From IMG/VR virus record IMGVR_UViG_3300037466_003456, positions 32,001 through 96,000 of that record: a stretch of DNA of 64,000 nucleotides. One strand, given 5' to 3'. This document shows, one piece after another, positions 1 to 64,000 of the stretch. Positions within the stretch are counted from its first letter, which is position 1, and each line of letters opens with the position of its first letter. The notes below the pieces were generated by a model. It was not told the origin of the DNA, did no database searches, and worked only from the letters and a program-made list of their open reading frames with translations. The DNA comes from a virus. The translations under genes were made by a program, and so were the position numbers.

Positions 1-1
1 G

Positions 2-2614
2 AGAGAATTACCTGGTGGTTCTTATAGCAATGGAGTAACAGCTTTAGCGGGATTATCAGATGTTGATGTCAGCACCCAAGTACCAACCGAAGGAGATCTG
101 TTAAAGTACATTAATGGTAAGTGGAAACCGGGCGCAGCTGCTGCCAGTGGTAGCGGAGGAACGATTATATCTTCTTCAGGTTCAACATATATTGTCGAGT
201 TATCAAAATGGGGAATTGTAGCGGGAATCCCTTCTAAGCCTTATAACAATGCAGCTTATACACAAGCCAACAACAACGTAGTAGGATTCAACAACGCGAT
301 TCAATACGCGGTAAATAATGGCTATACGGATATTGTTCTCCCAAGAGGTCAATATGCCATTTGTTATCCGTCCGTGATTAGCATGGCGAGTTACCTGACG
401 TTCGATTTCAACGGTTCTACGTTGAAAGTAATCTACGATTCCGATAACCGTTCTCCTTATGATACAGCAGGAGCATCGGCTGGTCTATCTCCATGGAAAT
501 TCTATGGAACCAGTATTGCCATGGATAACCTTGTTCATGCACATATTAAAAACCTTACACTCATTGGCTGCCGAGCAGACAGAAGTTTCGCTGACAAGGG
601 AACAGATGGGATTTCCGGTGAACTGTCAATGGAACAAACTTATGGTATCTCATTCGGGAATGGTACACGTCACTGTTCGGTAAAACATTGTGATATCAGT
701 TATTACATGGGTGATAATATCACATTTAGTTCCTTGCCAAACGGAACTCGTTGGGCTGAATTTAGCATGGGACTTACTGTAAATGACATCGATTTTACTA
801 CCGGTCAGCTTATTGCTGCTACTGACAAACTGACCACTATGTTATTCACCCTTCCAGCTGGAACGAAAACATGGGCCATACAAGGGGCGGGATATTCACG
901 GGCAACAAGTGCATATAACAGACACGAGTTTGATGTGTTTTACTACGATGCAAGTGGAAACTATTTAGGAGTTCTTCCTAAAAGACATTTCTATTCTCCT
1001 ATCGACGTTCCATACAATGCGGCCAAATTTAGAGTTGTGTTCTTTAATGAAACCAACACGACTAAAAATATGGGTATGATCTTCGTATTTGGGGATTTCA
1101 ACTACAACAACCTTGTTGAATACAACGTTTTGCATGATTCCCATCGTGGCGGTTTAACGCTTGGCGGAAACCACAATATTGTTCAACGAAATGTCATTAA
1201 AAACAATGGTAAGTATATTGGTAGAATGTTAGACGGAAAACCAGCGTTCAATGATCCTACTCGATATGGTATCAACCAAGAGGATAGTTATGGTGAAGGT
1301 TCGATTATTAGGGAGAATGTCATCTACGGAAGTTTCCATGGTGTCTTGATGGGTGCTTATTCCTCAATCATTGAAAATAACCATATTTATGACTGTGACT
1401 ACTTAGCTATCAATGTTTATACCTTGGATTATCTGCTTATCCGTGGCAACAAGATTCAAAACTGCTTATATAATCTAGGAATTGGCGGGAATGGATTTTC
1501 TGATGGATTTGTGGAAGTTGTTCAAAATAGCTTTTATGGGGGGATGCTTGATATCGGTTGGACAAGTAGCCCAGTTCACTACTTCCATTTTGAGTCCAAT
1601 AATTTTTACAATCCACATGGCTTACAGGATGTTGGCTCTAATGCCACCTTTAAAGATAATCGTATCCGTTTGTACCTAGATGCACCGGGCCAACATGTCC
1701 CGTCTACTGCGGAATACTACGACTACTCCACTTATGAGCCAGTAGTATTTAAGATTCCGAAGATGGATAATTGCGTCATCGAAGGACGGGTAAACAGCGT
1801 ATTTACAGCTAAATCGGATGCGACATTCATTACTGACAGGTTCCTTAACTGTAAGTTATCGAACTTGAACGCAACTTTCACGACCCTTACAGACACAATA
1901 AAGGATAGTGAAGTAGCTTTTCAAGATTGCGAGTTTAACAGTGTTTTCTTTATCAATCATGTAACAAGCAAATCAAGACATGCCAAAGCAACTCGATCTA
2001 CTTTCAATGACACGATAATCAAAATATCTAATGCCGGAGTATCAACGTCTGTAGTAAAGGTAAGTATGGATAAGTGTAAAGTGAATTCCACGCTTTTAGA
2101 CTCTTTCTTCTTAACGAGCTTAGACCAGACAACAGGAGCAATAGATGTAACAGATACAGAATTCACTTACTCCAATGGTGGTATGTTGAATATCGTGAGA
2201 AACTTACAGACGGCAACGAACACTCAGAATACAGCATCGTTTAAGAATTCTACGTTCACTTATACTGGGGCTATTCCAATCGCATTGGGCTATTACAATG
2301 ACAAAAACCCAATGAAGTCGTTTGTTTCTCATAACAACAAATTCGTAAACGTCACTCTTCCGACCCAAGATGCGGGTATCTATATTGGTTATGACCCAAG
2401 TAAACAATATAAGAAGACGGTCACTCTTGCTCAAAATGGTTCGGTGTATGAAGCGACCATCACGCACAATCTGAATACCACTGAACCATATGTATTTTGT
2501 GCGATTTCCAATCAGATTATTTATCCGACTGTAACGGTGATTGATGCTAATAACATTAAGGTGAGCCATACCGCTAGTGGTACCGCGAGTATAGCGGTTT
2601 CTAAGTTTCTATAA
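2..2614 (+). CDS. Tailspike / tail-fibre depolymerase with right-handed beta-helix domain (5'-partial; frame open from window edge)
   Basis: The frame of ORF 374..2614 stays open back to position 2. It begins with the tail-fibre-like repeat LAGLSDVDVSTQVPTEGDLLKYINGKWKP, then a pectate-lyase-3-like start (FNNAIQYAVNNGYTDIVLPRGQY), Asn/Ile-rich beta-helix repeats (NNIVQRNVIKNN, SIIENNHIYDC), and a C-terminal TITHNL domain. Confidence 0.8.
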   Translation, partial: RELPGGSYSNGVTALAGLSDVDVSTQVPTEGDLLKYINGKWKPGAAAASGSGGTIISSSGSTYIVELSKWGIVAGIPSKPYNNAAYTQANNNVVGFNNAIQYAVNNGYTDIVLPRGQYAICYPSVISMASYLTFDFNGSTLKVIYDSDNRSPYDTAGASAGLSPWKFYGTSIAMDNLVHAHIKNLTLIGCRADRSFADKGTDGISGELSMEQTYGISFGNGTRHCSVKHCDISYYMGDNITFSSLPNGTRWAEFSMGLTVNDIDFTTGQLIAATDKLTTMLFTLPAGTKTWAIQGAGYSRATSAYNRHEFDVFYYDASGNYLGVLPKRHFYSPIDVPYNAAKFRVVFFNETNTTKNMGMIFVFGDFNYNNLVEYNVLHDSHRGGLTLGGNHNIVQRNVIKNNGKYIGRMLDGKPAFNDPTRYGINQEDSYGEGSIIRENVIYGSFHGVLMGAYSSIIENNHIYDCDYLAINVYTLDYLLIRGNKIQNCLYNLGIGGNGFSDGFVEVVQNSFYGGMLDIGWTSSPVHYFHFESNNFYNPHGLQDVGSNATFKDNRIRLYLDAPGQHVPSTAEYYDYSTYEPVVFKIPKMDNCVIEGRVNSVFTAKSDATFITDRFLNCKLSNLNATFTTLTDTIKDSEVAFQDCEFNSVFFINHVTSKSRHAKATRSTFNDTIIKISNAGVSTSVVKVSMDKCKVNSTLLDSFFLTSLDQTTGAIDVTDTEFTYSNGGMLNIVRNLQTATNTQNTASFKNSTFTYTGAIPIALGYYNDKNPMKSFVSHNNKFVNVTLPTQDAGIYIGYDPSKQYKKTVTLAQNGSVYEATITHNLNTTEPYVFCAISNQIIYPTVTVIDANNIKVSHTASGTASIAVSKFL

Positions 2615-2615
2615 T

Positions 2616-2650
2616 AAAAAAAACAGAACTCCAAAAGGGTTCTGTTTTTT
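2616..2650. terminator. Bidirectional intrinsic terminator
   Basis: AAACAGAAC...GTTCTGTTT hairpin flanked by A and T tracts, between convergent genes. Confidence 0.8.
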
Positions 2651-2663
2651 ATTGTGCGCTGAT

Positions 2664-3047
2664 TCACTTTTTTTGACGGTTGCTCTCACGTACTGCACAA
2701 TCCAATCGTTCCATTTCTCCGAGTACCCAATCGAAGGTACGCACTTGATTATTATCGTGATCGTCTATGGCTTTTTGTCGCGCCTGTAATGAGGTTTCAT
2801 ATAAGTTTTTAATGGCCTTGATTAACACCGTCACATCATTTCCGTTGTGCTCATATAATTTAATGGCATTGTAGACTATTACATCATTTTTTTCTATGGC
2901 TTCTCTTTTCATTTGTCTTAACTTTTCTTCATTTGTCACTAAATTCACCTCTTTAGTTTTCTTTGGTGCAAAAGGGTCTATGGAATAATCTGACTTACGT
3001 TTGTAAATAATTTTACCTTTCACCTTTTCGCTCTCCTTTTTAGACAC
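2664..3047 (-). CDS. Hypothetical protein (127 aa)
   Basis: ORF track; on the same strand as the neighbouring genes. Confidence 0.6.
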   Translation of the reverse strand: MSKKESEKVKGKIIYKRKSDYSIDPFAPKKTKEVNLVTNEEKLRQMKREAIEKNDVIVYNAIKLYEHNGNDVTVLIKAIKNLYETSLQARQKAIDDHDNNQVRTFDWVLGEMERLDCAVRESNRQKK

Positions 3048-3081
3048 TATATATTCGTATAGCGACTTAATACTTTATACT

Positions 3082-3306
3082 TTATTGTTTTTCCATTTTG
3101 TTTTGAAGAATTTCTTTTGTTTCTTGTAGATCCAATAAATCTTTAAAAACATGATGATTAATAAAGACAGGTTCCCATCTTGAACAATAATTCCTTTGTG
3201 AATGATCTTCCCAAATATAACTAGCTTCTTCTAAAGTAATGTTATATCCTCTTTTCGCAAATTCTTCCTGAATTATTTTGCAATCCTTTAAGATTTCAGT
3301 ATCCAT
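3082..3306 (-). CDS. Hypothetical protein (74 aa)
   Basis: ORF with AGGAG SD. Confidence 0.6.
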   Translation of the reverse strand: MDTEILKDCKIIQEEFAKRGYNITLEEASYIWEDHSQRNYCSRWEPVFINHHVFKDLLDLQETKEILQNKMEKQ

Positions 3307-3344
3307 CTTACTTCCTCCTTTGCTTCGCTATATAGGTCTATTTT

Positions 3345-3851
3345 CTATTTGTTCATCACTGCAAAAAAGTCACCCAGAGGATCGTCTTCAATTTCCTCCA
3401 CGACTTCTTCTTCGCGCTGAGCAGAAAAATCAAATTGAAAATTATCAAGATCATCAAAGCTATCCAGGTCATCCACGTTCTGTAAGCCATTTCCCGTCTC
3501 TTCTTTTTGAGGGGGAATGGGTTCAGGTGTAGGTTTGGTCGGAATCATTTCGGGTACCTTGATTTCCACCGAAGAAGTAGGCTCGCTGAGGAGCTGGTAA
3601 AAGACGTTTCGTATAAGGGTTTCGGTCTGTTCGTGCTTCAGCCATTCTCTTTGTTCCTTGGTCAACGGCTGATGGAGAGGAATGGAGATGCTTTCCTGTT
3701 GAGTGCTAGCGGCAATCCCGTTAAAAAAAATTCCAGTTATTTTCTTTGAAAACTTTCGGCCCTCTGTATCCTTTAGATTCTGTAAGTATTTCAATATGTG
3801 ATCAGGCGTATCAGAAGGCAAACGGAAAGAAAGAACATGACCTCTTTCCAT
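3345..3851 (-). CDS. Putative DNA-binding partition adaptor (ParR/StbB-like, N-terminal ribbon-helix-helix)
   Basis: The N-terminus LSFRLPSDTPDHILKYLQNLK resembles Bacillus proteins I recall next to ParM/StbA actins; acidic C-terminal tail. Confidence 0.5.
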   Translation of the reverse strand: MERGHVLSFRLPSDTPDHILKYLQNLKDTEGRKFSKKITGIFFNGIAASTQQESISIPLHQPLTKEQREWLKHEQTETLIRNVFYQLLSEPTSSVEIKVPEMIPTKPTPEPIPPQKEETGNGLQNVDDLDSFDDLDNFQFDFSAQREEEVVEEIEDDPLGDFFAVMNK

Positions 3852-3873
3852 CTCACCACCACCTTATTTTTGG

Positions 3874-4038
3874 TTAATACCATTCCTTTATAAAAAGAAG
3901 CGTTCCTTCGAAAAATGCCACAACCAAAATGGCAGAATAAAATATTTTTTTCGCGATTGACCGACGTCCCATCAGATAAAGAACAATTGAGACAATAAAT
4001 GCGCTAACCATAAGCCAAAAAATAAGATCTAAAAGCAT
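3874..4038 (-). CDS. Small two-TM membrane protein (54 aa, not in ORF track)
   Basis: Hand translation MLLDLIFWLMVSAFIVSIVLYLMGRRSIAKKIFYSAILVVAFFEGTLLFIKEWY; AGGAGAG SD. Confidence 0.6.
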   Translation of the reverse strand: MLLDLIFWLMVSAFIVSIVLYLMGRRSIAKKIFYSAILVVAFFEGTLLFIKEWY

Positions 4039-4068
4039 TTCATTTCTCTCCTTTTTTAACCACCTATT

Positions 4069-4167
4069 TTAGCCGTATTTCTTCGCAAGTTCACCAATAA
4101 CAGCAAATCCTATAAGGGCAAGAGTAAGGGGAATAAGGTCAATCACCGCATCAATAAAGGCACTCAA
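4069..4167 (-). CDS. Small membrane peptide (32 aa)
   Basis: TTG start after AGGAGG: MSAFIDAVIDLIPLTLALIGFAVIGELAKKYG. Confidence 0.5.
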   Translation of the reverse strand: MSAFIDAVIDLIPLTLALIGFAVIGELAKKYG

Positions 4168-4271
4168 AGAACACCCTCCTTAATGTATGCATATTTGTAT
4201 ACTTACCTAATTATGCAATTAGCATATTATAAAAATATCTAAAGGTCATGTGCCAAAAGTCCTAACATCTA

Positions 4272-4412
4272 CTAATCTTTATAAATCCTGAAATGTTCAT
4301 TGATAAATTTCACTGCCTCTTCCGCTTTTTTCTGTTCTGCTTCGGTTAAATAACCGACAAACTTTATACCACGTATTTCTACCGTTACTTTTTCTTTTAC
4401 TTGATTTTCCAT
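4272..4412 (-). CDS. Small hypothetical protein (46 aa)
   Basis: MENQVKEKVTVEIRGIKFVGYLTEAEQKKAEEAVKFINEHFRIYKD; AAGGAG SD. Confidence 0.55.
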   Translation of the reverse strand: MENQVKEKVTVEIRGIKFVGYLTEAEQKKAEEAVKFINEHFRIYKD

Positions 4413-4426
4413 TGTAAATAACTCCT

Positions 4427-4969
4427 TTATAAATAAAAATCGTATTGCGCCTGGTCGATCTGTTCCTGTGTGATCCCGATGTATCTTAGGGTGACGGAAG
4501 GGGAGCTGTGGTTAAAAATCTCCTGCAGCATCGCCACATCTTTGTTTCGTTTGTAAAAATGGTATCCATAGGTTTTGCGGCATGTGTGCGTCCCGATGTT
4601 ATCGAGCCCCGCTTTCCTGGCTGCCTTATTTAATATTTTATAAGCCTGAACCCGCTGAATGGGTTTGTCGGTTAGGCGGGAAGGAAAGAGATAATCTTCT
4701 TCGCCCATATCAAAGGTATAGTCGTCGATGTCGACCCGCAGACTAGGACTAATGATGTGGGACTTCATCTTTTTTGTTTTCTGCTCGTTGATGTAGATGT
4801 GACTTTTGCCCCGTACGTGTTTGACTTTTAATTGGAGCAGGTCACTGATCCTGAGTCCGGTGTTTATTCCCATGACGAATAAAAACCAATTTCTGTAACT
4901 TTCTTTTTTTAGGATGCGTTTGACTTCTTCGATTTTTTCTGGGTCTCGGATTGGTTGAACGAACTTCAT
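4427..4969 (-). CDS. Tyrosine recombinase (catalytic-domain-only, 180 aa)
   Basis: GINTGLRISDLL (R), HTCRKT (HxxR), FNHSS (H), TLRYIG (Y). Start reassigned to MKFVQPIRD after a GGGAG SD. Confidence 0.92.
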   Translation of the reverse strand: MKFVQPIRDPEKIEEVKRILKKESYRNWFLFVMGINTGLRISDLLQLKVKHVRGKSHIYINEQKTKKMKSHIISPSLRVDIDDYTFDMGEEDYLFPSRLTDKPIQRVQAYKILNKAARKAGLDNIGTHTCRKTYGYHFYKRNKDVAMLQEIFNHSSPSVTLRYIGITQEQIDQAQYDFYL

Positions 4970-5053
4970 TTTAGCGCTCCCTGTGTTTCCTTTTTGTATA
5001 CAAGTATAACCGATATGTTTCCCTATTAAAAATGAAAAAAACGGGAGACTCCG

Positions 5054-5077
5054 AAAACGTTGATTTATCAACGTTTT
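5054..5077. repeat. Perfect 10-bp inverted repeat upstream of the recombinase
   Basis: AAAACGTTGA-TTTA-TCAACGTTTT. Confidence 0.7.
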
Positions 5078-5100
5078 TGGATAGTCGACCTATTGAAAGA

Positions 5101-5128
5101 GAGAAACATAATGTCTCTTTTGTTTCCC
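5101..5128. other. Candidate tyrosine-recombinase core (res/dif-like) site, 11-6-11
   Basis: GAGAAACATAA-TGTCTC-TTTTGTTTCCC; the arms match 9/11 as inverted repeats around a 6-bp spacer. Confidence 0.5.
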
Positions 5129-5185
5129 TTCGGGTCCGTGAGCGCTCTGAACGTTCTTTTGACGATGCTCTACCCATCTCGATGC

Positions 5186-5213
5186 AAAATAAAAACAGTG
5201 CCCCGAAGGGCAC
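5186..5213 (-). terminator. Intrinsic terminator, cUUCGg-loop family
   Basis: Minus strand GTGCCCTTCGGGGCAC followed by a T-rich tract. Confidence 0.75.
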
Positions 5214-5217
5214 CGCT

Positions 5218-5421
5218 TTATACTAGTGTCGTTAGCATGCTTCCATTAATCATTTTAATCTTTAATATTCCATCATTGATCATTTTGCTTAATTGTGTTC
5301 CGATTTCTCGGTTTAATACATTGTTTTTCTTTGCTAATGTTTCGATTACATAAGAACCTCTTACTGCTCCATGTTGTTTCACCATATTCATAATTTGTGT
5401 TTTTATTTCTTGTACTTCCAT
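5218..5421 (-). CDS. Small hypothetical protein, possible winged helix (67 aa)
   Basis: ORF with AAGGAG SD, downstream of a TGTTATAAG promoter motif. Confidence 0.65.
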   Translation of the reverse strand: MEVQEIKTQIMNMVKQHGAVRGSYVIETLAKKNNVLNREIGTQLSKMINDGILKIKMINGSMLTTLV

Positions 5422-5446
5422 TTCTCATCTCTCCTTTTGTTTTCTT

Positions 5447-5462
5447 CACTTTTCTTATAACA
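5447..5462 (-). promoter_or_regulatory. Phage early-type promoter motif TGTTATAAG-N4-GTG
   Basis: TGTTATAAGAAAAGTG; one of 10 copies, all upstream of SD/start on the minus strand. Confidence 0.7.
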
Positions 5463-5471
5463 GGAAAAAGA

Positions 5472-5499
5472 CAAAAAAATAAAGACCCCGAAGGGCCTT
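5472..5499 (-). terminator. Intrinsic terminator, cUUCGg-loop family
   Basis: GGCCCTTCGGGGTC followed by TTTATTTTTTT. Confidence 0.8.
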
Positions 5500-5506
5500 G
5501 CTATAG

Positions 5507-5791
5507 TTAATCAATTTCACTTTGATTTCGTTTGATTGCTGCTTTATTGGCTAAATAGGCACCAGCCAAACCACCTGCAGCTATTCCTCCTTTTAAAAAC
5601 TTAGGAAGATTGTTTTCCATTTCAGCTGTATTTTTCCCTTGCCAATCCATCATATTTAAGGTACCAATTAATCCAGCGAATCCTGCTCCTGCGCCGGCTA
5701 CCCCTCCGCCTAATGCACCTGCCAATGTGGGACCTGGATACACTTGTGATGGTTTCTTTTGTTCTTCCGCGATTTTTGCTAATCCAAACAT
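5507..5791 (-). CDS. Small Gly-rich hydrophobic protein with N-terminal K-x-A motif
   Basis: Start reassigned to MFGLAKIAEE after AGGAGG; two Gly-zipper-like segments. Confidence 0.7.
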   Translation of the reverse strand: MFGLAKIAEEQKKPSQVYPGPTLAGALGGGVAGAGAGFAGLIGTLNMMDWQGKNTAEMENNLPKFLKGGIAAGGLAGAYLANKAAIKRNQSEID

Positions 5792-5860
5792 TTGAACGAC
5801 CTCCTTTTTCATAACTGTATAATTATCATATTAGCATATTAACGACTTTCATATTTAAAT

Positions 5861-5887
5861 AAAAAAAGAAGACCCCGAAGGGTCTTG
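5861..5887 (-). terminator. Intrinsic terminator, cUUCGg-loop family
   Basis: AAGACCCTTCGGGGTCTT followed by a T tract. Confidence 0.8.
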
Positions 5888-5888
5888 C

Positions 5889-6218
5889 TCACTTTGCTTT
5901 ATTCATTCTTACTTTTATTATCAACGGTAGCCATGCTACAACTAATAATGCAAATACCTTTTTTGTTACTCTTTCGTCTAATAAATCGAGTAATTGTTTA
6001 TTTTCTACTACTACTTCATGCTTCTTATCGAATACCATGATCTCATCACGAATCATTGCTTTTTCTTCATACGTTTCTGCCTGATTCTTTTTGTCCAGTA
6101 ATTGTTCCAAACCTTCATCATACTGCTGCTTTCCTTCAACCATAAACTTTGTTGATAACTGCGCGATTACTGTTCCAATCAATAAATATACTGCTAATCC
6201 TATCATCATTCCTGTCAT
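5889..6218 (-). CDS. Membrane protein with N- and C-terminal hydrophobic segments
   Basis: Start reassigned to MTGMMIG after AAGGAG. Confidence 0.65.
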   Translation of the reverse strand: MTGMMIGLAVYLLIGTVIAQLSTKFMVEGKQQYDEGLEQLLDKKNQAETYEEKAMIRDEIMVFDKKHEVVVENKQLLDLLDERVTKKVFALLVVAWLPLIIKVRMNKAK

Positions 6219-6249
6219 TCTTTCCATCTCCTTAATTATTATTATCTTC

Positions 6250-6265
6250 CACCTTTCTTGTAACA
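6250..6265 (-). promoter_or_regulatory. Early-type promoter motif (variant)
   Basis: TGTTACAAGAAAGGTG. Confidence 0.6.
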
Positions 6266-6275
6266 TCTTTTTGAC

Positions 6276-6303
6276 AAAAAAATACAAGACCCCGAAGGGC
6301 CCT
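6276..6303 (-). terminator. Intrinsic terminator, cUUCGg-loop family
   Basis: GGGCCCTTCGGGGTC followed by a T-rich tract. Confidence 0.75.
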
Positions 6304-6309
6304 GCTGTT

Positions 6310-6546
6310 TTATGCTTCTGCTAATCTGCTTTCCAGTTTATCTTTTAAACTTTTCATTTCCTCCATTACCTGGCTGATTCGTTTGATACATTCTTCTGGG
6401 TTATTTGCACCTTTAAGAAATTCTCTGCATAATTTTAAAAAATGCATTGTTGTCGCCTTTACTATATCGCTTGGCTGCTTATATGCTAATTCTGCGATTT
6501 CCAATTGTATATCCTGACATTCGTCTAATAATTGTTCTACCTTCAT
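6310..6546 (-). CDS. Hypothetical helical protein (78 aa)
   Basis: ORF with AAGGAG SD inside a promoter/terminator cassette. Confidence 0.7.
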   Translation of the reverse strand: MKVEQLLDECQDIQLEIAELAYKQPSDIVKATTMHFLKLCREFLKGANNPEECIKRISQVMEEMKSLKDKLESRLAEA

Positions 6547-6571
6547 TTTTCATCTCTCCTTTAGTTTTATT

Positions 6572-6587
6572 CACTTTTCTTATAACA
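6572..6587 (-). promoter_or_regulatory. Early-type promoter motif
   Basis: TGTTATAAGAAAAGTG. Confidence 0.7.
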
Positions 6588-6599
6588 GGAAAAAGATAG

Positions 6600-6627
6600 A
6601 AAAAAATAAAGGACCCCGAAGGGCCCT
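6600..6627 (-). terminator. Intrinsic terminator, cUUCGg-loop family
   Basis: GGGCCCTTCGGGGTCC followed by TTTATTTTTTT. Confidence 0.8.
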
Positions 6628-6631
6628 CATG

Positions 6632-6781
6632 TTATAACCACAATAGGAATAATCCAAATCCTATTACCAACGATATTGCTAATACTTCATTTGCTATTTC
6701 TTCTTTCTCAGTGAAATAACTGTCTTCATCTGATCTTACTCTAAATCCTTTGTCTGTTGTTTCAATTGTATACTTGCTCAT
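6632..6781 (-). CDS. Small protein with C-terminal TM helix (49 aa, not in ORF track)
   Basis: MSKYTIETTDKGFRVRSDEDSYFTEKEEIANEVLAISLVIGFGLFLLWL; AAGGAG SD. Confidence 0.65.
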   Translation of the reverse strand: MSKYTIETTDKGFRVRSDEDSYFTEKEEIANEVLAISLVIGFGLFLLWL

Positions 6782-6812
6782 ACTTCCATCTCCTTAAATT
6801 GTTATTGTCTTC

Positions 6813-6828
6813 CACTTTTCTTATAACA
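6813..6828 (-). promoter_or_regulatory. Early-type promoter motif
   Basis: TGTTATAAGAAAAGTG. Confidence 0.7.
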
Positions 6829-6845
6829 GCTTTTTGGACAAATAT

Positions 6846-7067
6846 TTATCGGAACCGGCTCGCCTTTTTAATCACTTCAACAATCCCAGCACTTAGCAAC
6901 CCGATGCCACCATCAATGAAAAACAGAATGACTAATCCTAATGCCGCGATAATGATGGATGATACGATAATCGTTTTCTTTTTGTTTGGTGGTGGTGTTA
7001 CCCCAGTTGATTCGTTTACACATACCATGCTGTCACCTTGACGCTTAAATCTAAGTTGTCTCTCCAT
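6846..7067 (-). CDS. Small membrane protein (73 aa)
   Basis: AAGGAGG SD; hydrophobic C-terminal half. Confidence 0.6.
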   Translation of the reverse strand: MERQLRFKRQGDSMVCVNESTGVTPPPNKKKTIIVSSIIIAALGLVILFFIDGGIGLLSAGIVEVIKKASRFR

Positions 7068-7119
7068 GATGAAAACCCTCCTTAAAATTAAAAAAGCAGA
7101 ACCTTTTTCGGTTCTGCCT

Positions 7120-7200
7120 TCATCGCTTTGCTAAGTATTCTAATAATCTTATCTTCTGCGTCGCTGTTAAATTTCGCCATACTCTCACTTTAATCATCAT
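7120..7200 (-). CDS. Basic peptide (26 aa)
   Basis: MMIKVRVWRNLTATQKIRLLEYLAKR, between a promoter motif plus AAGGAG SD and a hairpin at 7096-7117. Confidence 0.45.
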   Translation of the reverse strand: MMIKVRVWRNLTATQKIRLLEYLAKR

Positions 7201-7225
7201 TCATTCTCACTCCTTTTGTTTTCTC

Positions 7226-7241
7226 CACTCTCCTTATAACA
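7226..7241 (-). promoter_or_regulatory. Early-type promoter motif
   Basis: TGTTATAAGGAGAGTG. Confidence 0.7.
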
Positions 7242-7264
7242 GGAAAACAAAGGTAGTTAAAAAA

Positions 7265-8494
7265 TTACCTCTTTACGAAAACATCTAAATATGAGAATTC
7301 CTTGTTTGGCGGAATAGGCACACCATTTTTAAATTTATAACCCATTCGTTCCAGTTTCCCACGAACACCAAGAGCCGACCTACCAATCCGTTCCCCGATG
7401 TCTTCCATACAATGACCTTTCATAACCATTGATTCAATTAGCTCCACTTGTTTCGGTGTATATTCATCGACTGGGCGAGCGGTAATATTTAATTTTCTCA
7501 TACGGTTTTTTAGTGAACTCACAGAACGACCAGTCTTTTTTGATATTTCCACGACGGTGAGATTTTCGTTGCACATTTGGATAAGTTTTTGTGATTCTTC
7601 CTCTGTCCATACTTTCCGTGTTTCCTTTTTAGGAAGCTGTGCGCGCAGCTGATCTATTGCCAAACGTCCGCTTGAATCTCTCGTTGGTATATATTCTTTT
7701 AACTGCACTTGAAGTTGGTCATATCTAATTTTGTCTCTGACCGAACCTACAGTCCTTTCAAGAGCAAAGGCCAATTCTACAATATTATATTTATGGTCTT
7801 TCCCCAATTCTAACAGCTGACGAACTTCTTCTTCAGACCAATTTGGACGTTCATGTGCCGATATGATGACGTCATCTGGATAAGCAATATTTGCGCGGAT
7901 TGGTCGAGCTTTTAAGCCGAGATTTTTTATTCTAGCTTTGATTGCTCCTTGACTTCGATTTAGGCGGTCGCTAATCTCTGCGTAGGTATAAATATAAGCA
8001 GACAGCATCCCTTTTAAAATGTTGTCTTCTTCGGTTGTCCATGCCGATTCGTTGCTCTTTTTGACCTTTCTTGCTTTGATATAATCCGCATTCCGTTTTT
8101 CCTTTAGCCAATTGGGTTCCTTGCCCAGTGAGTTCGGTCCTATTTTAGAGAAATCAACCATGTGCTTATTCGCTTCAAGCCATTTCCATAAATCCTTTTC
8201 TTTCACGACCAGAATTCGTTTTTCTGCGGTAAACTTTTTCGTCTTAGCAGGGAAGTCATATCGTTCGACCCAATTCATAATCCGTTTATAATCCACTTTC
8301 AAATATTTTGATAAGGAGTGAAGGGTAAAGCCTTCATAGTTATCAATAGGTCTCCCAAGTCCAAGTCTATTGGCTTTTAGCTTAATAGCATCTTCTGATC
8401 TGCCTAACTTTTTACTGATGGTTGGGAGAGAGTAGGTACCCCACCATTCTTCCAGCGCATCGACTTCTTCTCCCGTCCATTTCTTAACGCCCAT
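7265..8494 (-). CDS. Multi-repeat Myb/SANT-like helix-turn-helix DNA-binding protein
   Basis: Repeats KWTGEE, AWTTEED, NWSEEE, VWTEEE, EYTPKQ, each followed by an I/L-x-x-x-L/T-G-R-S-type HTH. Confidence 0.7.
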   Translation of the reverse strand: MGVKKWTGEEVDALEEWWGTYSLPTISKKLGRSEDAIKLKANRLGLGRPIDNYEGFTLHSLSKYLKVDYKRIMNWVERYDFPAKTKKFTAEKRILVVKEKDLWKWLEANKHMVDFSKIGPNSLGKEPNWLKEKRNADYIKARKVKKSNESAWTTEEDNILKGMLSAYIYTYAEISDRLNRSQGAIKARIKNLGLKARPIRANIAYPDDVIISAHERPNWSEEEVRQLLELGKDHKYNIVELAFALERTVGSVRDKIRYDQLQVQLKEYIPTRDSSGRLAIDQLRAQLPKKETRKVWTEEESQKLIQMCNENLTVVEISKKTGRSVSSLKNRMRKLNITARPVDEYTPKQVELIESMVMKGHCMEDIGERIGRSALGVRGKLERMGYKFKNGVPIPPNKEFSYLDVFVKR

Positions 8495-8726
8495 ACGTTA
8501 CCTCCTAGAAACTGCTCCTTTCATTGTAATAGGGAATGGTTACATTATGAAAGTAGCAAAATAGAAAATTAGAAAAAGAAAAAGAGAAAAGGAGACAATT
8601 TTATAGTTGTCTCCTCATCCCGCTTTGTTGACTTTATTCAGCTGCAATAATTCCCACGTTAAGTTAATGAATTTTTCTTGGTCCTGATCCTCTAATGCCT
8701 GGAGCATCTGGTCAATAACCTCCTCT

Positions 8727-8999
8727 TTAGGCGACTTGTTCTCTATCATTCTTCTCATCCTTTCTTATTTTTCTGCGAGTTTCTATATATTTTTTGATCA
8801 CATCTCGAGTAAATTCTTCTTCCGTTTTGTTGTAGTATTCTAAGGCGTCTTCAAAAGATAGGTCAGTAATGAAATAATGACTAAAATCATCTTTTAATTC
8901 TGAAATGGAAGTGGCTAAGTGGCAATATCCATAAGCGGCAGGGTAACAGGCATCACCGACAATAGTTTCGTAATTATAATCGTAACCAAACGTTTTCAT
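8727..8999 (-). CDS. Hypothetical protein (90 aa)
   Basis: ORF with AAGGAG SD. Confidence 0.6.
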   Translation of the reverse strand: MKTFGYDYNYETIVGDACYPAAYGYCHLATSISELKDDFSHYFITDLSFEDALEYYNKTEEEFTRDVIKKYIETRRKIRKDEKNDREQVA

Positions 9000-9012
9000 A
9001 TTTCATCTCTCC

Positions 9013-9144
9013 TTAAATAAAAAATAACATATCATCGTCATTATTCGGTTGAACCCAATCACAATCTCCACAGCCATATATATCAACACTTTCAACATTT
9101 ACATCAACGACTTGCAATTTTTGATTACAGAATGGACAATTCAT
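9013..9144 (-). CDS. Tiny Cys4 zinc-ribbon protein (43 aa)
   Basis: MNCPFCNQ...YGCGDCDW; GGAG SD. Confidence 0.6.
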   Translation of the reverse strand: MNCPFCNQKLQVVDVNVESVDIYGCGDCDWVQPNNDDDMLFFI

Positions 9145-9146
9145 TT

Positions 9147-9368
9147 TTAACACTCCTCATCTTCATCATCTAATTTAATCACAATCATGGATTTGCTAGT
9201 ATTCTTTCTTTTGTTTAACTTTTTCTGATAGGACGGTGTAGTGTAATACCAAATAGTGTAAGGTTTCATTCCTGTATAGTCTGCACACTCTTCAAGCGTT
9301 CCTAAACAAATAAAGGAGTCGCCTTTATATACGGCGTACTCCTTTACAGTCTGTTCATTCATACTCAT
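9147..9368 (-). CDS. Small phage protein, possibly DNA-binding
   Basis: EYAVYKGDSFICLGTLEECADYTGMKPYTIWYY resembles a common Firmicute phage HTH-like family; start after GAGGAG. Confidence 0.65.
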   Translation of the reverse strand: MSMNEQTVKEYAVYKGDSFICLGTLEECADYTGMKPYTIWYYTTPSYQKKLNKRKNTSKSMIVIKLDDEDEEC

Positions 9369-9372
9369 ATGT

Positions 9373-9492
9373 TCACTCCTCAATCAATTGATCCCAGCAT
9401 TCCTTACAGTATTTTTCTTCTTCAAAAAATATCGTTACTTGGATAGTTAGTTCTGATTCAGGAAATTCATTGTTACAATTACAGCACCTCAT
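9373..9492 (-). CDS. Tiny Cys-rich zinc-finger protein (39 aa)
   Basis: MRCCNCNNEF...YCKECW; ATGA overlap with the helicase stop. Confidence 0.55.
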   Translation of the reverse strand: MRCCNCNNEFPESELTIQVTIFFEEEKYCKECWDQLIEE

Positions 9493-11507
9493 ACCGGAAA
9501 CTCCAACTCAGCCAACAAGGACTCTAAATCACGATCCAAGTCATCCAAATTTATATCCGGAATTTCTTCATAATCCCTTTCCCCAAACATCAAGGCCTGA
9601 ATAATTTCTTCGCCCTTTTGTCGGTCTGTTTCATCCGGGATATTTGCTACTACTGCTTTTAATCCCACAATGTTTAATTCGCCTTCGATGATTCCAGACT
9701 GGAACCGAACGCGATCCGCACCAAATTCCTCTTTCAAGAAGCGCACCCGTTTCCATGCTTGCGATTCGAAGAAAGGAACATTAACATCAAGGACATCAAA
9801 AGATTCACCAATGGAGCCATCCTCACGCATACGAACGGTACGTCCAGCTCTCTGTGGTTCCCGTACTTCTGAACCCCCTGCATTAAAACGGACAATTTTA
9901 GAGGCATTTTTCGCATTGAAACCAACATCAAACACACTGGTTCCAATTAATACTTTAAACTCTCCATTTCGGTAAGCAGCAATCGTATCCTGCCGTAGTT
10001 TCTTTGGCGTATCTCCGTCAATATAATGGATATCATTTTCGTCCATTCCCATTTCTACTAGGATGTTCTTCACGATTTCCCCATGTGCCTTTCGGGTTAC
10101 AAGCGCAAGGACATAATAATCTTTTGCCCATTCCACGACCTTATTACAAAGGAATCGATTACGCACGTCGTTCTGAACAATAAAAATGTCATAGGCCTGA
10201 TGATAGTCCAGCTTCAAATCCTTCATAATCTTTTTATCCATCTTGTGGTCAAATTTCGTAAAATGACCGATGAACTCTGCTAATCTTCCTTTTTCAATCT
10301 GTTCGCCTGCAGAAGACACATAGCGCTGTTCACCTGTCGCAGCTACAATTTGAATCCCTCCGCCATCTGTTCGAACAGGGGTTGCCGAAAGGGTATAGCG
10401 GTAGGGGGCAGGGCAGGCATGAAGAAACTCATTCCACGAATCGGTTCCTAATACTTGGGCTTCATCCACGACAAACAGATCAACGCTTTGAAGGAAAGGA
10501 ATAATTTCGGCATGTCGTTTCAACTGCTTTTCGATGCTGCGGACACGGTTTTGAAACTTCTTTACTTCCTTCTCGCATTCCTTTTTATGCTCTTCATCGG
10601 TAGCAAATTGAAGGCGCTGTTCGGCTAGTTCGAGTTGATAATTCGCCACCTGTTGTTCCTTTGCAGTGGGAGGTTTCAAAGCAACAGAAATGGTTTGAAT
10701 GCTTGCAACCGTTATGTCACCTGGTTCGAATACTCCGTCGCCAATCATGCCAATCTTAATATCGTTGCCAGCAAAGACTTCATCGAAATCTGCTTTGGCA
10801 TCATCCGTCAAAACACGCTGATTCGCAATGAACATGGAACGGACACCTTTCTTAGCGATAAGAGAAGATGCTACGAAACTCGTTTTTCCAAATCCAGTGG
10901 GTAACTTTCCGATGCCACAATTCGCCGCGTCCAGTGCTTCAACGGAGGCAAATTGGTCTTCTGTAGGTTCAAAGGAGAACGTCGTCTTTAAATTGAAATA
11001 AGGTTCAGGATACTCGAATTCTCTTTCTACATGATAAGGAATGTCGTGTTTGTCTAAGATGGAGAGAATCCGTTCCAATAATCCTGACGGAAAACAGCCT
11101 TCTGTCACATTGAACAAATGGACATAGCCGCTCCATGTTTTCCCGTACAGCTTAGAGTTTTTTGCCTTTTTGTCCAAATAAGAAGTCGCTGGAATAATCT
11201 CATTCCAAGGAAGTCCTGCTCCTTGGATGTAACAAGTGGCAGGCATCCATTTGATAAAAATAGGGTTCTTTTTATTTAAAACAAAGTTGTTGGCGAACTT
11301 TTCATAAGAAAGCGAAAAGCCTAGTTGTTCCCGATACTTCTGACTTAACACTTCACGAACCACATTAAAGTGTTCGAGGGATATATAAAAATTGTTTTTG
11401 TAGTCTCTCGATTTAACTTCCTTCATGGCTTGAAGGTCGCCTTTAAATTCCTTAATATCGGCAATCTGGGAGAAGATCAATTCATTATTCTTTAAGTCTA
11501 AGAACAT
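9489..11507 (-). CDS. Superfamily 2 (DExD/H, UvsW/XPB-like) helicase
   Basis: Walker A LPTGFGKT, Walker B VVDEAQ, motif III SATP, motif VI QRAGR. Confidence 0.92.
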   Translation of the reverse strand: MFLDLKNNELIFSQIADIKEFKGDLQAMKEVKSRDYKNNFYISLEHFNVVREVLSQKYREQLGFSLSYEKFANNFVLNKKNPIFIKWMPATCYIQGAGLPWNEIIPATSYLDKKAKNSKLYGKTWSGYVHLFNVTEGCFPSGLLERILSILDKHDIPYHVEREFEYPEPYFNLKTTFSFEPTEDQFASVEALDAANCGIGKLPTGFGKTSFVASSLIAKKGVRSMFIANQRVLTDDAKADFDEVFAGNDIKIGMIGDGVFEPGDITVASIQTISVALKPPTAKEQQVANYQLELAEQRLQFATDEEHKKECEKEVKKFQNRVRSIEKQLKRHAEIIPFLQSVDLFVVDEAQVLGTDSWNEFLHACPAPYRYTLSATPVRTDGGGIQIVAATGEQRYVSSAGEQIEKGRLAEFIGHFTKFDHKMDKKIMKDLKLDYHQAYDIFIVQNDVRNRFLCNKVVEWAKDYYVLALVTRKAHGEIVKNILVEMGMDENDIHYIDGDTPKKLRQDTIAAYRNGEFKVLIGTSVFDVGFNAKNASKIVRFNAGGSEVREPQRAGRTVRMREDGSIGESFDVLDVNVPFFESQAWKRVRFLKEEFGADRVRFQSGIIEGELNIVGLKAVVANIPDETDRQKGEEIIQALMFGERDYEEIPDINLDDLDRDLESLLAELEFPV

Positions 11508-11573
11508 ATTGTTCTCCTTTCATAATTTCGCAGTTTGATAATTCAATATTATCATAACTATAAAATTACGAAT

Positions 11574-11783
11574 TTAAATAATTTCATCACAATGCAGATT
11601 ACAACCGCAATACGTACAATAGTTTAAATGTTCCATCTTGATGCCCTTATCCTGTTTAATGAAGGAGAAAATGCTAACATCATGTTTACGTATTTCTAAC
11701 GCCTTTTGTCTCATTTCCTTCTCCGTCATTCCTTCACAAACGTGAATATAACTTTCTTGAGAGTTTTTATCTTTAATGAACAT
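11574..11783 (-). CDS. Hypothetical protein with C-terminal CxxC
   Basis: ORF with GGGGG SD; YCTYCGC motif. Confidence 0.6.
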   Translation of the reverse strand: MFIKDKNSQESYIHVCEGMTEKEMRQKALEIRKHDVSIFSFIKQDKGIKMEHLNYCTYCGCNLHCDEII

Positions 11784-11844
11784 TGTTTATTCCCCCTTAT
11801 AAAATTAGAAAAAGGGACAATTATGTAATTGTCCCTTCGTGTTT

Positions 11845-12861
11845 TTAATCGAATTGAATTTTCCTTGGATCGTAACCTTCTTTAATCAATTCATTGCCAA
11901 TGATAAAGGCACCCATAATCATTCCAAGATAAGCCAGCATTTGTCCGTTGCCATCAAACTCTCGTTTACCTGCCAGAATCGCCATCATCATCTCAAACGA
12001 AACCATGATACCAAACTTGGTGATAGCCTTTGCTTTGTTTGTTCTGAGCCAGGCCTTTACGTTATGCCACATGTTTTTGAATCGGAATTTCTTTCCGGCG
12101 AACAGTTTCTTATAGTTAGCTGGACGGTCATCTGGTGTGCGATATCCTTTTCCATCCACTGCAGCTTGATAGGCCATATTTTTATCATCATCGAGATTAT
12201 CCCAATAAGCCCTTTTCTTCGCATCCAGATCATCCGCATCGATGACGGTTTCCCGATTGGTTCTTTTGCTTTTATATTGTTTTTCATTCAAGTTTACTCG
12301 GCTTGTGAATCCACTGCTACGGAATCGATAAGAGGTATCCTCGCCCATTACTCTTTGATAGGTCTTTTCATTCTCCTTTTGCTGTTCCGACTTCTGACTC
12401 ATCTGGAGTAATCCTGCTATGACCTTTTCTTTCTTCTCCTTGTATTCTTGGATATTCAGTGGATCCTCTGTATCTACAGTAAATTCTGTCACCTGTTTGA
12501 TTTTCTCGGATGCGTCATATTCAATATTGTCTATCCGTTGTTTTTCAGCCAATTCCAGAGCTTCCTTAGAACCTTCTGTCATTTCCTGAGCGATTTGGGT
12601 AAGCATTTTAGATGGATCATCGATTTCTTCTAAATTGACTTCCTCTTCAAGATCACACCAGGACAGAAATTTTTCTAAGTTCATGGCAGCTTCTTCTTTT
12701 TGGATTTCCTCAAGGGTTCGGTTATCATCCGGTAACGTTCCGTCTTCCGCCTTCTTCATAAACTTTTTCACAAACGCTTCATTGCTGACATCATCAAGCT
12801 GGGCTAATACATTTTCCCTTTGACCTTGATGTTCTTCAGCATCAATTATGATTCTTCTCAT
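11845..12861 (-). CDS. Hypothetical protein with C-terminal membrane anchor (338 aa)
   Basis: Acidic/coiled N-terminal part and two hydrophobic C-terminal segments. Confidence 0.7.
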   Translation of the reverse strand: MRRIIIDAEEHQGQRENVLAQLDDVSNEAFVKKFMKKAEDGTLPDDNRTLEEIQKEEAAMNLEKFLSWCDLEEEVNLEEIDDPSKMLTQIAQEMTEGSKEALELAEKQRIDNIEYDASEKIKQVTEFTVDTEDPLNIQEYKEKKEKVIAGLLQMSQKSEQQKENEKTYQRVMGEDTSYRFRSSGFTSRVNLNEKQYKSKRTNRETVIDADDLDAKKRAYWDNLDDDKNMAYQAAVDGKGYRTPDDRPANYKKLFAGKKFRFKNMWHNVKAWLRTNKAKAITKFGIMVSFEMMMAILAGKREFDGNGQMLAYLGMIMGAFIIGNELIKEGYDPRKIQFD

Positions 12862-12880
12862 TCATTCCACTTCCTTTTTG

Positions 12881-13663
12881 TTAGTCCATTTTAATGTTTC
12901 GCATACATGATTTAAGTTCTTGCCGGCCGAAGATTTCCATTGCTACTCCTATGGCACCGACAAGAACAGCCGCAATGGTGACACCGATACCATCACCTTC
13001 AGACAACTTCTTTCTACCTATCCATGCGCCAATCCCAACGATGACAGCTCCAAATCCGATGGCTATCCGTTTTTGGAAATGCTTATCTTTTAACTTTTCC
13101 TTTGTATTCTGTCTAAAGTTATCTCCTAGCTTTCCTGCGTTTTCTTTGATGCTCTCTTCATATATTTCGCTGGTTTTTGCTTTGGAATTTTCATCGAGGC
13201 ACCTTTTTACATCTAATTCATCAAAAACAGCAATCACCATTTTGTATTCTTTTCCTGGAAGCTCTTCGACCATATCCACTTTACGTCCTTTGTAATAAAC
13301 AGCGACTTCATTACTCATGAAGTTTCTTTTTTCAAAAAGCTCGTTGAGATCAGCCATTTGACGAGAATTAAAGAAACAGGAATGTCTCCCGTCCTTAAAA
13401 CTTCTCTTAATCCTTTCTGATGATTTATTTGGCATCATTTCATTTTGAAAAAGTTCCTCTGCATCAAATTCGCTCACCTCCATTTCTTGTCTAATCAATT
13501 GGTGACCACAATGAAACACTTGATCCCCTGTAACAAGGCCATCCAAAGTAATGGATAGTTCAGGGCTTAGATGATATTCGAGTCCTCCTGTTTCGATTGG
13601 CGATACAAACTCCCATGGCAATTGAATCGGTTTGATAATATGAAAATTAAATTTGAGGTTCAT
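12881..13663 (-). CDS. Hypothetical protein with two C-terminal TM helices (260 aa)
   Basis: ORF with AGGAGAGG SD; IAIGFGAVIVGIGAW and VTIAAVLVGAIGVA segments. Confidence 0.7.
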   Translation of the reverse strand: MNLKFNFHIIKPIQLPWEFVSPIETGGLEYHLSPELSITLDGLVTGDQVFHCGHQLIRQEMEVSEFDAEELFQNEMMPNKSSERIKRSFKDGRHSCFFNSRQMADLNELFEKRNFMSNEVAVYYKGRKVDMVEELPGKEYKMVIAVFDELDVKRCLDENSKAKTSEIYEESIKENAGKLGDNFRQNTKEKLKDKHFQKRIAIGFGAVIVGIGAWIGRKKLSEGDGIGVTIAAVLVGAIGVAMEIFGRQELKSCMRNIKMD

Positions 13664-13716
13664 TGTTCCCTCTCCTTTCTAAAATAAAAAAGGACAGCAA
13701 TATTGCTGCCCCTTTC

Positions 13717-13902
13717 TTAATCCTTTAACACTTTTAGTTTGGTTACTCCTTGCCTTACGCCCATTTCAACCTCTCTTACTACTGCGTTACCTCTTTCTTT
13801 CATTTTGCTTCCTGTATAATTATTCGCTGCTGTCCATGCTCCTAATTCCATCAATTGTGCTGCTGTTTTTAATATCATCATGCCAATTACTTTAATTCCC
13901 AT
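13717..13902 (-). CDS. Small hypothetical protein
   Basis: Start after GAGGTG, downstream of a promoter motif. Confidence 0.55.
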   Translation of the reverse strand: MGIKVIGMMILKTAAQLMELGAWTAANNYTGSKMKERGNAVVREVEMGVRQGVTKLKVLKD

Positions 13903-13938
13903 TCTTCTCACCTCATGTCATTTTTTTTACTTCCTTTC

Positions 13939-13954
13939 CATTATTCTTATAACA
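13939..13954 (-). promoter_or_regulatory. Early-type promoter motif (GTG replaced by ATG)
   Basis: TGTTATAAGAATAATG. Confidence 0.6.
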
Positions 13955-13988
13955 CTTTATAAGCAAAAAAGGAGACAACCTTCCGCCC

Positions 13989-16900
13989 TTAAAACAGGAC
14001 TTCGGCTGTCTCCTTTTTATTTCCGTATTTCACAATTTCCGTTTGCTTGGTGATGAATTGTCGTACATTCAAGGTCCAACGATACCCATTGGTGTTTTTC
14101 TTGTATCCGAACTGACGGATTAATCCATCGTCATTTAAAGTCATGCGTGTTTCAATTCGATGTTTCTTTGTATCAAAACTCTTTCCTAAAACATTTTTCA
14201 TGGCAGTATGGATTTGCTTTAAATTGAAATCCTGAGTGGCGTCCATTTCTTCTGCCAGCACCTTCAAATGAACACTATCAATTTGAAAATTATCTCCCGA
14301 TACGTCAATCGGCTTATCATAAATATGGGAAGTATTTAACACCCAATGGCGTTTGGCATATCCTAAGATTTCTTCTGCAATTGTCACGAAGATATATTCC
14401 AACTTACCTTCTAAGGTGTTCATGGAAATTTCCTTCTTCATTTCCTTCACATTATTCTCGTAGAAAGACATCAAATACTTTTCATAATCGCCACCGCACA
14501 ACCGAGCGATGGTAACGAGAGGTCGTAGAATCTGCGTTAAACGGGCGTTCCCGGTTTCTAAACGTGTATCCGTTTCGAAGATTTGTTCAACATCCGAGAA
14601 ATAGGTCAAAGCGGAAATAGCGGCTCTGGAAGTGATGCTATAGGCTTCCCCTCGACGTTCCCCTTTAAACTTCTCTGGAGTGACCAATTTCTTTAAAACA
14701 GATTCAGGGGCTTGGTGGGTTTCAACATAAATACACCGGTCAGCGATAACATCGTCAACCCCGTTGATATTACTGATTACTTTAGGGCCAAACACTTTGT
14801 AATAGGTGGTAAATCCTGTGTCTGGATCCACACGACCAACTTCCCCTTTGTCGGAATACCCTGATTTTATGACTGCCGCAAGACCAGATTCGTTTACCTT
14901 CTTGGTATCCACTAAATACTCCAATTCATCGAGAATGAACGTGCCGCCGAATTGGTGGATCGAACGGAATAAAGCAGATTCTGTGATGTTAACCACAAAG
15001 GTTGGATTAAAACCTAACAGCTGAATAATTGCATCAAGAGTAGACTTCCCTGTACCCTTCGCCCCATTCAAAACAAGGTAAGGGAATCCACTTGAGAACA
15101 ATGTGTAAAAGTAGGTGGCGTAAATCCACAATGACAGTACCTTAATGACTTCATCGGTGCTGTAATAAATGTTGCGGATGAAGCTTTCGATTTCTTGAAT
15201 GATAATGCTGGGATGATAGGACATTTCATCGATTTCATCGTTAACCCATTTGTGAATCCACTCATACTGCAAGGAAAGATTCTCTACATCCCGCACATTA
15301 GTTTCCACTTCAGTCGGCAATTCGTATTTGTTATGAATGAGCAAAAGGCTTTGCGGAGTTTTCTTTTTAAGAAGATCCAGCCGAATCTCTTCTTTTTTGT
15401 TGCTGATGAGACACGGGACCATCTTAGGGGAATCATCATCCTTCACCATTTTCGCAAAGTACATATAGCCATCTCCTTTTTCCGGGAAAAAGGATTGAGC
15501 CAGTTGAATCTTTTGCGGTGCTCGAAGCAGGTCAACTTCCTCATTCTCATAGCCATTGACTTCTCGTAAAATCTCGGCCACATCAATGTCTGATTTAATT
15601 TTACGCTGGACTTGGCGAACCAGTAGCTCGTACTTCTTTGCAGGTGCGTGGAAAATGTACCAGGCAATCTGCTTAATGATTTCACTTTTAAACTTAGATA
15701 AATGGAAGATGTCGAGAAGTTCATCCATGGTGCGCTGTGGCTCATTTTCCACCCATCGGATGTCATGGTAATAGCTGTTGATTTCGTTGCTTAGAGCGAG
15801 TTTTAAGATGTTTTTATCGGGTGTCAGATTGATAGCCTCAATATCCTTTCCTACCCGTTTTTCATACATCAACTTTCCGTTGTAAAGCAACAAATCCCCG
15901 CTGAATGTGCGGTTTGGTTTCAAATAATCAATTTCATACCGAATGCCAACAAACCGATTTTTAATTTCCCAATGATGACGAGTACCATCACGCCAAATTT
16001 TGTATCCATCAGTTTCTTGTATCTTTGCCATATCAATGGAGTTCTTTAATATTTCAATGGCATTTTCATCGTTTTTCAAAAACTCATCGATATCCTTATA
16101 TTGTTCAGGAAACTCAAGGCTTTTCACCTTCACATCAGGGAGTTCATCGCTCAGCTGCTCTCTGTATTTGTCGCCAGCATCATCATGGTCAAATGCTTCG
16201 TAGATTTCATCAAACTGTCGAAGAAGATCGTTATCAAAAAATCCTTCTGGTGCATTACCACCGATTCCCCAAACCATGAAGTTTTTCTGATAAGAGGAAG
16301 GAAGTTCTAAAAATGCTTCTTTCGTAGATTGCTTGTCATTTTCTCCTTCGACTAATATCAGAGACTTTTTCTTTTTGGATTTTAACTCCTTGGGATGGGC
16401 GAAGAAAACTCCTTCCTTATCCCCACGACTTAAATTGTTAGGAGTCATGGTGTGCCCTGTCATATTCTCGTGGGCCGTCTTTAAGTAATCGTCAAGACTG
16501 TAATAATTTTGATTACAGTCATAGTGATAACCGCCATTCGGTTTCGCTTTACCTCGACAGGTACGGACGAAGATTTTACAGTTTACCCGAACCAAGTTTC
16601 CTTTTTCATCGCAGTAAGGATAGATAAAGTAACCCTCGGGCAACCCAACTAATGCCTGGGCACGGTTGATTTCAAATTCCTCATAGCCTTCTTCAAGTAA
16701 TTTCTTTTTCAATTCTGGCCAGCCACCGGTGTAACCTACTCGATCTTCAATCAAGGTTTCTGCTTTGTGCTTACGTTTTCTTGTTAAGTAATGAAGCGGC
16801 ACAATAATTTCCTCGGAGCCAGAGCTGTAATCCGTATAGGTTACGCTTCTTAACCGGGAATGGTAGTAATCGATGGCTCTTTGACAAATCCGTTGGAAGC

Positions 16901-17231
16901 GGGCATATTGTTCTCTTGCTGCTGATTGGGATGGTTCATGGCTGGCAAAGTTATATTTCTTTCCTGCCCACTCTCCAAGCCTTGTTCTGCCTTCAATTTC
17001 ACCAAGCTGATCTTCTACGATTTTAATAAGGGATCCACTAGCGTCACAAGAAAAACAATGACCTCCATTAAATCCCTTTGTCAGACTGAAACAGTTGTTA
17101 TGTCCGCAATAGGGACAGGGATTTACAAATATGGACTTTCCGGAAACTTCTATATTCGTAGACAAAAAGGTCCTGGCATAATCATCTAAGTTTCGTAGAA
17201 TATGTTCTGTAATGTCTTTAACCCAACTCAA
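13989..17231 (-). CDS. DNA primase (Zn finger + Toprim) fused to a C-terminal P-loop ATPase/helicase-like domain
   Basis: CPYCGHNNCF..CFSC zinc finger; Toprim LVEGEND, FDHDDAG, KDIDEFL; Walker A GAKGTGKST and Walker B FILDE. Confidence 0.85.
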   Translation of the reverse strand: MSWVKDITEHILRNLDDYARTFLSTNIEVSGKSIFVNPCPYCGHNNCFSLTKGFNGGHCFSCDASGSLIKIVEDQLGEIEGRTRLGEWAGKKYNFASHEPSQSAAREQYARFQRICQRAIDYYHSRLRSVTYTDYSSGSEEIIVPLHYLTRKRKHKAETLIEDRVGYTGGWPELKKKLLEEGYEEFEINRAQALVGLPEGYFIYPYCDEKGNLVRVNCKIFVRTCRGKAKPNGGYHYDCNQNYYSLDDYLKTAHENMTGHTMTPNNLSRGDKEGVFFAHPKELKSKKKKSLILVEGENDKQSTKEAFLELPSSYQKNFMVWGIGGNAPEGFFDNDLLRQFDEIYEAFDHDDAGDKYREQLSDELPDVKVKSLEFPEQYKDIDEFLKNDENAIEILKNSIDMAKIQETDGYKIWRDGTRHHWEIKNRFVGIRYEIDYLKPNRTFSGDLLLYNGKLMYEKRVGKDIEAINLTPDKNILKLALSNEINSYYHDIRWVENEPQRTMDELLDIFHLSKFKSEIIKQIAWYIFHAPAKKYELLVRQVQRKIKSDIDVAEILREVNGYENEEVDLLRAPQKIQLAQSFFPEKGDGYMYFAKMVKDDDSPKMVPCLISNKKEEIRLDLLKKKTPQSLLLIHNKYELPTEVETNVRDVENLSLQYEWIHKWVNDEIDEMSYHPSIIIQEIESFIRNIYYSTDEVIKVLSLWIYATYFYTLFSSGFPYLVLNGAKGTGKSTLDAIIQLLGFNPTFVVNITESALFRSIHQFGGTFILDELEYLVDTKKVNESGLAAVIKSGYSDKGEVGRVDPDTGFTTYYKVFGPKVISNINGVDDVIADRCIYVETHQAPESVLKKLVTPEKFKGERRGEAYSITSRAAISALTYFSDVEQIFETDTRLETGNARLTQILRPLVTIARLCGGDYEKYLMSFYENNVKEMKKEISMNTLEGKLEYIFVTIAEEILGYAKRHWVLNTSHIYDKPIDVSGDNFQIDSVHLKVLAEEMDATQDFNLKQIHTAMKNVLGKSFDTKKHRIETRMTLNDDGLIRQFGYKKNTNGYRWTLNVRQFITKQTEIVKYGNKKETAEVLF

Positions 17232-17270
17232 AAAAGTTCCCCCGCCTTCTAAAGAAAAGGTTTTCTATAT

Positions 17271-17981
17271 TTAAAAAGACTCGATCTCTCTCTGTATGGT
17301 CTTTTTCGGTAATGATAAAACGGCCTCTAGTCCTGTTACTAATTGCCTATTCGTAATACTAATTCTATCATGGAAAACAGCAATTGAAACAGTTTTACCG
17401 TTAGAAAATAATTTTAAGGCATGGAGGAAGGTATTGCTATTGACGGTTATAAACAACTCGTCCTTTTCAATCGAATGTCCTGTAGTAAACCCCATTTGTT
17501 CAACTCGAAAAATTTGGTTGTCATGCTTTTGAAAAAGAGCTGCCTCTAAGCGAGCGTTGTGTCTTTTTAATCTTAGCCAGGTTTGATCTCTTTCTCGTTT
17601 CTTTTTGATGGTCTCAAGGAACGTAATAAGACAATCACTCTGAATTTCTATTTCTCTTTCAGGCTCACCTGAAAAGATGAAGGTTAAATCTTTACGGGTT
17701 AATTCATTTTTAGTAAAAAGTGATTGATATTTGCTAGGTCGCTTTTTCATATTTTGATAGGGGAAGGTCACAATCACTTCGCCTTCATCCTCACTATTCG
17801 TAGGGATATAAAAAACAGGGGACGTGGGTTCCTCATGCTTCATCCGAACTGCATAGCTCGTTTCCACCATGTACCCATATTCTTCATCAAAATAAACGCC
17901 TGCCGTATGGTCATCACCTTTCCAATTTAAAAGTGGCCAATGCTGCCTAAGCAGCATCGCCACATCGTATCGCGTTACCAT
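17271..17981 (-). CDS. Hypothetical protein, weakly sliding-clamp-like (236 aa)
   Basis: Start lies inside the terminal motif of the last array gene; GVYFD..MVETSYAVR and ITVNSNTFLHALKLF patterns. Confidence 0.65.
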   Translation of the reverse strand: MVTRYDVAMLLRQHWPLLNWKGDDHTAGVYFDEEYGYMVETSYAVRMKHEEPTSPVFYIPTNSEDEGEVIVTFPYQNMKKRPSKYQSLFTKNELTRKDLTFIFSGEPEREIEIQSDCLITFLETIKKKRERDQTWLRLKRHNARLEAALFQKHDNQIFRVEQMGFTTGHSIEKDELFITVNSNTFLHALKLFSNGKTVSIAVFHDRISITNRQLVTGLEAVLSLPKKTIQREIESF

Positions 17982-18370
17982 ACTTTCCCCACTGGAGGAT
18001 TAATCAATCCGTTGTCTTTTTTCTTTTCATACTCGGAAAATCGATTTCTAAAAGAAAGATGGTTACGATGTAAATAATTGATTAAGTTTTCTAACGTGGA
18101 GTCCGCCTTATTCGTGCGTGACAAAACATCAAAAATCGCACCATGTTCTTCTGACATAACAGCTTTAAACATTTCATCTTCTTCACTACCCCAGCGAAAT
18201 GGATTGTTTTTAATTTCAAGGATGGCCTGACTTTTGCTGGTATGAAAAAAGAGTTCGTCAAAATAAGCAGGACCTGAATCACACAATCCTGAATAAATAT
18301 CCCACATCAATTGATTGTAGTGGGTATCTAGTATATGAGCCAGCTCTTGTTTTGCCTTTAAAGCATCCAT
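17975..18370 (-). CDS. GxVW-array paralog 12
   Basis: Ends LINPPVGKVW; start MDALKAK. Confidence 0.8.
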   Translation of the reverse strand: MDALKAKQELAHILDTHYNQLMWDIYSGLCDSGPAYFDELFFHTSKSQAILEIKNNPFRWGSEEDEMFKAVMSEEHGAIFDVLSRTNKADSTLENLINYLHRNHLSFRNRFSEYEKKKDNGLINPPVGKVW

Positions 18371-18375
18371 GTTCC

Positions 18376-18816
18376 TTACCACACCTTTCCAACGGGTATA
18401 TTTATATATCTTTTTAGAAAGCCATCGAGATAGGACATATTTTTATAATTTAATACTGTCATAATGTCTTGGTACAATAAATTCTCGTACAGACCATCCG
18501 AGTGGTCGCCTGATGCTTTCTTCATTTCATATTTATTTAGCTCACCATGTAAAAACAGAAATCGTTCCCGCTTTGACATCTTTTCGATTATGTCAAAAAG
18601 GTACCGTTCATTTAAATGCTTCTGTCCTAAGAGGGCAGAAAGGAAATATTCAGGTTTATCCCTGGTCAAATGCAGTAAAATGTTTTCAAGGACAGTTGGT
18701 AAACCTTTCCCGTTGTATCTCATGTACGTATCGACCACCTGATTTTCAAACTCTTTTTGAAATGCAGGTATAACGAAGTTTAAATGTAACGGTTCTATTT
18801 TGCTAACTTCATTCAT
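18376..18816 (-). CDS. GxVW-array paralog 11
   Basis: Ends YINIPVGKVW. Confidence 0.85.
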   Translation of the reverse strand: MNEVSKIEPLHLNFVIPAFQKEFENQVVDTYMRYNGKGLPTVLENILLHLTRDKPEYFLSALLGQKHLNERYLFDIIEKMSKRERFLFLHGELNKYEMKKASGDHSDGLYENLLYQDIMTVLNYKNMSYLDGFLKRYINIPVGKVW

Positions 18817-18822
18817 GCATTC

Positions 18823-19191
18823 TCACCATACGCTTCCTACAGGTATATTTCGGCAATCAATATAATGCCGTCTTGTTGGATGGATATCCTTTGCATAGAA
18901 CATGTGTTTAAATTCCAATAAAATCTGAACGTCCTTTCGAATTTCATCTGCGTCGGTAATACGGATTTTGTCTCCTTTATTTCCAAGAAGAACAGAAAGG
19001 TCACTATACGGATTGCCTGTTTCTAAATAATTGTGTCGATAAACAGAAAAATAACTTGCAGCATACGTAAGATCTTTAAGACCATGTACTCCTTCATCAA
19101 AATATGCCCCGAATACAAATTCCTCAAAATCCGATGCCAGCTCCTCTGGAATGAATTGTAGCTGTAACTTTCGTTTAACTAATCCATCCAT
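18823..19191 (-). CDS. GxVW-array paralog 10
   Basis: Ends CRNIPVGSVW. Confidence 0.85.
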   Translation of the reverse strand: MDGLVKRKLQLQFIPEELASDFEEFVFGAYFDEGVHGLKDLTYAASYFSVYRHNYLETGNPYSDLSVLLGNKGDKIRITDADEIRKDVQILLEFKHMFYAKDIHPTRRHYIDCRNIPVGSVW

Positions 19192-19194
19192 CCC

Positions 19195-19572
19195 TTACCA
19201 CACCTTTCCGACAGGGAAATTGATAAACTTTCTATTCTTGAAACTAACGCTCATATGATATTTAAAAATAACGCTAAACAAGTCTTTATCGTACGCCCTT
19301 GAATACTTTTCAACTGCATCGTCCTGCCACTTTAGAATATCTGGTAGTTTGAACCAAGCGAATCGATCTCCGAATTCCAGTAACGAAGCTACCTCACGAA
19401 ATGAATCTACTGATTGGTCATAGATGGTGCCTGCTAAAGGAATAAATTCTGGAATTCCCCACTTAGTCTGTGTATCTGCGACCTTTTCGTAAATATCAAA
19501 TACGTCCATTTCAAATTGACTTCGCGATTCCTCCGGAACTAAAAGAAATGGTTTTTGCTGAACTACTTGCAT
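19195..19572 (-). CDS. GxVW-array paralog 9
   Basis: Ends FINFPVGKVW; TAATG overlap start. Confidence 0.85.
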   Translation of the reverse strand: MQVVQQKPFLLVPEESRSQFEMDVFDIYEKVADTQTKWGIPEFIPLAGTIYDQSVDSFREVASLLEFGDRFAWFKLPDILKWQDDAVEKYSRAYDKDLFSVIFKYHMSVSFKNRKFINFPVGKVW

Positions 19573-19937
19573 TACCAAACCCTCCCGACTGGCAGATTGA
19601 TATATTTATCAAGTAAAAAAGAGTCATAAGACAAATTGTGAAAGTTAAGAACTGCCATTATGTCATTTATGAAATCATCTTCGTTCGCATCTTTGAACTC
19701 CGATAATTCATCAGCTGGATACGGGTTCGAAAAATAATGCTGATCCTCGAATATTTCCAATCTTGCTGTTTTATGCAAATAAGACAAGACACACCCGAAT
19801 ATGTGATGGTCGGTTGGAAGTTGGACAGGATTTTTCATTGCAATTTCAAAATAGGATTTTTCAACATCTCGAATAAAGGAATCTCGAAGCTGTTCAGGGA
19901 CAACAGTTAATTTAAGTTTTTCTCTTTTTGCTAACAT
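19572..19937 (-). CDS. GxVW-array paralog 8
   Basis: Ends YINLPVGRVW. Confidence 0.85.
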   Translation of the reverse strand: MLAKREKLKLTVVPEQLRDSFIRDVEKSYFEIAMKNPVQLPTDHHIFGCVLSYLHKTARLEIFEDQHYFSNPYPADELSEFKDANEDDFINDIMAVLNFHNLSYDSFLLDKYINLPVGRVW

Positions 19938-20336
19938 TTACCACACCTGCCCGATTGGATGATTGATAACGCGGTTATTGTGTGTATGAGACATGTTATA
20001 GTGAAGCAAAACTCTCCTAATATCATTTATAAAACCATCGGTATTATTTTCTTGGCAAATCCCAAAATCCAAAAATTCATTAGCATCCAGTTCATTCGGA
20101 GGACGCCACATTTTAAAAACTTCAAGTGAGCATAATTGTTCAAATAAATCATTTACTTCATACATGTTAATGTCTTCAGGTGTTAGAAAATATAGTTTAG
20201 TTTTTTTGAACAGATAACCTGCAGTATCAAACTGGACGTTTTCGTATCCTTCCTTTACCAGCTCAACGAATTTATCTGACATGTAATCTGGAACAACAGA
20301 AAACTTCGGATACCCATTAACAACTAATTGCTTCAT
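19938..20336 (-). CDS. GxVW-array paralog 7
   Basis: Ends VINHPIGQVW; TAATG overlap start. Confidence 0.85.
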   Translation of the reverse strand: MKQLVVNGYPKFSVVPDYMSDKFVELVKEGYENVQFDTAGYLFKKTKLYFLTPEDINMYEVNDLFEQLCSLEVFKMWRPPNELDANEFLDFGICQENNTDGFINDIRRVLLHYNMSHTHNNRVINHPIGQVW

Positions 20337-20737
20337 TACCACACCTGCCCTACAAAATGATTGACATGTTTTTTGGGATTTTCTGAATTGATATAACTTA
20401 AGTTCAAAAATCTTAGCAGCCGTTCAACATCTCTAAAAGCAAATTCATAATACGGATCGGTAATGGCATATTTTCTTGTGCGTTTTTCTTCGTTGTCTCC
20501 CATTCCTTTCAACACATCGGACCAATAATTGATATTCCTACCGTTGGTTTCCTGATGGGAAGCCACCTTCAGAATGACATCTCTTGTAGCATCTGTAAGA
20601 ACATGTAAATCTGGCAACTCTCCTGATTTATAACCATAATAGGTGTTGAATATAAGATTCATAAAATCAAACGAAAGATGGTCAGGCACCCAAGGGAATG
20701 CCTGACCACTGTAAATGATATCTGCTGTCAATCTCAT
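20336..20737 (-). CDS. GxVW-array paralog 6
   Basis: Ends HVNHFVGQVW; start MRLTAD. Confidence 0.85.
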   Translation of the reverse strand: MRLTADIIYSGQAFPWVPDHLSFDFMNLIFNTYYGYKSGELPDLHVLTDATRDVILKVASHQETNGRNINYWSDVLKGMGDNEEKRTRKYAITDPYYEFAFRDVERLLRFLNLSYINSENPKKHVNHFVGQVW

Positions 20738-20738
20738 C

Positions 20739-21215
20739 TCACCATACCTTTCCAACAGGGAAATTGCGAAATACTGGATTGACGGAAAAGCCATGAATGG
20801 AATAGGATTCCTGGAAGAACATTTTGTTGTGATACAAATACCTTTTCATATCCTCAATAAATCGCAGTTCAATCACCGTTTCATTCTTTTCCAAGAATTT
20901 TCGTGATTGTTCCCAATGGTGGTCATCCTGATATACCCAATTGTGAGGAAATTGATTGGGATCGAATTTAACATTTGCTTCTTTTAAATAATGGTGATTA
21001 TAGATATCCGTGTAATGATCAAGCAGAATGTCTCTTGTAAGTTCGTCCTTAAACATCATATTATTTGTAATTAAAGGAACGAGGTCTTCTGGGCATCTGT
21101 CAGTTGCAGCTAATTCTATATACCAATCTTCCATGTAGCTCTCGAATAATTTTGTCGCTACCTCTGGAACCCACTGATAATTGACCGTTTGTTTCGCTAA
21201 TTGATTACTTTTCAT
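20739..21215 (-). CDS. GxVW-array paralog 5
   Basis: Ends FRNFPVGKVW; TAATG overlap start. Confidence 0.85.
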   Translation of the reverse strand: MKSNQLAKQTVNYQWVPEVATKLFESYMEDWYIELAATDRCPEDLVPLITNNMMFKDELTRDILLDHYTDIYNHHYLKEANVKFDPNQFPHNWVYQDDHHWEQSRKFLEKNETVIELRFIEDMKRYLYHNKMFFQESYSIHGFSVNPVFRNFPVGKVW

Positions 21216-21580
21216 TACCACACCTCACCAGAAAAATGATTGAAATACCTTGTACGAGGATGAGCGTCATCCGTATAGCAATAAAATAGGTGATACGCAT
21301 TTAATACAGAGACCACATCTTCATATGCCTCAACAGAATCCCTATGTTTTCCGAAATGAGCAAAGACATCAATTCCTGTAAACCCAGGATGTTCCTTCAT
21401 TCTGAATAAATTAGGCGGATGTTGGTTTCCATGTAAAATATTTGATTTAATCAAATCCTTTTGATACCACTCGAGCACATCAAATACAAACCATTCAAAT
21501 TGATGTTGATTACCTTGAATTAATTTCATTTGTTCCCGCAATTTTTTTACTCCAGAAACCGTCAGGGCTCCGTTCACCAT
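21215..21580 (-). CDS. GxVW-array paralog 4
   Basis: Ends YFNHFSGEVW; start MVNGAL. Confidence 0.8.
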   Translation of the reverse strand: MVNGALTVSGVKKLREQMKLIQGNQHQFEWFVFDVLEWYQKDLIKSNILHGNQHPPNLFRMKEHPGFTGIDVFAHFGKHRDSVEAYEDVVSVLNAYHLFYCYTDDAHPRTRYFNHFSGEVW

Positions 21581-21972
21581 ATCCCACCTCCATAGGGACA
21601 ATTAATGACTTTTTTACGATCTGCCCCTGTGTAAGACATGTATCTTGTTCTCAAATAATTAAGGACAATGGAATCCGTTTCGCTTTTTTGCATTTCCTGA
21701 AAGGTAAACTCGGAAATGCCTCCCATCGCCGCTTTCGAATGGAATACATGAGGGGCGTATCCATATTTTAGATGGATCCCTGCCGCAACCATTTCATTGA
21801 CCTTTTCTGAACGGGCTTTAAGATTTATTTCATCATGACATCTCTCTAATAATTCACCGATAAACGGGAAACCGGGAGATTTTAAGTTATATGAGTTGTT
21901 CACCAAATGGGCGTAAGTTTGCCATATCTGGTCTTCGTATGGAAAAATCACATACTTTTCAAGTTGGTTCAT
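21574..21972 (-). CDS. GxVW-array paralog 3
   Basis: Ends VINCPYGGGIW. Confidence 0.8.
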   Translation of the reverse strand: MNQLEKYVIFPYEDQIWQTYAHLVNNSYNLKSPGFPFIGELLERCHDEINLKARSEKVNEMVAAGIHLKYGYAPHVFHSKAAMGGISEFTFQEMQKSETDSIVLNYLRTRYMSYTGADRKKVINCPYGGGIW

Positions 21973-22245
21973 TTACCACACCTCTCCTATAGGGAAATTG
22001 ATATAACCGTCACGAAATCTCAAGAAGATATGATGGTCTTGGCAGCATCTAATAACTGAAAACGCGACTTCTTCAAAAGGTTTATCACTTAATATCTTCA
22101 CAGTGACGTCGTTTAGACTTGGAATGAAACCTACTTCTTGTAACAAAAAAGGAGGAGCATGATACGACATCTCTATTACCTCATCGTAATAGGCGTCCAT
22201 CACTTTATTTAAAAACACTTGGTCTTTTCTTTGAATAATATTCAT
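21973..22245 (-). CDS. GxVW-array paralog 2
   Basis: Ends YINFPIGEVW; TAATG overlap start MNIIQR. Confidence 0.8.
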   Translation of the reverse strand: MNIIQRKDQVFLNKVMDAYYDEVIEMSYHAPPFLLQEVGFIPSLNDVTVKILSDKPFEEVAFSVIRCCQDHHIFLRFRDGYINFPIGEVW

Positions 22246-22640
22246 TACCACACCTTCCCTACAGGCATATTGATGTAAGGGTCTTTTATTTTCCATAGTT
22301 CAATAAACTCTTTGCTTTTTATCACAAAAGAATAACCTTGACTTACAAGCTCGTCATAGATGACGGCTTCACCCTTAATAGGAGAATTCTTTATTGTGCT
22401 AACTAAGTGATTAAATTCATCTAGAGATAAATCTTTGCTTTTTAATTGCTCCGTTGCCCGAGTCAATAAATTAAGCATTTTCTGGGTGTATTCATTTTCC
22501 TTATCCAGATTGTGCATCATGTGGTGCATATAGATATTTTCAAAAGTTGGCAAAAAAATAGTATTAGAAGCAGAGGATCGATATGCTTCAAACATATCGA
22601 TCCTCTTAACTGCTGACAAAGAAAAGGTTTCGTTGCTCAC
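22245..22640 (-). CDS. GxVW-array paralog 1
   Basis: Ends YINMPVGKVW; probable GTG start overlapping the upstream TGA. Confidence 0.8.
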   Translation of the reverse strand: MSNETFSLSAVKRIDMFEAYRSSASNTIFLPTFENIYMHHMMHNLDKENEYTQKMLNLLTRATEQLKSKDLSLDEFNHLVSTIKNSPIKGEAVIYDELVSQGYSFVIKSKEFIELWKIKDPYINMPVGKVW

Positions 22641-23731
22641 GGTATCCAAATCCTTCCACGTATATGTTGGTAAGTCGGTGCTATTGCTGCTTCAATCGTA
22701 GGATGTTCATTATGTCCTTCCGCATAAAAATAACCCCCGCTATAGGCATCAGCGAATTGCATCGAGATACGAGGATATCCTTTTAATGTGTTCATTAAGG
22801 CAGAGAAAAGATCTAAGTCAAATGTAAGCATCGGAGCACCTTGAATCCACTTGTCGTTATAATCAGGCATAAATGGATGGTCCATAATATATTTCACGTT
22901 ATTAGTATCACTTTTATTCACCTCATAAGAACCATGACCAGCACGAAGCATACCGCGATCAAAATGCTGAACGGCAATCCGAATACCAGTCTTTAAGGGT
23001 TGCAGCACGTTGCAAGTTTTAACGCCAGCTTGCTTATCTTCGTTCATTGGTCTGATCAAATACACCAATCCCGGACGAATTCTTTCGGCATTAATGATGG
23101 AGTCCTTATCAACAAAACTCTTGACGGTATACAATTTTCCTTTAAATTCAAATTCAGAAACCATGATGATTTCGTTATTTGGTTGTTTCTCAGCCATCGC
23201 GGCTAAATGTCCGACTGGAACTCCAGCTGTAAATTGGATATTAATCTTCCTGTCTTGGTATTGCGGAGAACTTTGAAAACCTGTGAAATGATCATTAACA
23301 AATTCATGGATATCATTCGGACTTAAATCAACATTAAACTTTAACGCTGTTTTCTCCTTCATGGCGTTAATGTAATCAATCGCTTCCTTAGTACGGATTC
23401 TTTCCCGTTCTTTTCCGTCGTTTACATCGTCCCCTAGAATTCCTTCAGTGTCTGCGGTAGTTGTGTCATAGGTCTCTTTTCTATAATGATAGAGGCCGTT
23501 TTCATGCATAATTCCTCTCGGACCGACTCCTAGATCCACTTCTGCTCCTCTTGCATACTGGGCCCTGAAAAACATTACACCTCGATTGGAAACAACTCTT
23601 CTTACTCCACCCACTATACTTCCGTTTTCAACGTCAAAAAACATATACTGATTGTCGCTATCGCGATTCAAAGTAACGATTGGATAAAATAAAGGAATCG
23701 CATGCCCCATTTGTCTTGCTACAGTTTCCAT
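22637..23731 (-). CDS. Hypothetical protein (364 aa), possibly sliding-clamp-like
   Basis: Length is close to a beta clamp; the C-terminus LTFDLDLFSALMNTLKGYPRISMQFADAYSGGYFY...AAIAP recalls clamp domain III. Confidence 0.7.
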   Translation of the reverse strand: METVARQMGHAIPLFYPIVTLNRDSDNQYMFFDVENGSIVGGVRRVVSNRGVMFFRAQYARGAEVDLGVGPRGIMHENGLYHYRKETYDTTTADTEGILGDDVNDGKERERIRTKEAIDYINAMKEKTALKFNVDLSPNDIHEFVNDHFTGFQSSPQYQDRKINIQFTAGVPVGHLAAMAEKQPNNEIIMVSEFEFKGKLYTVKSFVDKDSIINAERIRPGLVYLIRPMNEDKQAGVKTCNVLQPLKTGIRIAVQHFDRGMLRAGHGSYEVNKSDTNNVKYIMDHPFMPDYNDKWIQGAPMLTFDLDLFSALMNTLKGYPRISMQFADAYSGGYFYAEGHNEHPTIEAAIAPTYQHIRGRIWIP

Positions 23732-23797
23732 ACATATCAATCTCCCTTTTTTAAAAATTAAATAAAAAAGACAGCACATCATTGTGCCGTCTATTCC

Positions 23798-24319
23798 TTA
23801 CTTCTTTTCTTCAACTGTTTCTGTTGCGTTGATTACTGCTTCTGCTTCTGCATTAAGCTCTTTTCCTTTTAATGCTGCTGATAAATTGCTGAATTTTTCT
23901 AATTCATCGTTCCATTTTTTCTTGGTCTTCTTTGTCACTAATTTTGTTTCATCAATCATGCGTTTTAATTCTATTTGTAAATCTAATGGGTTTTTCATTG
24001 TTTTATTTGCTAAATCAATTTCTTCTTTATTCCATTTCATCTTTGTATCAGTTGGGTTTTGATCCATATGTGTTGCGATTGCATTCACTTTCGCTAATAG
24101 TTCAAAATACTTTTTTGCTTCCCGTTTTTCCTTAATCCATAATCCACCGAATATGCCGCCTGTTACTGCTGCGCCTGCTCCTGCTCCGATTACTAATCCT
24201 TTTACAAAATCATTACTCTTACTTTCAATTACTTCTACATCTTCAAAACTTCTAAAACCTCCAAAATTTTCATCATATACATTTTCCATTTCTGCTGCTT
24301 GTTCTGCCATTTGTACCAT
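23798..24319 (-). CDS. Membrane protein with Gly/Ala-rich TM and coiled C-terminus (173 aa)
   Basis: LVIGAGAGAAVTGGIFGGLW; AAGGAG SD; promoter motif upstream. Confidence 0.75.
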   Translation of the reverse strand: MVQMAEQAAEMENVYDENFGGFRSFEDVEVIESKSNDFVKGLVIGAGAGAAVTGGIFGGLWIKEKREAKKYFELLAKVNAIATHMDQNPTDTKMKWNKEEIDLANKTMKNPLDLQIELKRMIDETKLVTKKTKKKWNDELEKFSNLSAALKGKELNAEAEAVINATETVEEKK

Positions 24320-24360
24320 GTTTAATCGTCTCCTTTTTATTTCATAAATTTTTTCTTACT

Positions 24361-24376
24361 CACTGTCCTTATAACA
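24361..24376 (-). promoter_or_regulatory. Early-type promoter motif
   Basis: TGTTATAAGGACAGTG. Confidence 0.7.
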
Positions 24377-24443
24377 TGAAATTGGAGATTTTTTACATAA
24401 GAAAAAGCCTACTAGATAGTAGGCTATATGTTCGTATAATTCA

Positions 24444-24665
24444 CTACTTGAAAAATCCGTTTGCAAAGTGATCGAGCCAATCGGAAAACCAAAGAAGACC
24501 AAAGAGAAAAGCAAAAGCAGCCATAACAGACAATGTACCCATAATTGCGAAATTTCTGCGTTCCCTGTTCTCTTTGTCTTGTTTTTGCATTTCAACCGGA
24601 GCTGGAGCTTTTTTATTTAACTTCCCGATTTCAGTGTCATCATAATAACCCATTAAAATCTTCAC
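24444..24665 (-). CDS. Small membrane protein (73 aa)
   Basis: AAGGAG SD; one TM segment; hairpin at 24405-24425. Confidence 0.65.
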   Translation of the reverse strand: MKILMGYYDDTEIGKLNKKAPAPVEMQKQDKENRERRNFAIMGTLSVMAAFAFLFGLLWFSDWLDHFANGFFK

Positions 24666-24786
24666 TCCTTCGCTATATGTGTCTTTATGCTCGAAATGTT
24701 CACTAATGATTATTTTTTAAATTCCTTGTCCATAATTCTTAATAGCCTAATTTGCAATCACTTTTCTATAGAAAGAGGTAAAAACT

Positions 24787-25047
24787 ATGGCATTAAATCC
24801 TCGTTTTAAAATTTCTATCCAGTTTGAAGAAGGACAAGAAGAATCGGTAGAAATAATGAAACAAGAGTTTAAAACTCGCTTAATTAAAGGAAATTATGAC
24901 TATTTTGCAATCATTGATGAAGCAAAAGATAACATGGTGATTAGTTTCATTCCAAGTCGATATGTTAGTCAAAAAGAGTTTCTAGACAGCTTTAAAAAAA
25001 ATGTATTAGAACCAGCAAGAAAAGCTGCTGGGTTAAAACAAGCATGA
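24787..25047 (+). CDS. Hypothetical protein (86 aa), the only plus-strand gene in the block
   Basis: AGAGG SD; overlapping hairpin AAACAAGCA/TGCTTGTTT. Confidence 0.7.
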   Translation: MALNPRFKISIQFEEGQEESVEIMKQEFKTRLIKGNYDYFAIIDEAKDNMVISFIPSRYVSQKEFLDSFKKNVLEPARKAAGLKQA

Positions 25048-25106
25048 TAATTGCTTGTTTTTTTTGTTACACAATTTACGTCATTGACGGCAAATGGTCG
25101 AATTGT

Positions 25107-25217
25107 TCACTCTTTATCTTCACCATCAATCCAACAATCAGAGCATACATAAACACCGTTTGATGTGACTTTAACAGTGACAGAATGGCTTTCACAACGT
25201 TCACACTCATACAACAT
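25107..25217 (-). CDS. Tiny Cys4 zinc-finger protein (36 aa)
   Basis: MLYECERCESH...YVCSDCW; AGGAGG SD. Confidence 0.6.
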   Translation of the reverse strand: MLYECERCESHSVTVKVTSNGVYVCSDCWIDGEDKE

Positions 25218-25261
25218 ATGAACACCTCCTTATGACGTTATATTTGTCTATAACGATATAG

Positions 25262-25441
25262 CTAATTTTTTGTTAACCGATCCATCCCAGTTTTTGTCAC
25301 CAGCCATTTATCTCCGTCTTTTCGTGCTTCCCAGGGGGTAAATCTCCCCCGGTTGCACCATTTATTGACTGTGTTTGTTGCAAGACCCCACTTGATTTCA
25401 GCTCCTCTTGTTGTATAAACCTCAAACAGTGGGGTAATTAC
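25262..25441 (-). CDS. HTH-domain reading frame without canonical start (-1 frame to the upstream gene end)
   Basis: VITPLFEVYTTRGAEIKWGLATNTVNKWCNRGRFTPWEARKDGDKWLVTKTGMDRLTKN resembles small Firmicute HTH proteins. Confidence 0.55.
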   Translation of the reverse strand, partial: VITPLFEVYTTRGAEIKWGLATNTVNKWCNRGRFTPWEARKDGDKWLVTKTGMDRLTKN

Positions 25442-26124
25442 TTTTCCAGCTTTTCAGCGATCTCCGTCATATACTCGTTTACATCACGACCTATTGATTC
25501 CAGGTGATTCTTAACGTCATCAAGGTCCATAATTTCACCGGAAGGCAGAGAACCTTGCCATTGTGACCATCTAACGAGAAGATATTTATCATTAACTTTT
25601 TCGCCATCTAGTTCGATGATTTTTTGGATGTATTGATGCAGTCCTGTGCCGCCAGTAACCATATTCCGTCCATCCCACTCATCAAGATTGACTTCATCTT
25701 CTTCAACTTCTAGTTCATATTCAACCATTTCATCATTGGTGATATCCTTAAAATTGTGACCATCCCAATAACTATAAACCATAACAGTCTCCCAATAGCT
25801 ACCGAAGGCGAATTTATTAGTGTTTGGATCATAAATAATTTTATCTTCGTAATTTTCAACATCTCCGTAAAAATCAGTTCCGGTTACATTAGCTTTAATA
25901 CCAATGCTTGCAAAGAATTCTTCAAGTTCTTCGTTATTATCATGATCTTCCTTGTATGCAGCGAGTTTTTCGTTTAACCAGTCAAGATCTATATCCTTAT
26001 CTGTTGTAAAGTCAACTTCCCAAGGTTCTTCCCCGAAGTTATAGCATTCTTTGATATCTTCTGGAGCTAGTAAATATGTGGTTCCCTCTTCATAACTTGC
26101 TATCCAAAGTACTTTTTTCATCAT
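25438..26124 (-). CDS. Acidic hypothetical protein (228 aa)
   Basis: AAGGAGG SD; long ORF. Confidence 0.75.
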   Translation of the reverse strand: MMKKVLWIASYEEGTTYLLAPEDIKECYNFGEEPWEVDFTTDKDIDLDWLNEKLAAYKEDHDNNEELEEFFASIGIKANVTGTDFYGDVENYEDKIIYDPNTNKFAFGSYWETVMVYSYWDGHNFKDITNDEMVEYELEVEEDEVNLDEWDGRNMVTGGTGLHQYIQKIIELDGEKVNDKYLLVRWSQWQGSLPSGEIMDLDDVKNHLESIGRDVNEYMTEIAEKLEK

Positions 26125-26324
26125 CCATTCCTCCTTAGATTTACTATGCCGTTTCTTTTATTGATAGTTTTATTATAACTCCTTTCTGTCTTGAAAACAA
26201 GACGGTAAGGATATTGTTTTTTGCGAAAATATTCCATTAAGGTCGTTTCATAAATCGAGCCACTATTTTCATAGCTTCTTTTGTTCGTAACCAACGCACT
26301 TCACGACTTCTTTTTCTTTTCATG

Positions 26325-26606
26325 TCAACCAACCATCCTTCCTCTTCTGCTAACAGAACGTTGTATCGTTCCGGGTTTATGATAGTCAGGATCTGCACCT
26401 GGCATATCCCATCCAAACATGGCACCAACCCACATTGCCTTTGCTTCTTCAGATGTCACGCCATGAAGAAAATTCAATTCGTCTGATGATTTCACATTAT
26501 TTTTATCCCAATGATGAAGCCCTCTTTCGCCCAGAATAATCATCATCGTTTTTCCTGTTAATTCAGATTGAGCAAATGCATATAACGGTAAATTGTTTTT
26601 CATCAT
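26325..26606 (-). CDS. Hypothetical phage protein
   Basis: AMWVGAMFGWDMPGADPD motif; AAGGG SD. Confidence 0.65.
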   Translation of the reverse strand: MMKNNLPLYAFAQSELTGKTMMIILGERGLHHWDKNNVKSSDELNFLHGVTSEEAKAMWVGAMFGWDMPGADPDYHKPGTIQRSVSRRGRMVG

Positions 26607-26651
26607 TATCCATCCCTTCTCAAATAAAAAGACCCACCGGAATAAGGTGGG

Positions 26652-27038
26652 TCAACTGATTTTTATAAAGTTGTGTACATCTTCACCGAATACAGTCTTC
26701 AACTTTTCTAAAGAAATCAATGTCCATGGGTCAATATCAACAGGTTTTGTATCCATAATCTCTTCGATTTTAATAGGCGTTCCATCAGCCTTTGCTACAA
26801 CAGAATTTCCCGTTAAGTTTTGCTGATGGATCAAGGTCGCGATTTCTAACTCAACGAACAATTCTCTGGCTAGTTTTTCCCAATGCCTAATGATTTTTTC
26901 AGCCTGAAGCGTTTCTCTAGATAGAATCGCTTCTTCCAACATCTTGGAACCTTTGTTCAATCGAATCAAAGTAGCTTTTGCTTTTTTTAAACTTTCCTGA
27001 TATTCAACGGTGCCTGCTGGGACTTTCACTGTTATCAC
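26652..27038 (-). CDS. Hypothetical protein (128 aa)
   Basis: Last gene of the SbcCD-DnaJ operon; followed by the hairpin GACCCACC/GGTGGGTC. Confidence 0.7.
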   Translation of the reverse strand: MITVKVPAGTVEYQESLKKAKATLIRLNKGSKMLEEAILSRETLQAEKIIRHWEKLARELFVELEIATLIHQQNLTGNSVVAKADGTPIKIEEIMDTKPVDIDPWTLISLEKLKTVFGEDVHNFIKIS

Positions 27039-27043
27039 TCTTT

Positions 27044-27688
27044 CTAGGATGGAATGCTTGAACTAATTCTGCTGACACCATTTACTTTCTCTATATAAAT
27101 AGAGTGGTCAGCTACCTGCATTAATGAGGTGTCATGGGTAATCATAATGTTTTGCTTTTTAAACATGTGTGTAAGTTCATAAATCAATTCGGCAAAGGCT
27201 TGTCTAGAACTTGCTGACACCATTTTACCTGGTTCATCAAGAATGATAGGACCGATTGGGGCGGGATTTAAAATTTTCAGTAATCCGAAACGAAGACCGG
27301 CAGCAATCACATCCACCACGCCACCACCTACGCTATCTTTTGGCTCAGAGCGGACATTTCCTTCTTCGTTCAATACATAGAAGGAAACAGCTGTACTATT
27401 ATGAGATGTATCAATTTCAATTTCAAAAGACATGGAGTCTCCAAAAACGGACTGCAAGCATAATGTAACAATTTGTTCTAAACCAGAAGCAATCTCGGCT
27501 CGTGCTGCTTCTGCTAACTCTTGGAGGAAAATACGAACTTCCTCCAATTTGGAAACTTCTTTTGTTAACTCTTCAAAAATTGATTCATTTCGCTGAATAT
27601 CTCTTTTAAGGTCTTTGTGAGCTTGAATTAATTCTTCATGTTCTTGAATACGTCGACTGGTGATAGACAACAGACTTTCCAGTTCCAT
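27044..27688 (-). CDS. sbcC: SbcC/Rad50-like ATPase, C-terminal half
   Basis: Signature-like SVGGG, Walker B IILDEP, H-loop ITHD; N-terminal coiled coil. Confidence 0.8.
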   Translation of the reverse strand: MELESLLSITSRRIQEHEELIQAHKDLKRDIQRNESIFEELTKEVSKLEEVRIFLQELAEAARAEIASGLEQIVTLCLQSVFGDSMSFEIEIDTSHNSTAVSFYVLNEEGNVRSEPKDSVGGGVVDVIAAGLRFGLLKILNPAPIGPIILDEPGKMVSASSRQAFAELIYELTHMFKKQNIMITHDTSLMQVADHSIYIEKVNGVSRISSSIPS

Positions 27689-27957
27689 TAAACATCCTCC
27701 CCTAAGTCACGAAGGATTTCAGCCATTTGATTTTTCTTCTCTGTAATGGTCTTAGCGATTTCTTTCAAGTGCTCCATGCCCTCTTCATAAGAAGATATCT
27801 CGATTCCAGTTTCTTTTTTGATAGATTGATAAATATGCTGAATCTCACCAGTCAAGGCTTCTTTTTTACCTTGAGCCTGCTGTCCCTTCCGTTTGATTCG
27901 TTCCCCTTTGCTTTTCATATCCTCAATTTCTTTAAAAACTTCATCGAAAGTTGCCAT
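27688..27957 (-). CDS. Coiled-coil protein (89 aa) between the SbcC halves
   Basis: Heptad-rich; TAATG coupling to the downstream half. Confidence 0.7.
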   Translation of the reverse strand: MATFDEVFKEIEDMKSKGERIKRKGQQAQGKKEALTGEIQHIYQSIKKETGIEISSYEEGMEHLKEIAKTITEKKNQMAEILRDLGEDV

Positions 27958-27974
27958 TTATGATTTCCTCCCCT

Positions 27975-29255
27975 TTAAATAAAAAGTGCCTCAACGTGTT
28001 CGTGACTGATAGAATCCGTCTTTTGTCCACATGTAGCACAAATGCCGGCATCATGAAACTTTGCCGCAAGCTCTAGGATGAGCTGTTTAAGCTGTGCTTC
28101 TGTTTCCTTAGTGATTTTTTTGTTGACTTCAATATCCTCTTCGTAACGCTTTATTCCTTCTAAATGGTTGAACAATATTCGGAATGTAGTTAATTCCATA
28201 TCGGGAGTAACGGAATCAAGTTCAGTCAGACGACCGATATAACTGGTATCTATACCTTCTAACTCACTTTCCTTTGTTTCTAATTGCTGAAGCAGACGAG
28301 ATAACTCCCGAAAATTCTCCACTTTTTCATCGATTTCTTTACGTTTGCCATCCCACGCTCGAATTTTATCCTCCGGGATTGTGTGGAGTACAGAAAGTTC
28401 AGCTTGGAGCTGTTCTAAACGATTGATAATGGGACTCAAAAAACGGAATTGTCGGACTTGATCATCGGCTTCGGCTGGCCATTCAGTAATCAAACGGTCT
28501 GCTTTTTCGATGTCTTTTTTAAGTTGAATTAATTCTTCCTGAATATCACATAGCCTTTTTAATTGTTTCGTCATATATTCGTTTACTTCTAGGATCGATT
28601 CAATTCCTTCTTTTAGTTCTTTTAATGTTCCGATTTTCACCTGCAGCCGTTCGATTTCCACTTTCTTTTTCTCTAATTCCAGCTTTAGTTTTTTCAATTC
28701 TTTTTCAACACTATTTTTGGCTTTATTACTGGCGGTATGATCCGAATTGACCTCTGATAATGCACGATCGACCCGAGATAATTCCTCTAAGTTTCCTAAT
28801 ACTTCAGCTCTTTGTTTCGGCTTCAATGACATCATAAAAGGACCTTCGGTTTGTTCGGCTATCTGAAAATAAATGCCGTCCCCCACAGGTGTAATGCCAT
28901 GAGCTTTCACAATCTTTTCAGGTATTTTTTTGCCAAATCCAGAAAACGGATCTAATTTTCCATTCTCGTCTATTAGTTCATAAAAATTGCCTTTCTTTCG
29001 GTCTCTTTTACGGATAATGGTTTTTCCGTTGGAGAGAAAAACTTTTACAATCGCTTCATTGGCCCCGTTTCGAATGAAATCTGTTCCGTCAGGACTATTT
29101 AACAAGCACCAACGGATTGCTCGGATAATCGAAGTTTTCCCTTGGTTGGATTCTCCAACAATGGCATTTAGACCATTAACGAAATCAATCGTAGTGAACT
29201 CGTGAGATTGAAAATTCGTTATTTCCAATCTCTTAATCCAAATATCTTCATTCAT
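27975..29255 (-). CDS. sbcC: SbcC/Rad50-like ATPase, N-terminal half ending at the zinc hook
   Basis: IKRLEITNFQSH, Walker A GESNQGKTS, coiled coil, terminal CATCGQ hook. Confidence 0.85.
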   Translation of the reverse strand: MNEDIWIKRLEITNFQSHEFTTIDFVNGLNAIVGESNQGKTSIIRAIRWCLLNSPDGTDFIRNGANEAIVKVFLSNGKTIIRKRDRKKGNFYELIDENGKLDPFSGFGKKIPEKIVKAHGITPVGDGIYFQIAEQTEGPFMMSLKPKQRAEVLGNLEELSRVDRALSEVNSDHTASNKAKNSVEKELKKLKLELEKKKVEIERLQVKIGTLKELKEGIESILEVNEYMTKQLKRLCDIQEELIQLKKDIEKADRLITEWPAEADDQVRQFRFLSPIINRLEQLQAELSVLHTIPEDKIRAWDGKRKEIDEKVENFRELSRLLQQLETKESELEGIDTSYIGRLTELDSVTPDMELTTFRILFNHLEGIKRYEEDIEVNKKITKETEAQLKQLILELAAKFHDAGICATCGQKTDSISHEHVEALFI

Positions 29256-30289
29256 GTTACTGGCGCACCTTCTTTATTTAAACGTTTAAGTATTTCCTTA
29301 GCATCTTCATCAGTAGCAGTCGTAGGAACATCAATATATAAAGTTCCGATAAACATTCCATATTGCTTACGCTCCGGATCATACAGACCACCATCGGGTA
29401 TATTGATAAGGTTCCTATTTTTTATTCCTTTGTTGATCGGCATCTTCACTTTTTTTCCGTTAGGTAATGAAATGGTGATTTCGCCTCCTAATAAGGCTGT
29501 TTCAAAGGGAACAAGAATCTCTTGTGCCAAGTCATATTTATTTCGAATTACGTAAGTATCATTAACAGATTGCTGGAAAACGATAAATAGATCACCGTTC
29601 TTCCCGCCATTCAATCCTGCGTCGCCCTTGTCCCGAATCCGCATTTGGAACCCTTCTGTCACTCCATCTGGAATCGGAAAGGTTATTTTTACTGCTTCGG
29701 AAACCTTTCCTTTTGTATGACAGGTTTGGCAATCTTCCCTTTGAAAATAACCGGTACCGTCGCAAGTACCGCATTCTTTTTCTGTTTTAATACTTCCAAA
29801 AGGAGTATGGGTATCAGTGAATGTATGGCCAGCACCTCCACAACGACTACACATGTTTGCGATGTCCCTGTGATAGCCGTGGCCGTCACAATCTTTGCAA
29901 TTGGCTTCACGAACAAATTCAATTGTCTTTTCGGCTTGGGTTAATACTTCAGATGCGGTGAAGTATACTTTCATCTCCACGCTTTCGCCTTGTACGGGAC
30001 TATGAGCACCTGTGCGATGGAAATGAAATTTACTTAACAGTTGATCAAACCCAAGGCCTTTTCCAACCGTTTTTAGTAAATGGTCATAGCGTTCCCGTTC
30101 TTCAACATCTTTTAAGATTTCATAAGCGTTCACGACTTCCTGGTAACGCTCGACAGCATCCGGTTCTTTACATATATCTGGGTGCCACTTCTTTGCCTGT
30201 TTTCGATAAGCGACGTTGATTTCTTTTTCGGTTGCTGTTTCTTCAATTTCAAGGACTTCATAAAAGTTAATCATTTCGTGTTTCGTCAA
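29252..30289 (-). CDS. dnaJ: DnaJ co-chaperone
   Basis: J-domain with HPD; four CxxCxGxG-type repeats; C-terminal substrate-binding domain (GDAGLNGGKNGDL). Confidence 0.92.
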   Translation of the reverse strand: MTKHEMINFYEVLEIEETATEKEINVAYRKQAKKWHPDICKEPDAVERYQEVVNAYEILKDVEERERYDHLLKTVGKGLGFDQLLSKFHFHRTGAHSPVQGESVEMKVYFTASEVLTQAEKTIEFVREANCKDCDGHGYHRDIANMCSRCGGAGHTFTDTHTPFGSIKTEKECGTCDGTGYFQREDCQTCHTKGKVSEAVKITFPIPDGVTEGFQMRIRDKGDAGLNGGKNGDLFIVFQQSVNDTYVIRNKYDLAQEILVPFETALLGGEITISLPNGKKVKMPINKGIKNRNLINIPDGGLYDPERKQYGMFIGTLYIDVPTTATDEDAKEILKRLNKEGAPVT

Positions 30290-30303
30290 ATCTATCCCTC
30301 ATT

Positions 30304-31326
30304 TCATCCTATTTGTCTTAAATCCTCAAAACCTAGATATCTGACAACTTCGTTAAAGATTTCTGGTTTGGTTGAGTTTCGATATTCTTCTAGGATGGCG
30401 CGAAGGTCGAGAGATTGAATATCGATGGTTCTAATGATTTCTCGGACATTTCCTTTTGCTTCTTTTAACTTTGCTAAAGCTTCTGCTTTTTTATCTATCT
30501 CTGTTCGGTCCATTACCTCTGTTCCTAACTTAGCGACAGGGCATTGAATCGGTTCGATTTCAGGAGTTCCATCGTCATGGATGGTGATTAAGGCATATTT
30601 CGGCATACGGTTCATTTCCACATGACTAGCATGAACCCTGGCTAATGCACCCGGATTATAAACCAAACCATGGTCTGTTTTAGTGACTGGAAATCCTGTG
30701 TGCTCATGCCCTGTCAATGTCACCGTAGCACGGGTATGTTTCATTTCATCAATGACCGTATGGACAATATCATCCATAATCGGTTTAGGCGTTAACCAGC
30801 CATGCACGATATGAATATGGGGAGTTCCGTCGTATTCCTCAATGACGTAATCCCTTGAACGATGTTCTACAATTTCCTGTGTTTCAGGATCTAAGATATG
30901 TCGGTCTAACTGAGCGTAGGAACTCACGCCACTCAACTTCACCTTTTGCCCGTTTGCCTCAAAAATAATAGGCTGTCGATTTAAGATGACAAGATTAGGG
31001 AAAAAGTTTTGAAACACCCCAATGGAATTTTGATTGACCGTATTCGGGTTCATTCCGTGAATATCATGATTCCCCCAAATTCCATACATCATTTTTCCTT
31101 TTAATCCTTCGCGTATGATATTTCCTAAATGATTTACATACGACGCTGCTATATTTTCTCTATTAAAAAAATCTCCACCATGCAAATAAGCATCTACACC
31201 TAATTCATGACCCAACCAAAAGGAATGGTTAATTTTAGCCTCTAGGGTACTGGGGAAATCATCGATTCGGGATTTTGGATTTTTGTTATCTCCATGCCAA
31301 TCTGTTGTATATATAAATCTAAGCAT
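30304..31326 (-). CDS. sbcD: SbcD/Mre11-like metallophosphoesterase nuclease
   Basis: TDWHG, HGGDFF, GNHD, HIVHG, GHEH motifs. Confidence 0.88.
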   Translation of the reverse strand: MLRFIYTTDWHGDNKNPKSRIDDFPSTLEAKINHSFWLGHELGVDAYLHGGDFFNRENIAASYVNHLGNIIREGLKGKMMYGIWGNHDIHGMNPNTVNQNSIGVFQNFFPNLVILNRQPIIFEANGQKVKLSGVSSYAQLDRHILDPETQEIVEHRSRDYVIEEYDGTPHIHIVHGWLTPKPIMDDIVHTVIDEMKHTRATVTLTGHEHTGFPVTKTDHGLVYNPGALARVHASHVEMNRMPKYALITIHDDGTPEIEPIQCPVAKLGTEVMDRTEIDKKAEALAKLKEAKGNVREIIRTIDIQSLDLRAILEEYRNSTKPEIFNEVVRYLGFEDLRQIG

Positions 31327-31978
31327 CTTCCATGCCTCCGCCTATCGGTAGAACCAAGTTGGAAACTGGCTCTTTCATTATGTTTTTTAACTCATCATCA
31401 AATTCAAATTCCACTACAACATCTTCATCGATTTCATCCAATGTGTCTTCATCCACATCGGGTACCTCTGTTTCTATCAATTCTTTTTCTGTCCTAGAAA
31501 GACGGATGCCTTCTGTAATAGAAACAATTAAACGGTTCACTAATTCTTCTGTTAATACTTTGGTATCATAGGTTACTACAAGTTCTGGATAACCTGGGTG
31601 ATCAATAAATGCTGTATGCATCGGGGCACTTGATTCCTTAATATAGAAATCCATGCACGCCTTAAATAATTGTCTTCCATAAGGGTTAGGAATATGGATT
31701 GGGATGGATACCAAGTTCTTCTTTGGGTCGTAAGGAAATTCGGTTCGATCCCCTACGATGGCGAAACAGACGGTATTTCCAAAGTTATTCAGCAAATCTT
31801 CATTTTTACTGGTTAACCGCCAGTGTTCCGTAAATTCCACTCGAATGGTGAGTAGGTGATTCTCGACTTTTTCCCAGAATTCTAGTTTGTAAATGTGATA
31901 ATCTTGGCATTCCATTTGTACCAATTCCACAGGACATTCCTCCCAAAGACTTAAAAAATAATAGGACAGGAGAACCAT
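31319..31978 (-). CDS. Hypothetical protein (219 aa)
   Basis: ORF overlapping the sbcD start; exact start uncertain. Confidence 0.65.
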   Translation of the reverse strand: MVLLSYYFLSLWEECPVELVQMECQDYHIYKLEFWEKVENHLLTIRVEFTEHWRLTSKNEDLLNNFGNTVCFAIVGDRTEFPYDPKKNLVSIPIHIPNPYGRQLFKACMDFYIKESSAPMHTAFIDHPGYPELVVTYDTKVLTEELVNRLIVSITEGIRLSRTEKELIETEVPDVDEDTLDEIDEDVVVEFEFDDELKNIMKEPVSNLVLPIGGGMEDA

Positions 31979-31999
31979 TTCGGCTCTCCTGTCATTCTA

Positions 32000-32368
32000 T
32001 CATAGTCCTTGATTGATTTTTGCGATATTTTGTTTTTTATTAAATATAACTATTGTTGTCAAACTTGCTACACCAGTTATCCATTTCACACTATCTAATA
32101 TCATTTCTGTCATTTCTCTGCTATGCGCTTTTTCCATTTTTTCTCTTTCTATTTGCTGCGCCACTCTCTTGAACTCTTTGTCGTTCTCGATTTGCATTTT
32201 TTCAATCTCCAACAATCTTGCTTCCTTTGTTGCATGCTTTTTACAAACTGCTTCGACTATCAATCTCACAATTGCTTCATCGTGTTGATTTGCTCCTGTT
32301 TCTTGCTGCACTTCCTTAACTTCTTCCATTACTTCTTTTACTTCGCTTTGTCCTTTTTCCATCTTCAT
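32000..32368 (-). CDS. Coiled-coil protein with C-terminal hydrophobic segment (122 aa)
   Basis: AGGAG SD; promoter motif upstream; hairpin GACAGGAGA/TCTCCTGTC downstream. Confidence 0.7.
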   Translation of the reverse strand: MKMEKGQSEVKEVMEEVKEVQQETGANQHDEAIVRLIVEAVCKKHATKEARLLEIEKMQIENDKEFKRVAQQIEREKMEKAHSREMTEMILDSVKWITGVASLTTIVIFNKKQNIAKINQGL

Positions 32369-32985
32369 TCATCTCCTAAATCGTTATTTACTTCCACATT
32401 CCTTATAACATGGTTTCTGCATTTTCTGGACTCCAGCAAGTTGGGGGTTAATGGCTTAAAATCCGTTTGAATTTTCCTCGGAACAAAGTTAGCTAACGCA
32501 TGACAAAGGCTGGATTCATCGTAATAATTACCTGTCATAAACAAATGGGTCTTAAATACTAGAATGATAAAAACCTTTTGATACTTACCGATGTTTTCAA
32601 TTTCTTTGATAATGGGCTTCGTATTTCGGATGTACACTTTTGGTTTTTCCTTAATTTTGCGAAACATGGATTCTGGATCCCGTTTCATTTCATTCATTGT
32701 AAAAAATAAAGCCCCTCTTACTTCTTTTTGAGTGAGAGGGGCATGGGTCGGTTCGTATACAGACCAATGAGTATTTTGTTTATTAAACCGAAAAACATAA
32801 GCTGCTCTTAAATTTGGAATCGTAACTAAATTTAAGATGCACCGTTTTAAACAAACGTCCATTTCGTCGTTCGTCGCAGTGCAATCAGCAATCGGCAATT
32901 CATAAATTTGCTTGGCATAAGGGTTTTTATTGATGATTGGGAACGGAGACTTCGCCAACACTTTAAGCATCATACCACCTCTCAA
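32365..32985 (-). CDS. Hypothetical protein (206 aa)
   Basis: ORF; its 3' end contains the next promoter motif. Confidence 0.65.
   Translation of the reverse strand: MRGGMMLKVLAKSPFPIINKNPYAKQIYELPIADCTATNDEMDVCLKRCILNLVTIPNLRAAYVFRFNKQNTHWSVYEPTHAPLTQKEVRGALFFTMNEMKRDPESMFRKIKEKPKVYIRNTKPIIKEIENIGKYQKVFIILVFKTHLFMTGNYYDESSLCHALANFVPRKIQTDFKPLTPNLLESRKCRNHVIRNVEVNNDLGDE
32395..32410 (-). promoter_or_regulatory. Early-type promoter motif (inside the 3' end of the upstream CDS)
   Basis: TGTTATAAGGAATGTG. Confidence 0.65.
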
Positions 32986-33187
32986 TCAATCGGATTCTTA
33001 CGCCACAGACACATAAGATGAATTTCAAATCCTTCCGGTAATTTCGGATATACTTCCTTTCGCATGCGGGACACACCAGCGACCGCAATTGTTCTTGGTC
33101 AAAGGATAAATTGATATCTTTGCCTAATTCCTCTAAATCTACAAGTTGATCGCTTCTGCTGCCCAACTTTGAATTCTCGTTAACCAT
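32963..33187 (-). CDS. Small Cys-containing protein
   Basis: CPAC and CVC motifs. Confidence 0.55.
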   Translation of the reverse strand: MVNENSKLGSRSDQLVDLEELGKDINLSFDQEQLRSLVCPACERKYIRNYRKDLKFILCVCGVRIRLIERWYDA

Positions 33188-33477
33188 TTAATCCCTCTTT
33201 CCACTTTTGGTCGAATTGCATCCCGCTTCTTCTTAATTCGTTCCGCTCTCCATACTACATACGCCATGCGCATATCATTGTCCGGCAAAACAATAATCGG
33301 CACATCATTAAAAGCTCGGATACCACAGAACCACATTAATTTTAGGAGTTCCTTCCGATTCATCATCTTAATTTGAAGAAGCTCATCCGGTTCGAAATCC
33401 ATCGTTTCAAACGACTCTCTATCTTTCTCGGTTGCTCTCCCCACCTCCACTATCCTGATGTACAATTTCAGATTCAT
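33139..33477 (-). CDS. Hypothetical protein (112 aa)
   Basis: GGAGG SD; first gene of the minus-strand block. Confidence 0.65.
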   Translation of the reverse strand: MNLKLYIRIVEVGRATEKDRESFETMDFEPDELLQIKMMNRKELLKLMWFCGIRAFNDVPIIVLPDNDMRMAYVVWRAERIKKKRDAIRPKVERGIKWLTRIQSWAAEAINL

Positions 33478-33538
33478 CTTAATCCCTCCAAATAAATAAA
33501 AAATAAGATAGAAATCCTCATGATCCCTATCTTTCTAC

Positions 33539-33554
33539 CACCTTACTTATAACA
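33539..33554 (-). promoter_or_regulatory. Early-type promoter motif
   Basis: TGTTATAAGTAAGGTG. Confidence 0.65.
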
Positions 33555-33614
33555 TTTTTTCCCTCATACTCAGCGTTCTAATTTTGCAATTATGATAGTA
33601 TGAAATTATCAATT

Positions 33615-33637
33615 TAGGACTATAGTCATGCTATACT
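33615..33637 (+). promoter_or_regulatory. Candidate late promoter TAGGACT-N9-CTATAC
   Basis: Same geometry recurs at 41332 and 46924. Confidence 0.45.
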
Positions 33638-33675
33638 TTGAACAGGACAACTTATTTAAAAGGGCGGTGTAGATT

Positions 33676-33849
33676 ATGGTGTATTCCTTAGTCGGCCCGA
33701 ACGTGTATATGGATGTGAAAGGACAATTATTCAAGAAGGCAAGTGATGAGTTTGTTCTAATCAAAGATAAGTACACAGAGGCTGAGGACAGATATGTTGA
33801 AAAGCACGCCAACCGAAGGAGGAATCATGATGAAAAGACGGATGATTAA
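33676..33849 (+). CDS. Small protein with K-x-A motifs (57 aa, not in ORF track)
   Basis: MVYSLVGPNVYMDVKGQLFKKASDEFVLIKDKYTEAEDRYVEKHANRRRNHDEKTDD. Confidence 0.55.
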   Translation: MVYSLVGPNVYMDVKGQLFKKASDEFVLIKDKYTEAEDRYVEKHANRRRNHDEKTDD

Positions 33850-36253
33850 AACGGCATCGGGGATTACCATGGCTGACAGTTCACCCGCTGCCATCGAAGA
33901 GGCTTTAGTGAACCAGTTGCAGGAAGCATTAGGAGAATGGAAAAACGTAGTTAATATTAAGCCATTCATGCAAGTGGATGAAGAAGATGCAGACCTTTCC
34001 GGAAATGTAAAAAATGCTTTTGGAGCCGTTCAGCTTTCCGTACATGGTGTGAATTTATATATTCCGTTTATTGTTGTGGACAAAATGCTTCTCCCGTTTG
34101 ATACCATCCGTATGGGCGGAGAAGAAGTCGCTTATGATTACAGCAAGTTAAGACGTCTCGTGAATGCCATCGAAACAAAGGTTAAAACGTCATCAGAAGG
34201 TGACAATGATCCGTTCCAGACCATGGAGGTGGCACGGTTTGAAGATGTTCAACCGAACAATGGTTTCTTGGGAACCATTATGGGCATTCGTGATACAGCT
34301 CGCATGAGAAACGGTTTAGGGATGGATTCACCTTGGGATGGACCGGGATTTGGCAATATGGACGAGGAACGCATTATGCGTCAAGCGTCCGCTGTCGATG
34401 TTTTAAACGAATTTCACGAGGTTATGGAAAAGATTGCGAACGTAAAAGTTTTCTCTAAACTGCAAATGGAAGAATACGAACAGCATCTGTTAAAACAGGC
34501 AGAAGAGGAACAGGAAGAGGAATTATCCAAAGTGGCCGAAGCAGAAGATACCCTTGAAGCAGCCAGTGTAAGACGAGATATGCTTCAACTGGATGCAGAG
34601 AAACTAGTGAGTGTTCACCGTGTGGCTAGTGGAAACAACATCTCTTTCCCGATATTCGAAGCAGGTCGTTTTGAATACCATTCAGGTCGTGTGTATCGAA
34701 ACTTTGAAAGCTGGTTTAAGAATTCCACTACCTATGCTTCATCCAATAAGCTAGGGGCTTTAGTGATTGATTCTAAATCTGGTTACCGTTTCTTAAAGAG
34801 CGGCGAACCTTTTATGGCGAGCACCAGAGAACCCGGCAACTTCGAATTAGAAACGGAAGTAGCAAAGTCGTTAACGCATGGACATATGTATACAATCGAA
34901 AAAGACCATGCTAACTTGTTCAATCCATTCATTGTAAAAGGTTCTTATTTGCAGGATAAATTGAATAACGGTATTGTCGTGAGTGTTCGTGAAATCGCTG
35001 ACCCTACAAAAAGTCATATTCCTTCCAGAACAGCCAATAGCCTATTCTCTGATTCATTCGAGTGCTATGAATCCATGCCTGGTAACTGGAAAGGTGCTTC
35101 TGCTGATTTTGCGACAGGAAACAAACCGTTCTTTATCATCGTATCGAAAGACCGTAACATCAAAGCGCCAAAGTTCATGAATCAGCAAGAACTAAGAGAA
35201 TATATCATGCAGTATGCGGCTGATCCGCACGATGCCCTATTAGCAAAACAAGTCATTCATATTACAAATGACAACTGTGTCCTTGTGCCTGATTCCCTTC
35301 CGTTCTTTAAACTTGAAAAGAATATTACGTATTTCTACACAAGACCAGATGGGCTATTTAAACAAGGTCCAATGTCTAAGACAGCTGCATATGGAGGTTT
35401 GAACCAAGCAACCTTGTATGTACAGAATGCCCGCAATCCGAAGACGTATGGGGTGAAATGGCAATTCGCTATTCCGACCAAAGTCGAGAATGATATCGAA
35501 GCAACCCAACTACAGAAACGCAATAAAGAAGGAATGAGTGAGGATCAAGCGAAGTCCATGTTGAACAAACTAGGATTCGATTACCGTACTCAGCAAAAAT
35601 TCTTTGAAATCACGAAACGTAACGGACGTTCTGCCACCTTTAATCTGCCGAACCCTACTTTAGCAGCAACGGTGTCAGCTCCTGATGTAGCGACTGAAAA
35701 AGTAAAAAAGAAAATGAAAGGTATTGCGGACTCTCTATTAAACTCACAAAACTTTATGCCTTTGATGGAAAATGCTGTAGCGGATGGACTTTCTGCTTTC
35801 GTTTCGAATGCATTCCCAGGTTCCGTTAATGCCGTCCATAACGTAGGTAACTTCTTCGATATGTCTAAACAATCGATGGAAACCGCTTTGGAAATGGAAA
35901 AAGTGGCTACACGCTTTAATGGTGCCGAGTGGCATGAATTATCCGCTTTGTTGAACATGAAACATCGTTTAGATAAATTGGCTGCCGAAATGGAAGATGG
36001 AAGCTATTTGCAAAATGGTCGTGAAGTGTTTGAAAAAGTGGCTGAAATGAAACCGGTGATCGAGAAGAAAGCAAGTGACCTTATTCAATTTAACCGCGAC
36101 CAGTTAATTCGCACCGACAGTTATTTCGTGGAACCAACGCTTGTGAAGCAAGCACTGGAGCAATTGGATGGACTTTATGTCTATGCTTGCTCCGAAAAAA
36201 AAAAGAGTCCTTTAGAAAAGTCGCTGGACTTTTTGGCGAGGGTGCGGAGTTAA
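33827..36253 (+). CDS. Large putative virion/internal head protein with many K-x-A motifs (808 aa)
   Basis: Start MMKRRMIKTAS after GGAGG; motifs IKTA, LSKVA, MSKTA, MEKVA, LDKLA, FEKVA. Confidence 0.7.
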   Translation: MMKRRMIKTASGITMADSSPAAIEEALVNQLQEALGEWKNVVNIKPFMQVDEEDADLSGNVKNAFGAVQLSVHGVNLYIPFIVVDKMLLPFDTIRMGGEEVAYDYSKLRRLVNAIETKVKTSSEGDNDPFQTMEVARFEDVQPNNGFLGTIMGIRDTARMRNGLGMDSPWDGPGFGNMDEERIMRQASAVDVLNEFHEVMEKIANVKVFSKLQMEEYEQHLLKQAEEEQEEELSKVAEAEDTLEAASVRRDMLQLDAEKLVSVHRVASGNNISFPIFEAGRFEYHSGRVYRNFESWFKNSTTYASSNKLGALVIDSKSGYRFLKSGEPFMASTREPGNFELETEVAKSLTHGHMYTIEKDHANLFNPFIVKGSYLQDKLNNGIVVSVREIADPTKSHIPSRTANSLFSDSFECYESMPGNWKGASADFATGNKPFFIIVSKDRNIKAPKFMNQQELREYIMQYAADPHDALLAKQVIHITNDNCVLVPDSLPFFKLEKNITYFYTRPDGLFKQGPMSKTAAYGGLNQATLYVQNARNPKTYGVKWQFAIPTKVENDIEATQLQKRNKEGMSEDQAKSMLNKLGFDYRTQQKFFEITKRNGRSATFNLPNPTLAATVSAPDVATEKVKKKMKGIADSLLNSQNFMPLMENAVADGLSAFVSNAFPGSVNAVHNVGNFFDMSKQSMETALEMEKVATRFNGAEWHELSALLNMKHRLDKLAAEMEDGSYLQNGREVFEKVAEMKPVIEKKASDLIQFNRDQLIRTDSYFVEPTLVKQALEQLDGLYVYACSEKKKSPLEKSLDFLARVRS

Positions 36254-36570
36254 AACGGGTAAGCGAAGCGATCCAACGATTGAAAGGTGACATTCAAGGT
36301 CTAAATTCGGACTACCGAAATGTTCACTCAAATTTAAGAGCGTCCATGCCTAAAGGATTCTCCTCTGACAAAGTTCAATCTGCTTTCAATGAAACGGAGC
36401 AGGCAGAGCAAAACCTGAATGAAAAAGTGGATGAGTTAAAATCCCTTTTTGGAGAACATGGTGAACTGAAACAAAAAGAAGCCAACAAGAACTATGGGAT
36501 TGCTGCAGGATTCGGAATCCCTGGCTTAGTTGGATTAGGTTATGTGAATGAGCAGGCAAAAAACAACTAA
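36187..36570 (+). CDS. K-x-A / coiled-coil / Gly-rich TM module; probably a -1 frameshift extension of 33827..36253
   Basis: No good SD/start; entered via A-AAA-AAG at 36199-36205; RKVA-GLFG...GIAAGFGIPGLVGLGY. Confidence 0.65.
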   Translation: MLRKKKESFRKVAGLFGEGAELKRVSEAIQRLKGDIQGLNSDYRNVHSNLRASMPKGFSSDKVQSAFNETEQAEQNLNEKVDELKSLFGEHGELKQKEANKNYGIAAGFGIPGLVGLGYVNEQAKNN

Positions 36571-36577
36571 ACCGTAC

Positions 36578-36609
36578 AAAGGAGAGGTCAAATAACCCTC
36601 TCCTTTTTT
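36578..36609 (+). terminator. Intrinsic terminator
   Basis: AAAGGAGAGG...CCTCTCCTTT followed by a T tract. Confidence 0.8.
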
Positions 36610-36654
36610 CAAATAAGTTTTTATGCCCCACACAAGAATAGGAGGATGGTGCAT

Positions 36655-37458
36655 ATGGAACAATTCTATTTTCTTAAAGAAGCATTTGCTCAACAAAAAG
36701 GGAGATTATCCGAGGAAGAGGAATTACATCTATTGAAACAATATCAGGCGGGAGATTCACAATCAGGGGATAAATTAACGTTATCACTCCGTCCCCTAAT
36801 TGAAAAAGCCATAGTGGATGTAAGCCCTGGTGGGAACGATGTCTCCTCTTCCAATCTACGGATGAGGGCTCATGTAGAGTTACCTAAGATTCTACAAAAC
36901 TATGATCAAAACCGAGATATCAAACTAAAGACGTTTGTAACGTCTCAGCTAAAAGGTTATCTTCGCAATGCGGTAGCAGAAAATGTGAGTGGCGCTTACG
37001 TTCCTCGGAATCAGCATACCGATTTAGAGCGGTACCGCCAAGCGGTAAGGGATGCGCAAATGGAATTCGGACACAATCCATCCGAAGACCAGATTCGTTC
37101 GTTTTACCCAGAAGATGAAGCCAGCACCAGTTTCGATAAAATCAAACAATACCATTTAAACAACTATCTGGGTGACGCTACTTTCGGTCAAGGCGAAGAA
37201 AGTGAAGGATTAACGTTCAAAGATCAGTTTGCGAATGATGAGGATACTATTGATCACGATGACCTCTTTTCTTCCCTATATGATGACGAAGAAAATGATA
37301 TAATTGCTAAAAATTTCACAGCTCAAGAACAACAAGTCATCGACAAAGTTAATAAAGAAGGTCAGTCCTTTGTCAATGCTGCCTTATCACTCGGAATCAG
37401 CACAGCCGAAGTCCGAAAAACGATGAGGCGCTGGCACGAAATCACTAAAAATAAATAG
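36655..37458 (+). CDS. Phage sigma-70-family RNA polymerase sigma factor
   Basis: Region 1.2/2 (LSEEEELHLLKQYQAGD..LRPLIEK, FVTSQLKGYLRN..YVPR), region 3 (GHNPSEDQI), region 4 HTH (SFVNAALSLGISTAEVRK). Confidence 0.8.
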   Translation: MEQFYFLKEAFAQQKGRLSEEEELHLLKQYQAGDSQSGDKLTLSLRPLIEKAIVDVSPGGNDVSSSNLRMRAHVELPKILQNYDQNRDIKLKTFVTSQLKGYLRNAVAENVSGAYVPRNQHTDLERYRQAVRDAQMEFGHNPSEDQIRSFYPEDEASTSFDKIKQYHLNNYLGDATFGQGEESEGLTFKDQFANDEDTIDHDDLFSSLYDDEENDIIAKNFTAQEQQVIDKVNKEGQSFVNAALSLGISTAEVRKTMRRWHEITKNK

Positions 37459-37471
37459 TAAAGGGTGTTGT

Positions 37472-38209
37472 TTGATGAAATTTCAAGGTGTAACAGCGCA
37501 AAACATTGGTCAAGCTCATGCTTTAAAAATGCTTACTAGTTCAAAGGATTATGCGTTTTTAACTGGACCGGCTGGAACGGGAAAGACGTTATTAACTGGC
37601 GCAGTTGGACTCGAACAAGTCATTAAACATCCTAAAGATGGATTCAAAAGTGTCATCTACACTCGTCTGCAAGTGCAAACGGGGGCAGACGTTGGATTCC
37701 TGCCAGGTGATTTGATGGAAGGAAAGACCGAACCTTTCTTGGAAGGATTTAAGGATAATTTCAAGGAAATGGATTACGACTTACCTTTCGACCATCTAAT
37801 TAACAAGAAGCTGCAATTCGTGCCAATTCAAACCATGCGAGGAAGGACATTCCCTAATTCGTTCATTATCGTGGATGAAGCTCAAAACCTTGATGAAGAT
37901 ACTATTACAACCATTGCTACTCGATTGGGTATGGGGTCAAAAATGGTCTTCATGGGGAACTTCTCACAAATCGATGACAAAAAAGGATTCTTGAAAAAGC
38001 CTGAGAACAATGGGTTTTATCAATTGCTTAGTCGTTTTTACGAAACCACTGGCGGACACCAATTCTTTGAACATGTCCACCTTACAGAGATTCAGCGTTC
38101 TGGCGGTGCCGCTTTCGTAGAAAAGATGATGCGCAATCATAAATTAGATCCTCGTTTTGTTGATCTTGAGGAATGTGGAATCGTTCAGGAAGAAGTTCTT
38201 TCTGCTTAA
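37472..38209 (+). CDS. phoH: PhoH-family ATPase
   Basis: LTGPAGTGKT, GFLPGDL, MRGRT, IIVDEAQNL, GNFSQID. Confidence 0.93.
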   Translation: MMKFQGVTAQNIGQAHALKMLTSSKDYAFLTGPAGTGKTLLTGAVGLEQVIKHPKDGFKSVIYTRLQVQTGADVGFLPGDLMEGKTEPFLEGFKDNFKEMDYDLPFDHLINKKLQFVPIQTMRGRTFPNSFIIVDEAQNLDEDTITTIATRLGMGSKMVFMGNFSQIDDKKGFLKKPENNGFYQLLSRFYETTGGHQFFEHVHLTEIQRSGGAAFVEKMMRNHKLDPRFVDLEECGIVQEEVLSA

Positions 38210-38213
38210 TAGG

Positions 38214-38239
38214 AAAGTGACCTCATAGGTCACTTTTTT
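38214..38239 (+). terminator. Intrinsic terminator
   Basis: AAAGTGACC-TCATA-GGTCACTTT followed by a T tract. Confidence 0.8.
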
Positions 38240-38275
38240 ATTTATAATAGGACTATCGAACTAAAAAGAAAGAAG

Positions 38276-38959
38276 GTGGCAATCTTGTCGCTTTTCGGTA
38301 ATGACAATTTGGATTCCAAACAAAGAAGAAATGTCCATCTTGCACAGTTAGGCGGTGGTTTAGCGGGCGCAGGAGCAGGATTCTTAACTTCTAAGGTGAT
38401 GGATGCCTCACACGAAAAGTCGCTATTTCAGGCAGGAATGGACGCAACGAGAGATAATGAAAAAGCTGAGTTGCAATGGAAAAGGCTAATGGATTTATAT
38501 TTAGGGAAAATCACCATCCAAGACATTCCGATTCCTGAACGTGATCGTTATTCAAAATGGCTAGAAGAAAATAAAGAAACATTAGAGACTTTTCGCAACA
38601 ATCCAGAGGAGTTTGAAAAATCCCTCAACGAAGTAAAAGGCGGTCGTCTGCAACCGTTATTTGGCCAAAAACCTTCCATCAAAGAACTTCTTTTTAGAAA
38701 GCGTCCGACCCAAGTGGATTTAAGAGGAGGAAATGTGGTTCCTTTATTTTCAGGCGAGAAAGAAGCTTTAATGGAAATTCCACACGAAATCCACAACCCG
38801 AAGGCCTATGGATTAGCTGGAATGTTAGCCGCTGGCGGTTTAATAGGTGCAGGGTATCTAGCGGAAAGGAAATACGAAAAAGAGAATAAGGGCAAATATA
38901 ACGAACAAGACTTAGATCAGCTTCAAAAAATGCTACAGGCATTGAAAGCACGAGGTTAA
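38276..38959 (+). CDS. Hypothetical protein with two Gly-rich hydrophobic segments (227 aa)
   Basis: LGGGLAGAGAGFL and GLAGMLAAGGLIGAGY. Confidence 0.7.
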   Translation: MAILSLFGNDNLDSKQRRNVHLAQLGGGLAGAGAGFLTSKVMDASHEKSLFQAGMDATRDNEKAELQWKRLMDLYLGKITIQDIPIPERDRYSKWLEENKETLETFRNNPEEFEKSLNEVKGGRLQPLFGQKPSIKELLFRKRPTQVDLRGGNVVPLFSGEKEALMEIPHEIHNPKAYGLAGMLAAGGLIGAGYLAERKYEKENKGKYNEQDLDQLQKMLQALKARG

Positions 38960-39033
38960 AGCCTTGATTCGTGAATTATGATACATTATTTATAGGTCAT
39001 TTTTCCTATGTAAATAAAGTGAGGTGGAACTGT

Positions 39034-41271
39034 GTGGATGATTTATTAAACCGTTTGGAAAAGTCGGCGGGTCTCGGTGGCGGATTGTTTAAAGGATTCG
39101 GAAACTACCTTAAAAACGTTTCAAACTATAACGTTCGTAAATTAGAAAAAGCGAATGCCCTTCCGAAAGAAATTACGAACGCTAAAGTAGACCGTAATAT
39201 CGCCCGCGCCGGAACGGCAGGTGTTGGTATGCTAGGTGGTGCTGCATATGGAGGTTATAAAGCCTTTGAAGGTACCCAACAGCAACCTATGGATACGACT
39301 TTGTATGAGCAAAATCAATTTACTCAAAATAACCTGCAACCGAAAATCGCTTCTGAAATGATGGATCGGTTGGAAAAGTCAGCTGGTAGTGAAGATATAC
39401 CGCAATTAAATCATCATTCCCTTCTTAGTGCTGAAGGCGCAATGGCAACAGCCCCTATGGGAGCAATATTGGGTGGTTTAAAAAATGCTTCTAAGTTCGG
39501 GGAACGTGGTGCATTAAAAGGCGGACTCGGTGTTTTGCGCGGCGCGGCTGTAGGAGGTGTTCTAGGTGCTATACCAGGCATGGAAGTAGGTGGAGCGATC
39601 GGTTCTCTTTTAGATGCCAACGAATTAACGAAATCACGCCGTTTGCAAGAACGACAAGCTATTAAGGATGCTATTAAAGAGGAGTTGAGAGAACAAATGG
39701 GGAAAACAGCAGAAACAGACCTGTTGGAGCGTTTAGAGAAAACTGCTGGTATTTTCGGCGATATTGTAAAAGCCACAGGTATTGGAGCTGGACGTGCAGA
39801 AAAGAAATTCAATGAATTCGCTTCCCCTCAAGGGTTTTTACAGCACGAACCAACGATGGGTGCCCAGGATTGGCAACTACAAGCAAATAACCTAAAAAAC
39901 CAAAGTGAACGAGCGGGGTTAGAACGTGATGTTGCACGTAAGAATCTTGTTGGCCCTGGTCTTGTAACAGGCGGTATAGCTGCACTTGCTGGGTCGATTG
40001 GTTTATCCGTTCATGAGATGCAACAACTTCATCAAGAAGCTTTGGCTGAATTGCAGGCAGAACAAGCACAAGGAGTACAAGCACAAGGGGTACAAGGAGA
40101 TGATTATATGAAAGAGGCAAATGAATTACTAGAGCGATTAGAAAAAACAGCTTCTCTAAAGGAAGTTCAGGCAACAGACGAAGATTTATTTGCTCGTTTA
40201 GAAAAAACAGCAAATCCTTTTGAAGAGAAAGAAAAAAAGGACGAAGGTGAAGAAGAACAAAAGGCTCCGCAACAATCTAAAGAGGATTCTGAGCCGAAAC
40301 AGTCACAAGCTCCAAAGCAAGAACAACCAGCACAACAAGCACAACCAGAACCACAAGCACAGACGGCACAACCGGAGCCAACACCAGAGCCAACACCAGC
40401 ACCTCAACAACAACAGGTGCCATTAGCAGCTCAACAACCACTTCCAGAACAAGCGCCAGATCCGCGTTTATTAATACTTCAGCAGATTTTAGCTGACCAA
40501 CAACAAGGAGCGGCTCCAACGCCTGTTGAACCTCCAGTTCAGGAAGTCCCGCAAGAAGTAGCTGCTCCGGCTCCACAAGATCCTCATTTGGAGTTGCAAC
40601 AATTGCTTGCTCAACAACAAGCGGCAGACCCGACTCCAGTGGCAGCTTCATCAATGGCAGGGTATGGAGCACTCGAAACTGGTGATGCTTCTCAAGAAAG
40701 CCCTCGTCAAGGTGCAGGCTCTGTATCTAATGCCCCTGCTGGTGTAGATAAGACTGCTTCTTTATTTGAGAGTTTAGAAAAAACAGCAGCAGGCATTCCA
40801 GGACTTGGTTCTGTAGTCAATGCAGTTAAACCTAAAGCTACAAATCTAGCTATTAAAGGTGCACAAAAAGCCGGAGATTTCACTAAACAAATCGGTGGCG
40901 GAGATTTCAAAGCTGGCTTAAAGAGAATTGGAACAGGTTCTGCTCTTGTTGGAGGTGGAGCTATTGCGGGTGCAAGTGCTCAAGCGTCTCATGACAGCAA
41001 CATGAGTAAAGCGGCGGCTGAGGAAACACCAGCCGAACAAAAATCCATCGCGGATAAATCTGAAAAAGAATGGATCGACTTCATGCACAAAGTGGAAAAA
41101 GAAGATGGTGTGAAGGCAGAAGAAAAGCCTGAGAATCAATCAAAAACCGCTTCAGAAGACGATGATATGTTAAACGGATTATTTAAAGAAGCCGCAGCCG
41201 CTATCATGGATATGCACTTTCCGGAAGTAAGACAGCATGTTGATCCAATCAACCGTATTACTTTCAACTAA
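39034..41271 (+). CDS. Putative virion polyprotein with six L-x-x-L-E-K-[ST]-A repeats
   Basis: GTG start after GAGGTG; Gly-rich hydrophobic modules and a P/Q-rich linker between the repeats. Confidence 0.75.
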   Translation: MDDLLNRLEKSAGLGGGLFKGFGNYLKNVSNYNVRKLEKANALPKEITNAKVDRNIARAGTAGVGMLGGAAYGGYKAFEGTQQQPMDTTLYEQNQFTQNNLQPKIASEMMDRLEKSAGSEDIPQLNHHSLLSAEGAMATAPMGAILGGLKNASKFGERGALKGGLGVLRGAAVGGVLGAIPGMEVGGAIGSLLDANELTKSRRLQERQAIKDAIKEELREQMGKTAETDLLERLEKTAGIFGDIVKATGIGAGRAEKKFNEFASPQGFLQHEPTMGAQDWQLQANNLKNQSERAGLERDVARKNLVGPGLVTGGIAALAGSIGLSVHEMQQLHQEALAELQAEQAQGVQAQGVQGDDYMKEANELLERLEKTASLKEVQATDEDLFARLEKTANPFEEKEKKDEGEEEQKAPQQSKEDSEPKQSQAPKQEQPAQQAQPEPQAQTAQPEPTPEPTPAPQQQQVPLAAQQPLPEQAPDPRLLILQQILADQQQGAAPTPVEPPVQEVPQEVAAPAPQDPHLELQQLLAQQQAADPTPVAASSMAGYGALETGDASQESPRQGAGSVSNAPAGVDKTASLFESLEKTAAGIPGLGSVVNAVKPKATNLAIKGAQKAGDFTKQIGGGDFKAGLKRIGTGSALVGGGAIAGASAQASHDSNMSKAAAEETPAEQKSIADKSEKEWIDFMHKVEKEDGVKAEEKPENQSKTASEDDDMLNGLFKEAAAAIMDMHFPEVRQHVDPINRITFN

Positions 41272-41302
41272 TAAAACTCCCCAGTATTAGTTATTTTCTT
41301 TG

Positions 41303-41327
41303 ACACCCCCTTTGTAGGGGGTGTTTT
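41303..41327 (+). terminator. Intrinsic terminator
   Basis: ACACCCCC-TTTGTA-GGGGGTGT followed by TTT. Confidence 0.75.
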
Positions 41328-41331
41328 CGTT

Positions 41332-41354
41332 TAGGACTTTAGTTCTACTATAAC
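41332..41354 (+). promoter_or_regulatory. Candidate late promoter TAGGACT-N9-CTATAA
   Basis: Directly after a terminator, upstream of the terminase operon. Confidence 0.5.
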
Positions 41355-41408
41355 CCCTCTTTTTAAAGTACAATAGTACTACATAATCCGCTGAAAGGAG
41401 GGGTTGAA

Positions 41409-42581
41409 ATGGTGATTATACAGTATAACAAAGTCACTCCCGAATATCGTGATTTAGTTAGGTCTATTGAATCGAAAAGCTATGTTGGGTACATACGATA
41501 CCTATTGCTGAAACGATGGCCGTATGAACGGGTCAGAAAAGAACTAATGCGGATGGGCTTAGCCTGGAATGAGCAAGAAGACTGTGAAGTGTATTTTCGG
41601 GAAGTCATTTACCCTCTCATTCAAAAATTCAAATTAGAAAAATACTATAAAAAATACCGGTTCGGCATGAAAGACGAAACGTTGTCCATTAGTTCCTTTG
41701 GCGGTTCAGAAACAGATCGAATTGCTTTTGTGGATTTAGTGAAAACATTAGAAATTGAGCAGTTCTTTGCTGAGGAAATCGTGAATTTCTATGGAGGGAT
41801 GTTAAACATCCCCTTGCACCCTCAAACAGGAGAACCGATTATCGCACGAGAAAGACCAGTAGACCTTATCGAACTTCTGCAAAACGAGAGACGATATGCC
41901 ATTGAACATATGTTGGTCGAAGGGTATTCTCCGAAGCAAATTAGTGAGCACTTGTTTCAACGATACGATATGGAGGTTACTCCTCACGAAATTAAAACAT
42001 ATGCCAAGTCATTTTTTAACGTTAAGCGCCATGATATTCAACGTCTGCTGGATTCTTTAACAGATGAAAAAGATGCGTTGGAGGAAAAACTATTTGAGGT
42101 GAAAAGACGTCCTCCTGATGATTTCAGCTATGGCGAAAGATTTGAGATTGTTTCTGCGATTAGCAACAAAATCAAGGAACTAAATTCCATGTTGAAAAAA
42201 TTAAGCGGCGTCCACCTTGGAGCCACTTTTAACTCGGCAGTATTGGAAGTAACCGACATGAGGGAAATGTTTAAAGACGTGATGGTTCGAACACATCGTA
42301 GATTCCGAGAATTAGATGAACGGACAGAGGATGAAATGGTCCATCCCTTAAACTCCCTCGTTAATATGATGGCAAAAGCAACCGATAAGATTATCGGTAT
42401 TGATGATGTCTTGAATCAAAAAGCAACTAAAACAATCAATGAAGAAATGCTCGAAGTTATTATGCCGTCTCTTGATCGTATTGAGAAAGAAGAAAAAGAA
42501 GCGATGTTCCTTTACAAGCAAACTCTCAAAGAATCTAACGATGATGAAGATGATGACAATGGCATCATCGGCTTAGATTAG
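41409..42581 (+). CDS. Hypothetical helical protein; candidate terminase small subunit / DNA-binding protein
   Basis: Immediately upstream of terL; HTH-like MLVEGYSPKQISEHL; coiled C-terminal half. Confidence 0.6.
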   Translation: MVIIQYNKVTPEYRDLVRSIESKSYVGYIRYLLLKRWPYERVRKELMRMGLAWNEQEDCEVYFREVIYPLIQKFKLEKYYKKYRFGMKDETLSISSFGGSETDRIAFVDLVKTLEIEQFFAEEIVNFYGGMLNIPLHPQTGEPIIARERPVDLIELLQNERRYAIEHMLVEGYSPKQISEHLFQRYDMEVTPHEIKTYAKSFFNVKRHDIQRLLDSLTDEKDALEEKLFEVKRRPPDDFSYGERFEIVSAISNKIKELNSMLKKLSGVHLGATFNSAVLEVTDMREMFKDVMVRTHRRFRELDERTEDEMVHPLNSLVNMMAKATDKIIGIDDVLNQKATKTINEEMLEVIMPSLDRIEKEEKEAMFLYKQTLKESNDDEDDDNGIIGLD

Positions 42582-42592
42582 GAGGTTGCAAG

Positions 42593-44248
42593 ATGGCTTC
42601 TTTAAAAGAAGTAGAAGGTCAGCTGACCCCGATGAGGTTCGCAGAATCAATGTATATGTTGGAAGGTTCCCCGTTACGATTTGGACCAGGGCGGAATTAT
42701 CTGAAAGCCATACATAATGCGGACATCGAAGAATTGCTGATGATGACAGGTCGTCAGGTAGAGAAATCCACCTCGATCTCTGTAAAAATAGCCAACAACA
42801 TTCTATTAAGAAGTTTCAGCCGGAATCTTTACGTCGCACCCCTAAACGAACAGGTGAAAGTATTCTCTCGTGGTCGTCTGGATAAATTGTTCCGATACTC
42901 ACAAAAGGATTTAATTCGGAAACGGTACCAGAGTAATGACTTGGTAAATCAGGTATTCCATAAAGAATTTATGAATGGTAGTGAAATTTACCTTCGGAAC
43001 TGTTTTGAAGAAGCCGACAATATTCGTGGACTATCTGTCAGTGACATCTTTATCGATGAAATTCAGGACATCCTAGTCGATGCCCTACCCGTAATCTTAG
43101 AAACTCAAACACGCGCAAAAAAGAAGCGTAGAATCTATACGGGAACTCCCAAGTCGTTTAGTAACACGATACAACAACAGTGGGAGAAAAGTAGTCAAGC
43201 AGATTGGGTGATTCGTTGCTCCCACTGTGGGAAGCACCAAGTTATGGGGGTCGATTCGGTTACTGCTGCTTCATATGTATGCCGAAATCCTCGATGCCGT
43301 AAACCGATTGATGATATCGTTCGGGCCATGGGTCGCTGGGAACACCGTTTTCCAGACCGCCGGATGAAGGGTTTCCGTGTCACGCAAATGATGGTTCCTG
43401 ACATTAAGTCTGCGGATCTCCTGCAGAAGATTGAAACCTACCCTATCCTCCGTTTGAAAAATGAGGTTTTAGGAGAATCCTATGAAAATGCGGATAAACC
43501 ATTCACCCGTCAATTTATGATGGATATTACTGATCACGAATTCTCGATGATGAACGGAATCGTCAATACCCCATTCGCCAACACCCCAACATTCTTGGGT
43601 ATTGACTGGGGCGAAGGCGAAAAGAATGGGCAAGCTGGAACAGGTTACACTGTTATGACAGTCGGAGCCTATAATTCCGAAGGAAAGTTCCAAATCCTTT
43701 ATGCCAAGCGATTTGAACGTGGCGATGAGTTAGATCCTGATTATCAGATTCGTAGTCTTCTTAATCTAGTAAAAGTCTTTAACTGTCGTTTTGTCGTCGC
43801 TGACTATGGAGCAGGGGTTAAAGAGAACAAGAGAATTCAAAAACAGTTGGGAAAAATATTTGCTCAAATTCAATACGTCGGACAGCAAAAAAAGAAACTT
43901 AACTATGATGCGGGTGAGTTTAAGTTTCTAATCGAGCGTTCCGACTGGATGACCGACTTTATTGATTTCGCCCACGATGGAAACCTTCGTTTCTTTGGGA
44001 AAAATCATGAAGGGGCATTGGATTGGATTTACGATAATTTTTGTGCCATTTATTCCGAATACCGTCCTGCTTCCAATGGGCTGTCTGAGAAACTATTTTA
44101 CGGTCACGATGTCTCCCAGCCAGACGATGCATTTCACAGTGTTTTTTATGCGTGGTTTGCTTCCACGATGTATAAGAATGGAAACTCTAACCCGCAAAGG
44201 AATACAGGTCAAAAGAAATATTTTGCCTCTGTCAAAGCGGGATACTAG
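42593..44248 (+). CDS. terL: Terminase large subunit (GpA-like)
   Basis: Walker A-like GRQVEKST, Walker B FIDEIQD, TGTPK, CSHC/CRNPRC zinc motifs, nuclease GIDWG, ADYG, PDDAFH. Confidence 0.88.
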   Translation: MASLKEVEGQLTPMRFAESMYMLEGSPLRFGPGRNYLKAIHNADIEELLMMTGRQVEKSTSISVKIANNILLRSFSRNLYVAPLNEQVKVFSRGRLDKLFRYSQKDLIRKRYQSNDLVNQVFHKEFMNGSEIYLRNCFEEADNIRGLSVSDIFIDEIQDILVDALPVILETQTRAKKKRRIYTGTPKSFSNTIQQQWEKSSQADWVIRCSHCGKHQVMGVDSVTAASYVCRNPRCRKPIDDIVRAMGRWEHRFPDRRMKGFRVTQMMVPDIKSADLLQKIETYPILRLKNEVLGESYENADKPFTRQFMMDITDHEFSMMNGIVNTPFANTPTFLGIDWGEGEKNGQAGTGYTVMTVGAYNSEGKFQILYAKRFERGDELDPDYQIRSLLNLVKVFNCRFVVADYGAGVKENKRIQKQLGKIFAQIQYVGQQKKKLNYDAGEFKFLIERSDWMTDFIDFAHDGNLRFFGKNHEGALDWIYDNFCAIYSEYRPASNGLSEKLFYGHDVSQPDDAFHSVFYAWFASTMYKNGNSNPQRNTGQKKYFASVKAGY

Positions 44249-44287
44249 TAAAATCATTATATAGAAAACTAAAAGGAGGAATAGACC

Positions 44288-45202
44288 ATGATCCCTGTTA
44301 GAAATAAGAATACCGACATTAGTTCTGATGTGGCAGCGGGTAAGAAACTTCAGGATAAAATCAAGAAGTTAGCTGAAACGGCGGCAAATCAAAGCATCAA
44401 TGACGGCAAAGATTTGGATGTCGTGCTTGCCGAGATAAGCAAACGGGAAAAGTTTAACCGGTTGCAGATTCAGAGGTTGGTAGAAGAATCAAATACGGTG
44501 GCTTACAATAAAAGGTATGACAAATTACGAAATCAAAAGGACAGGCGAATCGATTTCCCTCTCGCCTCTTTATCAGGAGTGATTAATGAAATGGGTAATG
44601 ATGCACCAGCAGAAATCAAAAATCCAAATTTAAAAGATGGCGGTCAAGGGACTGGAGAACTCTCTAAAGCGGCATCCGTAGAGGAATTCACATATATCCA
44701 TACTCCCAATGCACGTTTAAAGGAAAGAGAAGAACGATACCTTTCCAAAGTAGCTTCCGTCCAACAGCGCCAAGACGAACGGGAAAAATCAAGACAAGAA
44801 AAAGATCACCAAAGTTCTCTCTTTAAAATTGCCAATTCTATTGTGATGTCCGAGCGCCAATATAAAAATGGGAATGAAGTGTTCAATACTCTTCTTTCTG
44901 ATGTTTCATTGGCACAGGATGACATTGATGGCATTAAGAAGAAAGCCTCTGAAATCGGTGATGCATTGGTTAAAACGAAACGAACCCATTCTGGCTTTGT
45001 GGTAACCTTAAAGGAGAATCCGATTGAGAAAGTCGCTAGTCATGTTCTTGGAGAATACAGCCTTTTAAAGGTTGCCGAGAGCAATGATAAGGTCAAAGTA
45101 GTAAAAGTCCAACCTACGGCAGATGTATCGGATTTTAATCAATTAGTCACTTTAGCCAGGAAGCTACAACAACAAGCAAGCACTGGGAATGAGGTGAATT
45201 AA
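44288..45202 (+). CDS. Putative virion protein with K-x-A motifs (304 aa)
   Basis: IKKLA, LSKAA, LSKVA, FKIA, IKKKA, IEKVA, LLKVA; located between terL and portal. Confidence 0.7.
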   Translation: MIPVRNKNTDISSDVAAGKKLQDKIKKLAETAANQSINDGKDLDVVLAEISKREKFNRLQIQRLVEESNTVAYNKRYDKLRNQKDRRIDFPLASLSGVINEMGNDAPAEIKNPNLKDGGQGTGELSKAASVEEFTYIHTPNARLKEREERYLSKVASVQQRQDEREKSRQEKDHQSSLFKIANSIVMSERQYKNGNEVFNTLLSDVSLAQDDIDGIKKKASEIGDALVKTKRTHSGFVVTLKENPIEKVASHVLGEYSLLKVAESNDKVKVVKVQPTADVSDFNQLVTLARKLQQQASTGNEVN

Positions 45203-45203
45203 T

Positions 45204-46856
45204 GTGTCGAACTACTTTGAAGAATTAGAGAAGATTGCCAATGACCTTACATTGGTGGATGATCTTGCTGCAGAGCCAATGGTTCCCGATTATGCACCTC
45301 AGATTCCTCCAGAGGAAGTGGAAGCGATTCAAGCCAATCAACCTGATATGGTCGATACCGAAGCTGGAATGGAAGGGCAAGAACCCGTTTCCCAGGAAGA
45401 TATAGAAGCTTATGATCAGGCAATCGAGCAAGCTCAAATGCAATTGGAATCTGCTAAAGAAACGTTGGCGAGTGCCATGGAAGAATACAATGCATTCGAA
45501 AAAACCGCTCAAGAACTAAATGATGCTCTTCCGACCATGGGAGCATTGGCTAAGTTAATTGAATACTCCACAAGCGAAACCATCGACGATGACCTTCGGA
45601 AACAGGCAAGCGACCGTTTAGTAATGGCGCTTGAAAGTGAAGAAAGTTTTGTAGAAGTCATGGATAAAACAGCAAACGAGCTATTTGAAGACCAAGAAGA
45701 TAAGGATGCCCTATACTCTCCTGAAGGAAGGGAATATGTCATTGAGCGTCTTGCTTTGTTCGCTGAGGATGAGGAGTTAGAAAAGACAGCGGCTGATTTA
45801 GGTGGATTCGTGAATGACGCTCGTAAATGGGCCGCAGAATCCCTTGATGCAGCAAGGAAATTCCACAAATTACGTGCTGATGTTAAACAAACACAAGCTG
45901 AGGTTGACCGTTTAGAATCAATCATGAAAGAAAAAGTAAATGCATTGAAAGATGCGCAAAGCTTAAATGATGATGACTTGGTGGCTAAATTAGAACCAGA
46001 GGCCTTTGGAGCAAGGGATGACCACACTCGAATGAAAGGTCAGCTTTTAGATGAGCAGATACAACGAGACCGAGGAAGGAACTTATTGATCGGCGGGGCG
46101 ACAGGACTGGTTGGTGGTTCTTTATTTGCAGGTAAAAAAATAGCCGATGCCTTCAATAATCATGGTGAAAACCAAGGTGAAAATGAATTGGCAGAGAAAA
46201 CGGCTAGTGATACAATAAAACAAGATTATGTATTTAAAGAAGGAGGCAATATTAACATGGCAGAATCAATCGTAAAAGATTTTCTTAAAATCGCGGGAGC
46301 GGCTGTTTTATTAGATGTGGCAAACGATGAGGGTGCTGAAGAGGCAATCCGCAAAGAAGCAGCTGAAGCTTTTAACGGTATCGCTCGCATGGGGCGTAAG
46401 GATATGGAGGAAGCTCTTGTAAAAGTTGCTACTCAAATGTATTCTGAAGACCAATTACACGAAATCGTTTCAGGCAAACATAATGAAGAGTTATTCGGTA
46501 AGGTTGCATTCTTCACTAGCCTTAACGACCTTTCTGTGGACGAGCTTGAAAAAGTTGCGGCTGCTGAGTCTGTTGCAGCTAAAGGTGTTGGCGGCGCTCT
46601 TACTGACGCTAAATCAAACATCGAAGCAAAAGTAGAAGGCGACAAAAAGAAAACCGAAACAGTGGCTAACGGCGAAATCGGCACTAAAAAGGCTGACGAT
46701 ATGCGCGGTTACAATGTAATCAATAGCCCTGGTGAATACAAGGTTGAAAAAACTGCGGCTACACAAACTATGCTTGAAGAAGCTGAGCTTCGCAAAGAAG
46801 CAGCATACAAAGCATTTGTAGAAGCTGATACTTTCATTAAAAACAATTCTAAGTAA
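45204..46856 (+). CDS. Putative scaffold/internal head protein with K-x-A motifs (550 aa)
   Basis: Acidic and helical; LEKIA, FEKTA, MDKTA, LEKTA, AEKTA, FLKIA, LVKVA, LEKVA, VEKTA; one Gly-rich TM-like segment. Confidence 0.7.
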   Translation: MSNYFEELEKIANDLTLVDDLAAEPMVPDYAPQIPPEEVEAIQANQPDMVDTEAGMEGQEPVSQEDIEAYDQAIEQAQMQLESAKETLASAMEEYNAFEKTAQELNDALPTMGALAKLIEYSTSETIDDDLRKQASDRLVMALESEESFVEVMDKTANELFEDQEDKDALYSPEGREYVIERLALFAEDEELEKTAADLGGFVNDARKWAAESLDAARKFHKLRADVKQTQAEVDRLESIMKEKVNALKDAQSLNDDDLVAKLEPEAFGARDDHTRMKGQLLDEQIQRDRGRNLLIGGATGLVGGSLFAGKKIADAFNNHGENQGENELAEKTASDTIKQDYVFKEGGNINMAESIVKDFLKIAGAAVLLDVANDEGAEEAIRKEAAEAFNGIARMGRKDMEEALVKVATQMYSEDQLHEIVSGKHNEELFGKVAFFTSLNDLSVDELEKVAAAESVAAKGVGGALTDAKSNIEAKVEGDKKKTETVANGEIGTKKADDMRGYNVINSPGEYKVEKTAATQTMLEEAELRKEAAYKAFVEADTFIKNNSK

Positions 46857-46882
46857 GATAGCAATAGCTTGAACTAAAAATG

Positions 46883-46915
46883 AGAAAAGCGTCCTATGTG
46901 GCGCTTTTCTTTTTT
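46883..46915 (+). terminator. Intrinsic terminator
   Basis: AGAAAAGCG...CGCTTTTCT followed by a T tract. Confidence 0.75.
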
Positions 46916-46923
46916 GTATTATA

Positions 46924-46953
46924 TAGGACTTAAAATCTAGTACAATAGAACTA
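46924..46953 (+). promoter_or_regulatory. Candidate late promoter TAGGACT-N9-GTACAATAGAACTA
   Basis: Directly after a terminator; shares TAYAATAG-N-ACTA with 38243 and 41369. Confidence 0.5.
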
Positions 46954-46993
46954 TCGAATAAAACGAACTTATGGAGATAGTAGGTGAAACCTT

Positions 46994-48436
46994 TTGGCAA
47001 AGAAAAAAGAGATGTATGAAGATCATTTAGGAAATCTTTCTTGGAAAGATTCTTGGCTTCAAAACACTGTCCAATTGGCAGCCTTGGGTGGAATCGTGGC
47101 GGGAGCGAGCAGTTTAGCCATTAAGGGTGACTTAGGAGATGCGTTCAGAACCGGTAAGTCTGCCTTTAAACCTGTAGGTAAGGTGTTTGATAAGTACGTG
47201 AAAGACAGAGCTGGCATGCCAGTTAAATTCGGGTACCAGGTGTTCAAAAATATGTATAACAACATGAGGAAATTGACACCTGAAGAAAGAGATGTCTTCG
47301 AACGAGGTTTCTATGGCCGAGTAGACAACGCGGTAGACAAAGTAGATACCGATCCCGAAATTCAAAATCGTATTTGGAAAGAAGTGGAACGGAGATTTCC
47401 GACAGAACGAGAAAGACAGAAAGTAAGAGACCGACGTAACGGAACCAATAATTTTTCCCAAACAAGTGACAATGAAGCGATTGACCAGATTTATGAACAA
47501 GTACGCTCTGAAGAACGGGATAAGTTGATTTACGGCAACAGCAATGGAGGACAACGAAATAACCGAAACAACCGGAATAACAATACTTTCAATAACCATA
47601 ACAACAATCGACCGTTGTTCGACAAGAGAGATTTAGCCCAAAAGTTCATTGCAAGTGGCGTGATGGGATTAGGTACGGGAGCTGGTCTTACAGCCTTCCA
47701 TTACATTGACCGATTATCGAAAGACCCGAGCTCCCAACAAAGATTGGAGAACACATTTCAACATGCTGGTTCGTTCTTAAATCCTCAGAAAAAGGATGAT
47801 GATAAAAAGATGGATAAACAAGCGAGTGTACTAGGATTTTACAACGCTGTAAAGGATGCACCTAAAAAACTACCTGAAGCTCTTTTTGCCGGCGCAGGAT
47901 ACACAGGTCTTACATTAGGTACTGCCAAGTTACTACATGGCCATGACCCGCGTAAGACAGAACCACAAGCAAATGAGGAACCGGCGTCCGCAGGACCACG
48001 AGTCATCATTGAACTAGGAAACCCCACTGAAGAACAACAGCATGCTGGCATGCCACTCGGTTTAAGTGGTCTTCCTAAATTGGCAGGTTTCAGAAACTTT
48101 TTAAATGACTTTAACGGGCATGAAGCGGAAATTGGTAGATTGCAAAACATTCACCATGCAGATGTAGCGGCAGAAGCACTAAAGAATGAAAACGTCGAAG
48201 ACCTTCTTCATCAGCAGTATGGGCATTTGGTCAACGATAAAACTCAAGCGAATTTCACCAATCGCCTTTTCGAAAGCAGAGCAGCGCAGTCTAAACAGGA
48301 AGCGGATGAAAGAATCAGACAACTTCAAGAACAAGAAGCAAGAGCAAAACTAACTGTTTACGGTGGCGGCATTGGCGCTGCTGGTTTAGCTGGAATGGGT
48401 TATGCCCACCACAAAAAGGAGCAACCAAATGTATAA
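46994..48436 (+). CDS. Putative virion membrane-active protein (480 aa)
   Basis: Four Gly/Ala-rich hydrophobic segments; MDKQA and LPKLA motifs; N-rich linker. Confidence 0.7.
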   Translation: MAKKKEMYEDHLGNLSWKDSWLQNTVQLAALGGIVAGASSLAIKGDLGDAFRTGKSAFKPVGKVFDKYVKDRAGMPVKFGYQVFKNMYNNMRKLTPEERDVFERGFYGRVDNAVDKVDTDPEIQNRIWKEVERRFPTERERQKVRDRRNGTNNFSQTSDNEAIDQIYEQVRSEERDKLIYGNSNGGQRNNRNNRNNNTFNNHNNNRPLFDKRDLAQKFIASGVMGLGTGAGLTAFHYIDRLSKDPSSQQRLENTFQHAGSFLNPQKKDDDKKMDKQASVLGFYNAVKDAPKKLPEALFAGAGYTGLTLGTAKLLHGHDPRKTEPQANEEPASAGPRVIIELGNPTEEQQHAGMPLGLSGLPKLAGFRNFLNDFNGHEAEIGRLQNIHHADVAAEALKNENVEDLLHQQYGHLVNDKTQANFTNRLFESRAAQSKQEADERIRQLQEQEARAKLTVYGGGIGAAGLAGMGYAHHKKEQPNV

Positions 48437-48728
48437 CTTGCCCGTTGATCAGCACCCCACCGAAAGATGGGCAACTATTGTGGAAGGGGCCAGAACCCAA
48501 CGCGTTATTGCCCTCCGATACCGGGATAAATCGTTCGAGGTGTCCGAAAGATTGGTTGAACCCTACGAGATCAAACAAGGAAAACTGTTTGCCCACTGTT
48601 TAACGAAAAACGGAATGAGAGCATTTATCCTCGACAACATTTTAGCGGCAGCAGGTACAAACACCGAGTTTGTTCCTCGCTTCCCTGTTGTCGTGGAATC
48701 CTTCCAGTCCTTGAAAGCAAAACAATAA
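48429..48728 (+). CDS. Stand-alone WYL-domain protein
   Basis: IALRYRDK...ERLVEPYEI..GKLFAHC....MRAFILDNI; start after AAGGAG, overlapping the upstream stop. Confidence 0.8.
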   Translation: MYNLPVDQHPTERWATIVEGARTQRVIALRYRDKSFEVSERLVEPYEIKQGKLFAHCLTKNGMRAFILDNILAAAGTNTEFVPRFPVVVESFQSLKAKQ

Positions 48729-48752
48729 GCACCTCCCATAGGTGCTTTCTTC
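48727..48752 (+). terminator. Intrinsic terminator
   Basis: AAGCACCT-CCCAT-AGGTGCTT followed by a T/C tract. Confidence 0.65.
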
Positions 48753-48777
48753 CATATAAAAGAGGTGAACCTTTTTA

Positions 48778-50667
48778 ATGATTAAAATTTCGTCTTTTCT
48801 CGTCAATGACAGAGCAACAAGAGTATATGCCGATTATGTTGAAAAAGTCGCATTTCCAATAGGTGCTGACGCTGGTTTGATTATGGGTTCGATTGCTGCT
48901 GGACTAACAATGAATCACTTCTCCAGAAAAGCAAAAGAGCAACAGCAACAACAAAACGCACAGCCATCTCCTAGCATTGAAAATGGTGCGTACACCCAAA
49001 TTGAAAATATGTTACGTGATCTTAAAATTGTTTTCACACCGATTAGCGTCATTTATTCGGTGAATGGGCAAGTATTTGAAATCATCAGTACCGAAGAAAT
49101 GAATGCTTATATGAGGCAAGCGTTCATCCAAAAAGATGCTAATTATTTTCGTGACCTTCTCTTAAACAAAATTAATATGGAAACACAATTAGCCGAGCAA
49201 GCCTTTGCCCAGCGCCTTTTGACCGCAAACGGAGTGGGTGAACAGCAAAAGCAGGCAAACTTCCTGGAAAAACAAGAATACCTTTTGAAACTTTCGGAAG
49301 AAGAAAGCGATGTTTTGGTGAAAAAAGCATCGCAAGGATTGGATGGAGTAAAAATCACCATCGACCCAACTTTTGATTCTCTCCGTCCCTTCGATCATTC
49401 CATCACTTTTTGCAACCCGAGGGAATTGGAAAAAGTGGCAGGCATTTTTGAATTATTCCAAGGCGATCAAGTTCAAGATGTCGGAGTTCATCAATTAAAC
49501 AGTCAAGTGAACGTCGGATTCCTTCCTGACAGAGTGGTGTTCTTGTGGAATGGACAACTGATTGACCAGCTTACCCTCCTTCACATGAATGAAGAAGGTT
49601 TTGAAGCATTCCGGAACCGAGATAAACCATTTTTTATCGACTTATTTAAGCAATATACCAAAGAAGTAACGGAGGGATTACAGGAATCTCCATCGGAACC
49701 AAATCATATTGAAGCGCCTGAAGAGGAAACCCATGAAGCTTCTGTATCCGACATTCTGGAACGGCTAGAAAAGACTGCTGAGGGCTTTGAGGACATCCTA
49801 GATGACTTTACTCCTGTTATTGAAAGAGATCATATAGAGCTATTTGAAGATCCTGATATCCATCCGATTGTGTACGACAAAGTATTGTCTCACAAGTACA
49901 GCAATTCATGGCACAGACACGAAATGGAATCAATTATGAAACAGATTGAGGAGGACTTCCACCTATCTAAAGGGATAGAGGAGAATCCACTTAATAAACT
50001 TTCCATCATTCATGCCATTTCGAATCCTGACCACGCCATGTACACATCACCATTTACATTTGAAAAGTACATGCGTGGTATGAATTCCAAATCCGTTTTA
50101 TTTGAGGATTTTCAAGGCAATCTCTCTTTCGAGGAAATCATGTTTGGTTTGGAATTAGCCAAACTCTATAACGGAGAGGAAGTGTTTTTTGAGTTCCACT
50201 CCAATGTTGCTGCTTATGTAGCAGAAGAAATCATGAATGATGGAGTTCGATTTGTTTCTAACGTGCTATACGACGAAACGAATCCATCTGAAAATGATTT
50301 CTTCCGTACAGTCAATGACTTACTGATGAGGAAATGGAAAGAAGAAGATTCACTGGGATACAGGGATAACGAGGGCGTTCGCCATCGACATACATTAACG
50401 GAACAGATTGTTGAAATCGCCGATGACATCTTAAAACATTACAATTCTTTGTTGGATGTTGCGGATCCCTACAATTCTACCCGAAATATTTTGCGAAGTG
50501 AAAACTTACTGGATGTTGTTTCTTCACAAGACCAAACAAGTGTGAGAAACATGGTGGTTCAGAATGTTGTGGCTCATGTCACCACTTCCTTGTTTTTAGA
50601 TTATAAACGTGAAGAATATGAACACTCCATCTCATTGTTACAGAAAGAAGGTGTGCTAAATGGATGA
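48778..50667 (+). CDS. Putative virion protein with K-x-A motifs (629 aa)
   Basis: VEKVA, LVKKA, LEKVA, ILERLEKTA; internal duplicated segment (TPISVIYSVNGQ / LPDRVVFLWNGQ); overlaps the portal start. Confidence 0.7.
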   Translation: MIKISSFLVNDRATRVYADYVEKVAFPIGADAGLIMGSIAAGLTMNHFSRKAKEQQQQQNAQPSPSIENGAYTQIENMLRDLKIVFTPISVIYSVNGQVFEIISTEEMNAYMRQAFIQKDANYFRDLLLNKINMETQLAEQAFAQRLLTANGVGEQQKQANFLEKQEYLLKLSEEESDVLVKKASQGLDGVKITIDPTFDSLRPFDHSITFCNPRELEKVAGIFELFQGDQVQDVGVHQLNSQVNVGFLPDRVVFLWNGQLIDQLTLLHMNEEGFEAFRNRDKPFFIDLFKQYTKEVTEGLQESPSEPNHIEAPEEETHEASVSDILERLEKTAEGFEDILDDFTPVIERDHIELFEDPDIHPIVYDKVLSHKYSNSWHRHEMESIMKQIEEDFHLSKGIEENPLNKLSIIHAISNPDHAMYTSPFTFEKYMRGMNSKSVLFEDFQGNLSFEEIMFGLELAKLYNGEEVFFEFHSNVAAYVAEEIMNDGVRFVSNVLYDETNPSENDFFRTVNDLLMRKWKEEDSLGYRDNEGVRHRHTLTEQIVEIADDILKHYNSLLDVADPYNSTRNILRSENLLDVVSSQDQTSVRNMVVQNVVAHVTTSLFLDYKREEYEHSISLLQKEGVLNG

Positions 50668-52693
50668 AAACATGAAAGCCGACATTTCCCGCATGGAAGA
50701 AAAGATGGCGAACTATCTTGATAAATTAACAGGTCATTCCGATGGAATGTTTAAAACGGCGGCTGCTACTGGGATGATGTATAACTCCAGCTACAAACAA
50801 TATCGTTCCAGCTTTTTAACCCTCGGAGATATGCAAATTCCTGATGATTATCGGGAGATTTTTAGATGGTGCCGATACTTTTTTAAGTTTGATAGTTTGG
50901 TTGGGGCGGCAGTTCGTTCACTAGCCACCTTCCCGATAACAGATTGGGTGTTAGATGATACGGAGAATTCCGACGATGAGGATTCAGAGGATCAATCAGA
51001 GGATGAATCAGAAGAACCCTCTGAAACTTACAAATTTTACGAGAGTATCTTAAATGACATCAAGCTATACAGCCACATGATTGAGGTTGGCTACGATTAC
51101 TTCTTGTACGGTAACTGTGTCATATTTGCCGAGCCGGGAGTCAAGAATATCAAACGTCGTGACCCTGACACCGGACAAGTATCCGAAAGAAAAGAAGTGG
51201 TTTGGAAATCGATTCAACGATTGGATGTTACCCGTCTTCGGATTGACCGAGACCCAAAAACAAATGAAAAACAATATTACTATGACATTCCTTTGGAATT
51301 AAAGCGTGTCATTCAAACGCAGAAACCGAAGGAAAAATACGATAGAATACCAGAAATTTTCAAAAAGGCGGTTAAAGCAAAAGGATTGGTCAAACTAAAA
51401 TCCGACTACATCTATCATTTGCAGATGCCTTCTGAAAGCGGAGATTCAGGATTATGGGCCACACCACCGGTGTTACATGCCATGAAGCTTATCTTGTATT
51501 CGAACGTGTTGAGACAAGCGCAAGAAGCGATTGCCTATGAACATATCATCCCTAAGCGGATCTACTATTTCCAAGAAACGCAGGAGTATTCGCCAAACAT
51601 GGACTTTGCTTCCATCGCTTCCGAGTTCGCCCTTGAATTAAAACGTCAGCTCGATGATCCAAACTACCAGGTCATTAGCCCGTTCCCAATCAATCAGCTC
51701 ATGCATGGCGGACAGGGTAAGGCATTGATGCTCGTTCCTGAATTGGAACAGCTGCAAGAAACCATCTTAGCGGCGATGGGTACTCCACGTGAATTCGTTT
51801 TTGGAGGAGTTTCCTATTCTGGCAGTACAACGAGTCTACGAATCTTGGAAAACCAATTTATCACGTACCGTACCAATTTACTGGACTATATCAATGATTT
51901 CTTAATTAAGAGATTGGCAGAAATCCGAGGTGAATGGGAAACCATCGACGATGATAAAAAGCTCGTAAAAGTTCAGTTTGCCGAGCTCAAGATGCAAGAT
52001 GATATCCAACAAAAGCAACTAATGTTGCAACTCAATGAAGCGGGTAAACTGCCGGATGAAGTGTTGTACGAAAAGGTATTGGGCCTCGATGCCAGCAAGA
52101 CGATTAAGCAATTGCAGGCAGAACGCATCCGAAAACTAAAAGAGCAAGCAGAACTGCAAATTAACCAAATGGAAATTGAGCAGGAAATGCAAGATGAAGC
52201 GATGCAGAGGGGATTAATGACTCCACCTGTTCCTGTGAATGGTCCTGTTATTCCTGAACCTGCAGCAGGCGCATATGGTCAGGCAACCGAGGGAGACCCG
52301 ATGATGGCTGAGGCTGGCGGTGATATGGCTGGCGATCCTACAGGAGGAGCTCAACCGACTTCGGACAGTAGTCAATCTTCTTCTGGTTCAAGTAGCGGAA
52401 GTAACTCATCATCAAAATCGGACAAGTCATCATCCGATAAAAAATCCGGTGAATCGGGTGGTAAGTCGGGACGTGAGGAACGCGATGCCTTAAAGATGGC
52501 TCAGCAAATGGAACTAATGACTGAAGCACAAAAGGCGAATCTTATCCGCAAACTTCCTCAGAAGGAAGCGCAACGGATTCTCCTATACTACAACCAGTTA
52601 AAGGCAGAACACGGTTCATCCGATTCTGGAGAAACCGACATGAGACCATACCCTGAACAGCGCCCACCACGTAGAACGGTCGGTGGTGTGTAA
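50660..52693 (+). CDS. Portal protein
   Basis: IFRWCRYFFKFDSLVGAAV, DYFLYGNCVIF, LQETILAAMGTP..F, SYSGSTTSLRIL; size, acidic low-complexity tail and location near terL fit. Confidence 0.75.
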   Translation: MDENMKADISRMEEKMANYLDKLTGHSDGMFKTAAATGMMYNSSYKQYRSSFLTLGDMQIPDDYREIFRWCRYFFKFDSLVGAAVRSLATFPITDWVLDDTENSDDEDSEDQSEDESEEPSETYKFYESILNDIKLYSHMIEVGYDYFLYGNCVIFAEPGVKNIKRRDPDTGQVSERKEVVWKSIQRLDVTRLRIDRDPKTNEKQYYYDIPLELKRVIQTQKPKEKYDRIPEIFKKAVKAKGLVKLKSDYIYHLQMPSESGDSGLWATPPVLHAMKLILYSNVLRQAQEAIAYEHIIPKRIYYFQETQEYSPNMDFASIASEFALELKRQLDDPNYQVISPFPINQLMHGGQGKALMLVPELEQLQETILAAMGTPREFVFGGVSYSGSTTSLRILENQFITYRTNLLDYINDFLIKRLAEIRGEWETIDDDKKLVKVQFAELKMQDDIQQKQLMLQLNEAGKLPDEVLYEKVLGLDASKTIKQLQAERIRKLKEQAELQINQMEIEQEMQDEAMQRGLMTPPVPVNGPVIPEPAAGAYGQATEGDPMMAEAGGDMAGDPTGGAQPTSDSSQSSSGSSSGSNSSSKSDKSSSDKKSGESGGKSGREERDALKMAQQMELMTEAQKANLIRKLPQKEAQRILLYYNQLKAEHGSSDSGETDMRPYPEQRPPRRTVGGV

Positions 52694-53028
52694 TGCTTCG
52701 TGCCTATGATCTTTCTTCCATGACGGAAAAAGCAAATGAATTATTAAATGATCCATCCTTACGGTTAATTAGCTTAAATATTTCCTGTTCTGCTGAAACG
52801 GCCTACACGGTTGCAAGCATGCGTCTTGCGCCGTGTCCTGCTAGGGAAACGAGATTCAACCGCTATTTGGAACGATTCATTTTGCTTGGAGGAAGTGGGA
52901 ATCATGATTTAGATAGAAAATTAGCCGATAAAAATGTTCGATTGCTGAAACAGCATATTTTCCCGACCAGCGAAGGGACGATCGTGGTCATCGATTATCA
53001 GGTTAAAAAAGGAAGGACGGTTGACTAA
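52693..53028 (+). CDS. Hypothetical protein (111 aa) coupled to portal and RNAP
   Basis: TAATG overlaps at both ends. Confidence 0.65.
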   Translation: MLRAYDLSSMTEKANELLNDPSLRLISLNISCSAETAYTVASMRLAPCPARETRFNRYLERFILLGGSGNHDLDRKLADKNVRLLKQHIFPTSEGTIVVIDYQVKKGRTVD

Positions 53029-56000
53029 TGGAACAGTTCAATCATCAGCAAGCGGTTGAAAACCTACATGCTAAAGTAAAAGCTATTTTTGATCAATACT
53101 TCCCATACGAAAGAAATGATTATCGTTTTGAGGTGAAGAACATCCACTTCGAAGATCCTTCCATTTCGCATGCTAGCCAAGAACAGGCTTTCTTAAATGA
53201 CTCCAGCATTGAATCCCTTGTTCGTGGTGACGTAGAAGTTTACCACAAAGGGCAGTTGGTGAAGACACACACTAATCAAATTCTAGTCCGTATCCCTTAC
53301 CCAACGGAAAGAGGTACATACATTGCAGCAGGAAACGAACTGGCTGTTTTAAATCGTATGTCGAGAAGGAATGGAATCTACATTCACCCTGTTAGGGATA
53401 TTCGGCATACGCAAATCCTTACAGCAGAAGTCCGTTCAAAAGGCTCTCGTTTCGAAATCAATTTTGATACAAACAGAGGTCAAATCAAGATTGAGAAATT
53501 AGGAGATTTCGGTAAAAGCAGTCCTGGTTCCATTGATTTAATCTCATTCCTTCATGTATTAGGTGTAACGGATGCGGAAATCAAGTCCGCTGTGAATGAT
53601 AAGGAATTGTCAGATACCCTTCTTGCCAATTCAACCAATGCGACTACACAAAAAATCTACACCGCTATTTTTGCCAAGGAATATCCGGGAGCAGAAGAAG
53701 CAAAGCAACAAATTATTGATTTCGTCAATGGTCGCTTAGTCTTTGATCAAGACGCCCAAAAAGTGAATAATCAAACCATTGGTTCTCCTATCAGCGTATT
53801 TGATGCCAGCGCCTTTTTACAGACACTTTCCCAGCTTAGTAAGGAATACCGAAGTCCGGGAACAACGGTGGAGCCTGACGATTTCCGTTTTAAAGAAATT
53901 AAGGCACCAGAAGACACCGTTTCTGAATTTGTCCGCAGAGGGATTAAGGAGTGGGTAGACAAAAGGCTCCGTCCGATTACTTATTCCGATTACAATGACC
54001 GAAAAACCATCAATGCCAAACCAGACCAATTCATTTACAGACCTATTAAATCACTCTACAACAGTGATATTGCGGAACTAGTAGATAGCGCAAATCCTCT
54101 GGATGTGCATCAAAAACTCTATAAAGTAACACAGGTCGGCACTGGAAATATGAACAAGAAATCGGTAACGAACTATAACCGTAATATTCAGGACACAGCA
54201 TTTGCGAAAGTCGATGCCCTTGAAACTCCACAAAGCTACAGTATGGGATTGGTGCAGCATTTCGCTTCGGGAGCCAAAATTAAGGATGGCCGTGTCTATT
54301 CGAAGTTTTATCGGGTGAACAATGGAAAAATCGATACAAGCAAAGTTATCGATGACATTGACCCTCTCGACGAGTATGAAGAGTTTATCGGATTTAACAC
54401 ACCCGCAGAATTAAATAAGGATGCAAGTGGCCATATTACTTCTTTCAAAAACGATCAGGTTCGAGTCCGTCATCACGGGACCTTCATGACCGTTCCGAAA
54501 AATCAAGTAACCCTAATTGATACCAGTTCTTCTGCACATATGAGCCATGCCTTGAGTTTAATTCCATTTGGTGCAAGCAATGATGGCGCGCGTATGCTGA
54601 TGGGAGCATCGATGCAAAAGCAATCGTTAAATCTCGAGAATCCTGAAGCTCCACTTGTGCAAAGTATATCCGATCCTGTAACCGGAAAAACAGTTGAACA
54701 AGAAATGGCAGACCGAGCTTCTTATATCCTTCGTTCCCCTGTCAGCGGCACGGTTAAGCATATTGGAGAAAACTCCATTGATATCGATACGGGAGATGGT
54801 GTTCATAAGGTTGACAAGCTAAATTATTTTGTCACAGGCAAAGCAGGTGGATTTATTCATCACAAACCAACAGTGAAAGTCGGAGATACCGTTCAGAAGG
54901 ATGATTTGCTTGCTGACGGCTGGCAAAGTAAGAACGGACAGTTGGCATTGGGTAGAAACATCACCGTCGCTTACATGCCGTTTAAGGGCTACAATTTTGA
55001 GGATGGAGTAGTAGTTTCAGAGAGTTTCGCTAAAAAAATGGCGTCGGAAGAAGTAAAACCTCTTGAGATTATCCTAGAATCACAGAATGGCAGAGTTTTA
55101 TTCAATGACCCTAAAGCAACGTCCATCCTTAATGGGTTACACGTGTCTCCTGCCCTGTTATCTAAGTTGGATTCAAACGGAATCATCAAGAAGGGCGAGG
55201 AAGTTCATGCTGGCGATATCCTTGTCGCAGCGGTAAAGGAAATTGAAAAAGAAGATTTATCAGCTGGACAAAGAGATTTGAAGAATTTACTGCGTGGGAA
55301 GATCGTTCAAAGCGAAGCCGATAATTACAAAGATGTTTCCCGGAGAGCAGTCGGTTACCAGAAAGGAAAAGTCATCAATGTGCAAGTGACCAATACCGCA
55401 GAAGGACAAACTAAAGTAACGATTCTTCTTTTATCCTTCAAACCCATGGAATTGGGAGATAAACTATCTGGAAGACACGGAAACAAGGGTACGATTACTA
55501 AAATACTTCCTGACGATCAAATGCCTCATACAGAGGATGGAAAGCCAGTTGAATTGATTTTCTCCCCTCTTGCGGTGCCGTCGAGAAAAAATCCGGGGCA
55601 GCTTTATGAAGTGAATGCCGGACTGGTCGCACAGAAAAAAGGAATGGATGTTTACAAGGTTCATAACTTTGATGCCAATGAAGTGGATAAGCTGAAGAAA
55701 CACCTTGAAGACATTGGCATGCCAGATGGAAAGCAAACATTGATTAATCCCGACACCGGAAAACCTTATGAAAATAAGATTACTGTGGGTCCCATGTTTA
55801 TTTTAAAACTGAAACATAAAGTAGAAAGCAAGATTACGGCAAGAAATATAAACGGTTCTCAGGATCCTCTCAAATTATCGCCAAGAAAAACATCAGGTTC
55901 CATTGATGGGGATCGCCACAATCCGCAATCTGTGGGGGGAATGGAGTTCTGGAGCCTAACAAGCGCCGGCGCTGTTCATAACATTCACGATATGACCACT

Positions 56001-59000
56001 CTTAAATCCGATGGAGCTGGAGATAAAAAACGACGGAAAGAAATCTTTGATGCGATAAGACGTGGGATGCCGATTCCTGAACCTGTCACTCCTCAGAGTG
56101 TGAAGATATTAGGAGACAAACTATTATCCGCAGGGGTGCAAATGACTCCTCTTCGTGAAGATAAACAAGTTTCTCTCGATGATAAGTTTACGGAACTTAT
56201 GCTCAATCCATTAAGAAAAGACGACCTTATGAATCTGGCAAAAGACAAGGTAACTTCTTCTAAGGGGATGATCGCAAGAACCAAAAATTTCGCTCCTGGC
56301 GGTATTTATGACCCTGAGATTTTTGGTGCAGACGGTTCACAATGGGCAAGGATTGATTTAGCGGAACCAATGCCAAATCCGTTATTCCTTGAAAACAATA
56401 CGGGACCTCGCCCATATGAAGCGATGTTGTTTTCGAAAGGATATAAACAAACGGACATTAAAAATCTAGTGAATGGTGATATGTTCCTTGTAGAAGACCC
56501 GAAGGATTCAGGATTAAAACAAGGAGAATTGGTCAATTTAAAACAGTTAGACGACCTAATGGCAGAAGGAAAAAAACTAGTGACTGATACCGGAGGTAGA
56601 GCCCTTTCAAAGTTATTAGAAAAGGTTGATATAAAGGAAGAGTTAAAGAAAGCAGAAAGCCGTTTAAGTGAAGCAAAGACGCTTGCTCAACGCTCAAAGG
56701 CTGAACAACAAGTATTAGTATTAGGGAAAGCCTTAGATCAAAAATTGAAGCCGACAGACTTTATGATGACTTCTGTTCCTGTCCTCCCTGTTAAATATAG
56801 GGAACCTAAGCTCGACGGAAAAGTGTTTACCGAGGATGGAATCTCCAAACTCTATAACAACTTAATCAAAAAGAACGATGAATATGAAAAATTCAAAGAG
56901 GCACATAACGGAGATCTTTCCAATTCGGACCGTTCCGCATACGCAGGAGCGATGGGAGATTACTACGATGGTCTTAAGGATATTATCGGCACTAAGCTAA
57001 AACCTGTAGTAGACGATAAGACTGGTCAGCCATTGAAAGGTATCATGCACACCTTAAAGTCCAAACAAGGATTTCTCCGTTCCAACATGCAATCGAAAAT
57101 GCAAGATTACTCAGGACGTTCCGTTATTATCGTTGATCCTACTCTGAAGCTGGATGAAGTGGCCCTGCCGGAAGACATGGCAAGCGAACTGTTCCTCCCT
57201 CATGTCATGGGTGAGCTACAACGATTACGCTACTCTCCGAAAGAAATCGAACATTTTGTTACGCATAAGACGAAAGAATTCCGAGATGCCTTGGAGAAAG
57301 TAACCAAGAATCATCCTGTCATTTTAAACCGTCAACCTTCTTTGCACCGCCATAGTTTACAAGCCTTCTACCCTAGAATTAACTGGAATGGGGATAAGGT
57401 AAAACATCGTGCAATCGGGCTAAATCCCGTTGTTACGACAGGGTACAACGCTGATTTTGATGGTGACACGATGTCTGTACATGTGCCAATCACACCTGCT
57501 GCCATCGAAGAAGCAAAGAACAAATTGCTTCCAAGTCAGAATCTACTCAACCCGACAAACAATGGCATCATCACTGACCTAAAACACGAAATGCAACTAG
57601 GAATCTTCTATATGACACGGGATATTCTACCTCAAGGAAAGCCGGAGGAGTTCTCCAATTTCCGAGAATTAGAGGATGCTTATAATAAAGGCCGCATTAA
57701 AACCTATGAATCGGTTCGGATGAATGTTCCTGGTATCGGTTTGGTCACAGCAACAGCAGGACAGCATCTATTTAACCTTTCTCTACCAATGGGATTCCAA
57801 GATTATGAGGGCAACAAAAACGTCAACAAAGGCAAGATGGAGAAGATTCTTTCTAAGATCATCAATGCTCCGAATGGCGGCGCTCAAAAAGCAGTTCAAG
57901 CGATCAATGCCTTACAGACGATTGGGTTCCAAACCGCCACATATTCAGGGATGAGCATTGGGGCAAAAGACTTTGAACCAGTGCTTCAGGAGAAACAAAA
58001 CCATCTTTTAGAGGCGGCAGAAAAACAATTCGGTAAAGCAGAGAACCGATTAGCCGCAGGATTATTGGATGTACGACAGGTGTGGGATGAGGAGAAAGCA
58101 AAGCTCGCCAAGAATCATCTAGTCGATTACATTAAGACTTCCCTTGACTCTAACAATCCTGTGGAAATCATGCAGCGTTCAGGAGCTCGTGGTAATGCCG
58201 GACAGATCAATGCGATGGCGGGTATTATCGGGGTTGGTAAAGACGTCACAGGTCGGGAAACACGTGCGATTACCGGCTCTCACCTAGAAGGTTTAAGTCC
58301 TGACCAATTCTGGGATTTAGCTTACGACAGCCGTAAAGGGATTCTGGATAAATCCATCTCTACTCAAGACCCAGGTGCTTTAACACGAGAAATCTGGATG
58401 ACGAATAAGCAAACTGTCATTTCGGAACGTGATTGTGGTGATACGCAAGGTATCTGGCTGGATATGACAAACAGTAGTGATAAACAAACCATTAAGGGGC
58501 GTGTGTTATTACATGATGTTCCCCTTTCAAAAGGCGGGGTTGTACGTGTCACTCGACGTCCTTTGACCGTTCATGAGGAAGAATTGATTATGTCTCATGC
58601 AAAAGGAAAAGTGAATGTTCGCAGTCCGTTAAGCTGTAAATCCACAAGTGGAGTCTGTCAGATGTGTTATGGAAGAAAGCCAGGAGGCGTGACGAATGAT
58701 TTCATTCCAATTGGTGACCCTGTTGGAAGTATCGCAGCTCAGGCGCTGGGCGAACCATCCACTCAGGCCATCTTGAAGGCATTTCACGTCGGCGCGGCCA
58801 ATGCCGCTGCTTCAAATGCGTTTGAACGGATTCAAGAAGCTCTCCGGATTCCACAGCATTTGAAAAACACTTCTAAAGAGGCAGTCATTGCAGAGGAAGA
58901 TGGTGTGGTAACAGATGTTGAACATCATCCGATTACCGGAACCGTTGTAAAAATCGGAAGCAAGAAATACAAATTGCATCACAAAGTATTATCCGATTTC

Positions 59001-59753
59001 GTCAAAGCAGGTGCCCATATCAATAAGGGAGATTTGTTGACCAAGGAGTTTACAGATAGTGGCGATCGTTTGGTTATCCGAAATCCACATGATGTCTTAA
59101 AATTCCAAGGAGTAGATGCAGCTCAGGATTATATCATGAGAGCCATTGAAGATGGATACCACGCGGCGGATATTAAAGATACAGACCGCAGACACTATGA
59201 GGTCATCACCCGTAATATGATGGATCATGCAGTCATCAAAAACCCTGGCACTTCCCCTTATACGTCAGGTCAGGTCGTTCCGCTTAGCACGGTGGAAAAA
59301 TATAATCAGTTGGCCGGAAGAGTTCACTCTGTTGCGATGGATTACTCTAATCGGATGAATGTCATTGGAGCTGTGGCGGCACAGGATTACAATGATCCAA
59401 TCACCATGAAGCCAATTGTCCATAAAGGTGAAGTTATCACGGAACCTATTTGGGAACAACTGAAAAACAGACAGCATATCAAGGTTCAGAAAAAACCGCT
59501 TGAGTACGAGCGAAAACTTATCGGGGTTAATACTAAGAGCTTAAAAGGTAACAATTGGTTAGATTCCGCTGGTTTCGGGGATGCAACCCGATTAATTGGC
59601 GAAGCGGCTGTCCTTGGCATGAAGGATAAGTTGGATACACCTCTTTCTCGTCAAATGACAGGACTAAAAGGTAACTTCTCTGACGGGTATGAACCGCACA
59701 AAGAGAAAGAAAAAGAACATGGAATTATGGCGTTTGTCCATGGTTTCTTGTAA
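53028..59753 (+). CDS. rpoBC: DNA-directed RNA polymerase, fused beta-beta-prime subunits (2241 aa)
   Basis: Beta motifs: LETPQ, LIPF..NDGARMLMGASMQKQ, GYNFEDG, GDKLSGRHGNKG, MFILKLKH. Beta-prime motifs: DYSGRSVI, LNRQPSLH, YNADFDGD (57444-57467), SGARG, RSPLSC..GVCQMCYG, AQALGEPSTQ. Confidence 0.97.
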   Translation: MEQFNHQQAVENLHAKVKAIFDQYFPYERNDYRFEVKNIHFEDPSISHASQEQAFLNDSSIESLVRGDVEVYHKGQLVKTHTNQILVRIPYPTERGTYIAAGNELAVLNRMSRRNGIYIHPVRDIRHTQILTAEVRSKGSRFEINFDTNRGQIKIEKLGDFGKSSPGSIDLISFLHVLGVTDAEIKSAVNDKELSDTLLANSTNATTQKIYTAIFAKEYPGAEEAKQQIIDFVNGRLVFDQDAQKVNNQTIGSPISVFDASAFLQTLSQLSKEYRSPGTTVEPDDFRFKEIKAPEDTVSEFVRRGIKEWVDKRLRPITYSDYNDRKTINAKPDQFIYRPIKSLYNSDIAELVDSANPLDVHQKLYKVTQVGTGNMNKKSVTNYNRNIQDTAFAKVDALETPQSYSMGLVQHFASGAKIKDGRVYSKFYRVNNGKIDTSKVIDDIDPLDEYEEFIGFNTPAELNKDASGHITSFKNDQVRVRHHGTFMTVPKNQVTLIDTSSSAHMSHALSLIPFGASNDGARMLMGASMQKQSLNLENPEAPLVQSISDPVTGKTVEQEMADRASYILRSPVSGTVKHIGENSIDIDTGDGVHKVDKLNYFVTGKAGGFIHHKPTVKVGDTVQKDDLLADGWQSKNGQLALGRNITVAYMPFKGYNFEDGVVVSESFAKKMASEEVKPLEIILESQNGRVLFNDPKATSILNGLHVSPALLSKLDSNGIIKKGEEVHAGDILVAAVKEIEKEDLSAGQRDLKNLLRGKIVQSEADNYKDVSRRAVGYQKGKVINVQVTNTAEGQTKVTILLLSFKPMELGDKLSGRHGNKGTITKILPDDQMPHTEDGKPVELIFSPLAVPSRKNPGQLYEVNAGLVAQKKGMDVYKVHNFDANEVDKLKKHLEDIGMPDGKQTLINPDTGKPYENKITVGPMFILKLKHKVESKITARNINGSQDPLKLSPRKTSGSIDGDRHNPQSVGGMEFWSLTSAGAVHNIHDMTTLKSDGAGDKKRRKEIFDAIRRGMPIPEPVTPQSVKILGDKLLSAGVQMTPLREDKQVSLDDKFTELMLNPLRKDDLMNLAKDKVTSSKGMIARTKNFAPGGIYDPEIFGADGSQWARIDLAEPMPNPLFLENNTGPRPYEAMLFSKGYKQTDIKNLVNGDMFLVEDPKDSGLKQGELVNLKQLDDLMAEGKKLVTDTGGRALSKLLEKVDIKEELKKAESRLSEAKTLAQRSKAEQQVLVLGKALDQKLKPTDFMMTSVPVLPVKYREPKLDGKVFTEDGISKLYNNLIKKNDEYEKFKEAHNGDLSNSDRSAYAGAMGDYYDGLKDIIGTKLKPVVDDKTGQPLKGIMHTLKSKQGFLRSNMQSKMQDYSGRSVIIVDPTLKLDEVALPEDMASELFLPHVMGELQRLRYSPKEIEHFVTHKTKEFRDALEKVTKNHPVILNRQPSLHRHSLQAFYPRINWNGDKVKHRAIGLNPVVTTGYNADFDGDTMSVHVPITPAAIEEAKNKLLPSQNLLNPTNNGIITDLKHEMQLGIFYMTRDILPQGKPEEFSNFRELEDAYNKGRIKTYESVRMNVPGIGLVTATAGQHLFNLSLPMGFQDYEGNKNVNKGKMEKILSKIINAPNGGAQKAVQAINALQTIGFQTATYSGMSIGAKDFEPVLQEKQNHLLEAAEKQFGKAENRLAAGLLDVRQVWDEEKAKLAKNHLVDYIKTSLDSNNPVEIMQRSGARGNAGQINAMAGIIGVGKDVTGRETRAITGSHLEGLSPDQFWDLAYDSRKGILDKSISTQDPGALTREIWMTNKQTVISERDCGDTQGIWLDMTNSSDKQTIKGRVLLHDVPLSKGGVVRVTRRPLTVHEEELIMSHAKGKVNVRSPLSCKSTSGVCQMCYGRKPGGVTNDFIPIGDPVGSIAAQALGEPSTQAILKAFHVGAANAAASNAFERIQEALRIPQHLKNTSKEAVIAEEDGVVTDVEHHPITGTVVKIGSKKYKLHHKVLSDFVKAGAHINKGDLLTKEFTDSGDRLVIRNPHDVLKFQGVDAAQDYIMRAIEDGYHAADIKDTDRRHYEVITRNMMDHAVIKNPGTSPYTSGQVVPLSTVEKYNQLAGRVHSVAMDYSNRMNVIGAVAAQDYNDPITMKPIVHKGEVITEPIWEQLKNRQHIKVQKKPLEYERKLIGVNTKSLKGNNWLDSAGFGDATRLIGEAAVLGMKDKLDTPLSRQMTGLKGNFSDGYEPHKEKEKEHGIMAFVHGFL

Positions 59754-59784
59754 AATAGAGGAGTAATCATTTAATTCAAGGAAG

Positions 59785-59955
59785 AACTTTCAACTTTTGG
59801 GGAATTGCTTTTCTTTCCCCTGAAGCCTTGCACTAGGGGTCAAGTCTTCGAAAAAGGTTGAAGTAAAGGAAAAGAGTGAACCTCGAAGCGTTTAGGCTAG
59901 AAAAGTCCGTTGTTCGCTGTGACGTCCCCGATTCGGTCGCAGGCTCGATTCTTCT
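59785..59955 (+). ncRNA. Candidate structured non-coding RNA
   Basis: Nested stems in a gene-free gap: TTCAACTTTT/AAAAGGTTGAA, GGGGAA/TTCCCC, GAAG/CTTC, AAGAGT/ATTCTT, TGTGAC/GTCGCA. Strand assumed. Confidence 0.3.
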
Positions 59956-59961
59956 TCAAAC

Positions 59962-59998
59962 AAAAAAACAGAAGACCCCAAAGGGTCCTCTGTTTTTT
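59962..59998. terminator. Bidirectional intrinsic terminator
   Basis: AAAACAGA.GACCC-CAAA-GGGTC.TCTGTTTT. Confidence 0.8.
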
Positions 59999-60001
59999 GT
60001 T

Positions 60002-60310
60002 TTATTCTTCAATGCTTGCTACTGCTTCTTTAAGTCCAATAAATTGACCTCTATCATATTCTTCTTCGAATGCTAATTCATGTGCTTCCTCAATATCTGC
60101 TACACGTGTTTTTGCTACTGCATCAATTTTGAAATTCTCTTCTAATGCTAATTCGCGTGCTACTTCAACATCTGTAATGCGCGTTGCTTGCTCTTCTGTG
60201 ATTTGTACACTTGATTGTTTTTCATTAGCTGCTAAATATGCTAATCCAAATCCTACTCCAAATCCTACTAAACCTAATATTACTTTTGTTCCTTTTTTCA
60301 TCAATACCAT
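60002..60310 (-). CDS. N-terminally membrane-anchored acidic protein with internal duplication
   Basis: VILGLVGFGVGFGLAYL; repeat TRITDVEVARELALEENF / TRVADIEEAHELAFEEEY. Confidence 0.7.
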   Translation of the reverse strand: MVLMKKGTKVILGLVGFGVGFGLAYLAANEKQSSVQITEEQATRITDVEVARELALEENFKIDAVAKTRVADIEEAHELAFEEEYDRGQFIGLKEAVASIEE

Positions 60311-60333
60311 CTCCTAAAATTGTTATTTACTTC

Positions 60334-60349
60334 CACTTTGCTTATAACA
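60334..60349 (-). promoter_or_regulatory. Early-type promoter motif
   Basis: TGTTATAAGCAAAGTG. Confidence 0.7.
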
Positions 60350-60393
60350 TGATTATTTACATAATTTGCGAATCAATAAAAAAAGAGACCAGC

Positions 60394-60582
60394 TTATTTG
60401 CTAGTCTCTTTGACTGGTAAAACTTCACTTACTGGTATTTCTTCACCTGTTCGTCTATCCACGATGTATAGGTGCGCACTCCCATAAGCACCACCTCTGG
60501 CCACGAAGGAAACCGCATATCTCTCTTCGATTTCCTCTAACTCATGGACAGCAAGCGCGGCTCGATATTTCATATCTTTCAC
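60394..60582 (-). CDS. Hypothetical protein (62 aa)
   Basis: GTGA overlap with the helicase stop. Confidence 0.55.
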   Translation of the reverse strand: MKDMKYRAALAVHELEEIEERYAVSFVARGGAYGSAHLYIVDRRTGEEIPVSEVLPVKETSK

Positions 60583-62651
60583 CCCTCTAGTTGTAACGAT
60601 TGGATATATGCTGCCACGTCTTCCCAGTTCTTTGTTGCCTTAATTTTAAAGTCGAATGAATTAAATATCCTGTTTTTGTAGCTTGCGGAGGATAGCCTTC
60701 CTTCATAGCAAGCAAAAATTCCTTTATCGGTTGCCGTTCGGTTCAGTCGTCCAGAACCTTGCTTCAGGCTGATAATCGCTTCTGGCAAACTAAACGTATA
60801 GAATCCTCTTGGCTCCGACATGAGGTAATCGTTAATTGGATCAGCAACCATCGGAAAAGGTAGTTTATCTATCAAGACAGCTGATAAGTTCTGACCTTGA
60901 ATATCAATACCCGTAAACAGAGATTTCGTTCCAAGAACAACTGTATCCGGATGTTTTTTTAAATGATCGATGATTTTCTGCTTCGGCCATTTCTCTTGTG
61001 AAATCACTTGAATGGATTTCGGCAATACTCGAGTAAAATAGGTTTCTGCTTCTAATAGGTTTTTCCTTGATGTGAACAAACACAACGTGCGACCGTGCAA
61101 AAGATTAATGACCTTTTCCATCTGCACCAGAACAAAGGGCAAATGTTCCTTATCGGTACCTGCAGGTGTGCCAGGCGGCAAATACCAAAGAAAATTATTC
61201 TCTAAATCAAATGGGGAGCTAACGATGATTTCCTTCACAGGAAAGCGTTCTTGGTCACTCTCAATGCCGAGATCCGACTTAATATGTTCAAACGACTGAT
61301 TGGCAGAAAGGGTAGCGGACATCACAATCGGAATATATCCTTCTTCTCTCTTTTCAAACAATCGTTTGGTGAGTGCTGCTCCTGTAGTTGGTTTGGCATG
61401 AAGACTAACCATATCGTTTAGCGGTTGGAGCCAAAACAAATCCGTTCCATCATCCTGGTTTTCTTCATAATGAAAGATATATTCCAACAGGTTTGCTTTT
61501 TGTTCCAGCAGTTCCATTAAACGATAGACAATGATAAACCACTCTACCGAATCATCCCCATACATTTCAGCAGTCGCATGGATACTTTCCATGGAAAAAC
61601 CAAACTTTCTTAGGTAGTTTTCTGCTACCCCCGCAGAGAAACGTAGCGCCTCGATATGGGCGGTTGCATACTTTTGGAGACGAGTACGCTCAGGCACCTC
61701 TATTTGCCAAAAATCACGGGTGTAGTGACCTCTCACGACCCTTTTATATTCATGTGTCAGACCGACAAACATATCCGTCAAAGTTCCGTTTACCTGGTCT
61801 AACTCCATATCTGTAAAAATATTTATTACAGTTTCTCCTACTTCTGAAAGTTCTGCTCTTTGCATGGCTTTGGCGAATTGGTCAAAGTGGTTTTTAAGGA
61901 TACTGATGCTGTATTTTCTCTCTTGAAAGTCTCGGGCGATCGTGCTGACCTCGTGCCCTTCGTCACATATAAGGACTCGCGCTTTTGGAGGCAGCATATT
62001 TACTTCATCCAAAGCAGAGAAGAAGTAGTGGTAATTACAGACGACTAATTTGGAAGTAGCCACTTTCTTTCTTTCTCGATAATAATGACAAGTGTCGTAA
62101 AACGGACATTGTTTTCCGGTACACTCATTATTATCCAAACAAGCGACCTTCCCCCATACAACGGCGCTTGGATTGAAGTCCATTTCGGATTTGTCACCTG
62201 TTTTGGTACTGACTGCCCACTTCATGACACTATCATACTCTTCCGCATAATCGGGAGAGGAGAATCCAACTTTTCCACTTAATGCATCATTCAGTTTTTT
62301 AGGACATAAATAATTGTTTCGCCCTTTGATAAGAACTGGCGTTGCTTGGAAATTATACAGTTTCTCTAGTGTCGGAATATCTTTATTAATATACTGTTCT
62401 TGAAGGATGATCGAGCTAGTGGCAACTATCACCGGTTCATCCGTTTTCATAATATGTTCGAAAGCTGGCACAAGGGCGGCTAAACTTTTGCCGACCCCTG
62501 TAGGAGCTTCTCCTAACAATGCTGACTCGTCTTTGATGGCTTCTTGTATCTTTTGAGACAGTTCCACTTGTTGAGGTCTCTCTTTGTAATTTGGAACAGC
62601 CTTCGCTAATAACCCCTGTTCACCGAACGTTTCGGTTACTAAATCCCTCAT
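60579..62651 (-). CDS. dinG: DinG/YoaA-family Fe-S cluster helicase
   Basis: Q-motif RPQQ, EAPTGVGKS, four Cys (YLCP, ACL, ECTGKQCPF, TCH), CDEGH, MSATL, QGSGRLNR. Confidence 0.92.
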   Translation of the reverse strand: MRDLVTETFGEQGLLAKAVPNYKERPQQVELSQKIQEAIKDESALLGEAPTGVGKSLAALVPAFEHIMKTDEPVIVATSSIILQEQYINKDIPTLEKLYNFQATPVLIKGRNNYLCPKKLNDALSGKVGFSSPDYAEEYDSVMKWAVSTKTGDKSEMDFNPSAVVWGKVACLDNNECTGKQCPFYDTCHYYRERKKVATSKLVVCNYHYFFSALDEVNMLPPKARVLICDEGHEVSTIARDFQERKYSISILKNHFDQFAKAMQRAELSEVGETVINIFTDMELDQVNGTLTDMFVGLTHEYKRVVRGHYTRDFWQIEVPERTRLQKYATAHIEALRFSAGVAENYLRKFGFSMESIHATAEMYGDDSVEWFIIVYRLMELLEQKANLLEYIFHYEENQDDGTDLFWLQPLNDMVSLHAKPTTGAALTKRLFEKREEGYIPIVMSATLSANQSFEHIKSDLGIESDQERFPVKEIIVSSPFDLENNFLWYLPPGTPAGTDKEHLPFVLVQMEKVINLLHGRTLCLFTSRKNLLEAETYFTRVLPKSIQVISQEKWPKQKIIDHLKKHPDTVVLGTKSLFTGIDIQGQNLSAVLIDKLPFPMVADPINDYLMSEPRGFYTFSLPEAIISLKQGSGRLNRTATDKGIFACYEGRLSSASYKNRIFNSFDFKIKATKNWEDVAAYIQSLQLEG

Positions 62652-62664
62652 TGTCAAGACCCCT

Positions 62665-62970
62665 TTATTCTTCGTTAACGAACGCTTCCGCCCAAATGCC
62701 TTCATCCTCTGTATAATTTAACTCGATAACGGTGACATTTGGATCGAACGAATGATATCGTTCAAGGAAACTTTGGATTCCTACTAAGATGTTCTCAGTC
62801 TCTAATTCTTTTTTATATTTAGATCTGTAAACTGCTATAGCCGAGAACTCGCCACCTATGTGGTAATTAATTTCTTTTACATCCACATATTCAGGGTCTC
62901 CGTCATATTGATCCGCTACGTATACACAGATGCCGTCAATTATTTCTTGTTCGTTCAATTCAAGTTTCAT
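62665..62970 (-). CDS. YxcD-like (DUF2653-like) protein
   Basis: LNEQEIIDGICVYVA...PEYVDV.EINY....FSA...GIWA resembles Bacillus YxcD as recalled. Confidence 0.6.
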   Translation of the reverse strand: MKLELNEQEIIDGICVYVADQYDGDPEYVDVKEINYHIGGEFSAIAVYRSKYKKELETENILVGIQSFLERYHSFDPNVTVIELNYTEDEGIWAEAFVNEE

Positions 62971-62972
62971 TA

Positions 62973-63608
62973 TTAAAATCTCCTCTTGTATACAACTTTT
63001 CTAGGTGAGCATGCTCGAATAATCGCAATCACAAGGACAATTAGAATGATTAACACAATCAAATCCACAATCCAGGCTAGCGGCGATGGTCCGTATGTAG
63101 TGTAATGACCTCCTACATAATAGATGTGACCCCATGGGTGCATCATGCTTCCCATAAACATACCTGTAGTGAAACCGTTGTAGTAACCGAACCATCCATA
63201 CGGTGAGTACCCCGCGTGATAATAATGGTTGACCGAAACAGAACGTCCGTTGTAATAAGCCTTCGTTGATCTGCTGGTGTAAGTCTTACCTTTAGTTTTT
63301 ACAGTAGATGTCTTACCTGAAAAACTCCCTTTAGTCTTGGTTGTTTTGGTAGAGGTTCTACCGGAAAAACTTTTGGATTTGGTTGTAGTTGGTTTCTTGG
63401 TCGTACTTGAAGATTTGGTGCTACTTGATTTACTTGAACTCGACTTTGAAATAGATATCTTTGGTGATGAACTTTTCACACTGAAACTAGAACGGGAAGA
63501 GTGTGAAGAAAAGGAAGAACGCCCTCCACTAAATCCTCTTGCCTCCGCTAAACTAGGTACAATTAAAGTAAAAGTTAACAATAAGGCGAATATCGCTTTT
63601 GATTTCAT
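62973..63608 (-). CDS. Signal-peptide-bearing Ser/Lys/Thr-rich membrane protein
   Basis: Signal peptide ending AEA-RG, S/K/T low-complexity region, Y/G-rich segment, C-terminal TM. Confidence 0.75.
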   Translation of the reverse strand: MKSKAIFALLLTFTLIVPSLAEARGFSGGRSSFSSHSSRSSFSVKSSSPKISISKSSSSKSSSTKSSSTTKKPTTTKSKSFSGRTSTKTTKTKGSFSGKTSTVKTKGKTYTSRSTKAYYNGRSVSVNHYYHAGYSPYGWFGYYNGFTTGMFMGSMMHPWGHIYYVGGHYTTYGPSPLAWIVDLIVLIILIVLVIAIIRACSPRKVVYKRRF

Positions 63609-63988
63609 TTTTCTACATCCTTTTGAATTTCTGTTGTAAGTAAATGATAAAAAACTGCTAATGAATCCGATTCATCCATGGTCATATTGGAAAAATCAAT
63701 TAACCTCGGATAATGGGCTTCAAAATAACTGCGCAATCTACAATGAATCTCCCACTTTGTATCAACTGCCATTTCGTCTGTTCCCTTTTTGAACAGGGTG
63801 AAATCTTTAATATCTCGTCGTATCTTTGCTCGAACTGTTGCCTCGTCGAAATCGTATATAGGGACTTTTCTTAAACCAGAATAGAAATACAAACCGCCGA
63901 TGATTTCCGCAAGAAGTTTTGTCGTTAAAATCCCATTAAACGATTTATTCTTTTCTACAGCTATGATGTTTGGCCTAATGGAATCCAA
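63605..63988 (-). CDS. Hypothetical protein (127 aa)
   Basis: ORF; ATGA overlap with the downstream gene. Confidence 0.6.
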   Translation of the reverse strand: MDSIRPNIIAVEKNKSFNGILTTKLLAEIIGGLYFYSGLRKVPIYDFDEATVRAKIRRDIKDFTLFKKGTDEMAVDTKWEIHCRLRSYFEAHYPRLIDFSNMTMDESDSLAVFYHLLTTEIQKDVEK

Positions 63989-64000
63989 ATAGAATCCTAC

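Follow-up and report, generated by a model that had tools for sequence, protein, structure and literature searches.

The window, a stretch of 64,000 nt (64 kb) that forms part of the 121.7-kb genome of an uncultured soil phage, carries a short box repeated on the minus strand ahead of genes and operons, as well as plus-strand genes for a fused RNA polymerase and a sigma-70-family protein. The putative promoter copies (9-mer position in brackets), the chance matches to the 9-mer, and the two genes are as follows:

5447..5462, minus strand: TGTTATAAG-aaaa-GTG (5454), after the terminator hairpin 5499-5482 and before an SD and a small ORF
6250..6265, minus strand: C variant TGTTACAAG-aaag-GTG (6257), after the terminator 6305-6284 and before the 109-aa ORF 5889-6218
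6572..6587, minus strand: TGTTATAAG-aaaa-GTG (6579), after the terminator 6628-6609 and before ORF 6310-6546
6813..6828, minus strand: TGTTATAAG-aaaa-GTG (6820), before the small ORF 6632-6781
7226..7241, minus strand: TGTTATAAG-gaga-GTG (7233), downstream of a gene for a 409-aa multi-HTH regulator; a 26-codon ORF comes next, then a terminator at 7121-7092
13939..13954, minus strand: TGTTATAAG-aata-ATG (13946), the sole copy without GTG, before ORF 13717-13902; it precedes an operon extending to a helicase gene
24361..24376, minus strand: TGTTATAAG-gaca-GTG (24368), at the head of an operon with a 12-paralog array and a 1080-aa primase-like gene
32395..32410, minus strand: TGTTATAAG-gaat-GTG (32402), at the head of an operon with SbcD-like, DnaJ-like and SbcC-like genes
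33539..33554, minus strand: TGTTATAAG-taag-GTG (33546), before ORF 33139-33477; the leader has a terminator-like hairpin and a T-run ahead of the SD
60334..60349, minus strand: TGTTATAAG-caaa-GTG (60341), ahead of ORF 60002-60304 and convergent with the polymerase gene's 3' end
240..248, minus strand: exact 9-mer, chance match, antisense within a plus-strand ORF, no GTG
22137-22145 and 39961-39969: C-variant matches, judged as the 240..248 match
53028..59753, plus strand: fused beta-beta' RNA polymerase gene, 2241 aa, preceded directly by a portal-like gene and a small gene, an order shared with Salmonella phage Arash
36646..37458, plus (late) strand: sigma-70-family gene, 269/270 aa, candidate reader of the box, matching phrog_351 'sigma factor' (E 1.2e-9)

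A preliminary description of this DNA had listed the ten putative promoter copies, all of which were found, each at a junction between genes. As it had stated, GTG lies exactly 4 nt downstream in nine of the ten, the copy at 13946 having ATG, and every listed copy (10/10) stands just upstream of an SD, with an SD-like box and a start codon 25-68 nt downstream when ORFs of at least 20 codons are considered. Terminator-like hairpins immediately precede the copies at 5454, 6257 and 6579, and seven of the ten have five or more consecutive T residues within 40 nt upstream. In the related contig G001, a box copy occupies the same relative place as the one at 60334..60349.

The TGTTATAAG-N4-GTG box is a genuine repeat. 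In the window, TGTTAYAAG is matched exactly 13 times, each time on the minus strand, against an expectation of 0.97 in the shuffled window; the largest count among 100 dinucleotide shuffles was 3, and none reached 13. Over the whole 121,681-bp genome, all 17 exact matches lie on the minus strand. The further window matches at 240, 22137 (C) and 39961 (C) were judged to be chance occurrences, lying inside ORFs and lacking GTG. A weight matrix run over the genome yields 14 junction sites with scores of 24.5 bits or more, a single doubtful one at 21.5, and a remainder at or below 13.4; because the matrix was trained on these same sites, only the gap between the scores is informative. The 9-mer is non-palindromic, with a single copy at each junction and none on the opposite strand.

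The composition of the box bears out the claimed likeness to a bacterial extended -10 element with G in place of the last T. TG opens 13 of the 14 strong genome sites (GG opens the other), the A at hexamer position 2 is kept, and position 6 is G in all 14. A sigma-70 consensus scan that required T at the hexamer end recovered no box copy. The claim that a -35 element is missing also held, with no hexamer conserved at that distance among the copies in this phage. Downstream, a G is conserved six nucleotides past the 9-mer in nine of the ten window copies.

The box is also conserved beyond this phage. In the form GnTATAAG-N4-RTR it shows enrichment and strand bias in Salmonella phage Arash, Vibrio phage D69 and the contigs G001 and G005, and the polymerases of these box-carrying relatives are only about 26-30% identical to that of this phage. 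Forward/reverse counts of TG.TATAAG are 0/16 in G000, 17/1 in G001, 0/18 in Arash and 1/24 in D69, where shuffled means, both strands pooled, are 2.7-10.7. In G001, TGTTAYAAG occurs 12/1 compared with 1/0 for a reversed-pattern control, and in G005 the top enriched non-coding 8-mer is GGTATAAG (2/18). Across the five genomes, G.TATAAG on the motif strand versus the other numbers 21/2, 26/9, 34/2, 39/9 and 21/2, these counts not being independent events since the phages share ancestry, while G.TATAAT has no strand bias of that kind in the same five. Every box-carrying relative retains the G at position 2, and the host-type TG.TATAAT is at or below its shuffled expectation in all four genomes tested. 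The hosts vary (Salmonella, Vibrio and a soil host) while the box stays constant.

The location of the box in these relatives argues for a promoter, since its end lies 9 nt ahead of a tRNA-Glu gene in G001 and 12 nt ahead of a tRNA-Asn gene in Arash. The tRNA genes themselves are on the motif strand in every case (20/20, 25/25 and 22/22), and within 58-84 kb of Arash each of the seven sites falls at a junction that leads into an annotated minus-strand gene or a tRNA. A weak -35-like box occurs about 17 bp upstream of TATAAG in D69, G001 and Arash. Three other polymerase-encoding phages display no enrichment (5/5, 4/2 and 1/2 versus 6/5, 4/4 and 6/5 for controls), and a gp10-family sigma was not found in these three. 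Four of the five box-carrying genomes clearly have both a gp10-type sigma and the polymerase, the sigma not being found in G005, which is 52% complete. A gp10-type sigma is clear in G004 (E 1.2e-40), yet that genome lacks TGNTATAAG and contains only three TATAAG in 106 kb.

The fused polymerase strongly matches a Pfam domain of bacterial-type enzymes (Rpb2_6, E 5e-71) and, by similarity, is 27-30% identical to fused polymerases of IMG/VR and metagenome contigs. Its gene and that of the 269-aa sigma sit after the portal-like gene in the late, virion-gene strand block, an arrangement seen also in Arash. According to PMC10585845, the virion proteome of Arash includes beta (gp206), beta' (gp216) and sigma (gp10). 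The 269-aa protein is the best match in its genome to a profile of the gp10 type built from Arash, D69 and G001 (E 1.1e-5, a value stemming from a very small database; next protein 0.039). A two-sequence gp10 profile missed it, and pairwise BLASTP against gp10 gave E 5e-4 to 3e-3, a weak sequence link.

No Pfam family passed for the 269-aa protein, and a phmmer search of the PDB aligned it with regions 2-3 of RpoS and SigA (RpoS residues 79-253, E 2e-4). Its AlphaFold model (pLDDT 78.4) matches whole sigma-S and sigma-A chains in Foldseek (E 8.3e-7, 279 columns), with a TM of only 0.38 because the domain arrangement differs. As modelled, the protein has a full sigma fold, with sigma-2, sigma-3 and sigma-4 domains in order. 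A second sigma of 194 aa, of the SigF/FliA type, is encoded on the motif strand; it resembles Bacillota SigF (E 3.7e-7), which suggests that it was taken from a host, and it could be the reader of the box instead.

On this evidence, the box is probably the core promoter of the non-structural minus-strand genes, read by the phage's own sigma and polymerase and not by those of the host, and its distant relatives of Salmonella and Vibrio most likely use the same box as a promoter likewise. The box would be a promoter of the sigma-70 type, comprising an extended -10 element, TG-n-TATAAG, with G at the last T that is almost invariant in bacteria, followed by four A-rich bases and the start-site box GTG, whose third base, six bases past the 9-mer, would be +1; a fixed -35 element would be dispensed with in this phage. 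The preliminary description had proposed a recognition element of the phage RNA polymerase. Comparison with the relatives upholds the promoter and the phage-encoded machinery, while the reader is probably a phage sigma rather than the polymerase core, given the sigma-70-type layout and the full-length sigma encoded here. The likeliest candidate would be the 269-aa protein, of the Arash virion gp10 family, acting on the fused beta-beta' polymerase. If carried together in the virion, as in Arash, the two could transcribe entering DNA without the host enzyme, and phage and host promoter sets would be separated by the G that ends the -10 hexamer.

From these patterns we infer the transcript starts at the box, the identity of the reader protein and the timing. 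The 'early' use that had been proposed we infer only from the packaging of polymerase and sigma in the Arash virion, and the box in this phage also heads replication and recombination operons. A broader reading, to which we would give somewhat less than an even chance, is that GnTATAAG-N4-RTR forms a lineage-wide grammar, from this soil arbitrium phage to Arash and D69, with a virion-delivered holoenzyme of phage polymerase and sigma, a T-to-G switch, a second sigma for the late strand, and one copy under AimR control.

A phage sigma, whether the 269-aa protein or the 194-aa SigF/FliA-like one, might instead read the box with the host core, leaving the phage polymerase to serve another gene class. 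Redirection of the host core enzyme is the usual case for phage sigmas, T4 gp55 and SPO1 gp28 being two that work in this way, and the SigF likeness of the 194-aa protein points to a host origin. Nevertheless, we consider this arrangement unlikely, as both gp10-type sigma and polymerase accompany the box in four of five genomes, the box is unchanged across different hosts, and sigma, beta and beta' are all present in the Arash virion (PMC10585845). Phage sigmas that redirect the host core are covered for jumbo phages in a review (PMC7824862). Quite unlikely, too, is the reading of the copies as ordinary host sigma-A/sigma-70 extended -10 promoters that end in G by chance. TG-n-TATAA agrees with the bacterial extended -10 consensus at eight of nine positions, and promoters of that class need no -35 element and can partly offset a poor hexamer with host enzymes. 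What speaks against this reading is the replacement of the last T in every strong site, the strong strand bias of G.TATAAG in five genomes where TG.TATAAT is unenriched in the four tested, the yield of the sigma-70 consensus scan over 5000-14500 (29 sites versus 25.4 ± 4.8 expected), and the conserved start-site box, which is unusual among host promoters.

It is highly improbable that the box is mainly the operator of a phage regulator similar to SPBRE/MrpR, despite the presence of two multi-HTH regulators and of a 180-214-aa integrase-family protein encoded beside the promoter cluster, the candidates being a multi-HTH protein and the short integrase-like protein. The precedent, from the large Bacillus prophage SPbeta (PMC10516654), is an element of about 15 bp that recurs in some ten promoter regions and is bound by MrpR, a repressor with a recombinase fold. 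Operator symmetry or paired half-sites of that type were sought and not found, the 9-mer being asymmetric and single at each junction, always aimed with the downstream gene (0/17 on the opposite strand). Besides, the box precedes tRNA genes by 9-12 nt in relatives, is kept in phages without detectable early genes or regulators in common with this one, and is organised as a -10 element followed by a start site. Least probable of all is that the 9-mer has no specific protein reader, the repeat having come about with duplicated or mobile cassettes (terminator, promoter and leader) or acting as a signal at the RNA level. The copies at 5454, 6257 and 6579 do have the same upstream terminator, the leader GTGGAAGTAAATAACAATTT..AGGAGATGG is common to several copies, and a natural variant lacks the cassette 5480-5879, its joint adjoining a promoter; but the copies at 7233, 13946, 24368 and 33546 have only the box in common, and the box is retained in genomes without similarity in the flanking DNA.

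As a putative phage promoter read by a phage sigma and polymerase, the box can be set beside several known systems. Like the bacterial sigma-70/sigma-A extended -10 (TGnTATAAT), it places TG two bases ahead of a TATAA-type hexamer, needs no -35, and has the expected distance to start and SD sites and a likely reader of the sigma-70 family; unlike it, the hexamer ends in G in every strong copy, the start-site box is conserved, and the box is kept across phages of different hosts in which the true consensus is unenriched. T4 has the late promoter TATAAATA, used with gp55, and SPO1 has gp28 and gp33/34 promoters. There, as proposed here, a phage sigma-family protein defines a non-host promoter class, permitting a temporal programme, whereas those sigmas use the host core and this lineage has its own beta/beta', packaged with the sigma in the virion of Arash according to its proteome.

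The early promoters of jumbo phages (AR9 and the phiKZ group), which a multisubunit virion polymerase reads, also resemble the box. In PMC5312081, that of AR9 is AAATATATATTAT-(6N)-G+1, an over-represented, highly conserved AT-rich box. Both there and here genes are preceded by an over-represented AT-rich box and, six bases downstream of it, a conserved G, and the polymerase is in the virion, which in this lineage is known only from Arash. The polymerases of the jumbo phages are split and highly divergent, with no sigma found in those phages (PMC7824862), whereas the enzyme of this phage is bacterial-type (Rpb2_6) and accompanied by sigma-70-family proteins; the box sequences differ as well. 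SPBRE/MrpR of SPbeta offers a likeness in its roughly ten short conserved elements in promoter regions of a large, arbitrium-carrying phage. In PMC10516654, however, SPBRE is a repressor site identified by ChAP-seq, while the box has an orientation, resembles a -10 element, precedes tRNA genes in relatives and is retained in lytic phages whose hosts are Gram-negative. The mReC Caudovirales (Weinheimer and Aylward 2020, PMC7481178), which have a deeply branching multisubunit polymerase, are likewise tailed phages known mostly from metagenomes, with genomes of some 100-180 kb in which beta and beta' genes can be recognised, the comparison being one of similarity alone; the words 'promoter' and 'sigma' are absent from that paper.

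A description of the motif was not found in the open-access literature searched. T7, N4 and the jumbo phages are known to have phage-specific promoters that phage polymerases read. If our reading is correct, the box would be the first promoter described for phages with a bacterial-type beta/beta' polymerase plus their own sigma factors, a group known mostly from metagenomes, and it would provide a simple annotation rule for the early/middle transcription units of such genomes. The G for T at the last -10 position would be a testable one-base determinant of phage versus host promoters, and the cultured members Arash and D69 permit direct tests. In addition, the arbitrium pair is placed directly upstream of a promoter of the box class, which may give a handle on the target of the signal in a polymerase-encoding phage: one box copy lies 44 nt past the aimP stop codon, the usual spot for the AimR-controlled promoter in arbitrium systems.

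The window covers bases 32001-96000 of a single virus record of 121,681 bp. The record occurs in soil and rhizosphere metagenome runs, with no RNA run among those listed, and its genes are arranged in four strand blocks.

Gene content of the strand blocks
Plus-strand blocks: tail, baseplate and lysis genes; large terminase; portal-like gene; RNA polymerase
Minus-strand blocks: many small open reading frames (ORFs); helicases and a primase-like protein; SbcCD-like and DnaJ-like genes; AimR

The polymerase is a fused beta-beta' protein of 2241 aa (Pfam Rpb2_6, E 5e-71, together with several Rpb1 domains). An SPbeta-like phage carrying SPBRE sites was dropped as an explanation once this ORF proved to be a polymerase and no similarity to SPbeta turned up; the SPBRE/MrpR operator of SPbeta resembles the box solely in its number of copies (PMC10516654). 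No close relatives were returned from a phage collection by megablast of window positions 5000-8000 or by tblastn of an 819-aa ORF, while the polymerase led to relatives in IMG/VR, metagenomes and cultured phages, all at 30% identity or less (26-30%).

The window holds 13 exact copies of the box TGTTAYAAG (in full, TGTTAYAAG-N4-GTG), all on the minus strand, against 0.97 expected and a maximum of 3 in dinucleotide shuffles. An exact-match scan recovered all ten copies listed in the preliminary description, with GTG exactly 4 bases downstream in nine of them (the copy at 13946 has ATG) and, in all ten, an SD-like box and the start of an ORF (20 codons or longer) 25-68 nt downstream; its statement that TTGACA is missing at -35 fits this phage, where the copies share no conserved -35 hexamer. 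The additional exact matches at 240, 22137 and 39961 lie within ORFs, have no GTG and had rightly been omitted. Across the whole genome, the 9-mer occurs 17 times, each time on the minus strand. A weight matrix yields 14 junction sites scoring at least 24.5 bits and one doubtful site at 21.5, with a background of at most 13.4, values of which only the gap counts because the matrix was built from the same sites. A C-variant copy at genome position 105954 was excluded as doubtful, since it shares bases with the stop codon of the ORF before it and leads directly into the terminator of that gene.

Seven of the ten listed copies have five or more consecutive T in the 40 nt upstream, and a pattern scan placed terminator-like hairpins directly upstream of those at 5454, 6257 and 6579, with 13 terminator-like sites in 5000-14500 compared with 6.3 +/- 2.6 expected. 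In one soil run, contigs join window position 5479 to 5880 with 16 other letters between, thus representing a natural variant without one terminator-gene cassette (5480-5879); the break adjoins a promoter copy, which suggests cassette exchange at promoter and terminator borders. Within 5000-24900, contigs from four DNA runs cover seven boxes and leave all of them unchanged, but variation there is too sparse, and the contigs are not long enough, to make this evidence of constraint.

The evidence that decides on the box is comparative. In G001, a distant relative contig with a polymerase (174,885 bp, 95% complete), TGTTAYAAG occurs 12 times forward and once in reverse, against 1/0 for the reversed-pattern control, and the related form TG.TATAAG is strongly biased to one strand in this phage and its relatives, counts that are not independent because the motif-bearing genomes are related.

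Matches to TG.TATAAG, forward/reverse (shuffled means, both strands summed, 2.7-10.7)
This phage: 0/16
G001: 17/1
Salmonella phage Arash: 0/18 (all TGGTATAAG)
Vibrio phage D69: 1/24

In G005, another distant relative, GGTATAAG ranks first in an unbiased k-mer count of non-coding DNA (2/18). The relative G004, a 56%-complete fragment of 60% G+C, contains no TGNTATAAG and just three TATAAG, all on one strand and each followed by N4-RTG. The downstream part is also conserved as four bases followed by RTR, for example GTGAAGG in G001, GTGTAA in Arash and ATAGAG or ATGTAA in D69; the form shared with the relatives that carry the box is GnTATAAG-N4-RTR. The box occurs in TGT, TGG and nGG variants. 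The bacterial consensus TG.TATAAT does not exceed expectation in any of the four genomes tested, and G.TATAAT, G.TATAAA and G.TATAAC are without the strand bias seen for G.TATAAG. Three other beta/beta' phages (Yersinia phage GN1, Cobetia phage Carin-5 and Rhizobium phage TM21B) show neither box enrichment nor a gp10-type sigma, gp10 being the virion sigma factor of Arash. An exact IMG/VR scan for TGTTATAAGNNNNGTGGAAG gave 14 single matches, of which 12 lie, by eye, in coding sequence or in repeats of one gene family; two contigs among the 14, L017 and L018, carry copies that look promoter-like by eye.

The box ends 9 nt before tRNA-Glu in G001 and 12 nt before an annotated tRNA-Asn in Arash, and since tRNA genes have no ribosome site, it cannot be a translation signal. 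All tRNA genes lie on the motif strand (20/20, 25/25 and 22/22), and in the annotated 58-84 kb stretch of Arash, 7 of 7 boxes stand at junctions before minus-strand genes or a tRNA. A weak -35-like box lies about 17 bp before TATAAG in D69, G001 and Arash, as judged by eye and from an information profile, and is lacking in this phage. One of the 20 tRNA genes of G001 (41926-42001) has a CTA anticodon, is called tRNA-Pyl by aragorn and is therefore a possible amber suppressor.

By its layout, the box is an extended -10 element of the bacterial type, but it lacks one feature that defines the class, the final T. Host enzymes sometimes use extended -10 elements despite imperfect hexamers. From the sequence comparisons, the box is most likely a lineage-wide phage promoter, recognised by a phage sigma bound to the phage polymerase. 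The preliminary description had taken it as the recognition element of the phage RNA polymerase, probably for early transcription; its enrichment and strand bias in relatives and its position before tRNA genes bear out a promoter of the phage lineage that shares the polymerase, whereas the reader is more likely a phage sigma. This phage encodes two sigma-like proteins.

Sigma-like genes of this phage
Window 36646-37458, late (plus) strand: 269-aa sigma-like protein (phrog_351, E 1.2e-9)
Genome 102953-103537 (L003 8953-9537, outside the window), motif strand: 194-aa sigma-like protein (Pfam Sigma70_r2)

Two or more phrog_351 sigma-like genes are present in this phage and in each of Arash, D69 and G001. 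Arash gp10 and its counterparts in D69 (44% identity) and G001 (E 1.2e-30) form one family, and when a profile is built from these three, its top match in this genome is the 269-aa protein (E 1.1e-5 vs 0.039 for the next, in a small database). A two-sequence gp10 profile missed this protein, single-sequence searches of the relatives with either sigma gave no match, and comparisons with the second Arash sigma, gp196, were weak (E 0.08 and 29); sigma homologues 58-90% identical exist, among them P0013, P0022, P0023 and P0029 (58-66%), which are encoded on long contigs of 79-152 kb. By phmmer, the 269-aa protein aligns with RpoS regions 2-3, and a structure model of it (pLDDT 78.4) matches sigma-S, sigma-A and sigma-B over the complete chain (E 8e-7 over 279 columns), the TM of just 0.38 reflecting a different domain arrangement. 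The 269-aa protein is probably a gp10-type sigma and the likeliest reader of the box, although the similarity is weak. Against a gp10-type sigma as the reader, G004 has a sigma but almost no boxes, and searches of G005, which is incomplete, gave no sigma. The 194-aa protein is nearest to sporulation SigF (PDB 1l0o chain C, E 3.7e-7) and FliA; next comes the gene of a 310-aa multi-HTH regulator that is paralogous to the 409-aa protein encoded at window 7265-8494.

By phmmer, G001, Arash and D69 all match the polymerase, portal and terminase of this phage as well as two of its tail-module proteins, and a baseplate protein and two other proteins of the plus-strand structural block match in one or two of them. 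Outside the structural and polymerase modules, phmmer gave two minor matches only and no regulator common to this phage and the three relatives, which argues that the box was inherited together with the structural module and the polymerase. The order portal-like gene, small gene, polymerase gene (window 50660-59753) is the same in Arash (128120-134670), where the polymerase is split into beta and beta'; it is fused in this phage and G001. In purified Arash virions, beta (gp206) is reported as the protein detected in greatest abundance, and beta' (gp216) and the sigma gp10 are present as well; the word 'promoter' is absent from the available part of that report (PMC10585845).

The plus strand, which bears the polymerase and 269-aa sigma genes, has no copy of the box, so these genes belong to another class. 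We infer a programme in which the polymerase and a gp10-type sigma would be made late in one infection and packaged; in the next infection, they would read the GnTATAAG promoters of the non-structural strand, a product of which would then switch on the late strand. In D69, two boxes stand 1.6-1.9 kb upstream of the second sigma gene, and in this phage the motif strand carries the 194-aa sigma gene. Junctions of the late strand have different motifs; the one in this phage, TAGGACT/AGTCCTATA, occurs 20 times, 13 of these between genes, and in both orientations.

Positions of TAGGACT/AGTCCTATA (both orientations)
Window: 38248-38254, 41332-41338, 46924-46930, 33615-33621, 4258-4264
Genome: 1207, 3379, 23159, 24209, 99077, 99748, 110716, 111952

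This motif stands for the most part ahead of plus-strand (late, structural) genes, frequently with a TACAAT-like box nearby, and may act as a late promoter or operator. It was rejected as a -35 partner of the box, given its two orientations and its location mainly before plus-strand genes. Late-strand junctions of D69 and Arash show TAAAATA(T/C) instead, by eye only.

Among known systems, the box comes nearest in function to the early promoters that virion polymerases read in AR9 and the phiKZ group, which have a conserved AT-rich box with G+1 six bases later (PMC5312081). Jumbo phages of this kind are without sigma factors and have split, highly divergent polymerases (PMC7824862). A paper on polymerase-encoding Caudovirales mentions neither promoters nor sigma (PMC7481178), and open-access papers and bioRxiv gave nothing relevant for the motif strings or for promoter studies of such phages. 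The cultured relatives allow a direct test of the promoter reading.

Directly after two promoter copies and before the SD, a short hairpin and T-run occur (window 33480-33539, GTGGTAGAAAGATAG...CTATCTTATTTTTT, and genome 98232-98280, GTGGAAAGATAAATCTTTTTATTTTTTT); these leaders may be attenuators needing antitermination. Two copies outside the window are followed by long leaders of about 325 and 270 nt (L004 11610-11943, genome 119610-119943, and L004 9801-9984), with a G-rich start, hairpins and no tRNA, which may be non-coding RNAs. Rfam gave no family match in the 131.7 kb scanned (the window plus L001-L004, the other pieces of the record, overlaps included), among them the leaders after the copies at genome 119943 and 117984.

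In the right-hand minus-strand block, small HTH genes adjoin sigma-A-like promoters at a divergent junction and a nearby one (genome 110950-111180 and 112849-112936; TTGCAC-17-TACAAT and TTGATA-18-TATAAT), which may form a switch region read by the host and distinct from the class of phage promoters. The aimR gene lies at genome 108021-109163 (Pfam AimR, E 8.8e-50), and a promoter copy at genome 107755-107763 (L003 13755-13763) stands 44 nt after the stop codon of an aimP-like ORF directly downstream of it. In known arbitrium systems, the AimR-controlled promoter sits just after aimP. A transcript from the copy at genome 107763 would start with a long perfect hairpin followed by a 103-aa ORF, and the 194-aa sigma gene lies two terminators and about 4 kb further downstream.

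Follow-up and report, generated by a model that had tools for sequence, protein, structure and literature searches.

Twelve collinear phage paralogs with a common C-terminal Val-Trp end, candidate clients of clamp-like proteins

Why would a phage keep a dozen small paralogous genes side by side, each ending in the same few residues? The question is raised by an uncultured phage from soil, ~120 kb in size (record of 121,681 bases, ~80% complete), of which a stretch of 64,000 nucleotides, here called the window, was analysed. On its minus strand, 12 consecutive back-to-back ORFs of 90-158 aa, counted from their likely start codons, occupy positions 17975-22649, which agrees with the original prediction except that the latter had placed the array end at 22640 (Table 1). 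The C-terminal pattern N-x-[PF]-[VISY]-G-x-[VI]-W-stop, previously assigned to all twelve, is exact in 11, the exception being the member at 21574-21972, which carries one additional Gly (N-C-P-Y-G-G-G-I-W). The N-terminal pattern [VI]-P-x6-F-x3-[VIM]-x3-Y was recovered in exact form in six members, as claimed, while the internal D-x3-[VLY][LI]-x3-[NHK][LM][SF] is present but exact in eight instead of nine, the others being near matches. Across the whole 121,681-base record, ends of the type G-x-[VI]-W occur in 13 of 535 stop-to-stop ORFs (>=60 aa), comprising the 12 array members and one lone copy, a clustering far above chance.

Table 1 Array members and neighbouring features in the order of the minus strand, positions as in the window
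Feature	Position	Strand	Remarks
Phage promoter-like motif TGTTATAAG-N4-GTG	24361..24376	-	upstream of operon
173-aa protein	23798..24319	-	one Gly/Ala-rich hydrophobic segment; syntenic in related contigs
364-aa protein, predicted β-sliding-clamp fold (DnaN-like)	22637..23731	-	AF2 pLDDT 70
VW member 1	22245..22595	-	116 aa from ATG (TTG at 22649 possible); ends NMPVGKVW
VW member 2	21973..22245	-	90 aa from TAATG-overlapping ATG; ends NFPIGEVW
VW member 3	21574..21972	-	132 aa; ends NCPYGGGIW
VW member 4	21215..21580	-	121 aa; ends NHFSGEVW
VW member 5	20739..21215	-	158 aa; ends NFPVGKVW
VW member 6	20336..20737	-	133 aa; ends NHFVGQVW
VW member 7	19938..20336	-	132 aa; ends NHPIGQVW; L012 counterpart unusually diverged
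VW member 8	19572..19937	-	121 aa; ends NLPVGRVW; used for AlphaFold model
VW member 9	19195..19572	-	125 aa; ends NFPVGKVW
VW member 10	18823..19191	-	122 aa; ends NIPVGSVW
VW member 11	18376..18816	-	146 aa; ends NIPVGKVW
VW member 12	17975..18370	-	131 aa; ends NPPVGKVW
236-aa protein, putative two-domain PCNA/gp45-type clamp	17271..17981	-	ESM Atlas model
1080-aa zinc-finger/Toprim primase-type protein	13989..17231	-	phrog_239, Toprim_2

These VW proteins are genuine paralogs and constitute a family not described before. With a profile derived from the 12 members, each of them scores at E 1e-14 to 3e-37, and the earlier impression that they belong to no recognised family held in all searches: there was no match below E 0.02 in Pfam and none at E<=0.01 in PHROGs v4 (10 members scanned in each case), only single chance-level matches in NCBIfam 20 (all 12 scanned), and nothing below E 0.08 in a profile search of PDB sequences with the family. 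Among 1.84 billion proteins the family comprises 46 clusters, all with the VW end. The AlphaFold model of member 8 (pLDDT 92.6, pTM 0.84) consists of helices at residues 15-35, 43-49, 51-63 and 75-99 and a hairpin at 104-113, followed by the tail; no known fold was matched by this model, and the fold of the family, made up of two long helices, both conserved, plus a helical insert that varies and a β-hairpin, is predicted to be new. Several winged-helix chains reached Z 3.9-4.8 against it, which is within the noise range, and the mostly acidic character of the members (pI 4.6-7.0) makes direct DNA binding unlikely. The conserved ends, regarded in the original prediction as docking parts, are mostly fold core in the model (two long helices plus hairpin), leaving the last ~8 residues as a tail. 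In member 8 the mean pLDDT is 86 for residues 111-120 and 47 for the last residue, and this low value at the end, together with the position after the last β-hairpin, is as expected for a flexible terminal peptide.

The array is not confined to one phage. In the related contigs L011, L012, L013 and L016 its positions are matched by 1:1 orthologs without change of order, across four phages every position forms a clade of its own, and the module of 364-aa gene, array, 236-aa gene and primase is syntenic in these four contigs, with orthologs only ~43-60% identical. Pairwise identity between orthologs is 0.48 in the cores compared with 0.46 in the N-terminal segment. The one-to-one orthology in fixed order implies that the VW set is old, non-redundant and not rapidly expanding, and the separate clades together with the conserved cores argue for twelve distinct functions behind a common tail. 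The proposed 'expandable' set of 'interchangeable' parts with variable cores is therefore contradicted by collinear orthologs whose cores are not hypervariable but as conserved as their N-terminal segments; what stands is a series of paralogs that have the peptide at the extreme C-terminus in common while each has a body of its own, in agreement with a common docking end and different specificities. Elsewhere the array has 13 members (L016) or at least 11 (L014), with later positions diverged.

The fixed order also bears on the possibility that the members have no common partner, the conserved ends being the core of a fold put to twelve unrelated uses, e.g., anti-defence or host takeover, and V-W packing on the protein's own core for stability. 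F21, Y29 and the D-x3-VL motif do sit in the two long helices of the confident model of member 8, and families of small accessory paralogs are frequent in phages. Nevertheless, the most conserved residue of the whole VW family is the very last one, where the model confidence is lowest, and the array belongs, in collinear form, to the core of the lineage instead of being a variable accessory island, and we consider this explanation improbable. None of the hallmarks of an anti-defence or accessory island, i.e., variable presence, an Aca-type HTH regulator or an accessory location, was found for the array; the array block contains no HTH gene and lies inside a replication operon. Nothing supports the host targets or the anti-defence role that had been suggested for a set of genes located in a conserved replication operon between two genes for clamp-like proteins.

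Stop-start overlaps run along the whole array, and at its end the V-W-stop codons of member 12 (GTATGGTAA) include the ATG of the 236-aa gene. Moreover, the last four codons of the VW genes also encode the Shine-Dalgarno site of the next gene: codons -4 and -3, rich in purines (GGN or AAR followed by NAG or NGG), create a GGAGG-like site 7 nt ahead of the following ATG, the amino acid at -3 changes (E, R, Q, K, G) whereas -AG or -GG is retained in its codon, and the Val at -2 is encoded by GTG in 47% of cases compared with 25% genome-wide. All this would be expected if the C-terminal motif were devoid of any role in the protein, arising only as a by-product of the start codon and ribosome-binding site that serve the following gene. 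In that case, however, the spacer bases would be free to vary, yet among 72 members from 7 contigs Trp is last in all 72 and Val or Ile second to last in all 72, with all four Val codons in use at -2. The longer pattern N-x-P-φ-x-x-V-W-COOH, placed after the last hairpin, is likewise present in 72 of 72, N and P being kept with varying third codon positions, and V-W is retained where the next Shine-Dalgarno site lies beyond the stop codon (for example, L011 6121-6495, L010 2480-2878 and L014 4430-4888). From these patterns we infer that the VW tail is under selection at the amino-acid level. As the sole explanation, the by-product is already largely refuted and must be considered very improbable. 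The conserved G-x-V-W of the original prediction thus has two parts, of which 'G-x' is for the most part accounted for by the Shine-Dalgarno site of the following gene, whereas V-W is not explained by it.

The genes on both sides of the array give a hint to what the tail might bind. The model of the 364-aa protein upstream has the β-clamp fold: Foldseek returned 87 matches at E<=1e-3, all matches listed being sliding clamps, and VIA-align against DnaN gave Z 13.9 with an rmsd of 4.0 Å over 195 aligned residues spread across model residues 2-355, in line with the β-α-β-β-β repeats of a three-domain clamp. Approximately 500 clamp chains reached Z>=8 against this model, whose domain arrangement is imperfect (global TM ~0.2). 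At sequence level, the protein had no match in Pfam or PHROG at E<=1e-3, DNA_pol3_beta (PF00712, PF02767, PF02768) included. The 236-aa protein downstream, judged solely from a structure-atlas match, is probably a two-domain PCNA/gp45-type sliding clamp; the ESM Atlas model of its exact sequence (pTM 0.74) has TM 0.64-0.68 to β-clamp and PCNA clusters, and sequence searches were without match and gave the clamp assignment no support at that level. Among the phage's own genes are those for a fused β-β' RNA polymerase and a sigma factor. The available sequence (121.7-kb record, ~80% complete) contains no recognisable DNA polymerase or clamp loader, and the 364-aa and 236-aa clamp-fold proteins may for this reason be something other than replicative clamps.

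Binding of short hydrophobic C-terminal peptides is a property common to clamps of every type. The VW members carry such a short, conserved hydrophobic/aromatic terminal peptide outside the folded body, and candidate cognate clamps are at hand in the 364-aa protein with its predicted DnaN fold and the 236-aa protein, clamp-like by its Atlas match. What the analysis establishes is the family with its conservation and the constant order of its genes, the predicted fold, the 364-aa protein's clamp fold and the embedded ribosome-binding site. Given that all members end in V-W and lie between two clamp-like genes, adaptors for a shared hub are the most likely explanation. We tentatively propose, with somewhat less than even confidence, that the VW proteins are adaptors, each of which would be tethered by the V-W tail as docking peptide to the same hub, the most probable candidate being either of the clamp-like proteins encoded next to the array, while each paralog-specific body would hold a different partner. 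The result would be a phage-private clamp 'tool belt' akin to the C-terminal tails of T4 gp43, gp33 and gp55 on gp45, with the ribosome-binding site in the last four codons serving the next gene separately from docking. Besides the selection on the tail, its position after the hairpin and the clamp-like neighbours, the synteny of the module, the separate clades with conserved cores, the acidity of the members and the C-terminal tail of the 364-aa protein itself count in favour of this proposal. Compared with the known clamp-binding consensus sequences (QL[SD]LF, QLxLxL, the PIP box QxxLxxFF and the T4 acidic-hydrophobic type), the VW tail matches none; it is without Gln and deviates in spacing and in its final residue. 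As evidence for binding, gene neighbourhood by itself is weak.

Two further considerations speak against adaptors on a clamp. Firstly, the tight stop-start overlaps and the fixed number of members also fit a stoichiometric complex. The 12 (or 13) paralogs would then be subunits of one hetero-oligomer, the alternative named in the original prediction, each V-W tail latching onto a neighbouring subunit and the conserved helices forming a common interface; the scaffold common to all members, their constant number and order across phages and the equimolar synthesis favoured by the overlaps would agree with this. Such overlaps are, however, frequent in phage operons whose products are unrelated, the number of members is 13 in L016 and at least 11 in L014 with diverged later positions, and one copy stands apart from the array, so that we regard a hetero-oligomer as unlikely.

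Secondly, the lone 13th copy, located outside the window (G000:C1:103537-103917), adjoins a sigma factor and not a clamp. It is translationally coupled by a TGGTAATG overlap to the start of a sigma-70-type gene (Sigma70_r2 4.6e-8; phrog_351 2.3e-15), which points to another hub, such as the phage RNA polymerase or sigma factor, the primase, or host DnaN, SSB partners or a C-terminus-reading protease or chaperone, with the family acting as transcription or replication regulators or host-takeover factors. The phage-encoded RNA polymerase and a DnaJ homologue in the same strand block in relatives would be in keeping with such a hub, as would T4 gp33, which is small, acidic and helical and connects RNA polymerase with the clamp (PMC2988020). 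On the other hand, 12 of the 13 copies lie between clamp-fold genes and none of these 12 beside transcription genes, and no sequence or fold similarity of the family to gp33, sigma or anti-sigma proteins was detected, and we assign this alternative a low probability. A more specific form of the adaptor proposal would combine both locations: in large soil phages of this lineage, two divergent clamp-fold proteins would carry 12-13 VW adaptors, including one as partner of the phage sigma factor, and replication would thereby be linked both with other DNA transactions and with transcription by the fused β-β' RNA polymerase. This complete private clamp system we consider rather doubtful.

Among the closest known systems are the T4 clients gp43, gp33 and gp55, with unrelated or diverged bodies, one short hydrophobic peptide at the extreme C-terminus and a phage-encoded clamp, and their tails are interchangeable on gp45 (PMC2988020). 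The VW proteins share small size, helical structure and acidity with gp33 (112 aa), yet differ from the T4 clients in that their motif N-x-P-φ-x-x-V-W is neither acidic-hydrophobic nor of T4 type, and in being 12-13 paralogs of one predicted new fold, arranged in tandem and flanked by two different clamp-fold genes, with clamp binding being putative here. The resemblance to DnaN and its QL[SD]LF clients lies in the predicted DnaN fold of the 364-aa neighbour and the putative docking through a short terminal peptide with an aromatic end, while the VW tail is without Gln and the L-x-L-F spacing, the 364-aa protein is without sequence similarity to DnaN families, and the record is without a recognised loader or polymerase. 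A tail close to the classical ...SLF end of DnaN clients is found in the primase, which ends in an acidic E-[VS]-L-F-COOH conserved in 4 orthologs. The SSB tail (…DDDIPF-COOH) and the terminal-Phe tails of T7 gp2.5 and gp4 also place an aromatic residue, here a candidate dock, at the extreme C-terminus within a replication module; there, one tail is read by many partners, whereas here many proteins have one tail, which in contrast to that of SSB is not acidic.

If the V-W tail docks on a phage clamp-fold hub, it would constitute a new clamp-binding motif on a new protein fold, and this would be the first phage known to us to maintain a dozen clients, each conserved individually and dedicated to the phage's own clamp-like proteins. 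The complete private system, with its new motif and fold, would represent a multi-client tool belt far more elaborate than T4 gp45-gp33-gp55. Peptide-pocket pairs of this kind have a use as orthogonal tethering tools, and the family would then offer a handle on a 'dark matter' gene block recurring in large uncultured soil phages. Even with a different hub, these 12 collinear paralogs, all with the invariant Trp at the C-terminus, offer experiments an unusually clean target.

Regarding the transcription of the block, TGTTATAAG-N4-GTG has 11 matches in the window compared with 0.5 expected by chance; the next same-strand copy downstream of the one in front of the operon is at 13939-13954, with none between 24361 and 13954, and a terminator-like hairpin (23792-23769) follows the 173-aa gene. 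The 364-aa protein has a disordered C-terminal tail in which R-G-R-I-W-x-P is invariant in 7 orthologs, and its G-R-I-W-x-P resembles the G-[KR]-V-W of array members.

Twelve ORFs follow one another in unbroken succession on the minus strand, and all of them (12/12) end in N-x-[PF]-φ-G-x-[VI]-W-stop (φ, hydrophobic residue), with one extra Gly in a single member. Since exactly 13 of the 535 stop-to-stop ORFs with a minimum length of 60 aa that the virus record G000 contains (121,681 bases, ~80% complete, with the window at bases 32001-96000) end in G-x-[VI]-W, namely the twelve array members and a lone copy outside the window, the twelve-fold terminal motif is not due to chance, which confirms the consecutive ORFs with a shared C-terminus of the original prediction. 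Furthermore, the N-terminal pattern [VI]-P-x6-F-x3-φ-x3-Y proved exact in six of the twelve members, as had been claimed, while D-x3-VL-x3-N-[LM]-[SF], previously counted in nine, is exact in eight. Pairwise identity between the members of this array, hereafter the VW family, ranges from 17 to 33% (n=12).

Positions of the features discussed (window positions unless a record or contig is named; L019 is a part of G000 outside the window)
Feature	Position	Strand
Promoter-like motif ahead of the block	24361-24376	
173-aa gene	23798-24319	-
364-aa gene	22637-23731	
VW array, members 1-12	22649 down to 17975	-
Array ORF with one extra Gly in the tail	21574-21972	-
Hairpin in member 6	20678-20709	-
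Member 7	19938-20336	-
Member 8	19572-19937	-
236-aa gene	17271-17981	
1080-aa primase-type gene	13989-17231	-
Next promoter-like motif	13939-13954	
TGTTAYAAG-N4-GTG sites (range)	5447-60349	-
Fused β-β' RNA polymerase gene	53028-59753	+
Lone 13th VW copy	L019:7537-7917 = G000:C1:103537-103917	-
Sigma-70-type factor gene	L019:6953-7543	
D5-like HTH regulator gene	L019:6021-6953	
Arbitrium-type gene pair	L019:11800-11990, L019:12021-13163	-

The original prediction had recognised no family, and the searches bear this out, as neither Pfam and PHROGs (ten members) nor NCBIfam (all 12) gave a significant match. A sequence search of the PDB with the VW-family profile was likewise without significant match, and against 1.84 billion representative proteins the profile retrieved just 46 clusters at E<=1e-3, all of which (46/46) have the V-W end. 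Family-wide, Y29 and the terminal Trp do not vary, and F21, N114 and V120 hardly do. Among 50,697 phage records, no match was found to the region (megablast), nor to member 5 or the 364-aa protein encoded upstream of the array (tblastn); scanning IMG/VR and the GTDB species genomes with the downstream 236-aa protein or the 364-aa alignment returned no relatives, and a literature search found no description of the VW family or of the gene layout. The phage is contained in 11 DNA sequencing runs from soil or rhizosphere, with no RNA run among those listed, and contigs from four sequencing runs compared with the region carry almost identical copies, free of joints that would indicate deletion or rearrangement.

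The AlphaFold2 model of member 8, built on a 55-sequence alignment (pLDDT 92.6, pTM 0.84), comprises a helix at residues 15-35 carrying F21 and Y29, two short, paralog-variable helices at 43-63, a helix at 75-99 containing D-x3-VL, a β-hairpin at 104-113 and a tail whose confidence drops to 47 at the final residue. Because F21/Y29 and D-x3-VL sit in helices, the model places the conserved ends mostly in the fold core and limits the look of a free peptide to the last approximately eight residues; the proposal that the conserved ends are docking parts could thus apply to these residues and is not supported for the rest. Foldseek comparison of this model with PDB and BFVD gave no match at E<=0.001, and the best score of an exhaustive VIA-align run against 48,161 chains (Z 5.5) is noise. 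VW proteins are mostly acidic, with pI values of 4.6-7.0.

The VW genes overlap stop to start (e.g., TGGTAATG, TGGTGATG, GTATGGTAA), and the codons at -4 (GGN or AAR) and -3 (NAG or NGG) generate a GGAGG-like Shine-Dalgarno (SD) sequence 7 nt ahead of the following ATG. At -3 the amino acid is unconstrained (E 28, R 12, Q 9, K 8, G 7; n=72), yet its codon retains -AG or -GG, so that the G-x of the conserved G-x-V-W end is largely a translation signal, whereas V-W is selected as protein. The terminal Trp is present in 72/72 members, all four Val codons are in use at -2 (GTG being enriched, 47% vs 25% genome-wide), the third codon positions of the upstream N and P are free, and V-W is retained even where the SD falls 3' of the stop codon; together, this places the tail N-x-P-φ-x-x-V-W under selection as protein. 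Translation along the array is coupled through these same bases as well. An explanation of the motif purely as an artefact of the ribosome-binding site was rejected on codon usage and V-W persistence, and we virtually discount it.

All VW-bearing metagenome contigs carry arrays, of 12 genes in L011, L012 and L013, 13 in L016, at least 11 in L014, at least eight in L010 and at least three in L009. Every member has an unambiguous 1:1 ortholog at its own array position in both L011 and L012, with diagonal identities of 34-53% (L011) and 35-81% (L012) vs 13-35% off-diagonal. L016 is more distant, but its order can still be read as 1, (extra), 2, 3, 4, 5, 6, (7), 8, (9), 10, 11, 12. A quick maximum-likelihood tree of 50 members gave each array position its own clade across four phages (SH-aLRT 82-99). 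Identity within orthogroups is 0.48 for the core, 0.46 for the N-terminal segment, 0.59 for the C-terminal 38 residues and 0.69 for the last eight, so that the supposedly variable core is, between orthologs, as conserved as the N-terminal segment. The ordered 1:1 orthologs, the clades per position and the conserved cores mark the array as ancient and fixed, with twelve genes that are not redundant; it is neither fast-expanding nor diversifying, contrary to the expandable set originally envisaged. Such paralogs might also be the subunits of one hetero-oligomer, an arrangement we consider unlikely.

Member 7 shows 35% identity to its L012 counterpart, vs 54-81% for the other L012 members, and 51% to its counterpart in L011, the more distant contig, suggesting that this array position alone underwent exchange or changed faster. 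The coding sequence of member 6 contains a 14-bp perfect-looking hairpin with 7 G-C pairs that spans the conserved F-P-W-V-P-D and has a terminator-like score but a poor T-run.

The genes on both sides of the array resemble clamps. The 364-aa gene lies directly upstream (conserved ATG at 23731), and the AF2 model of its product (pLDDT 70) gave 87 Foldseek matches at E<=1e-3, all sliding clamps among the matches listed, and a Z of 13.9 against bacterial DnaN (rmsd 4.0 Å over 195 residues). Its disordered C-terminus R-G-R-I-W-x-P, invariant in 7 orthologs, resembles the G-[KR]-V-W of the VW proteins. Directly downstream, the 236-aa gene starts with an ATG within the V-W-stop codons of member 12, and its ESM Atlas model aligns with β-clamp and PCNA clusters (TM 0.64-0.68); sequence searches gave no clamp support for this protein, with nothing clamp-related in weak-match scans of its orthologs against Pfam and PHROGs. 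By hhalign, the 364-aa family showed no relationship to the 236-aa family or to the VW family. The 236-aa gene is followed by one for a 1080-aa Toprim primase-type protein, and the order of 364-aa clamp fold, array, 236-aa gene and primase is syntenic in L011, L012, L013 and L016. The acidic C-terminus of the primase, E-[VS]-L-F-COOH, is conserved in 4/4 orthologs seen and similar to the classical clamp-binding end ...SLF; it would represent a second, more classical-looking docking-type tail in the operon of the array. At the head of the block, ahead of a replication operon, stands a 173-aa gene that is syntenic in L011, L012 and L016; its product, a putative membrane protein, has one transmembrane-like segment, which is rich in Gly and Ala. 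A terminator-like hairpin lies 3' of this gene, and there is no further copy of the phage-specific promoter-like motif between the two in the table.

A common exposed hydrophobic-aromatic peptide at the extreme C-terminus of many bodies is a textbook sign of the clients of one hub; among the readers of such tails, clamps are the best known. T4 offers an example, as gp43, gp33 and gp55 carry mutually interchangeable tails that bind gp45 (PMC2988020). Considering that the genes of twelve tailed proteins lie between a clamp-fold gene, whose product has a look-alike tail, and a putative clamp gene, we infer from sequence, fold and synteny, tentatively and at somewhat less than an even chance, a clamp "tool belt" private to the phage: the VW tail of each paralog would be the docking peptide for a common clamp hub and each body would bring a different partner or activity to it. 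The VW tail motif does not match any known clamp-binding consensus, and a predicted complex of member 8 (alignment A2) and the 236-aa clamp-like protein (A4) gave no answer (score 0.00, run without controls) and is evidence neither way; that the paralogs have no common partner we judge decidedly unlikely. A clamp or other hub with tail-docked clients is a known kind of system, and here it would be carried by a family and a fold that are both new.

The lone 13th VW copy (126 aa, pI 4.6, ending NLPVGRVW) overlaps with its stop (TGGTAATG) the start of a gene for a 196-aa sigma-70-type factor; after the sigma factor comes a D5-like HTH regulator. The tail might instead dock on a different hub, be it a host protein or, especially in view of this sigma linkage, the transcription machinery, an alternative to the clamp that we hold to be improbable, if worth keeping in mind. 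The phage encodes a fused β-β' RNA polymerase as a single chain of 2241 aa, with matches to Rpb2 domain 6 (E 4.8e-71) and Rpb1 domains 1-5; its gene closes the late block of the plus strand. TGTTAYAAG-N4-GTG occurs at 11 minus-strand sites in the window vs 0.5 expected, always ahead of minus-strand gene blocks, and is a candidate promoter of phage early or middle genes.

No DNA polymerase of families A, B or C and no clamp loader of the δ' family was recognised in the ~80% complete record, which does contain a clamp-fold gene and a putative clamp gene together with genes for a primase and two helicases and SbcCD-like genes; polymerase and clamp loader could be encoded in the part that is lacking or have diverged beyond detection. 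In addition, AimR (PF22871, E 8.8e-50) and, after it, a 59-aa secreted pro-peptide ending in ...TTYGDPGGW make up a communication pair of the arbitrium type, in a phage that encodes an RNA polymerase of its own. A link between the VW tail and the end of this pro-peptide (...GDPGGW) was dismissed as too weak a likeness, and the terminal Trp common to both is probably a coincidence.

Follow-up and report, generated by a model that had tools for sequence, protein, structure and literature searches.

Prohead proteases that read a defined motif, such as those of T4, phiKZ and SPN3US, allow packaged proteins, trimming points and the targeting of cargo to be predicted. In the T4 gp21 system the motif, (L/I)-x-E, is a three-residue P3-x-P1 element that scaffold, internal proteins and the protease itself all carry in many copies, and the short, capsid-targeting N-terminal leaders of IPI-III and Alt end in it. 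In phiKZ-type phages, a single short motif serves for the processing of the portal and of numerous head-internal or ejection proteins, and the protease cleaves its own C-terminus (PMC5694885, PMC10052503); the SPN3US enzyme, gp245, reads a P3-x-P1 motif with Ser preferred at P1' (PMC10052503). The enzymes of phiKZ (gp175), 201phi2-1 and SPN3US share the specificity (S/A/G)-x-E, their cleavage after Glu having been shown by mass spectrometry, and cutting after that residue is common to every characterised phage example in this comparison (T4, phiKZ, 201phi2-1 and SPN3US). Cleavage after Ala, with Ser at P1', is known from the herpesvirus assemblin (family S21), a serine protease of capsid maturation that belongs with T4 gp21 in one structural superfamily and whose sites take the form (V/L/I)-x-A↓S (arrows mark cuts, known or proposed).

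The window analysed here is a stretch of 64,000 nt from the IMG/VR record IMGVR_UViG_3300037466_003456, and window coordinates are positions in that stretch. It belongs to an uncultured phage that is, like the phiKZ group, a large myovirus, and it displays a Lys-x-Ala signal (K-x-A, or K.A as a residue pair) that is dense in six or seven proteins beside the portal and terminase genes and that reads, in its fuller form, [L/M/F]-[E]-K-x-A-[S/A/G/N]. An earlier note on this DNA had reported the motif in at least eight genes and had proposed a head protease or packaging-tag system of Lys-x-Ala specificity. The ORFs concerned (33676, 33794, 36187, 38971, 44288, 45204, 46994, 48778 and the portal, 50660) all exist, with motifs as it described, and are listed here together with two genes that serve as internal negative controls:

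33676..33849, + strand: small ORF of 57 aa, in which LFKKAS and VEKHAN are present
33794..36253, + strand: 819-aa protein of unrecognised fold, probable start at 33827-33842, with 10 phi-x-K-x-A sites
36187..36570, + strand: 127-aa continuation of the 819-aa protein in the -1 frame, starting FRKVA↓GLFGEG and with a hydrophobic Gly-zipper segment at its end
36195..36204, + strand: A10 run, at which the reading frame switches between the 819-aa ORF and the following ORF
38971..41271, + strand: low-complexity protein of 766 aa; six of its 13 phi-x-K-x-A sites read (L/F)xxLEK(S/T)A
42593..44248, + strand: large terminase, internal negative control, without the motif
44288..45202, + strand: conserved 304-aa protein with 7 phi-x-K-x-A sites
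45204..46856, + strand: acidic 550-aa protein with 15 phi-x-K-x-A sites, the first being LEKIA↓ND at residue 10
46994..48436, + strand: protein of 480 aa with Gly-zipper ends and a single strong site, MDKQA↓SVLGF
48778..50667, + strand: 629-aa protein upstream of the portal, with a leader ending in VEKVA↓F (residue 25) and sites at 158, 219 and 332
50753..50761, + strand: K-T-A of the portal, within GMFKTA↓AATG, residues 32-34 of ORF 50660-52693
53028..59753, + strand: fused beta-beta' RNA polymerase, internal negative control (K.A 7 against 13 expected, 0 matches to the regular expression given below)

Measured against a composition-based expectation, K-x-A occurs 71 times in nine head-block carriers, where 31.6 occurrences are expected (z 7.0). 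This is a 2.25-fold excess with composition kept, and it places K.A first among all 400 gap-1 residue pairs in these proteins. The same count yields 37 against 41.7 in 25 tail proteins, 72 against 76.1 in 71 minus-strand proteins and 13 against 19.6 in the other head-block genes, so that the strong enrichment foreseen by the earlier note stands beside tail and minus-strand values that are near or below expectation. The extended form phi-x-K-x-A-[SAGN] is found 35 times in the carriers, as opposed to three times in the tail proteins, twice in the minus-strand proteins and once in the other head-block genes, or six times in the remaining 31,000 residues of the genome. When the regular expression originally put forward, [hydrophobic]-[EDSK]-K-[TVIQSLAK]-A, is reapplied to carriers and control genes, it returns 31 matches in the 4,579 aa of the carriers (per-protein shuffles expect 0.1-0.45), none in 3,916 aa from other plus-strand genes of the block (sigma-like gene, PhoH, TerL, WYL, RNAP) and four in 10,167 aa of minus-strand genes. 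The excess is restricted to head-block proteins. It rests on five of them: the 33794 protein (7 matches to the expression against 0.3 expected), the 38971 protein (8 against 0.35), the 44288 protein (5 against 0.18), the 45204 protein (K.A 18 against 6.1) and the 48778 protein. One to three sites each are present in 36187, 46994 and the portal, without significant enrichment in the 46994 protein, and the 38276 protein has no site of the extended form. A small residue often follows the motif, as had been noticed (S, A, N or G in 45 of the 71 cases).

The carriers are helical, charged and partly of low complexity, and the 38971 protein is internally repetitive. K-x-A might accordingly lack any shared function: helical or repeat-derived sequence rich in Lys, Ala and Glu could generate it incidentally, or the carriers could have inherited it from a common ancestor. 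We regard this as highly improbable. The excess persists in shuffles and expectations that keep composition, K.A leads the 400 pairs, and there is no detectable homology among the carriers, for which Pfam and PHROGs searches returned nothing useful. Moreover, conservation at the sites far exceeds that of Lys and Ala elsewhere. The Lys of K-x-A is at least 80% conserved at 20 of 25 sites, as against 22 of 101 other Lys (Fisher p 1e-7), and the Ala at 17 of 25, as against 22 of 99 other Ala (p 5e-5), both residues being fixed at these sites in homologues of 25-57% identity. Nine sites of the 33794 protein keep K and A without exception, or almost so, across 23 homologues (35-91% identity). Among 26 homologues of the 44288 protein, K127/A129, K248/A250 and A182 are invariant, and K154, K180, K218/A220 and K261/A263 are at least 90% conserved. 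Of 41 homologues of the 48778 protein, the most distant at 23% identity, 35-40 retain K23, K158, K219 and K332, and these conserved Lys sites fall within gappy alignment columns. Orthologues of the 45204 protein in two relatives (L005 and L008) retain the motif, and the orthologue of the 38971 protein in a Priestia-associated contig of 180 kb retains LEKTAG/LSKTAG sites. The same motif method, applied to T4 as a positive control, recovers the known [LI]-x-E in gp22, gp21 and gp68 and reveals no K.A excess in the head proteins of that phage; the shuffle control gives gp22 and gp21 the clearest excess of the T4 motif and gp68 and gp23 a weaker one, and finds none in gp67, gp24, terminase, tail sheath or portal. 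Site conservation, pair ranking and enrichment counts largely refute the by-product reading.

The placement of the sites is more ambiguous. Those at the ends of short leaders belong to the 33794 protein (MIKTA↓SG, residues 17-23), the 45204 and 48778 proteins and the portal. Portal N-termini can be aligned, and the extension ahead of the motif differs in length and sequence; MVKIA, MFKTA or RKMA is retained at this position in three relatives, and the portal of Salmonella phage Arash starts exactly at the motif point, without the motif. As a lone query, the portal of the window found no relative in IMG/VR. Other sites lie in linkers that are gappy in alignments and of low pLDDT in AF2 models. 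Sites 19, 246 (LSKVA) and 529 (MSKTA↓AY) of the 33794 protein (overall pLDDT 66) and sites 158 and 332 of the 48778 protein (overall pLDDT 74) occupy linkers with pLDDT<50, and site 219 of the latter comes just ahead of one. About half of the conserved sites, on the other hand, are inside predicted helices, such as the five in the C-terminal four-helix bundle of the 33794 protein (residues 681-805). The placement at domain boundaries asserted in the earlier note therefore applies to some sites, in linkers and at leader ends, but not to this half. No carrier has a recognisable fold. Models of the 33794 and 48778 proteins gave no convincing fold in Foldseek PDB and VIA-align wide searches, which returned generic helical-bundle matches and weak, unconvincing HtrA-type rows only. 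The 48778 protein has a confidently modelled, all-helical C-terminal domain (348-629), and ESM Atlas gave no usable look-alike for the beta-rich domain at residues 249-531 of the 33794 protein.

Sites in the helices of folded domains would fit a binding or packing motif equally well as a degraded scaffold. K-x-A might in that case be an uncut docking or capsid-targeting motif, an amphipathic helix (...L-E-K-x-A...) that binds the scaffold, the portal or the interior of the shell and thereby loads the carriers. Several sites do sit in a single four-helix bundle, and the (D/E)-L-L-x-x-L-E-K-T-A consensus of the 38971, 45204 and 48778 proteins resembles a helical tag. Nonetheless, docking leaves unexplained why small residues are favoured behind Ala, why sites end variable leaders or lie in disordered linkers and why, in several lineages, the protease protein has a cluster of sites right behind its own protease domain, and we deem it unlikely as the sole function. 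One motif may serve for targeting and for cutting alike, since in T4 the targeting sequence and the cleavage site coincide.

A prohead protease is not found in the 121,681-bp record with PF04586, PF03420, PF00574 and phrog_18299 profiles, but this record has a completeness of 80% and opens within a neck gene; other contigs carry proteins identical to its own. Contigs reached through three homologues of the neck protein were too short to display the head module. The protease sought can be located in a relative, L013, that is collinear with this genome from the neck gene to the tape measure (43-71% aa identity). Directly upstream of the neck gene, the equivalent of our contig start, L013 encodes an 813-aa protease protein, scaffold-like proteins and the capsid protein (phrog_2522 E 1e-19). 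The protease protein (L013:2582-5023) has a head-maturation-protease domain (phrog_18299 E 2e-10, phrog_2774 E 3e-25), and it contains 20 K.A where 5.5 are expected, 17 of the 20 being C-terminal to the domain. The two proteins after it are likewise rich in the motif (5 against 1.1 and 11 against 4.2), and the capsid protein has none. The protease gene of our phage thus presumably lies just upstream of the first gene of the contig, in the portion of the genome that the contig lacks. Taken together with the enrichment in the window, the motif-rich tail of this protease and its motif-rich scaffold-like neighbours support the Lys-x-Ala head protease or packaging-tag system first proposed.

In four distant members of the protease domain, His90 and Ser141 are invariant, and the domain carries a C-x2-C...C-x-H insert. 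Its link to T4 gp21 is weak. An hhalign comparison (E 8e-4, probability 24%) pairs His90 and Ser141 with the NH and VSS motifs of gp21, which we take to hold the catalytic residues of that enzyme. The domain has no Pfam or PDB sequence match, and Pfam S77 matches neither this contig nor the L013 protein. The proteases of the relatives also differ from gp21 in their Cys-rich insert and long C-terminal extension (813 aa in L013), and their major capsid protein is without a site, whereas T4 gp23 is cut.

Our preferred explanation, which we consider probable, is that K-x-A constitutes the recognition and cleavage motif of a T4-gp21-like prohead serine protease encoded by the phage itself, with Lys at P3 and Ala at P1. 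It would resemble the T4 system in its recurrent three-residue motif and in leaders that end in it, but with Ala at P1 instead of Glu and Lys at P3 instead of Leu or Ile. Cleavage is here predicted, and we infer its register, after Ala, for which assemblin offers a precedent (K-x-A↓S), even if assemblin has a hydrophobic P3 rather than Lys and each scaffold precursor offers it just two sites, release and maturation. From their gene position between terminase and portal, the carriers are likely to be head-internal. Scaffold-like proteins, internal or ejection-type proteins, the N-terminal leader of the portal and the protease's own tail would be co-assembled into the prohead, and the protease would then cut them, most likely after Ala and ahead of a small P1'. 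Such cutting would remove short N-terminal leaders, part domains at their linkers and chop helical scaffold-like regions into small pieces.

As far as sequence comparison reveals, motif and protease family go together in phages that are distant from one another and infect different hosts. Salmonella phage Arash (gp222), Mycobacterium phage Tonenili and Bacillus phage G all have this protease domain; in phage G the protein, gp19, is annotated as head maturation protease (PMC12484599). A K.A excess is seen in Arash gp220, gp222, gp223 and gp225, of which all but gp225 are annotated as structural from mass spectrometry, in phage G gp7, gp19 and gp21, and in Tonenili solely in the protease protein, gp249. 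The motif-bearing Arash proteins have no detectable homology to the carriers of the window. The RNA polymerase of Arash has been detected in virions (PMC10585845), a further point of comparison with the phiKZ group. Vibrio phages D69, D181 and D148 also show the motif. Over 68 IMG/VR loci with the protease (614 proteins), K.A is again the first of the 400 residue pairs (2136 against 1110, z 31), with L.K and M.K next in rank. The excess surpasses 1.5-fold in 63 of the loci, and Ser is enriched 4-fold following the Ala. The genes upstream in these 68 loci are not a clean negative control, for they are also in excess (1342 against 832), probably because other head genes are located there. No processing is reported in the proteome papers on Arash (PMC10585845) and phage G (PMC12484599), and our literature search found nothing on Lys-x-Ala or after-Ala prohead cleavage.

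This distribution bears on whether another protease could read the motif, be it a host enzyme or a papain-family (Peptidase_C1) enzyme near the end of the genome. A Peptidase_C1 gene does exist in this genome (G000:C1:118863-119609, E 4e-25), and a further one lies near the head block of a distant relative (L007:3015-3923). The former, however, sits among minus-strand, non-structural genes, and C1 homologues were not found in the motif-bearing Arash, phage G and Vibrio phages. A single host enzyme is unlikely because the motif is found in phages of both Salmonella and Bacillus, and we therefore hold out very little prospect for either candidate. Processing by host Prp, the Firmicutes protease of L27 with F-F↓A sites, is ruled out by its different motif and by the presence of K-x-A in a Salmonella phage, and a signal-peptidase-like A-x-A by the internal location and number of the sites.

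What is predicted here is another specificity beside that for Glu, with Lys at P3 and Ala at P1, in a large lineage of phages of 120-500 kb that is mostly uncultured but counts phage G, Arash and the Vibrio phages D69, D181 and D148 among its cultured members. If confirmed, the motif would allow dozens of 'hypothetical' head proteins in each genome to be annotated by a plain rule of sequence, show structural work where mature proteins start and end, and provide a capsid-targeting tag for engineering.

A more elaborate form of this idea, which we put forward as a possibility with the odds well against it, is that K-x-A acts as a combined code, to be loaded into the capsid and then cut, for interchangeable cargo. 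Gly/Ala-rich hydrophobic segments follow several sites of the 38971 protein, and cutting at sites such as LEKSA↓GLGGGLF, LEKTA↓GIFGDI, MDKQA↓SVLGF and FRKVA↓GLFGEG would free peptides or domains with Gly/Ala-rich hydrophobic (glycine-zipper) N-termini. The freed segments might be ejected with the DNA and a virion RNA polymerase, insert in the host membrane and aid genome entry. Programmed frameshifting at the A10 run would, under such a scheme, set the ratio of 33794 protein with and without its membrane segment. The same A10 and the same frame switch are found in two independent relatives (L101 and L102), whereas more distant homologues of the 33794 protein are one unbroken ORF of about 900-1000 aa, whose C-terminus is matched by that of the 36187 ORF. 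Much as the 57-aa ORF 33676 stands ahead of the 33794 protein here, L101, L102 and L005 possess genes of 55-59 aa upstream of its homologue.

The window covers bases 32001-96000 of one IMG/VR virus record. The record is a large myovirus-type phage genome (121,681 bp, linear class, completeness 80% by CheckV), and no close relative of this phage was found in the cultured-phage collection, where the top terminase identity is 28%. Its genes are arranged in the following blocks.

Genome 1-34.6 kb, + strand: tail block (sheath, tube, tape measure, tail lysin)
After the tail block, - strand: long minus-strand block
Window 33.7-59.8 kb, + strand: block with PhoH-like protein, large terminase, portal, WYL protein and fused beta-beta' RNA polymerase (2,241 aa)

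The earlier note had described a recurrent motif, [hydrophobic]-[EDSK]-K-[TVIQSLAK]-A, in at least eight genes of the last block, and had proposed a head protease or packaging-tag system of Lys-x-Ala (K.A) specificity. The motif positions it gave were confirmed, and an enrichment test revealed a clear excess of K.A in nine head-block proteins and none in the other sets (Table).

Table. Motif counts by protein set (regex, the motif of the earlier note; K.A, observed vs expected; extended form, phi-x-K-x-A-[SAGN] with phi hydrophobic).
Nine head-block proteins (4,579 residues): regex 31; K.A 71 vs 31.6 (z 7.0); extended form 35
Remaining + strand genes of the block (3,916 residues): regex 0; K.A 13 vs 19.6; extended form 1
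Minus-strand proteins: regex 4 in 10,167 residues; K.A 72 vs 76.1 and extended form 2 in 71 proteins (15,896 residues)
25 tail proteins (11,207 residues): regex 1; K.A 37 vs 41.7; extended form 3

The density of the extended form is about 40-fold higher in the head-block proteins than elsewhere, and an unbiased scan of these proteins ranks K.A first among the 400 residue pairs at spacing i, i+2. Per-protein shuffles predict 0.1-0.45 regex matches where 3-8 are found, and the consensus around the sites reads [D/E]-x-[L/M/I/F]-[E]-K-[T/V]-A-[S/A/N/G]. The enrichment comes from five proteins (33794, 38971, 44288, 45204 and 48778, named by window ORF start), with 1-3 sites apiece in 36187, 46994 and the portal.

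Homologues of the carriers are confined to uncultured sequences and to 175-180 kb contigs in Priestia megaterium assemblies, with gene order conserved there. Nine sites of the 33794 protein have K and A invariant or nearly so (23 homologues, 35-91% identity), all seven sites of the 44288 protein have K and/or A invariant or at least 90% conserved, and of 41 homologues of the 48778 protein, with identities as low as 23%, 35-40 retain K23, K158, K219 and K332, in an alignment whose columns around these Lys are gappy and variable. When pooled, 20 of 25 Lys within K-x-A are at least 80% conserved, as opposed to 22 of 101 other Lys (p 1e-7), and the same holds for Ala (17 of 25 vs 22 of 99; p 5e-5). 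Orthologues of merely 25-35% identity still retain the motif. The 33794 gene also displays a frame change at an A10 run (window 36195-36204), between the 819-aa ORF (33794-36253) and a 127-aa ORF in the -1 frame (36187-36570). Distant homologues of the 819-aa protein are single uninterrupted ORFs of 900-1000 aa. Sequencing error is disfavoured by the identical A10 position and frame change in two relatives that are independent of each other (protein identities of 80% and 90%) and come from different sequencing runs. The A10 run appears to be a site of programmed -1 frameshifting or of transcriptional slippage, which would yield a short and a long isoform.

The search for the protease elsewhere in the genome, suggested in the earlier note, came up empty in the record itself and succeeded in a relative. 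No match to Peptidase_S78, S77, ClpP or phrog_18299 was obtained anywhere in the record, which starts inside the neck gene: its first ORF (genome 35-514) encodes the C-terminal two-thirds (about 150 residues) of a zinc-ribbon neck protein of about 250 aa, and therefore the head genes that normally precede neck are cut off. The contig is truncated inside a gene, and the expected upstream capsid, scaffold and protease genes are absent from it. Between neck gene and tape measure, L013, a relative known from a metagenome, is collinear with the genome start (43-71% protein identity), and directly upstream of neck it encodes the following proteins.

813-aa protein, N-terminal ~200 residues matching 'head maturation protease' (phrog_18299, E 2e-10; phrog_2774, E 3e-25); K.A 20 vs 5.5 expected
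239-aa protein, K.A 5 vs 1.1 expected
388-aa protein, K.A 11 vs 4.2 expected
310-aa major capsid protein (phrog_2522, E 1e-19), K.A 0

In the 813-aa protein, 17 of the 20 K.A lie C-terminal to the protease domain, beginning with those at residues 225, 245 and 258. The known T4 motif, [LI]-x-E, has a distribution similar to that of K.A in L013: in the same shuffle test it is found 16 times vs 5.9 expected in gp22, 7 vs 2.6 in gp21 and 5 vs 2.0 in gp68; T4 has no K.A excess. The protease domain has invariant His90 and Ser141 plus a Cys-rich insert, and lacks Pfam or PDB sequence matches; aligned to T4 gp21 with hhalign, it matches weakly (E 8e-4, probability 24%), with His90/Ser141 paired to the gp21 NH and VSS motifs.

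By tblastn, the domain is present in Vibrio phages D69/D181/D148, Salmonella phage Arash (gp222), Bacillus phage G (gp19) and about 200 Bixzunavirus-type mycobacteriophages. K.A is elevated in Arash (gp220, 10 vs 3.1 expected; gp223, 8 vs 2.9; gp225, 7 vs 1.8; protease protein, 7 vs 3.2), with sites of the same phi-x-K-x-A-[S/A] shape, and in phage G (gp19, 8 vs 2.5; gp7, 14 vs 7.5; gp21, 7 vs 2.7). A 2025 paper on phage G lists gp19 as head maturation protease, without specificity (PMC12484599), and the Arash paper mentions neither protease nor cleavage (PMC10585845). The domain is encoded in 309 IMG/VR stretches. When 400 residue pairs were compared in the 614 proteins of 68 loci, taken from the best 80, K.A showed the strongest enrichment by a wide margin (2136 vs 1110, z 31), with L.K and M.K next; it exceeds 1.5-fold in 63 of the 68 loci, and Ser is four-fold enriched directly after Ala.

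The best reading of these sequence patterns is that K-x-A is the predicted cleavage motif of this gp21-like protease. Herpesvirus assemblin sites read A|S. Because of this, of the P3-x-P1 logic common to T4, phiKZ and SPN3US, and of the Ser preferred at P1' by the SPN3US prohead protease (PMC10052503), the cut is predicted to fall after Ala. No description of Lys-x-Ala or after-Ala prohead cleavage was found in the open-access literature; prohead-protease motif systems are of a known kind, and the predicted Lys-x-Ala specificity would be new.

AlphaFold2 models of two carriers place several sites in disordered regions and others not. Sites 19, 246 and 529 of the 33794 model (pLDDT 66) are in disordered linkers, and five more lie within helices of a C-terminal four-helix bundle; in the 48778 model (pLDDT 74), sites 158 and 332 fall in linkers whose pLDDT is under 50 and site 219 just ahead of one, all three N-terminal to a helical domain that is modelled with confidence. 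No known fold was matched by either model. The helical sites above all would fit a possible docking motif that is not cleaved, and docking and cleavage may coincide in one motif, as in the T4 capsid-targeting sequence. The motif also ends short leaders in the 33794, 45204 and 48778 proteins, and the 30-60 residues ahead of (M/V)-x-K-x-A differ in length and sequence among portals; the Arash portal, without (M/V)-x-K-x-A, begins precisely where this extension ends. Glycine-zipper segments (Gly/Ala-rich, hydrophobic) occur in the proteins at window 36187-36570, 38276-38959, 38971-41271, 46994-48436 and 48778-50667, often starting directly after K-x-A (LEKSA-GLGGGLF, LEKTA-GIFGDI, MDKQA-SVLGF, FEKQA-SILGLLAGMG); a further carrier of such segments is encoded beyond the head block, at genome 101303-102040. 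The 629-aa protein (48778-50667) carries a three-strand-plus-helix module twice, at residues ~82-117 (FTPISVIYSVNGQVFEII...) and ~244-279 (GFLPDRVVFLWNGQLIDQ...), with K-x-A sites between the copies.

Alternatively, K-x-A could be read by a papain-family protease that both the window's genome and one distant relative encode; neither Arash nor phage G has homologues of it, making it a weaker candidate than the gp21-like enzyme. The gene lies outside the window among minus-strand genes (genome 118863-119609, - strand; Peptidase_C1, E 4e-25), and the homologue of the distant relative (L007, 3015-3923) is close to its head block. Further homologues occur in Lak megaphages, Burkholderia phage FLC9 and an Alicyclobacillus phage, where the protein is annotated as endolysin. 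One of the IMG/VR loci with the gp21-like protease domain shares a 152,620-bp contig with L007; on this contig the order of WYL gene, 48778-type gene, portal and fused RNA polymerase is that of the window.

The fused polymerase (window 53028-59753), without K-x-A excess, differs from that of Arash, where it is two separate genes; since their products, gp206 and gp216, belong to the proteins detected in highest abundance in Arash virions (PMC10585845), the fused polymerase may be virion-packaged too. The small WYL-domain protein (window 48402-48728; Pfam E 9e-7) sits within the head block directly before the 629-aa gene, an unusual place for a ligand-sensing regulator domain, and this position is conserved in the distant relatives L007 and L008.
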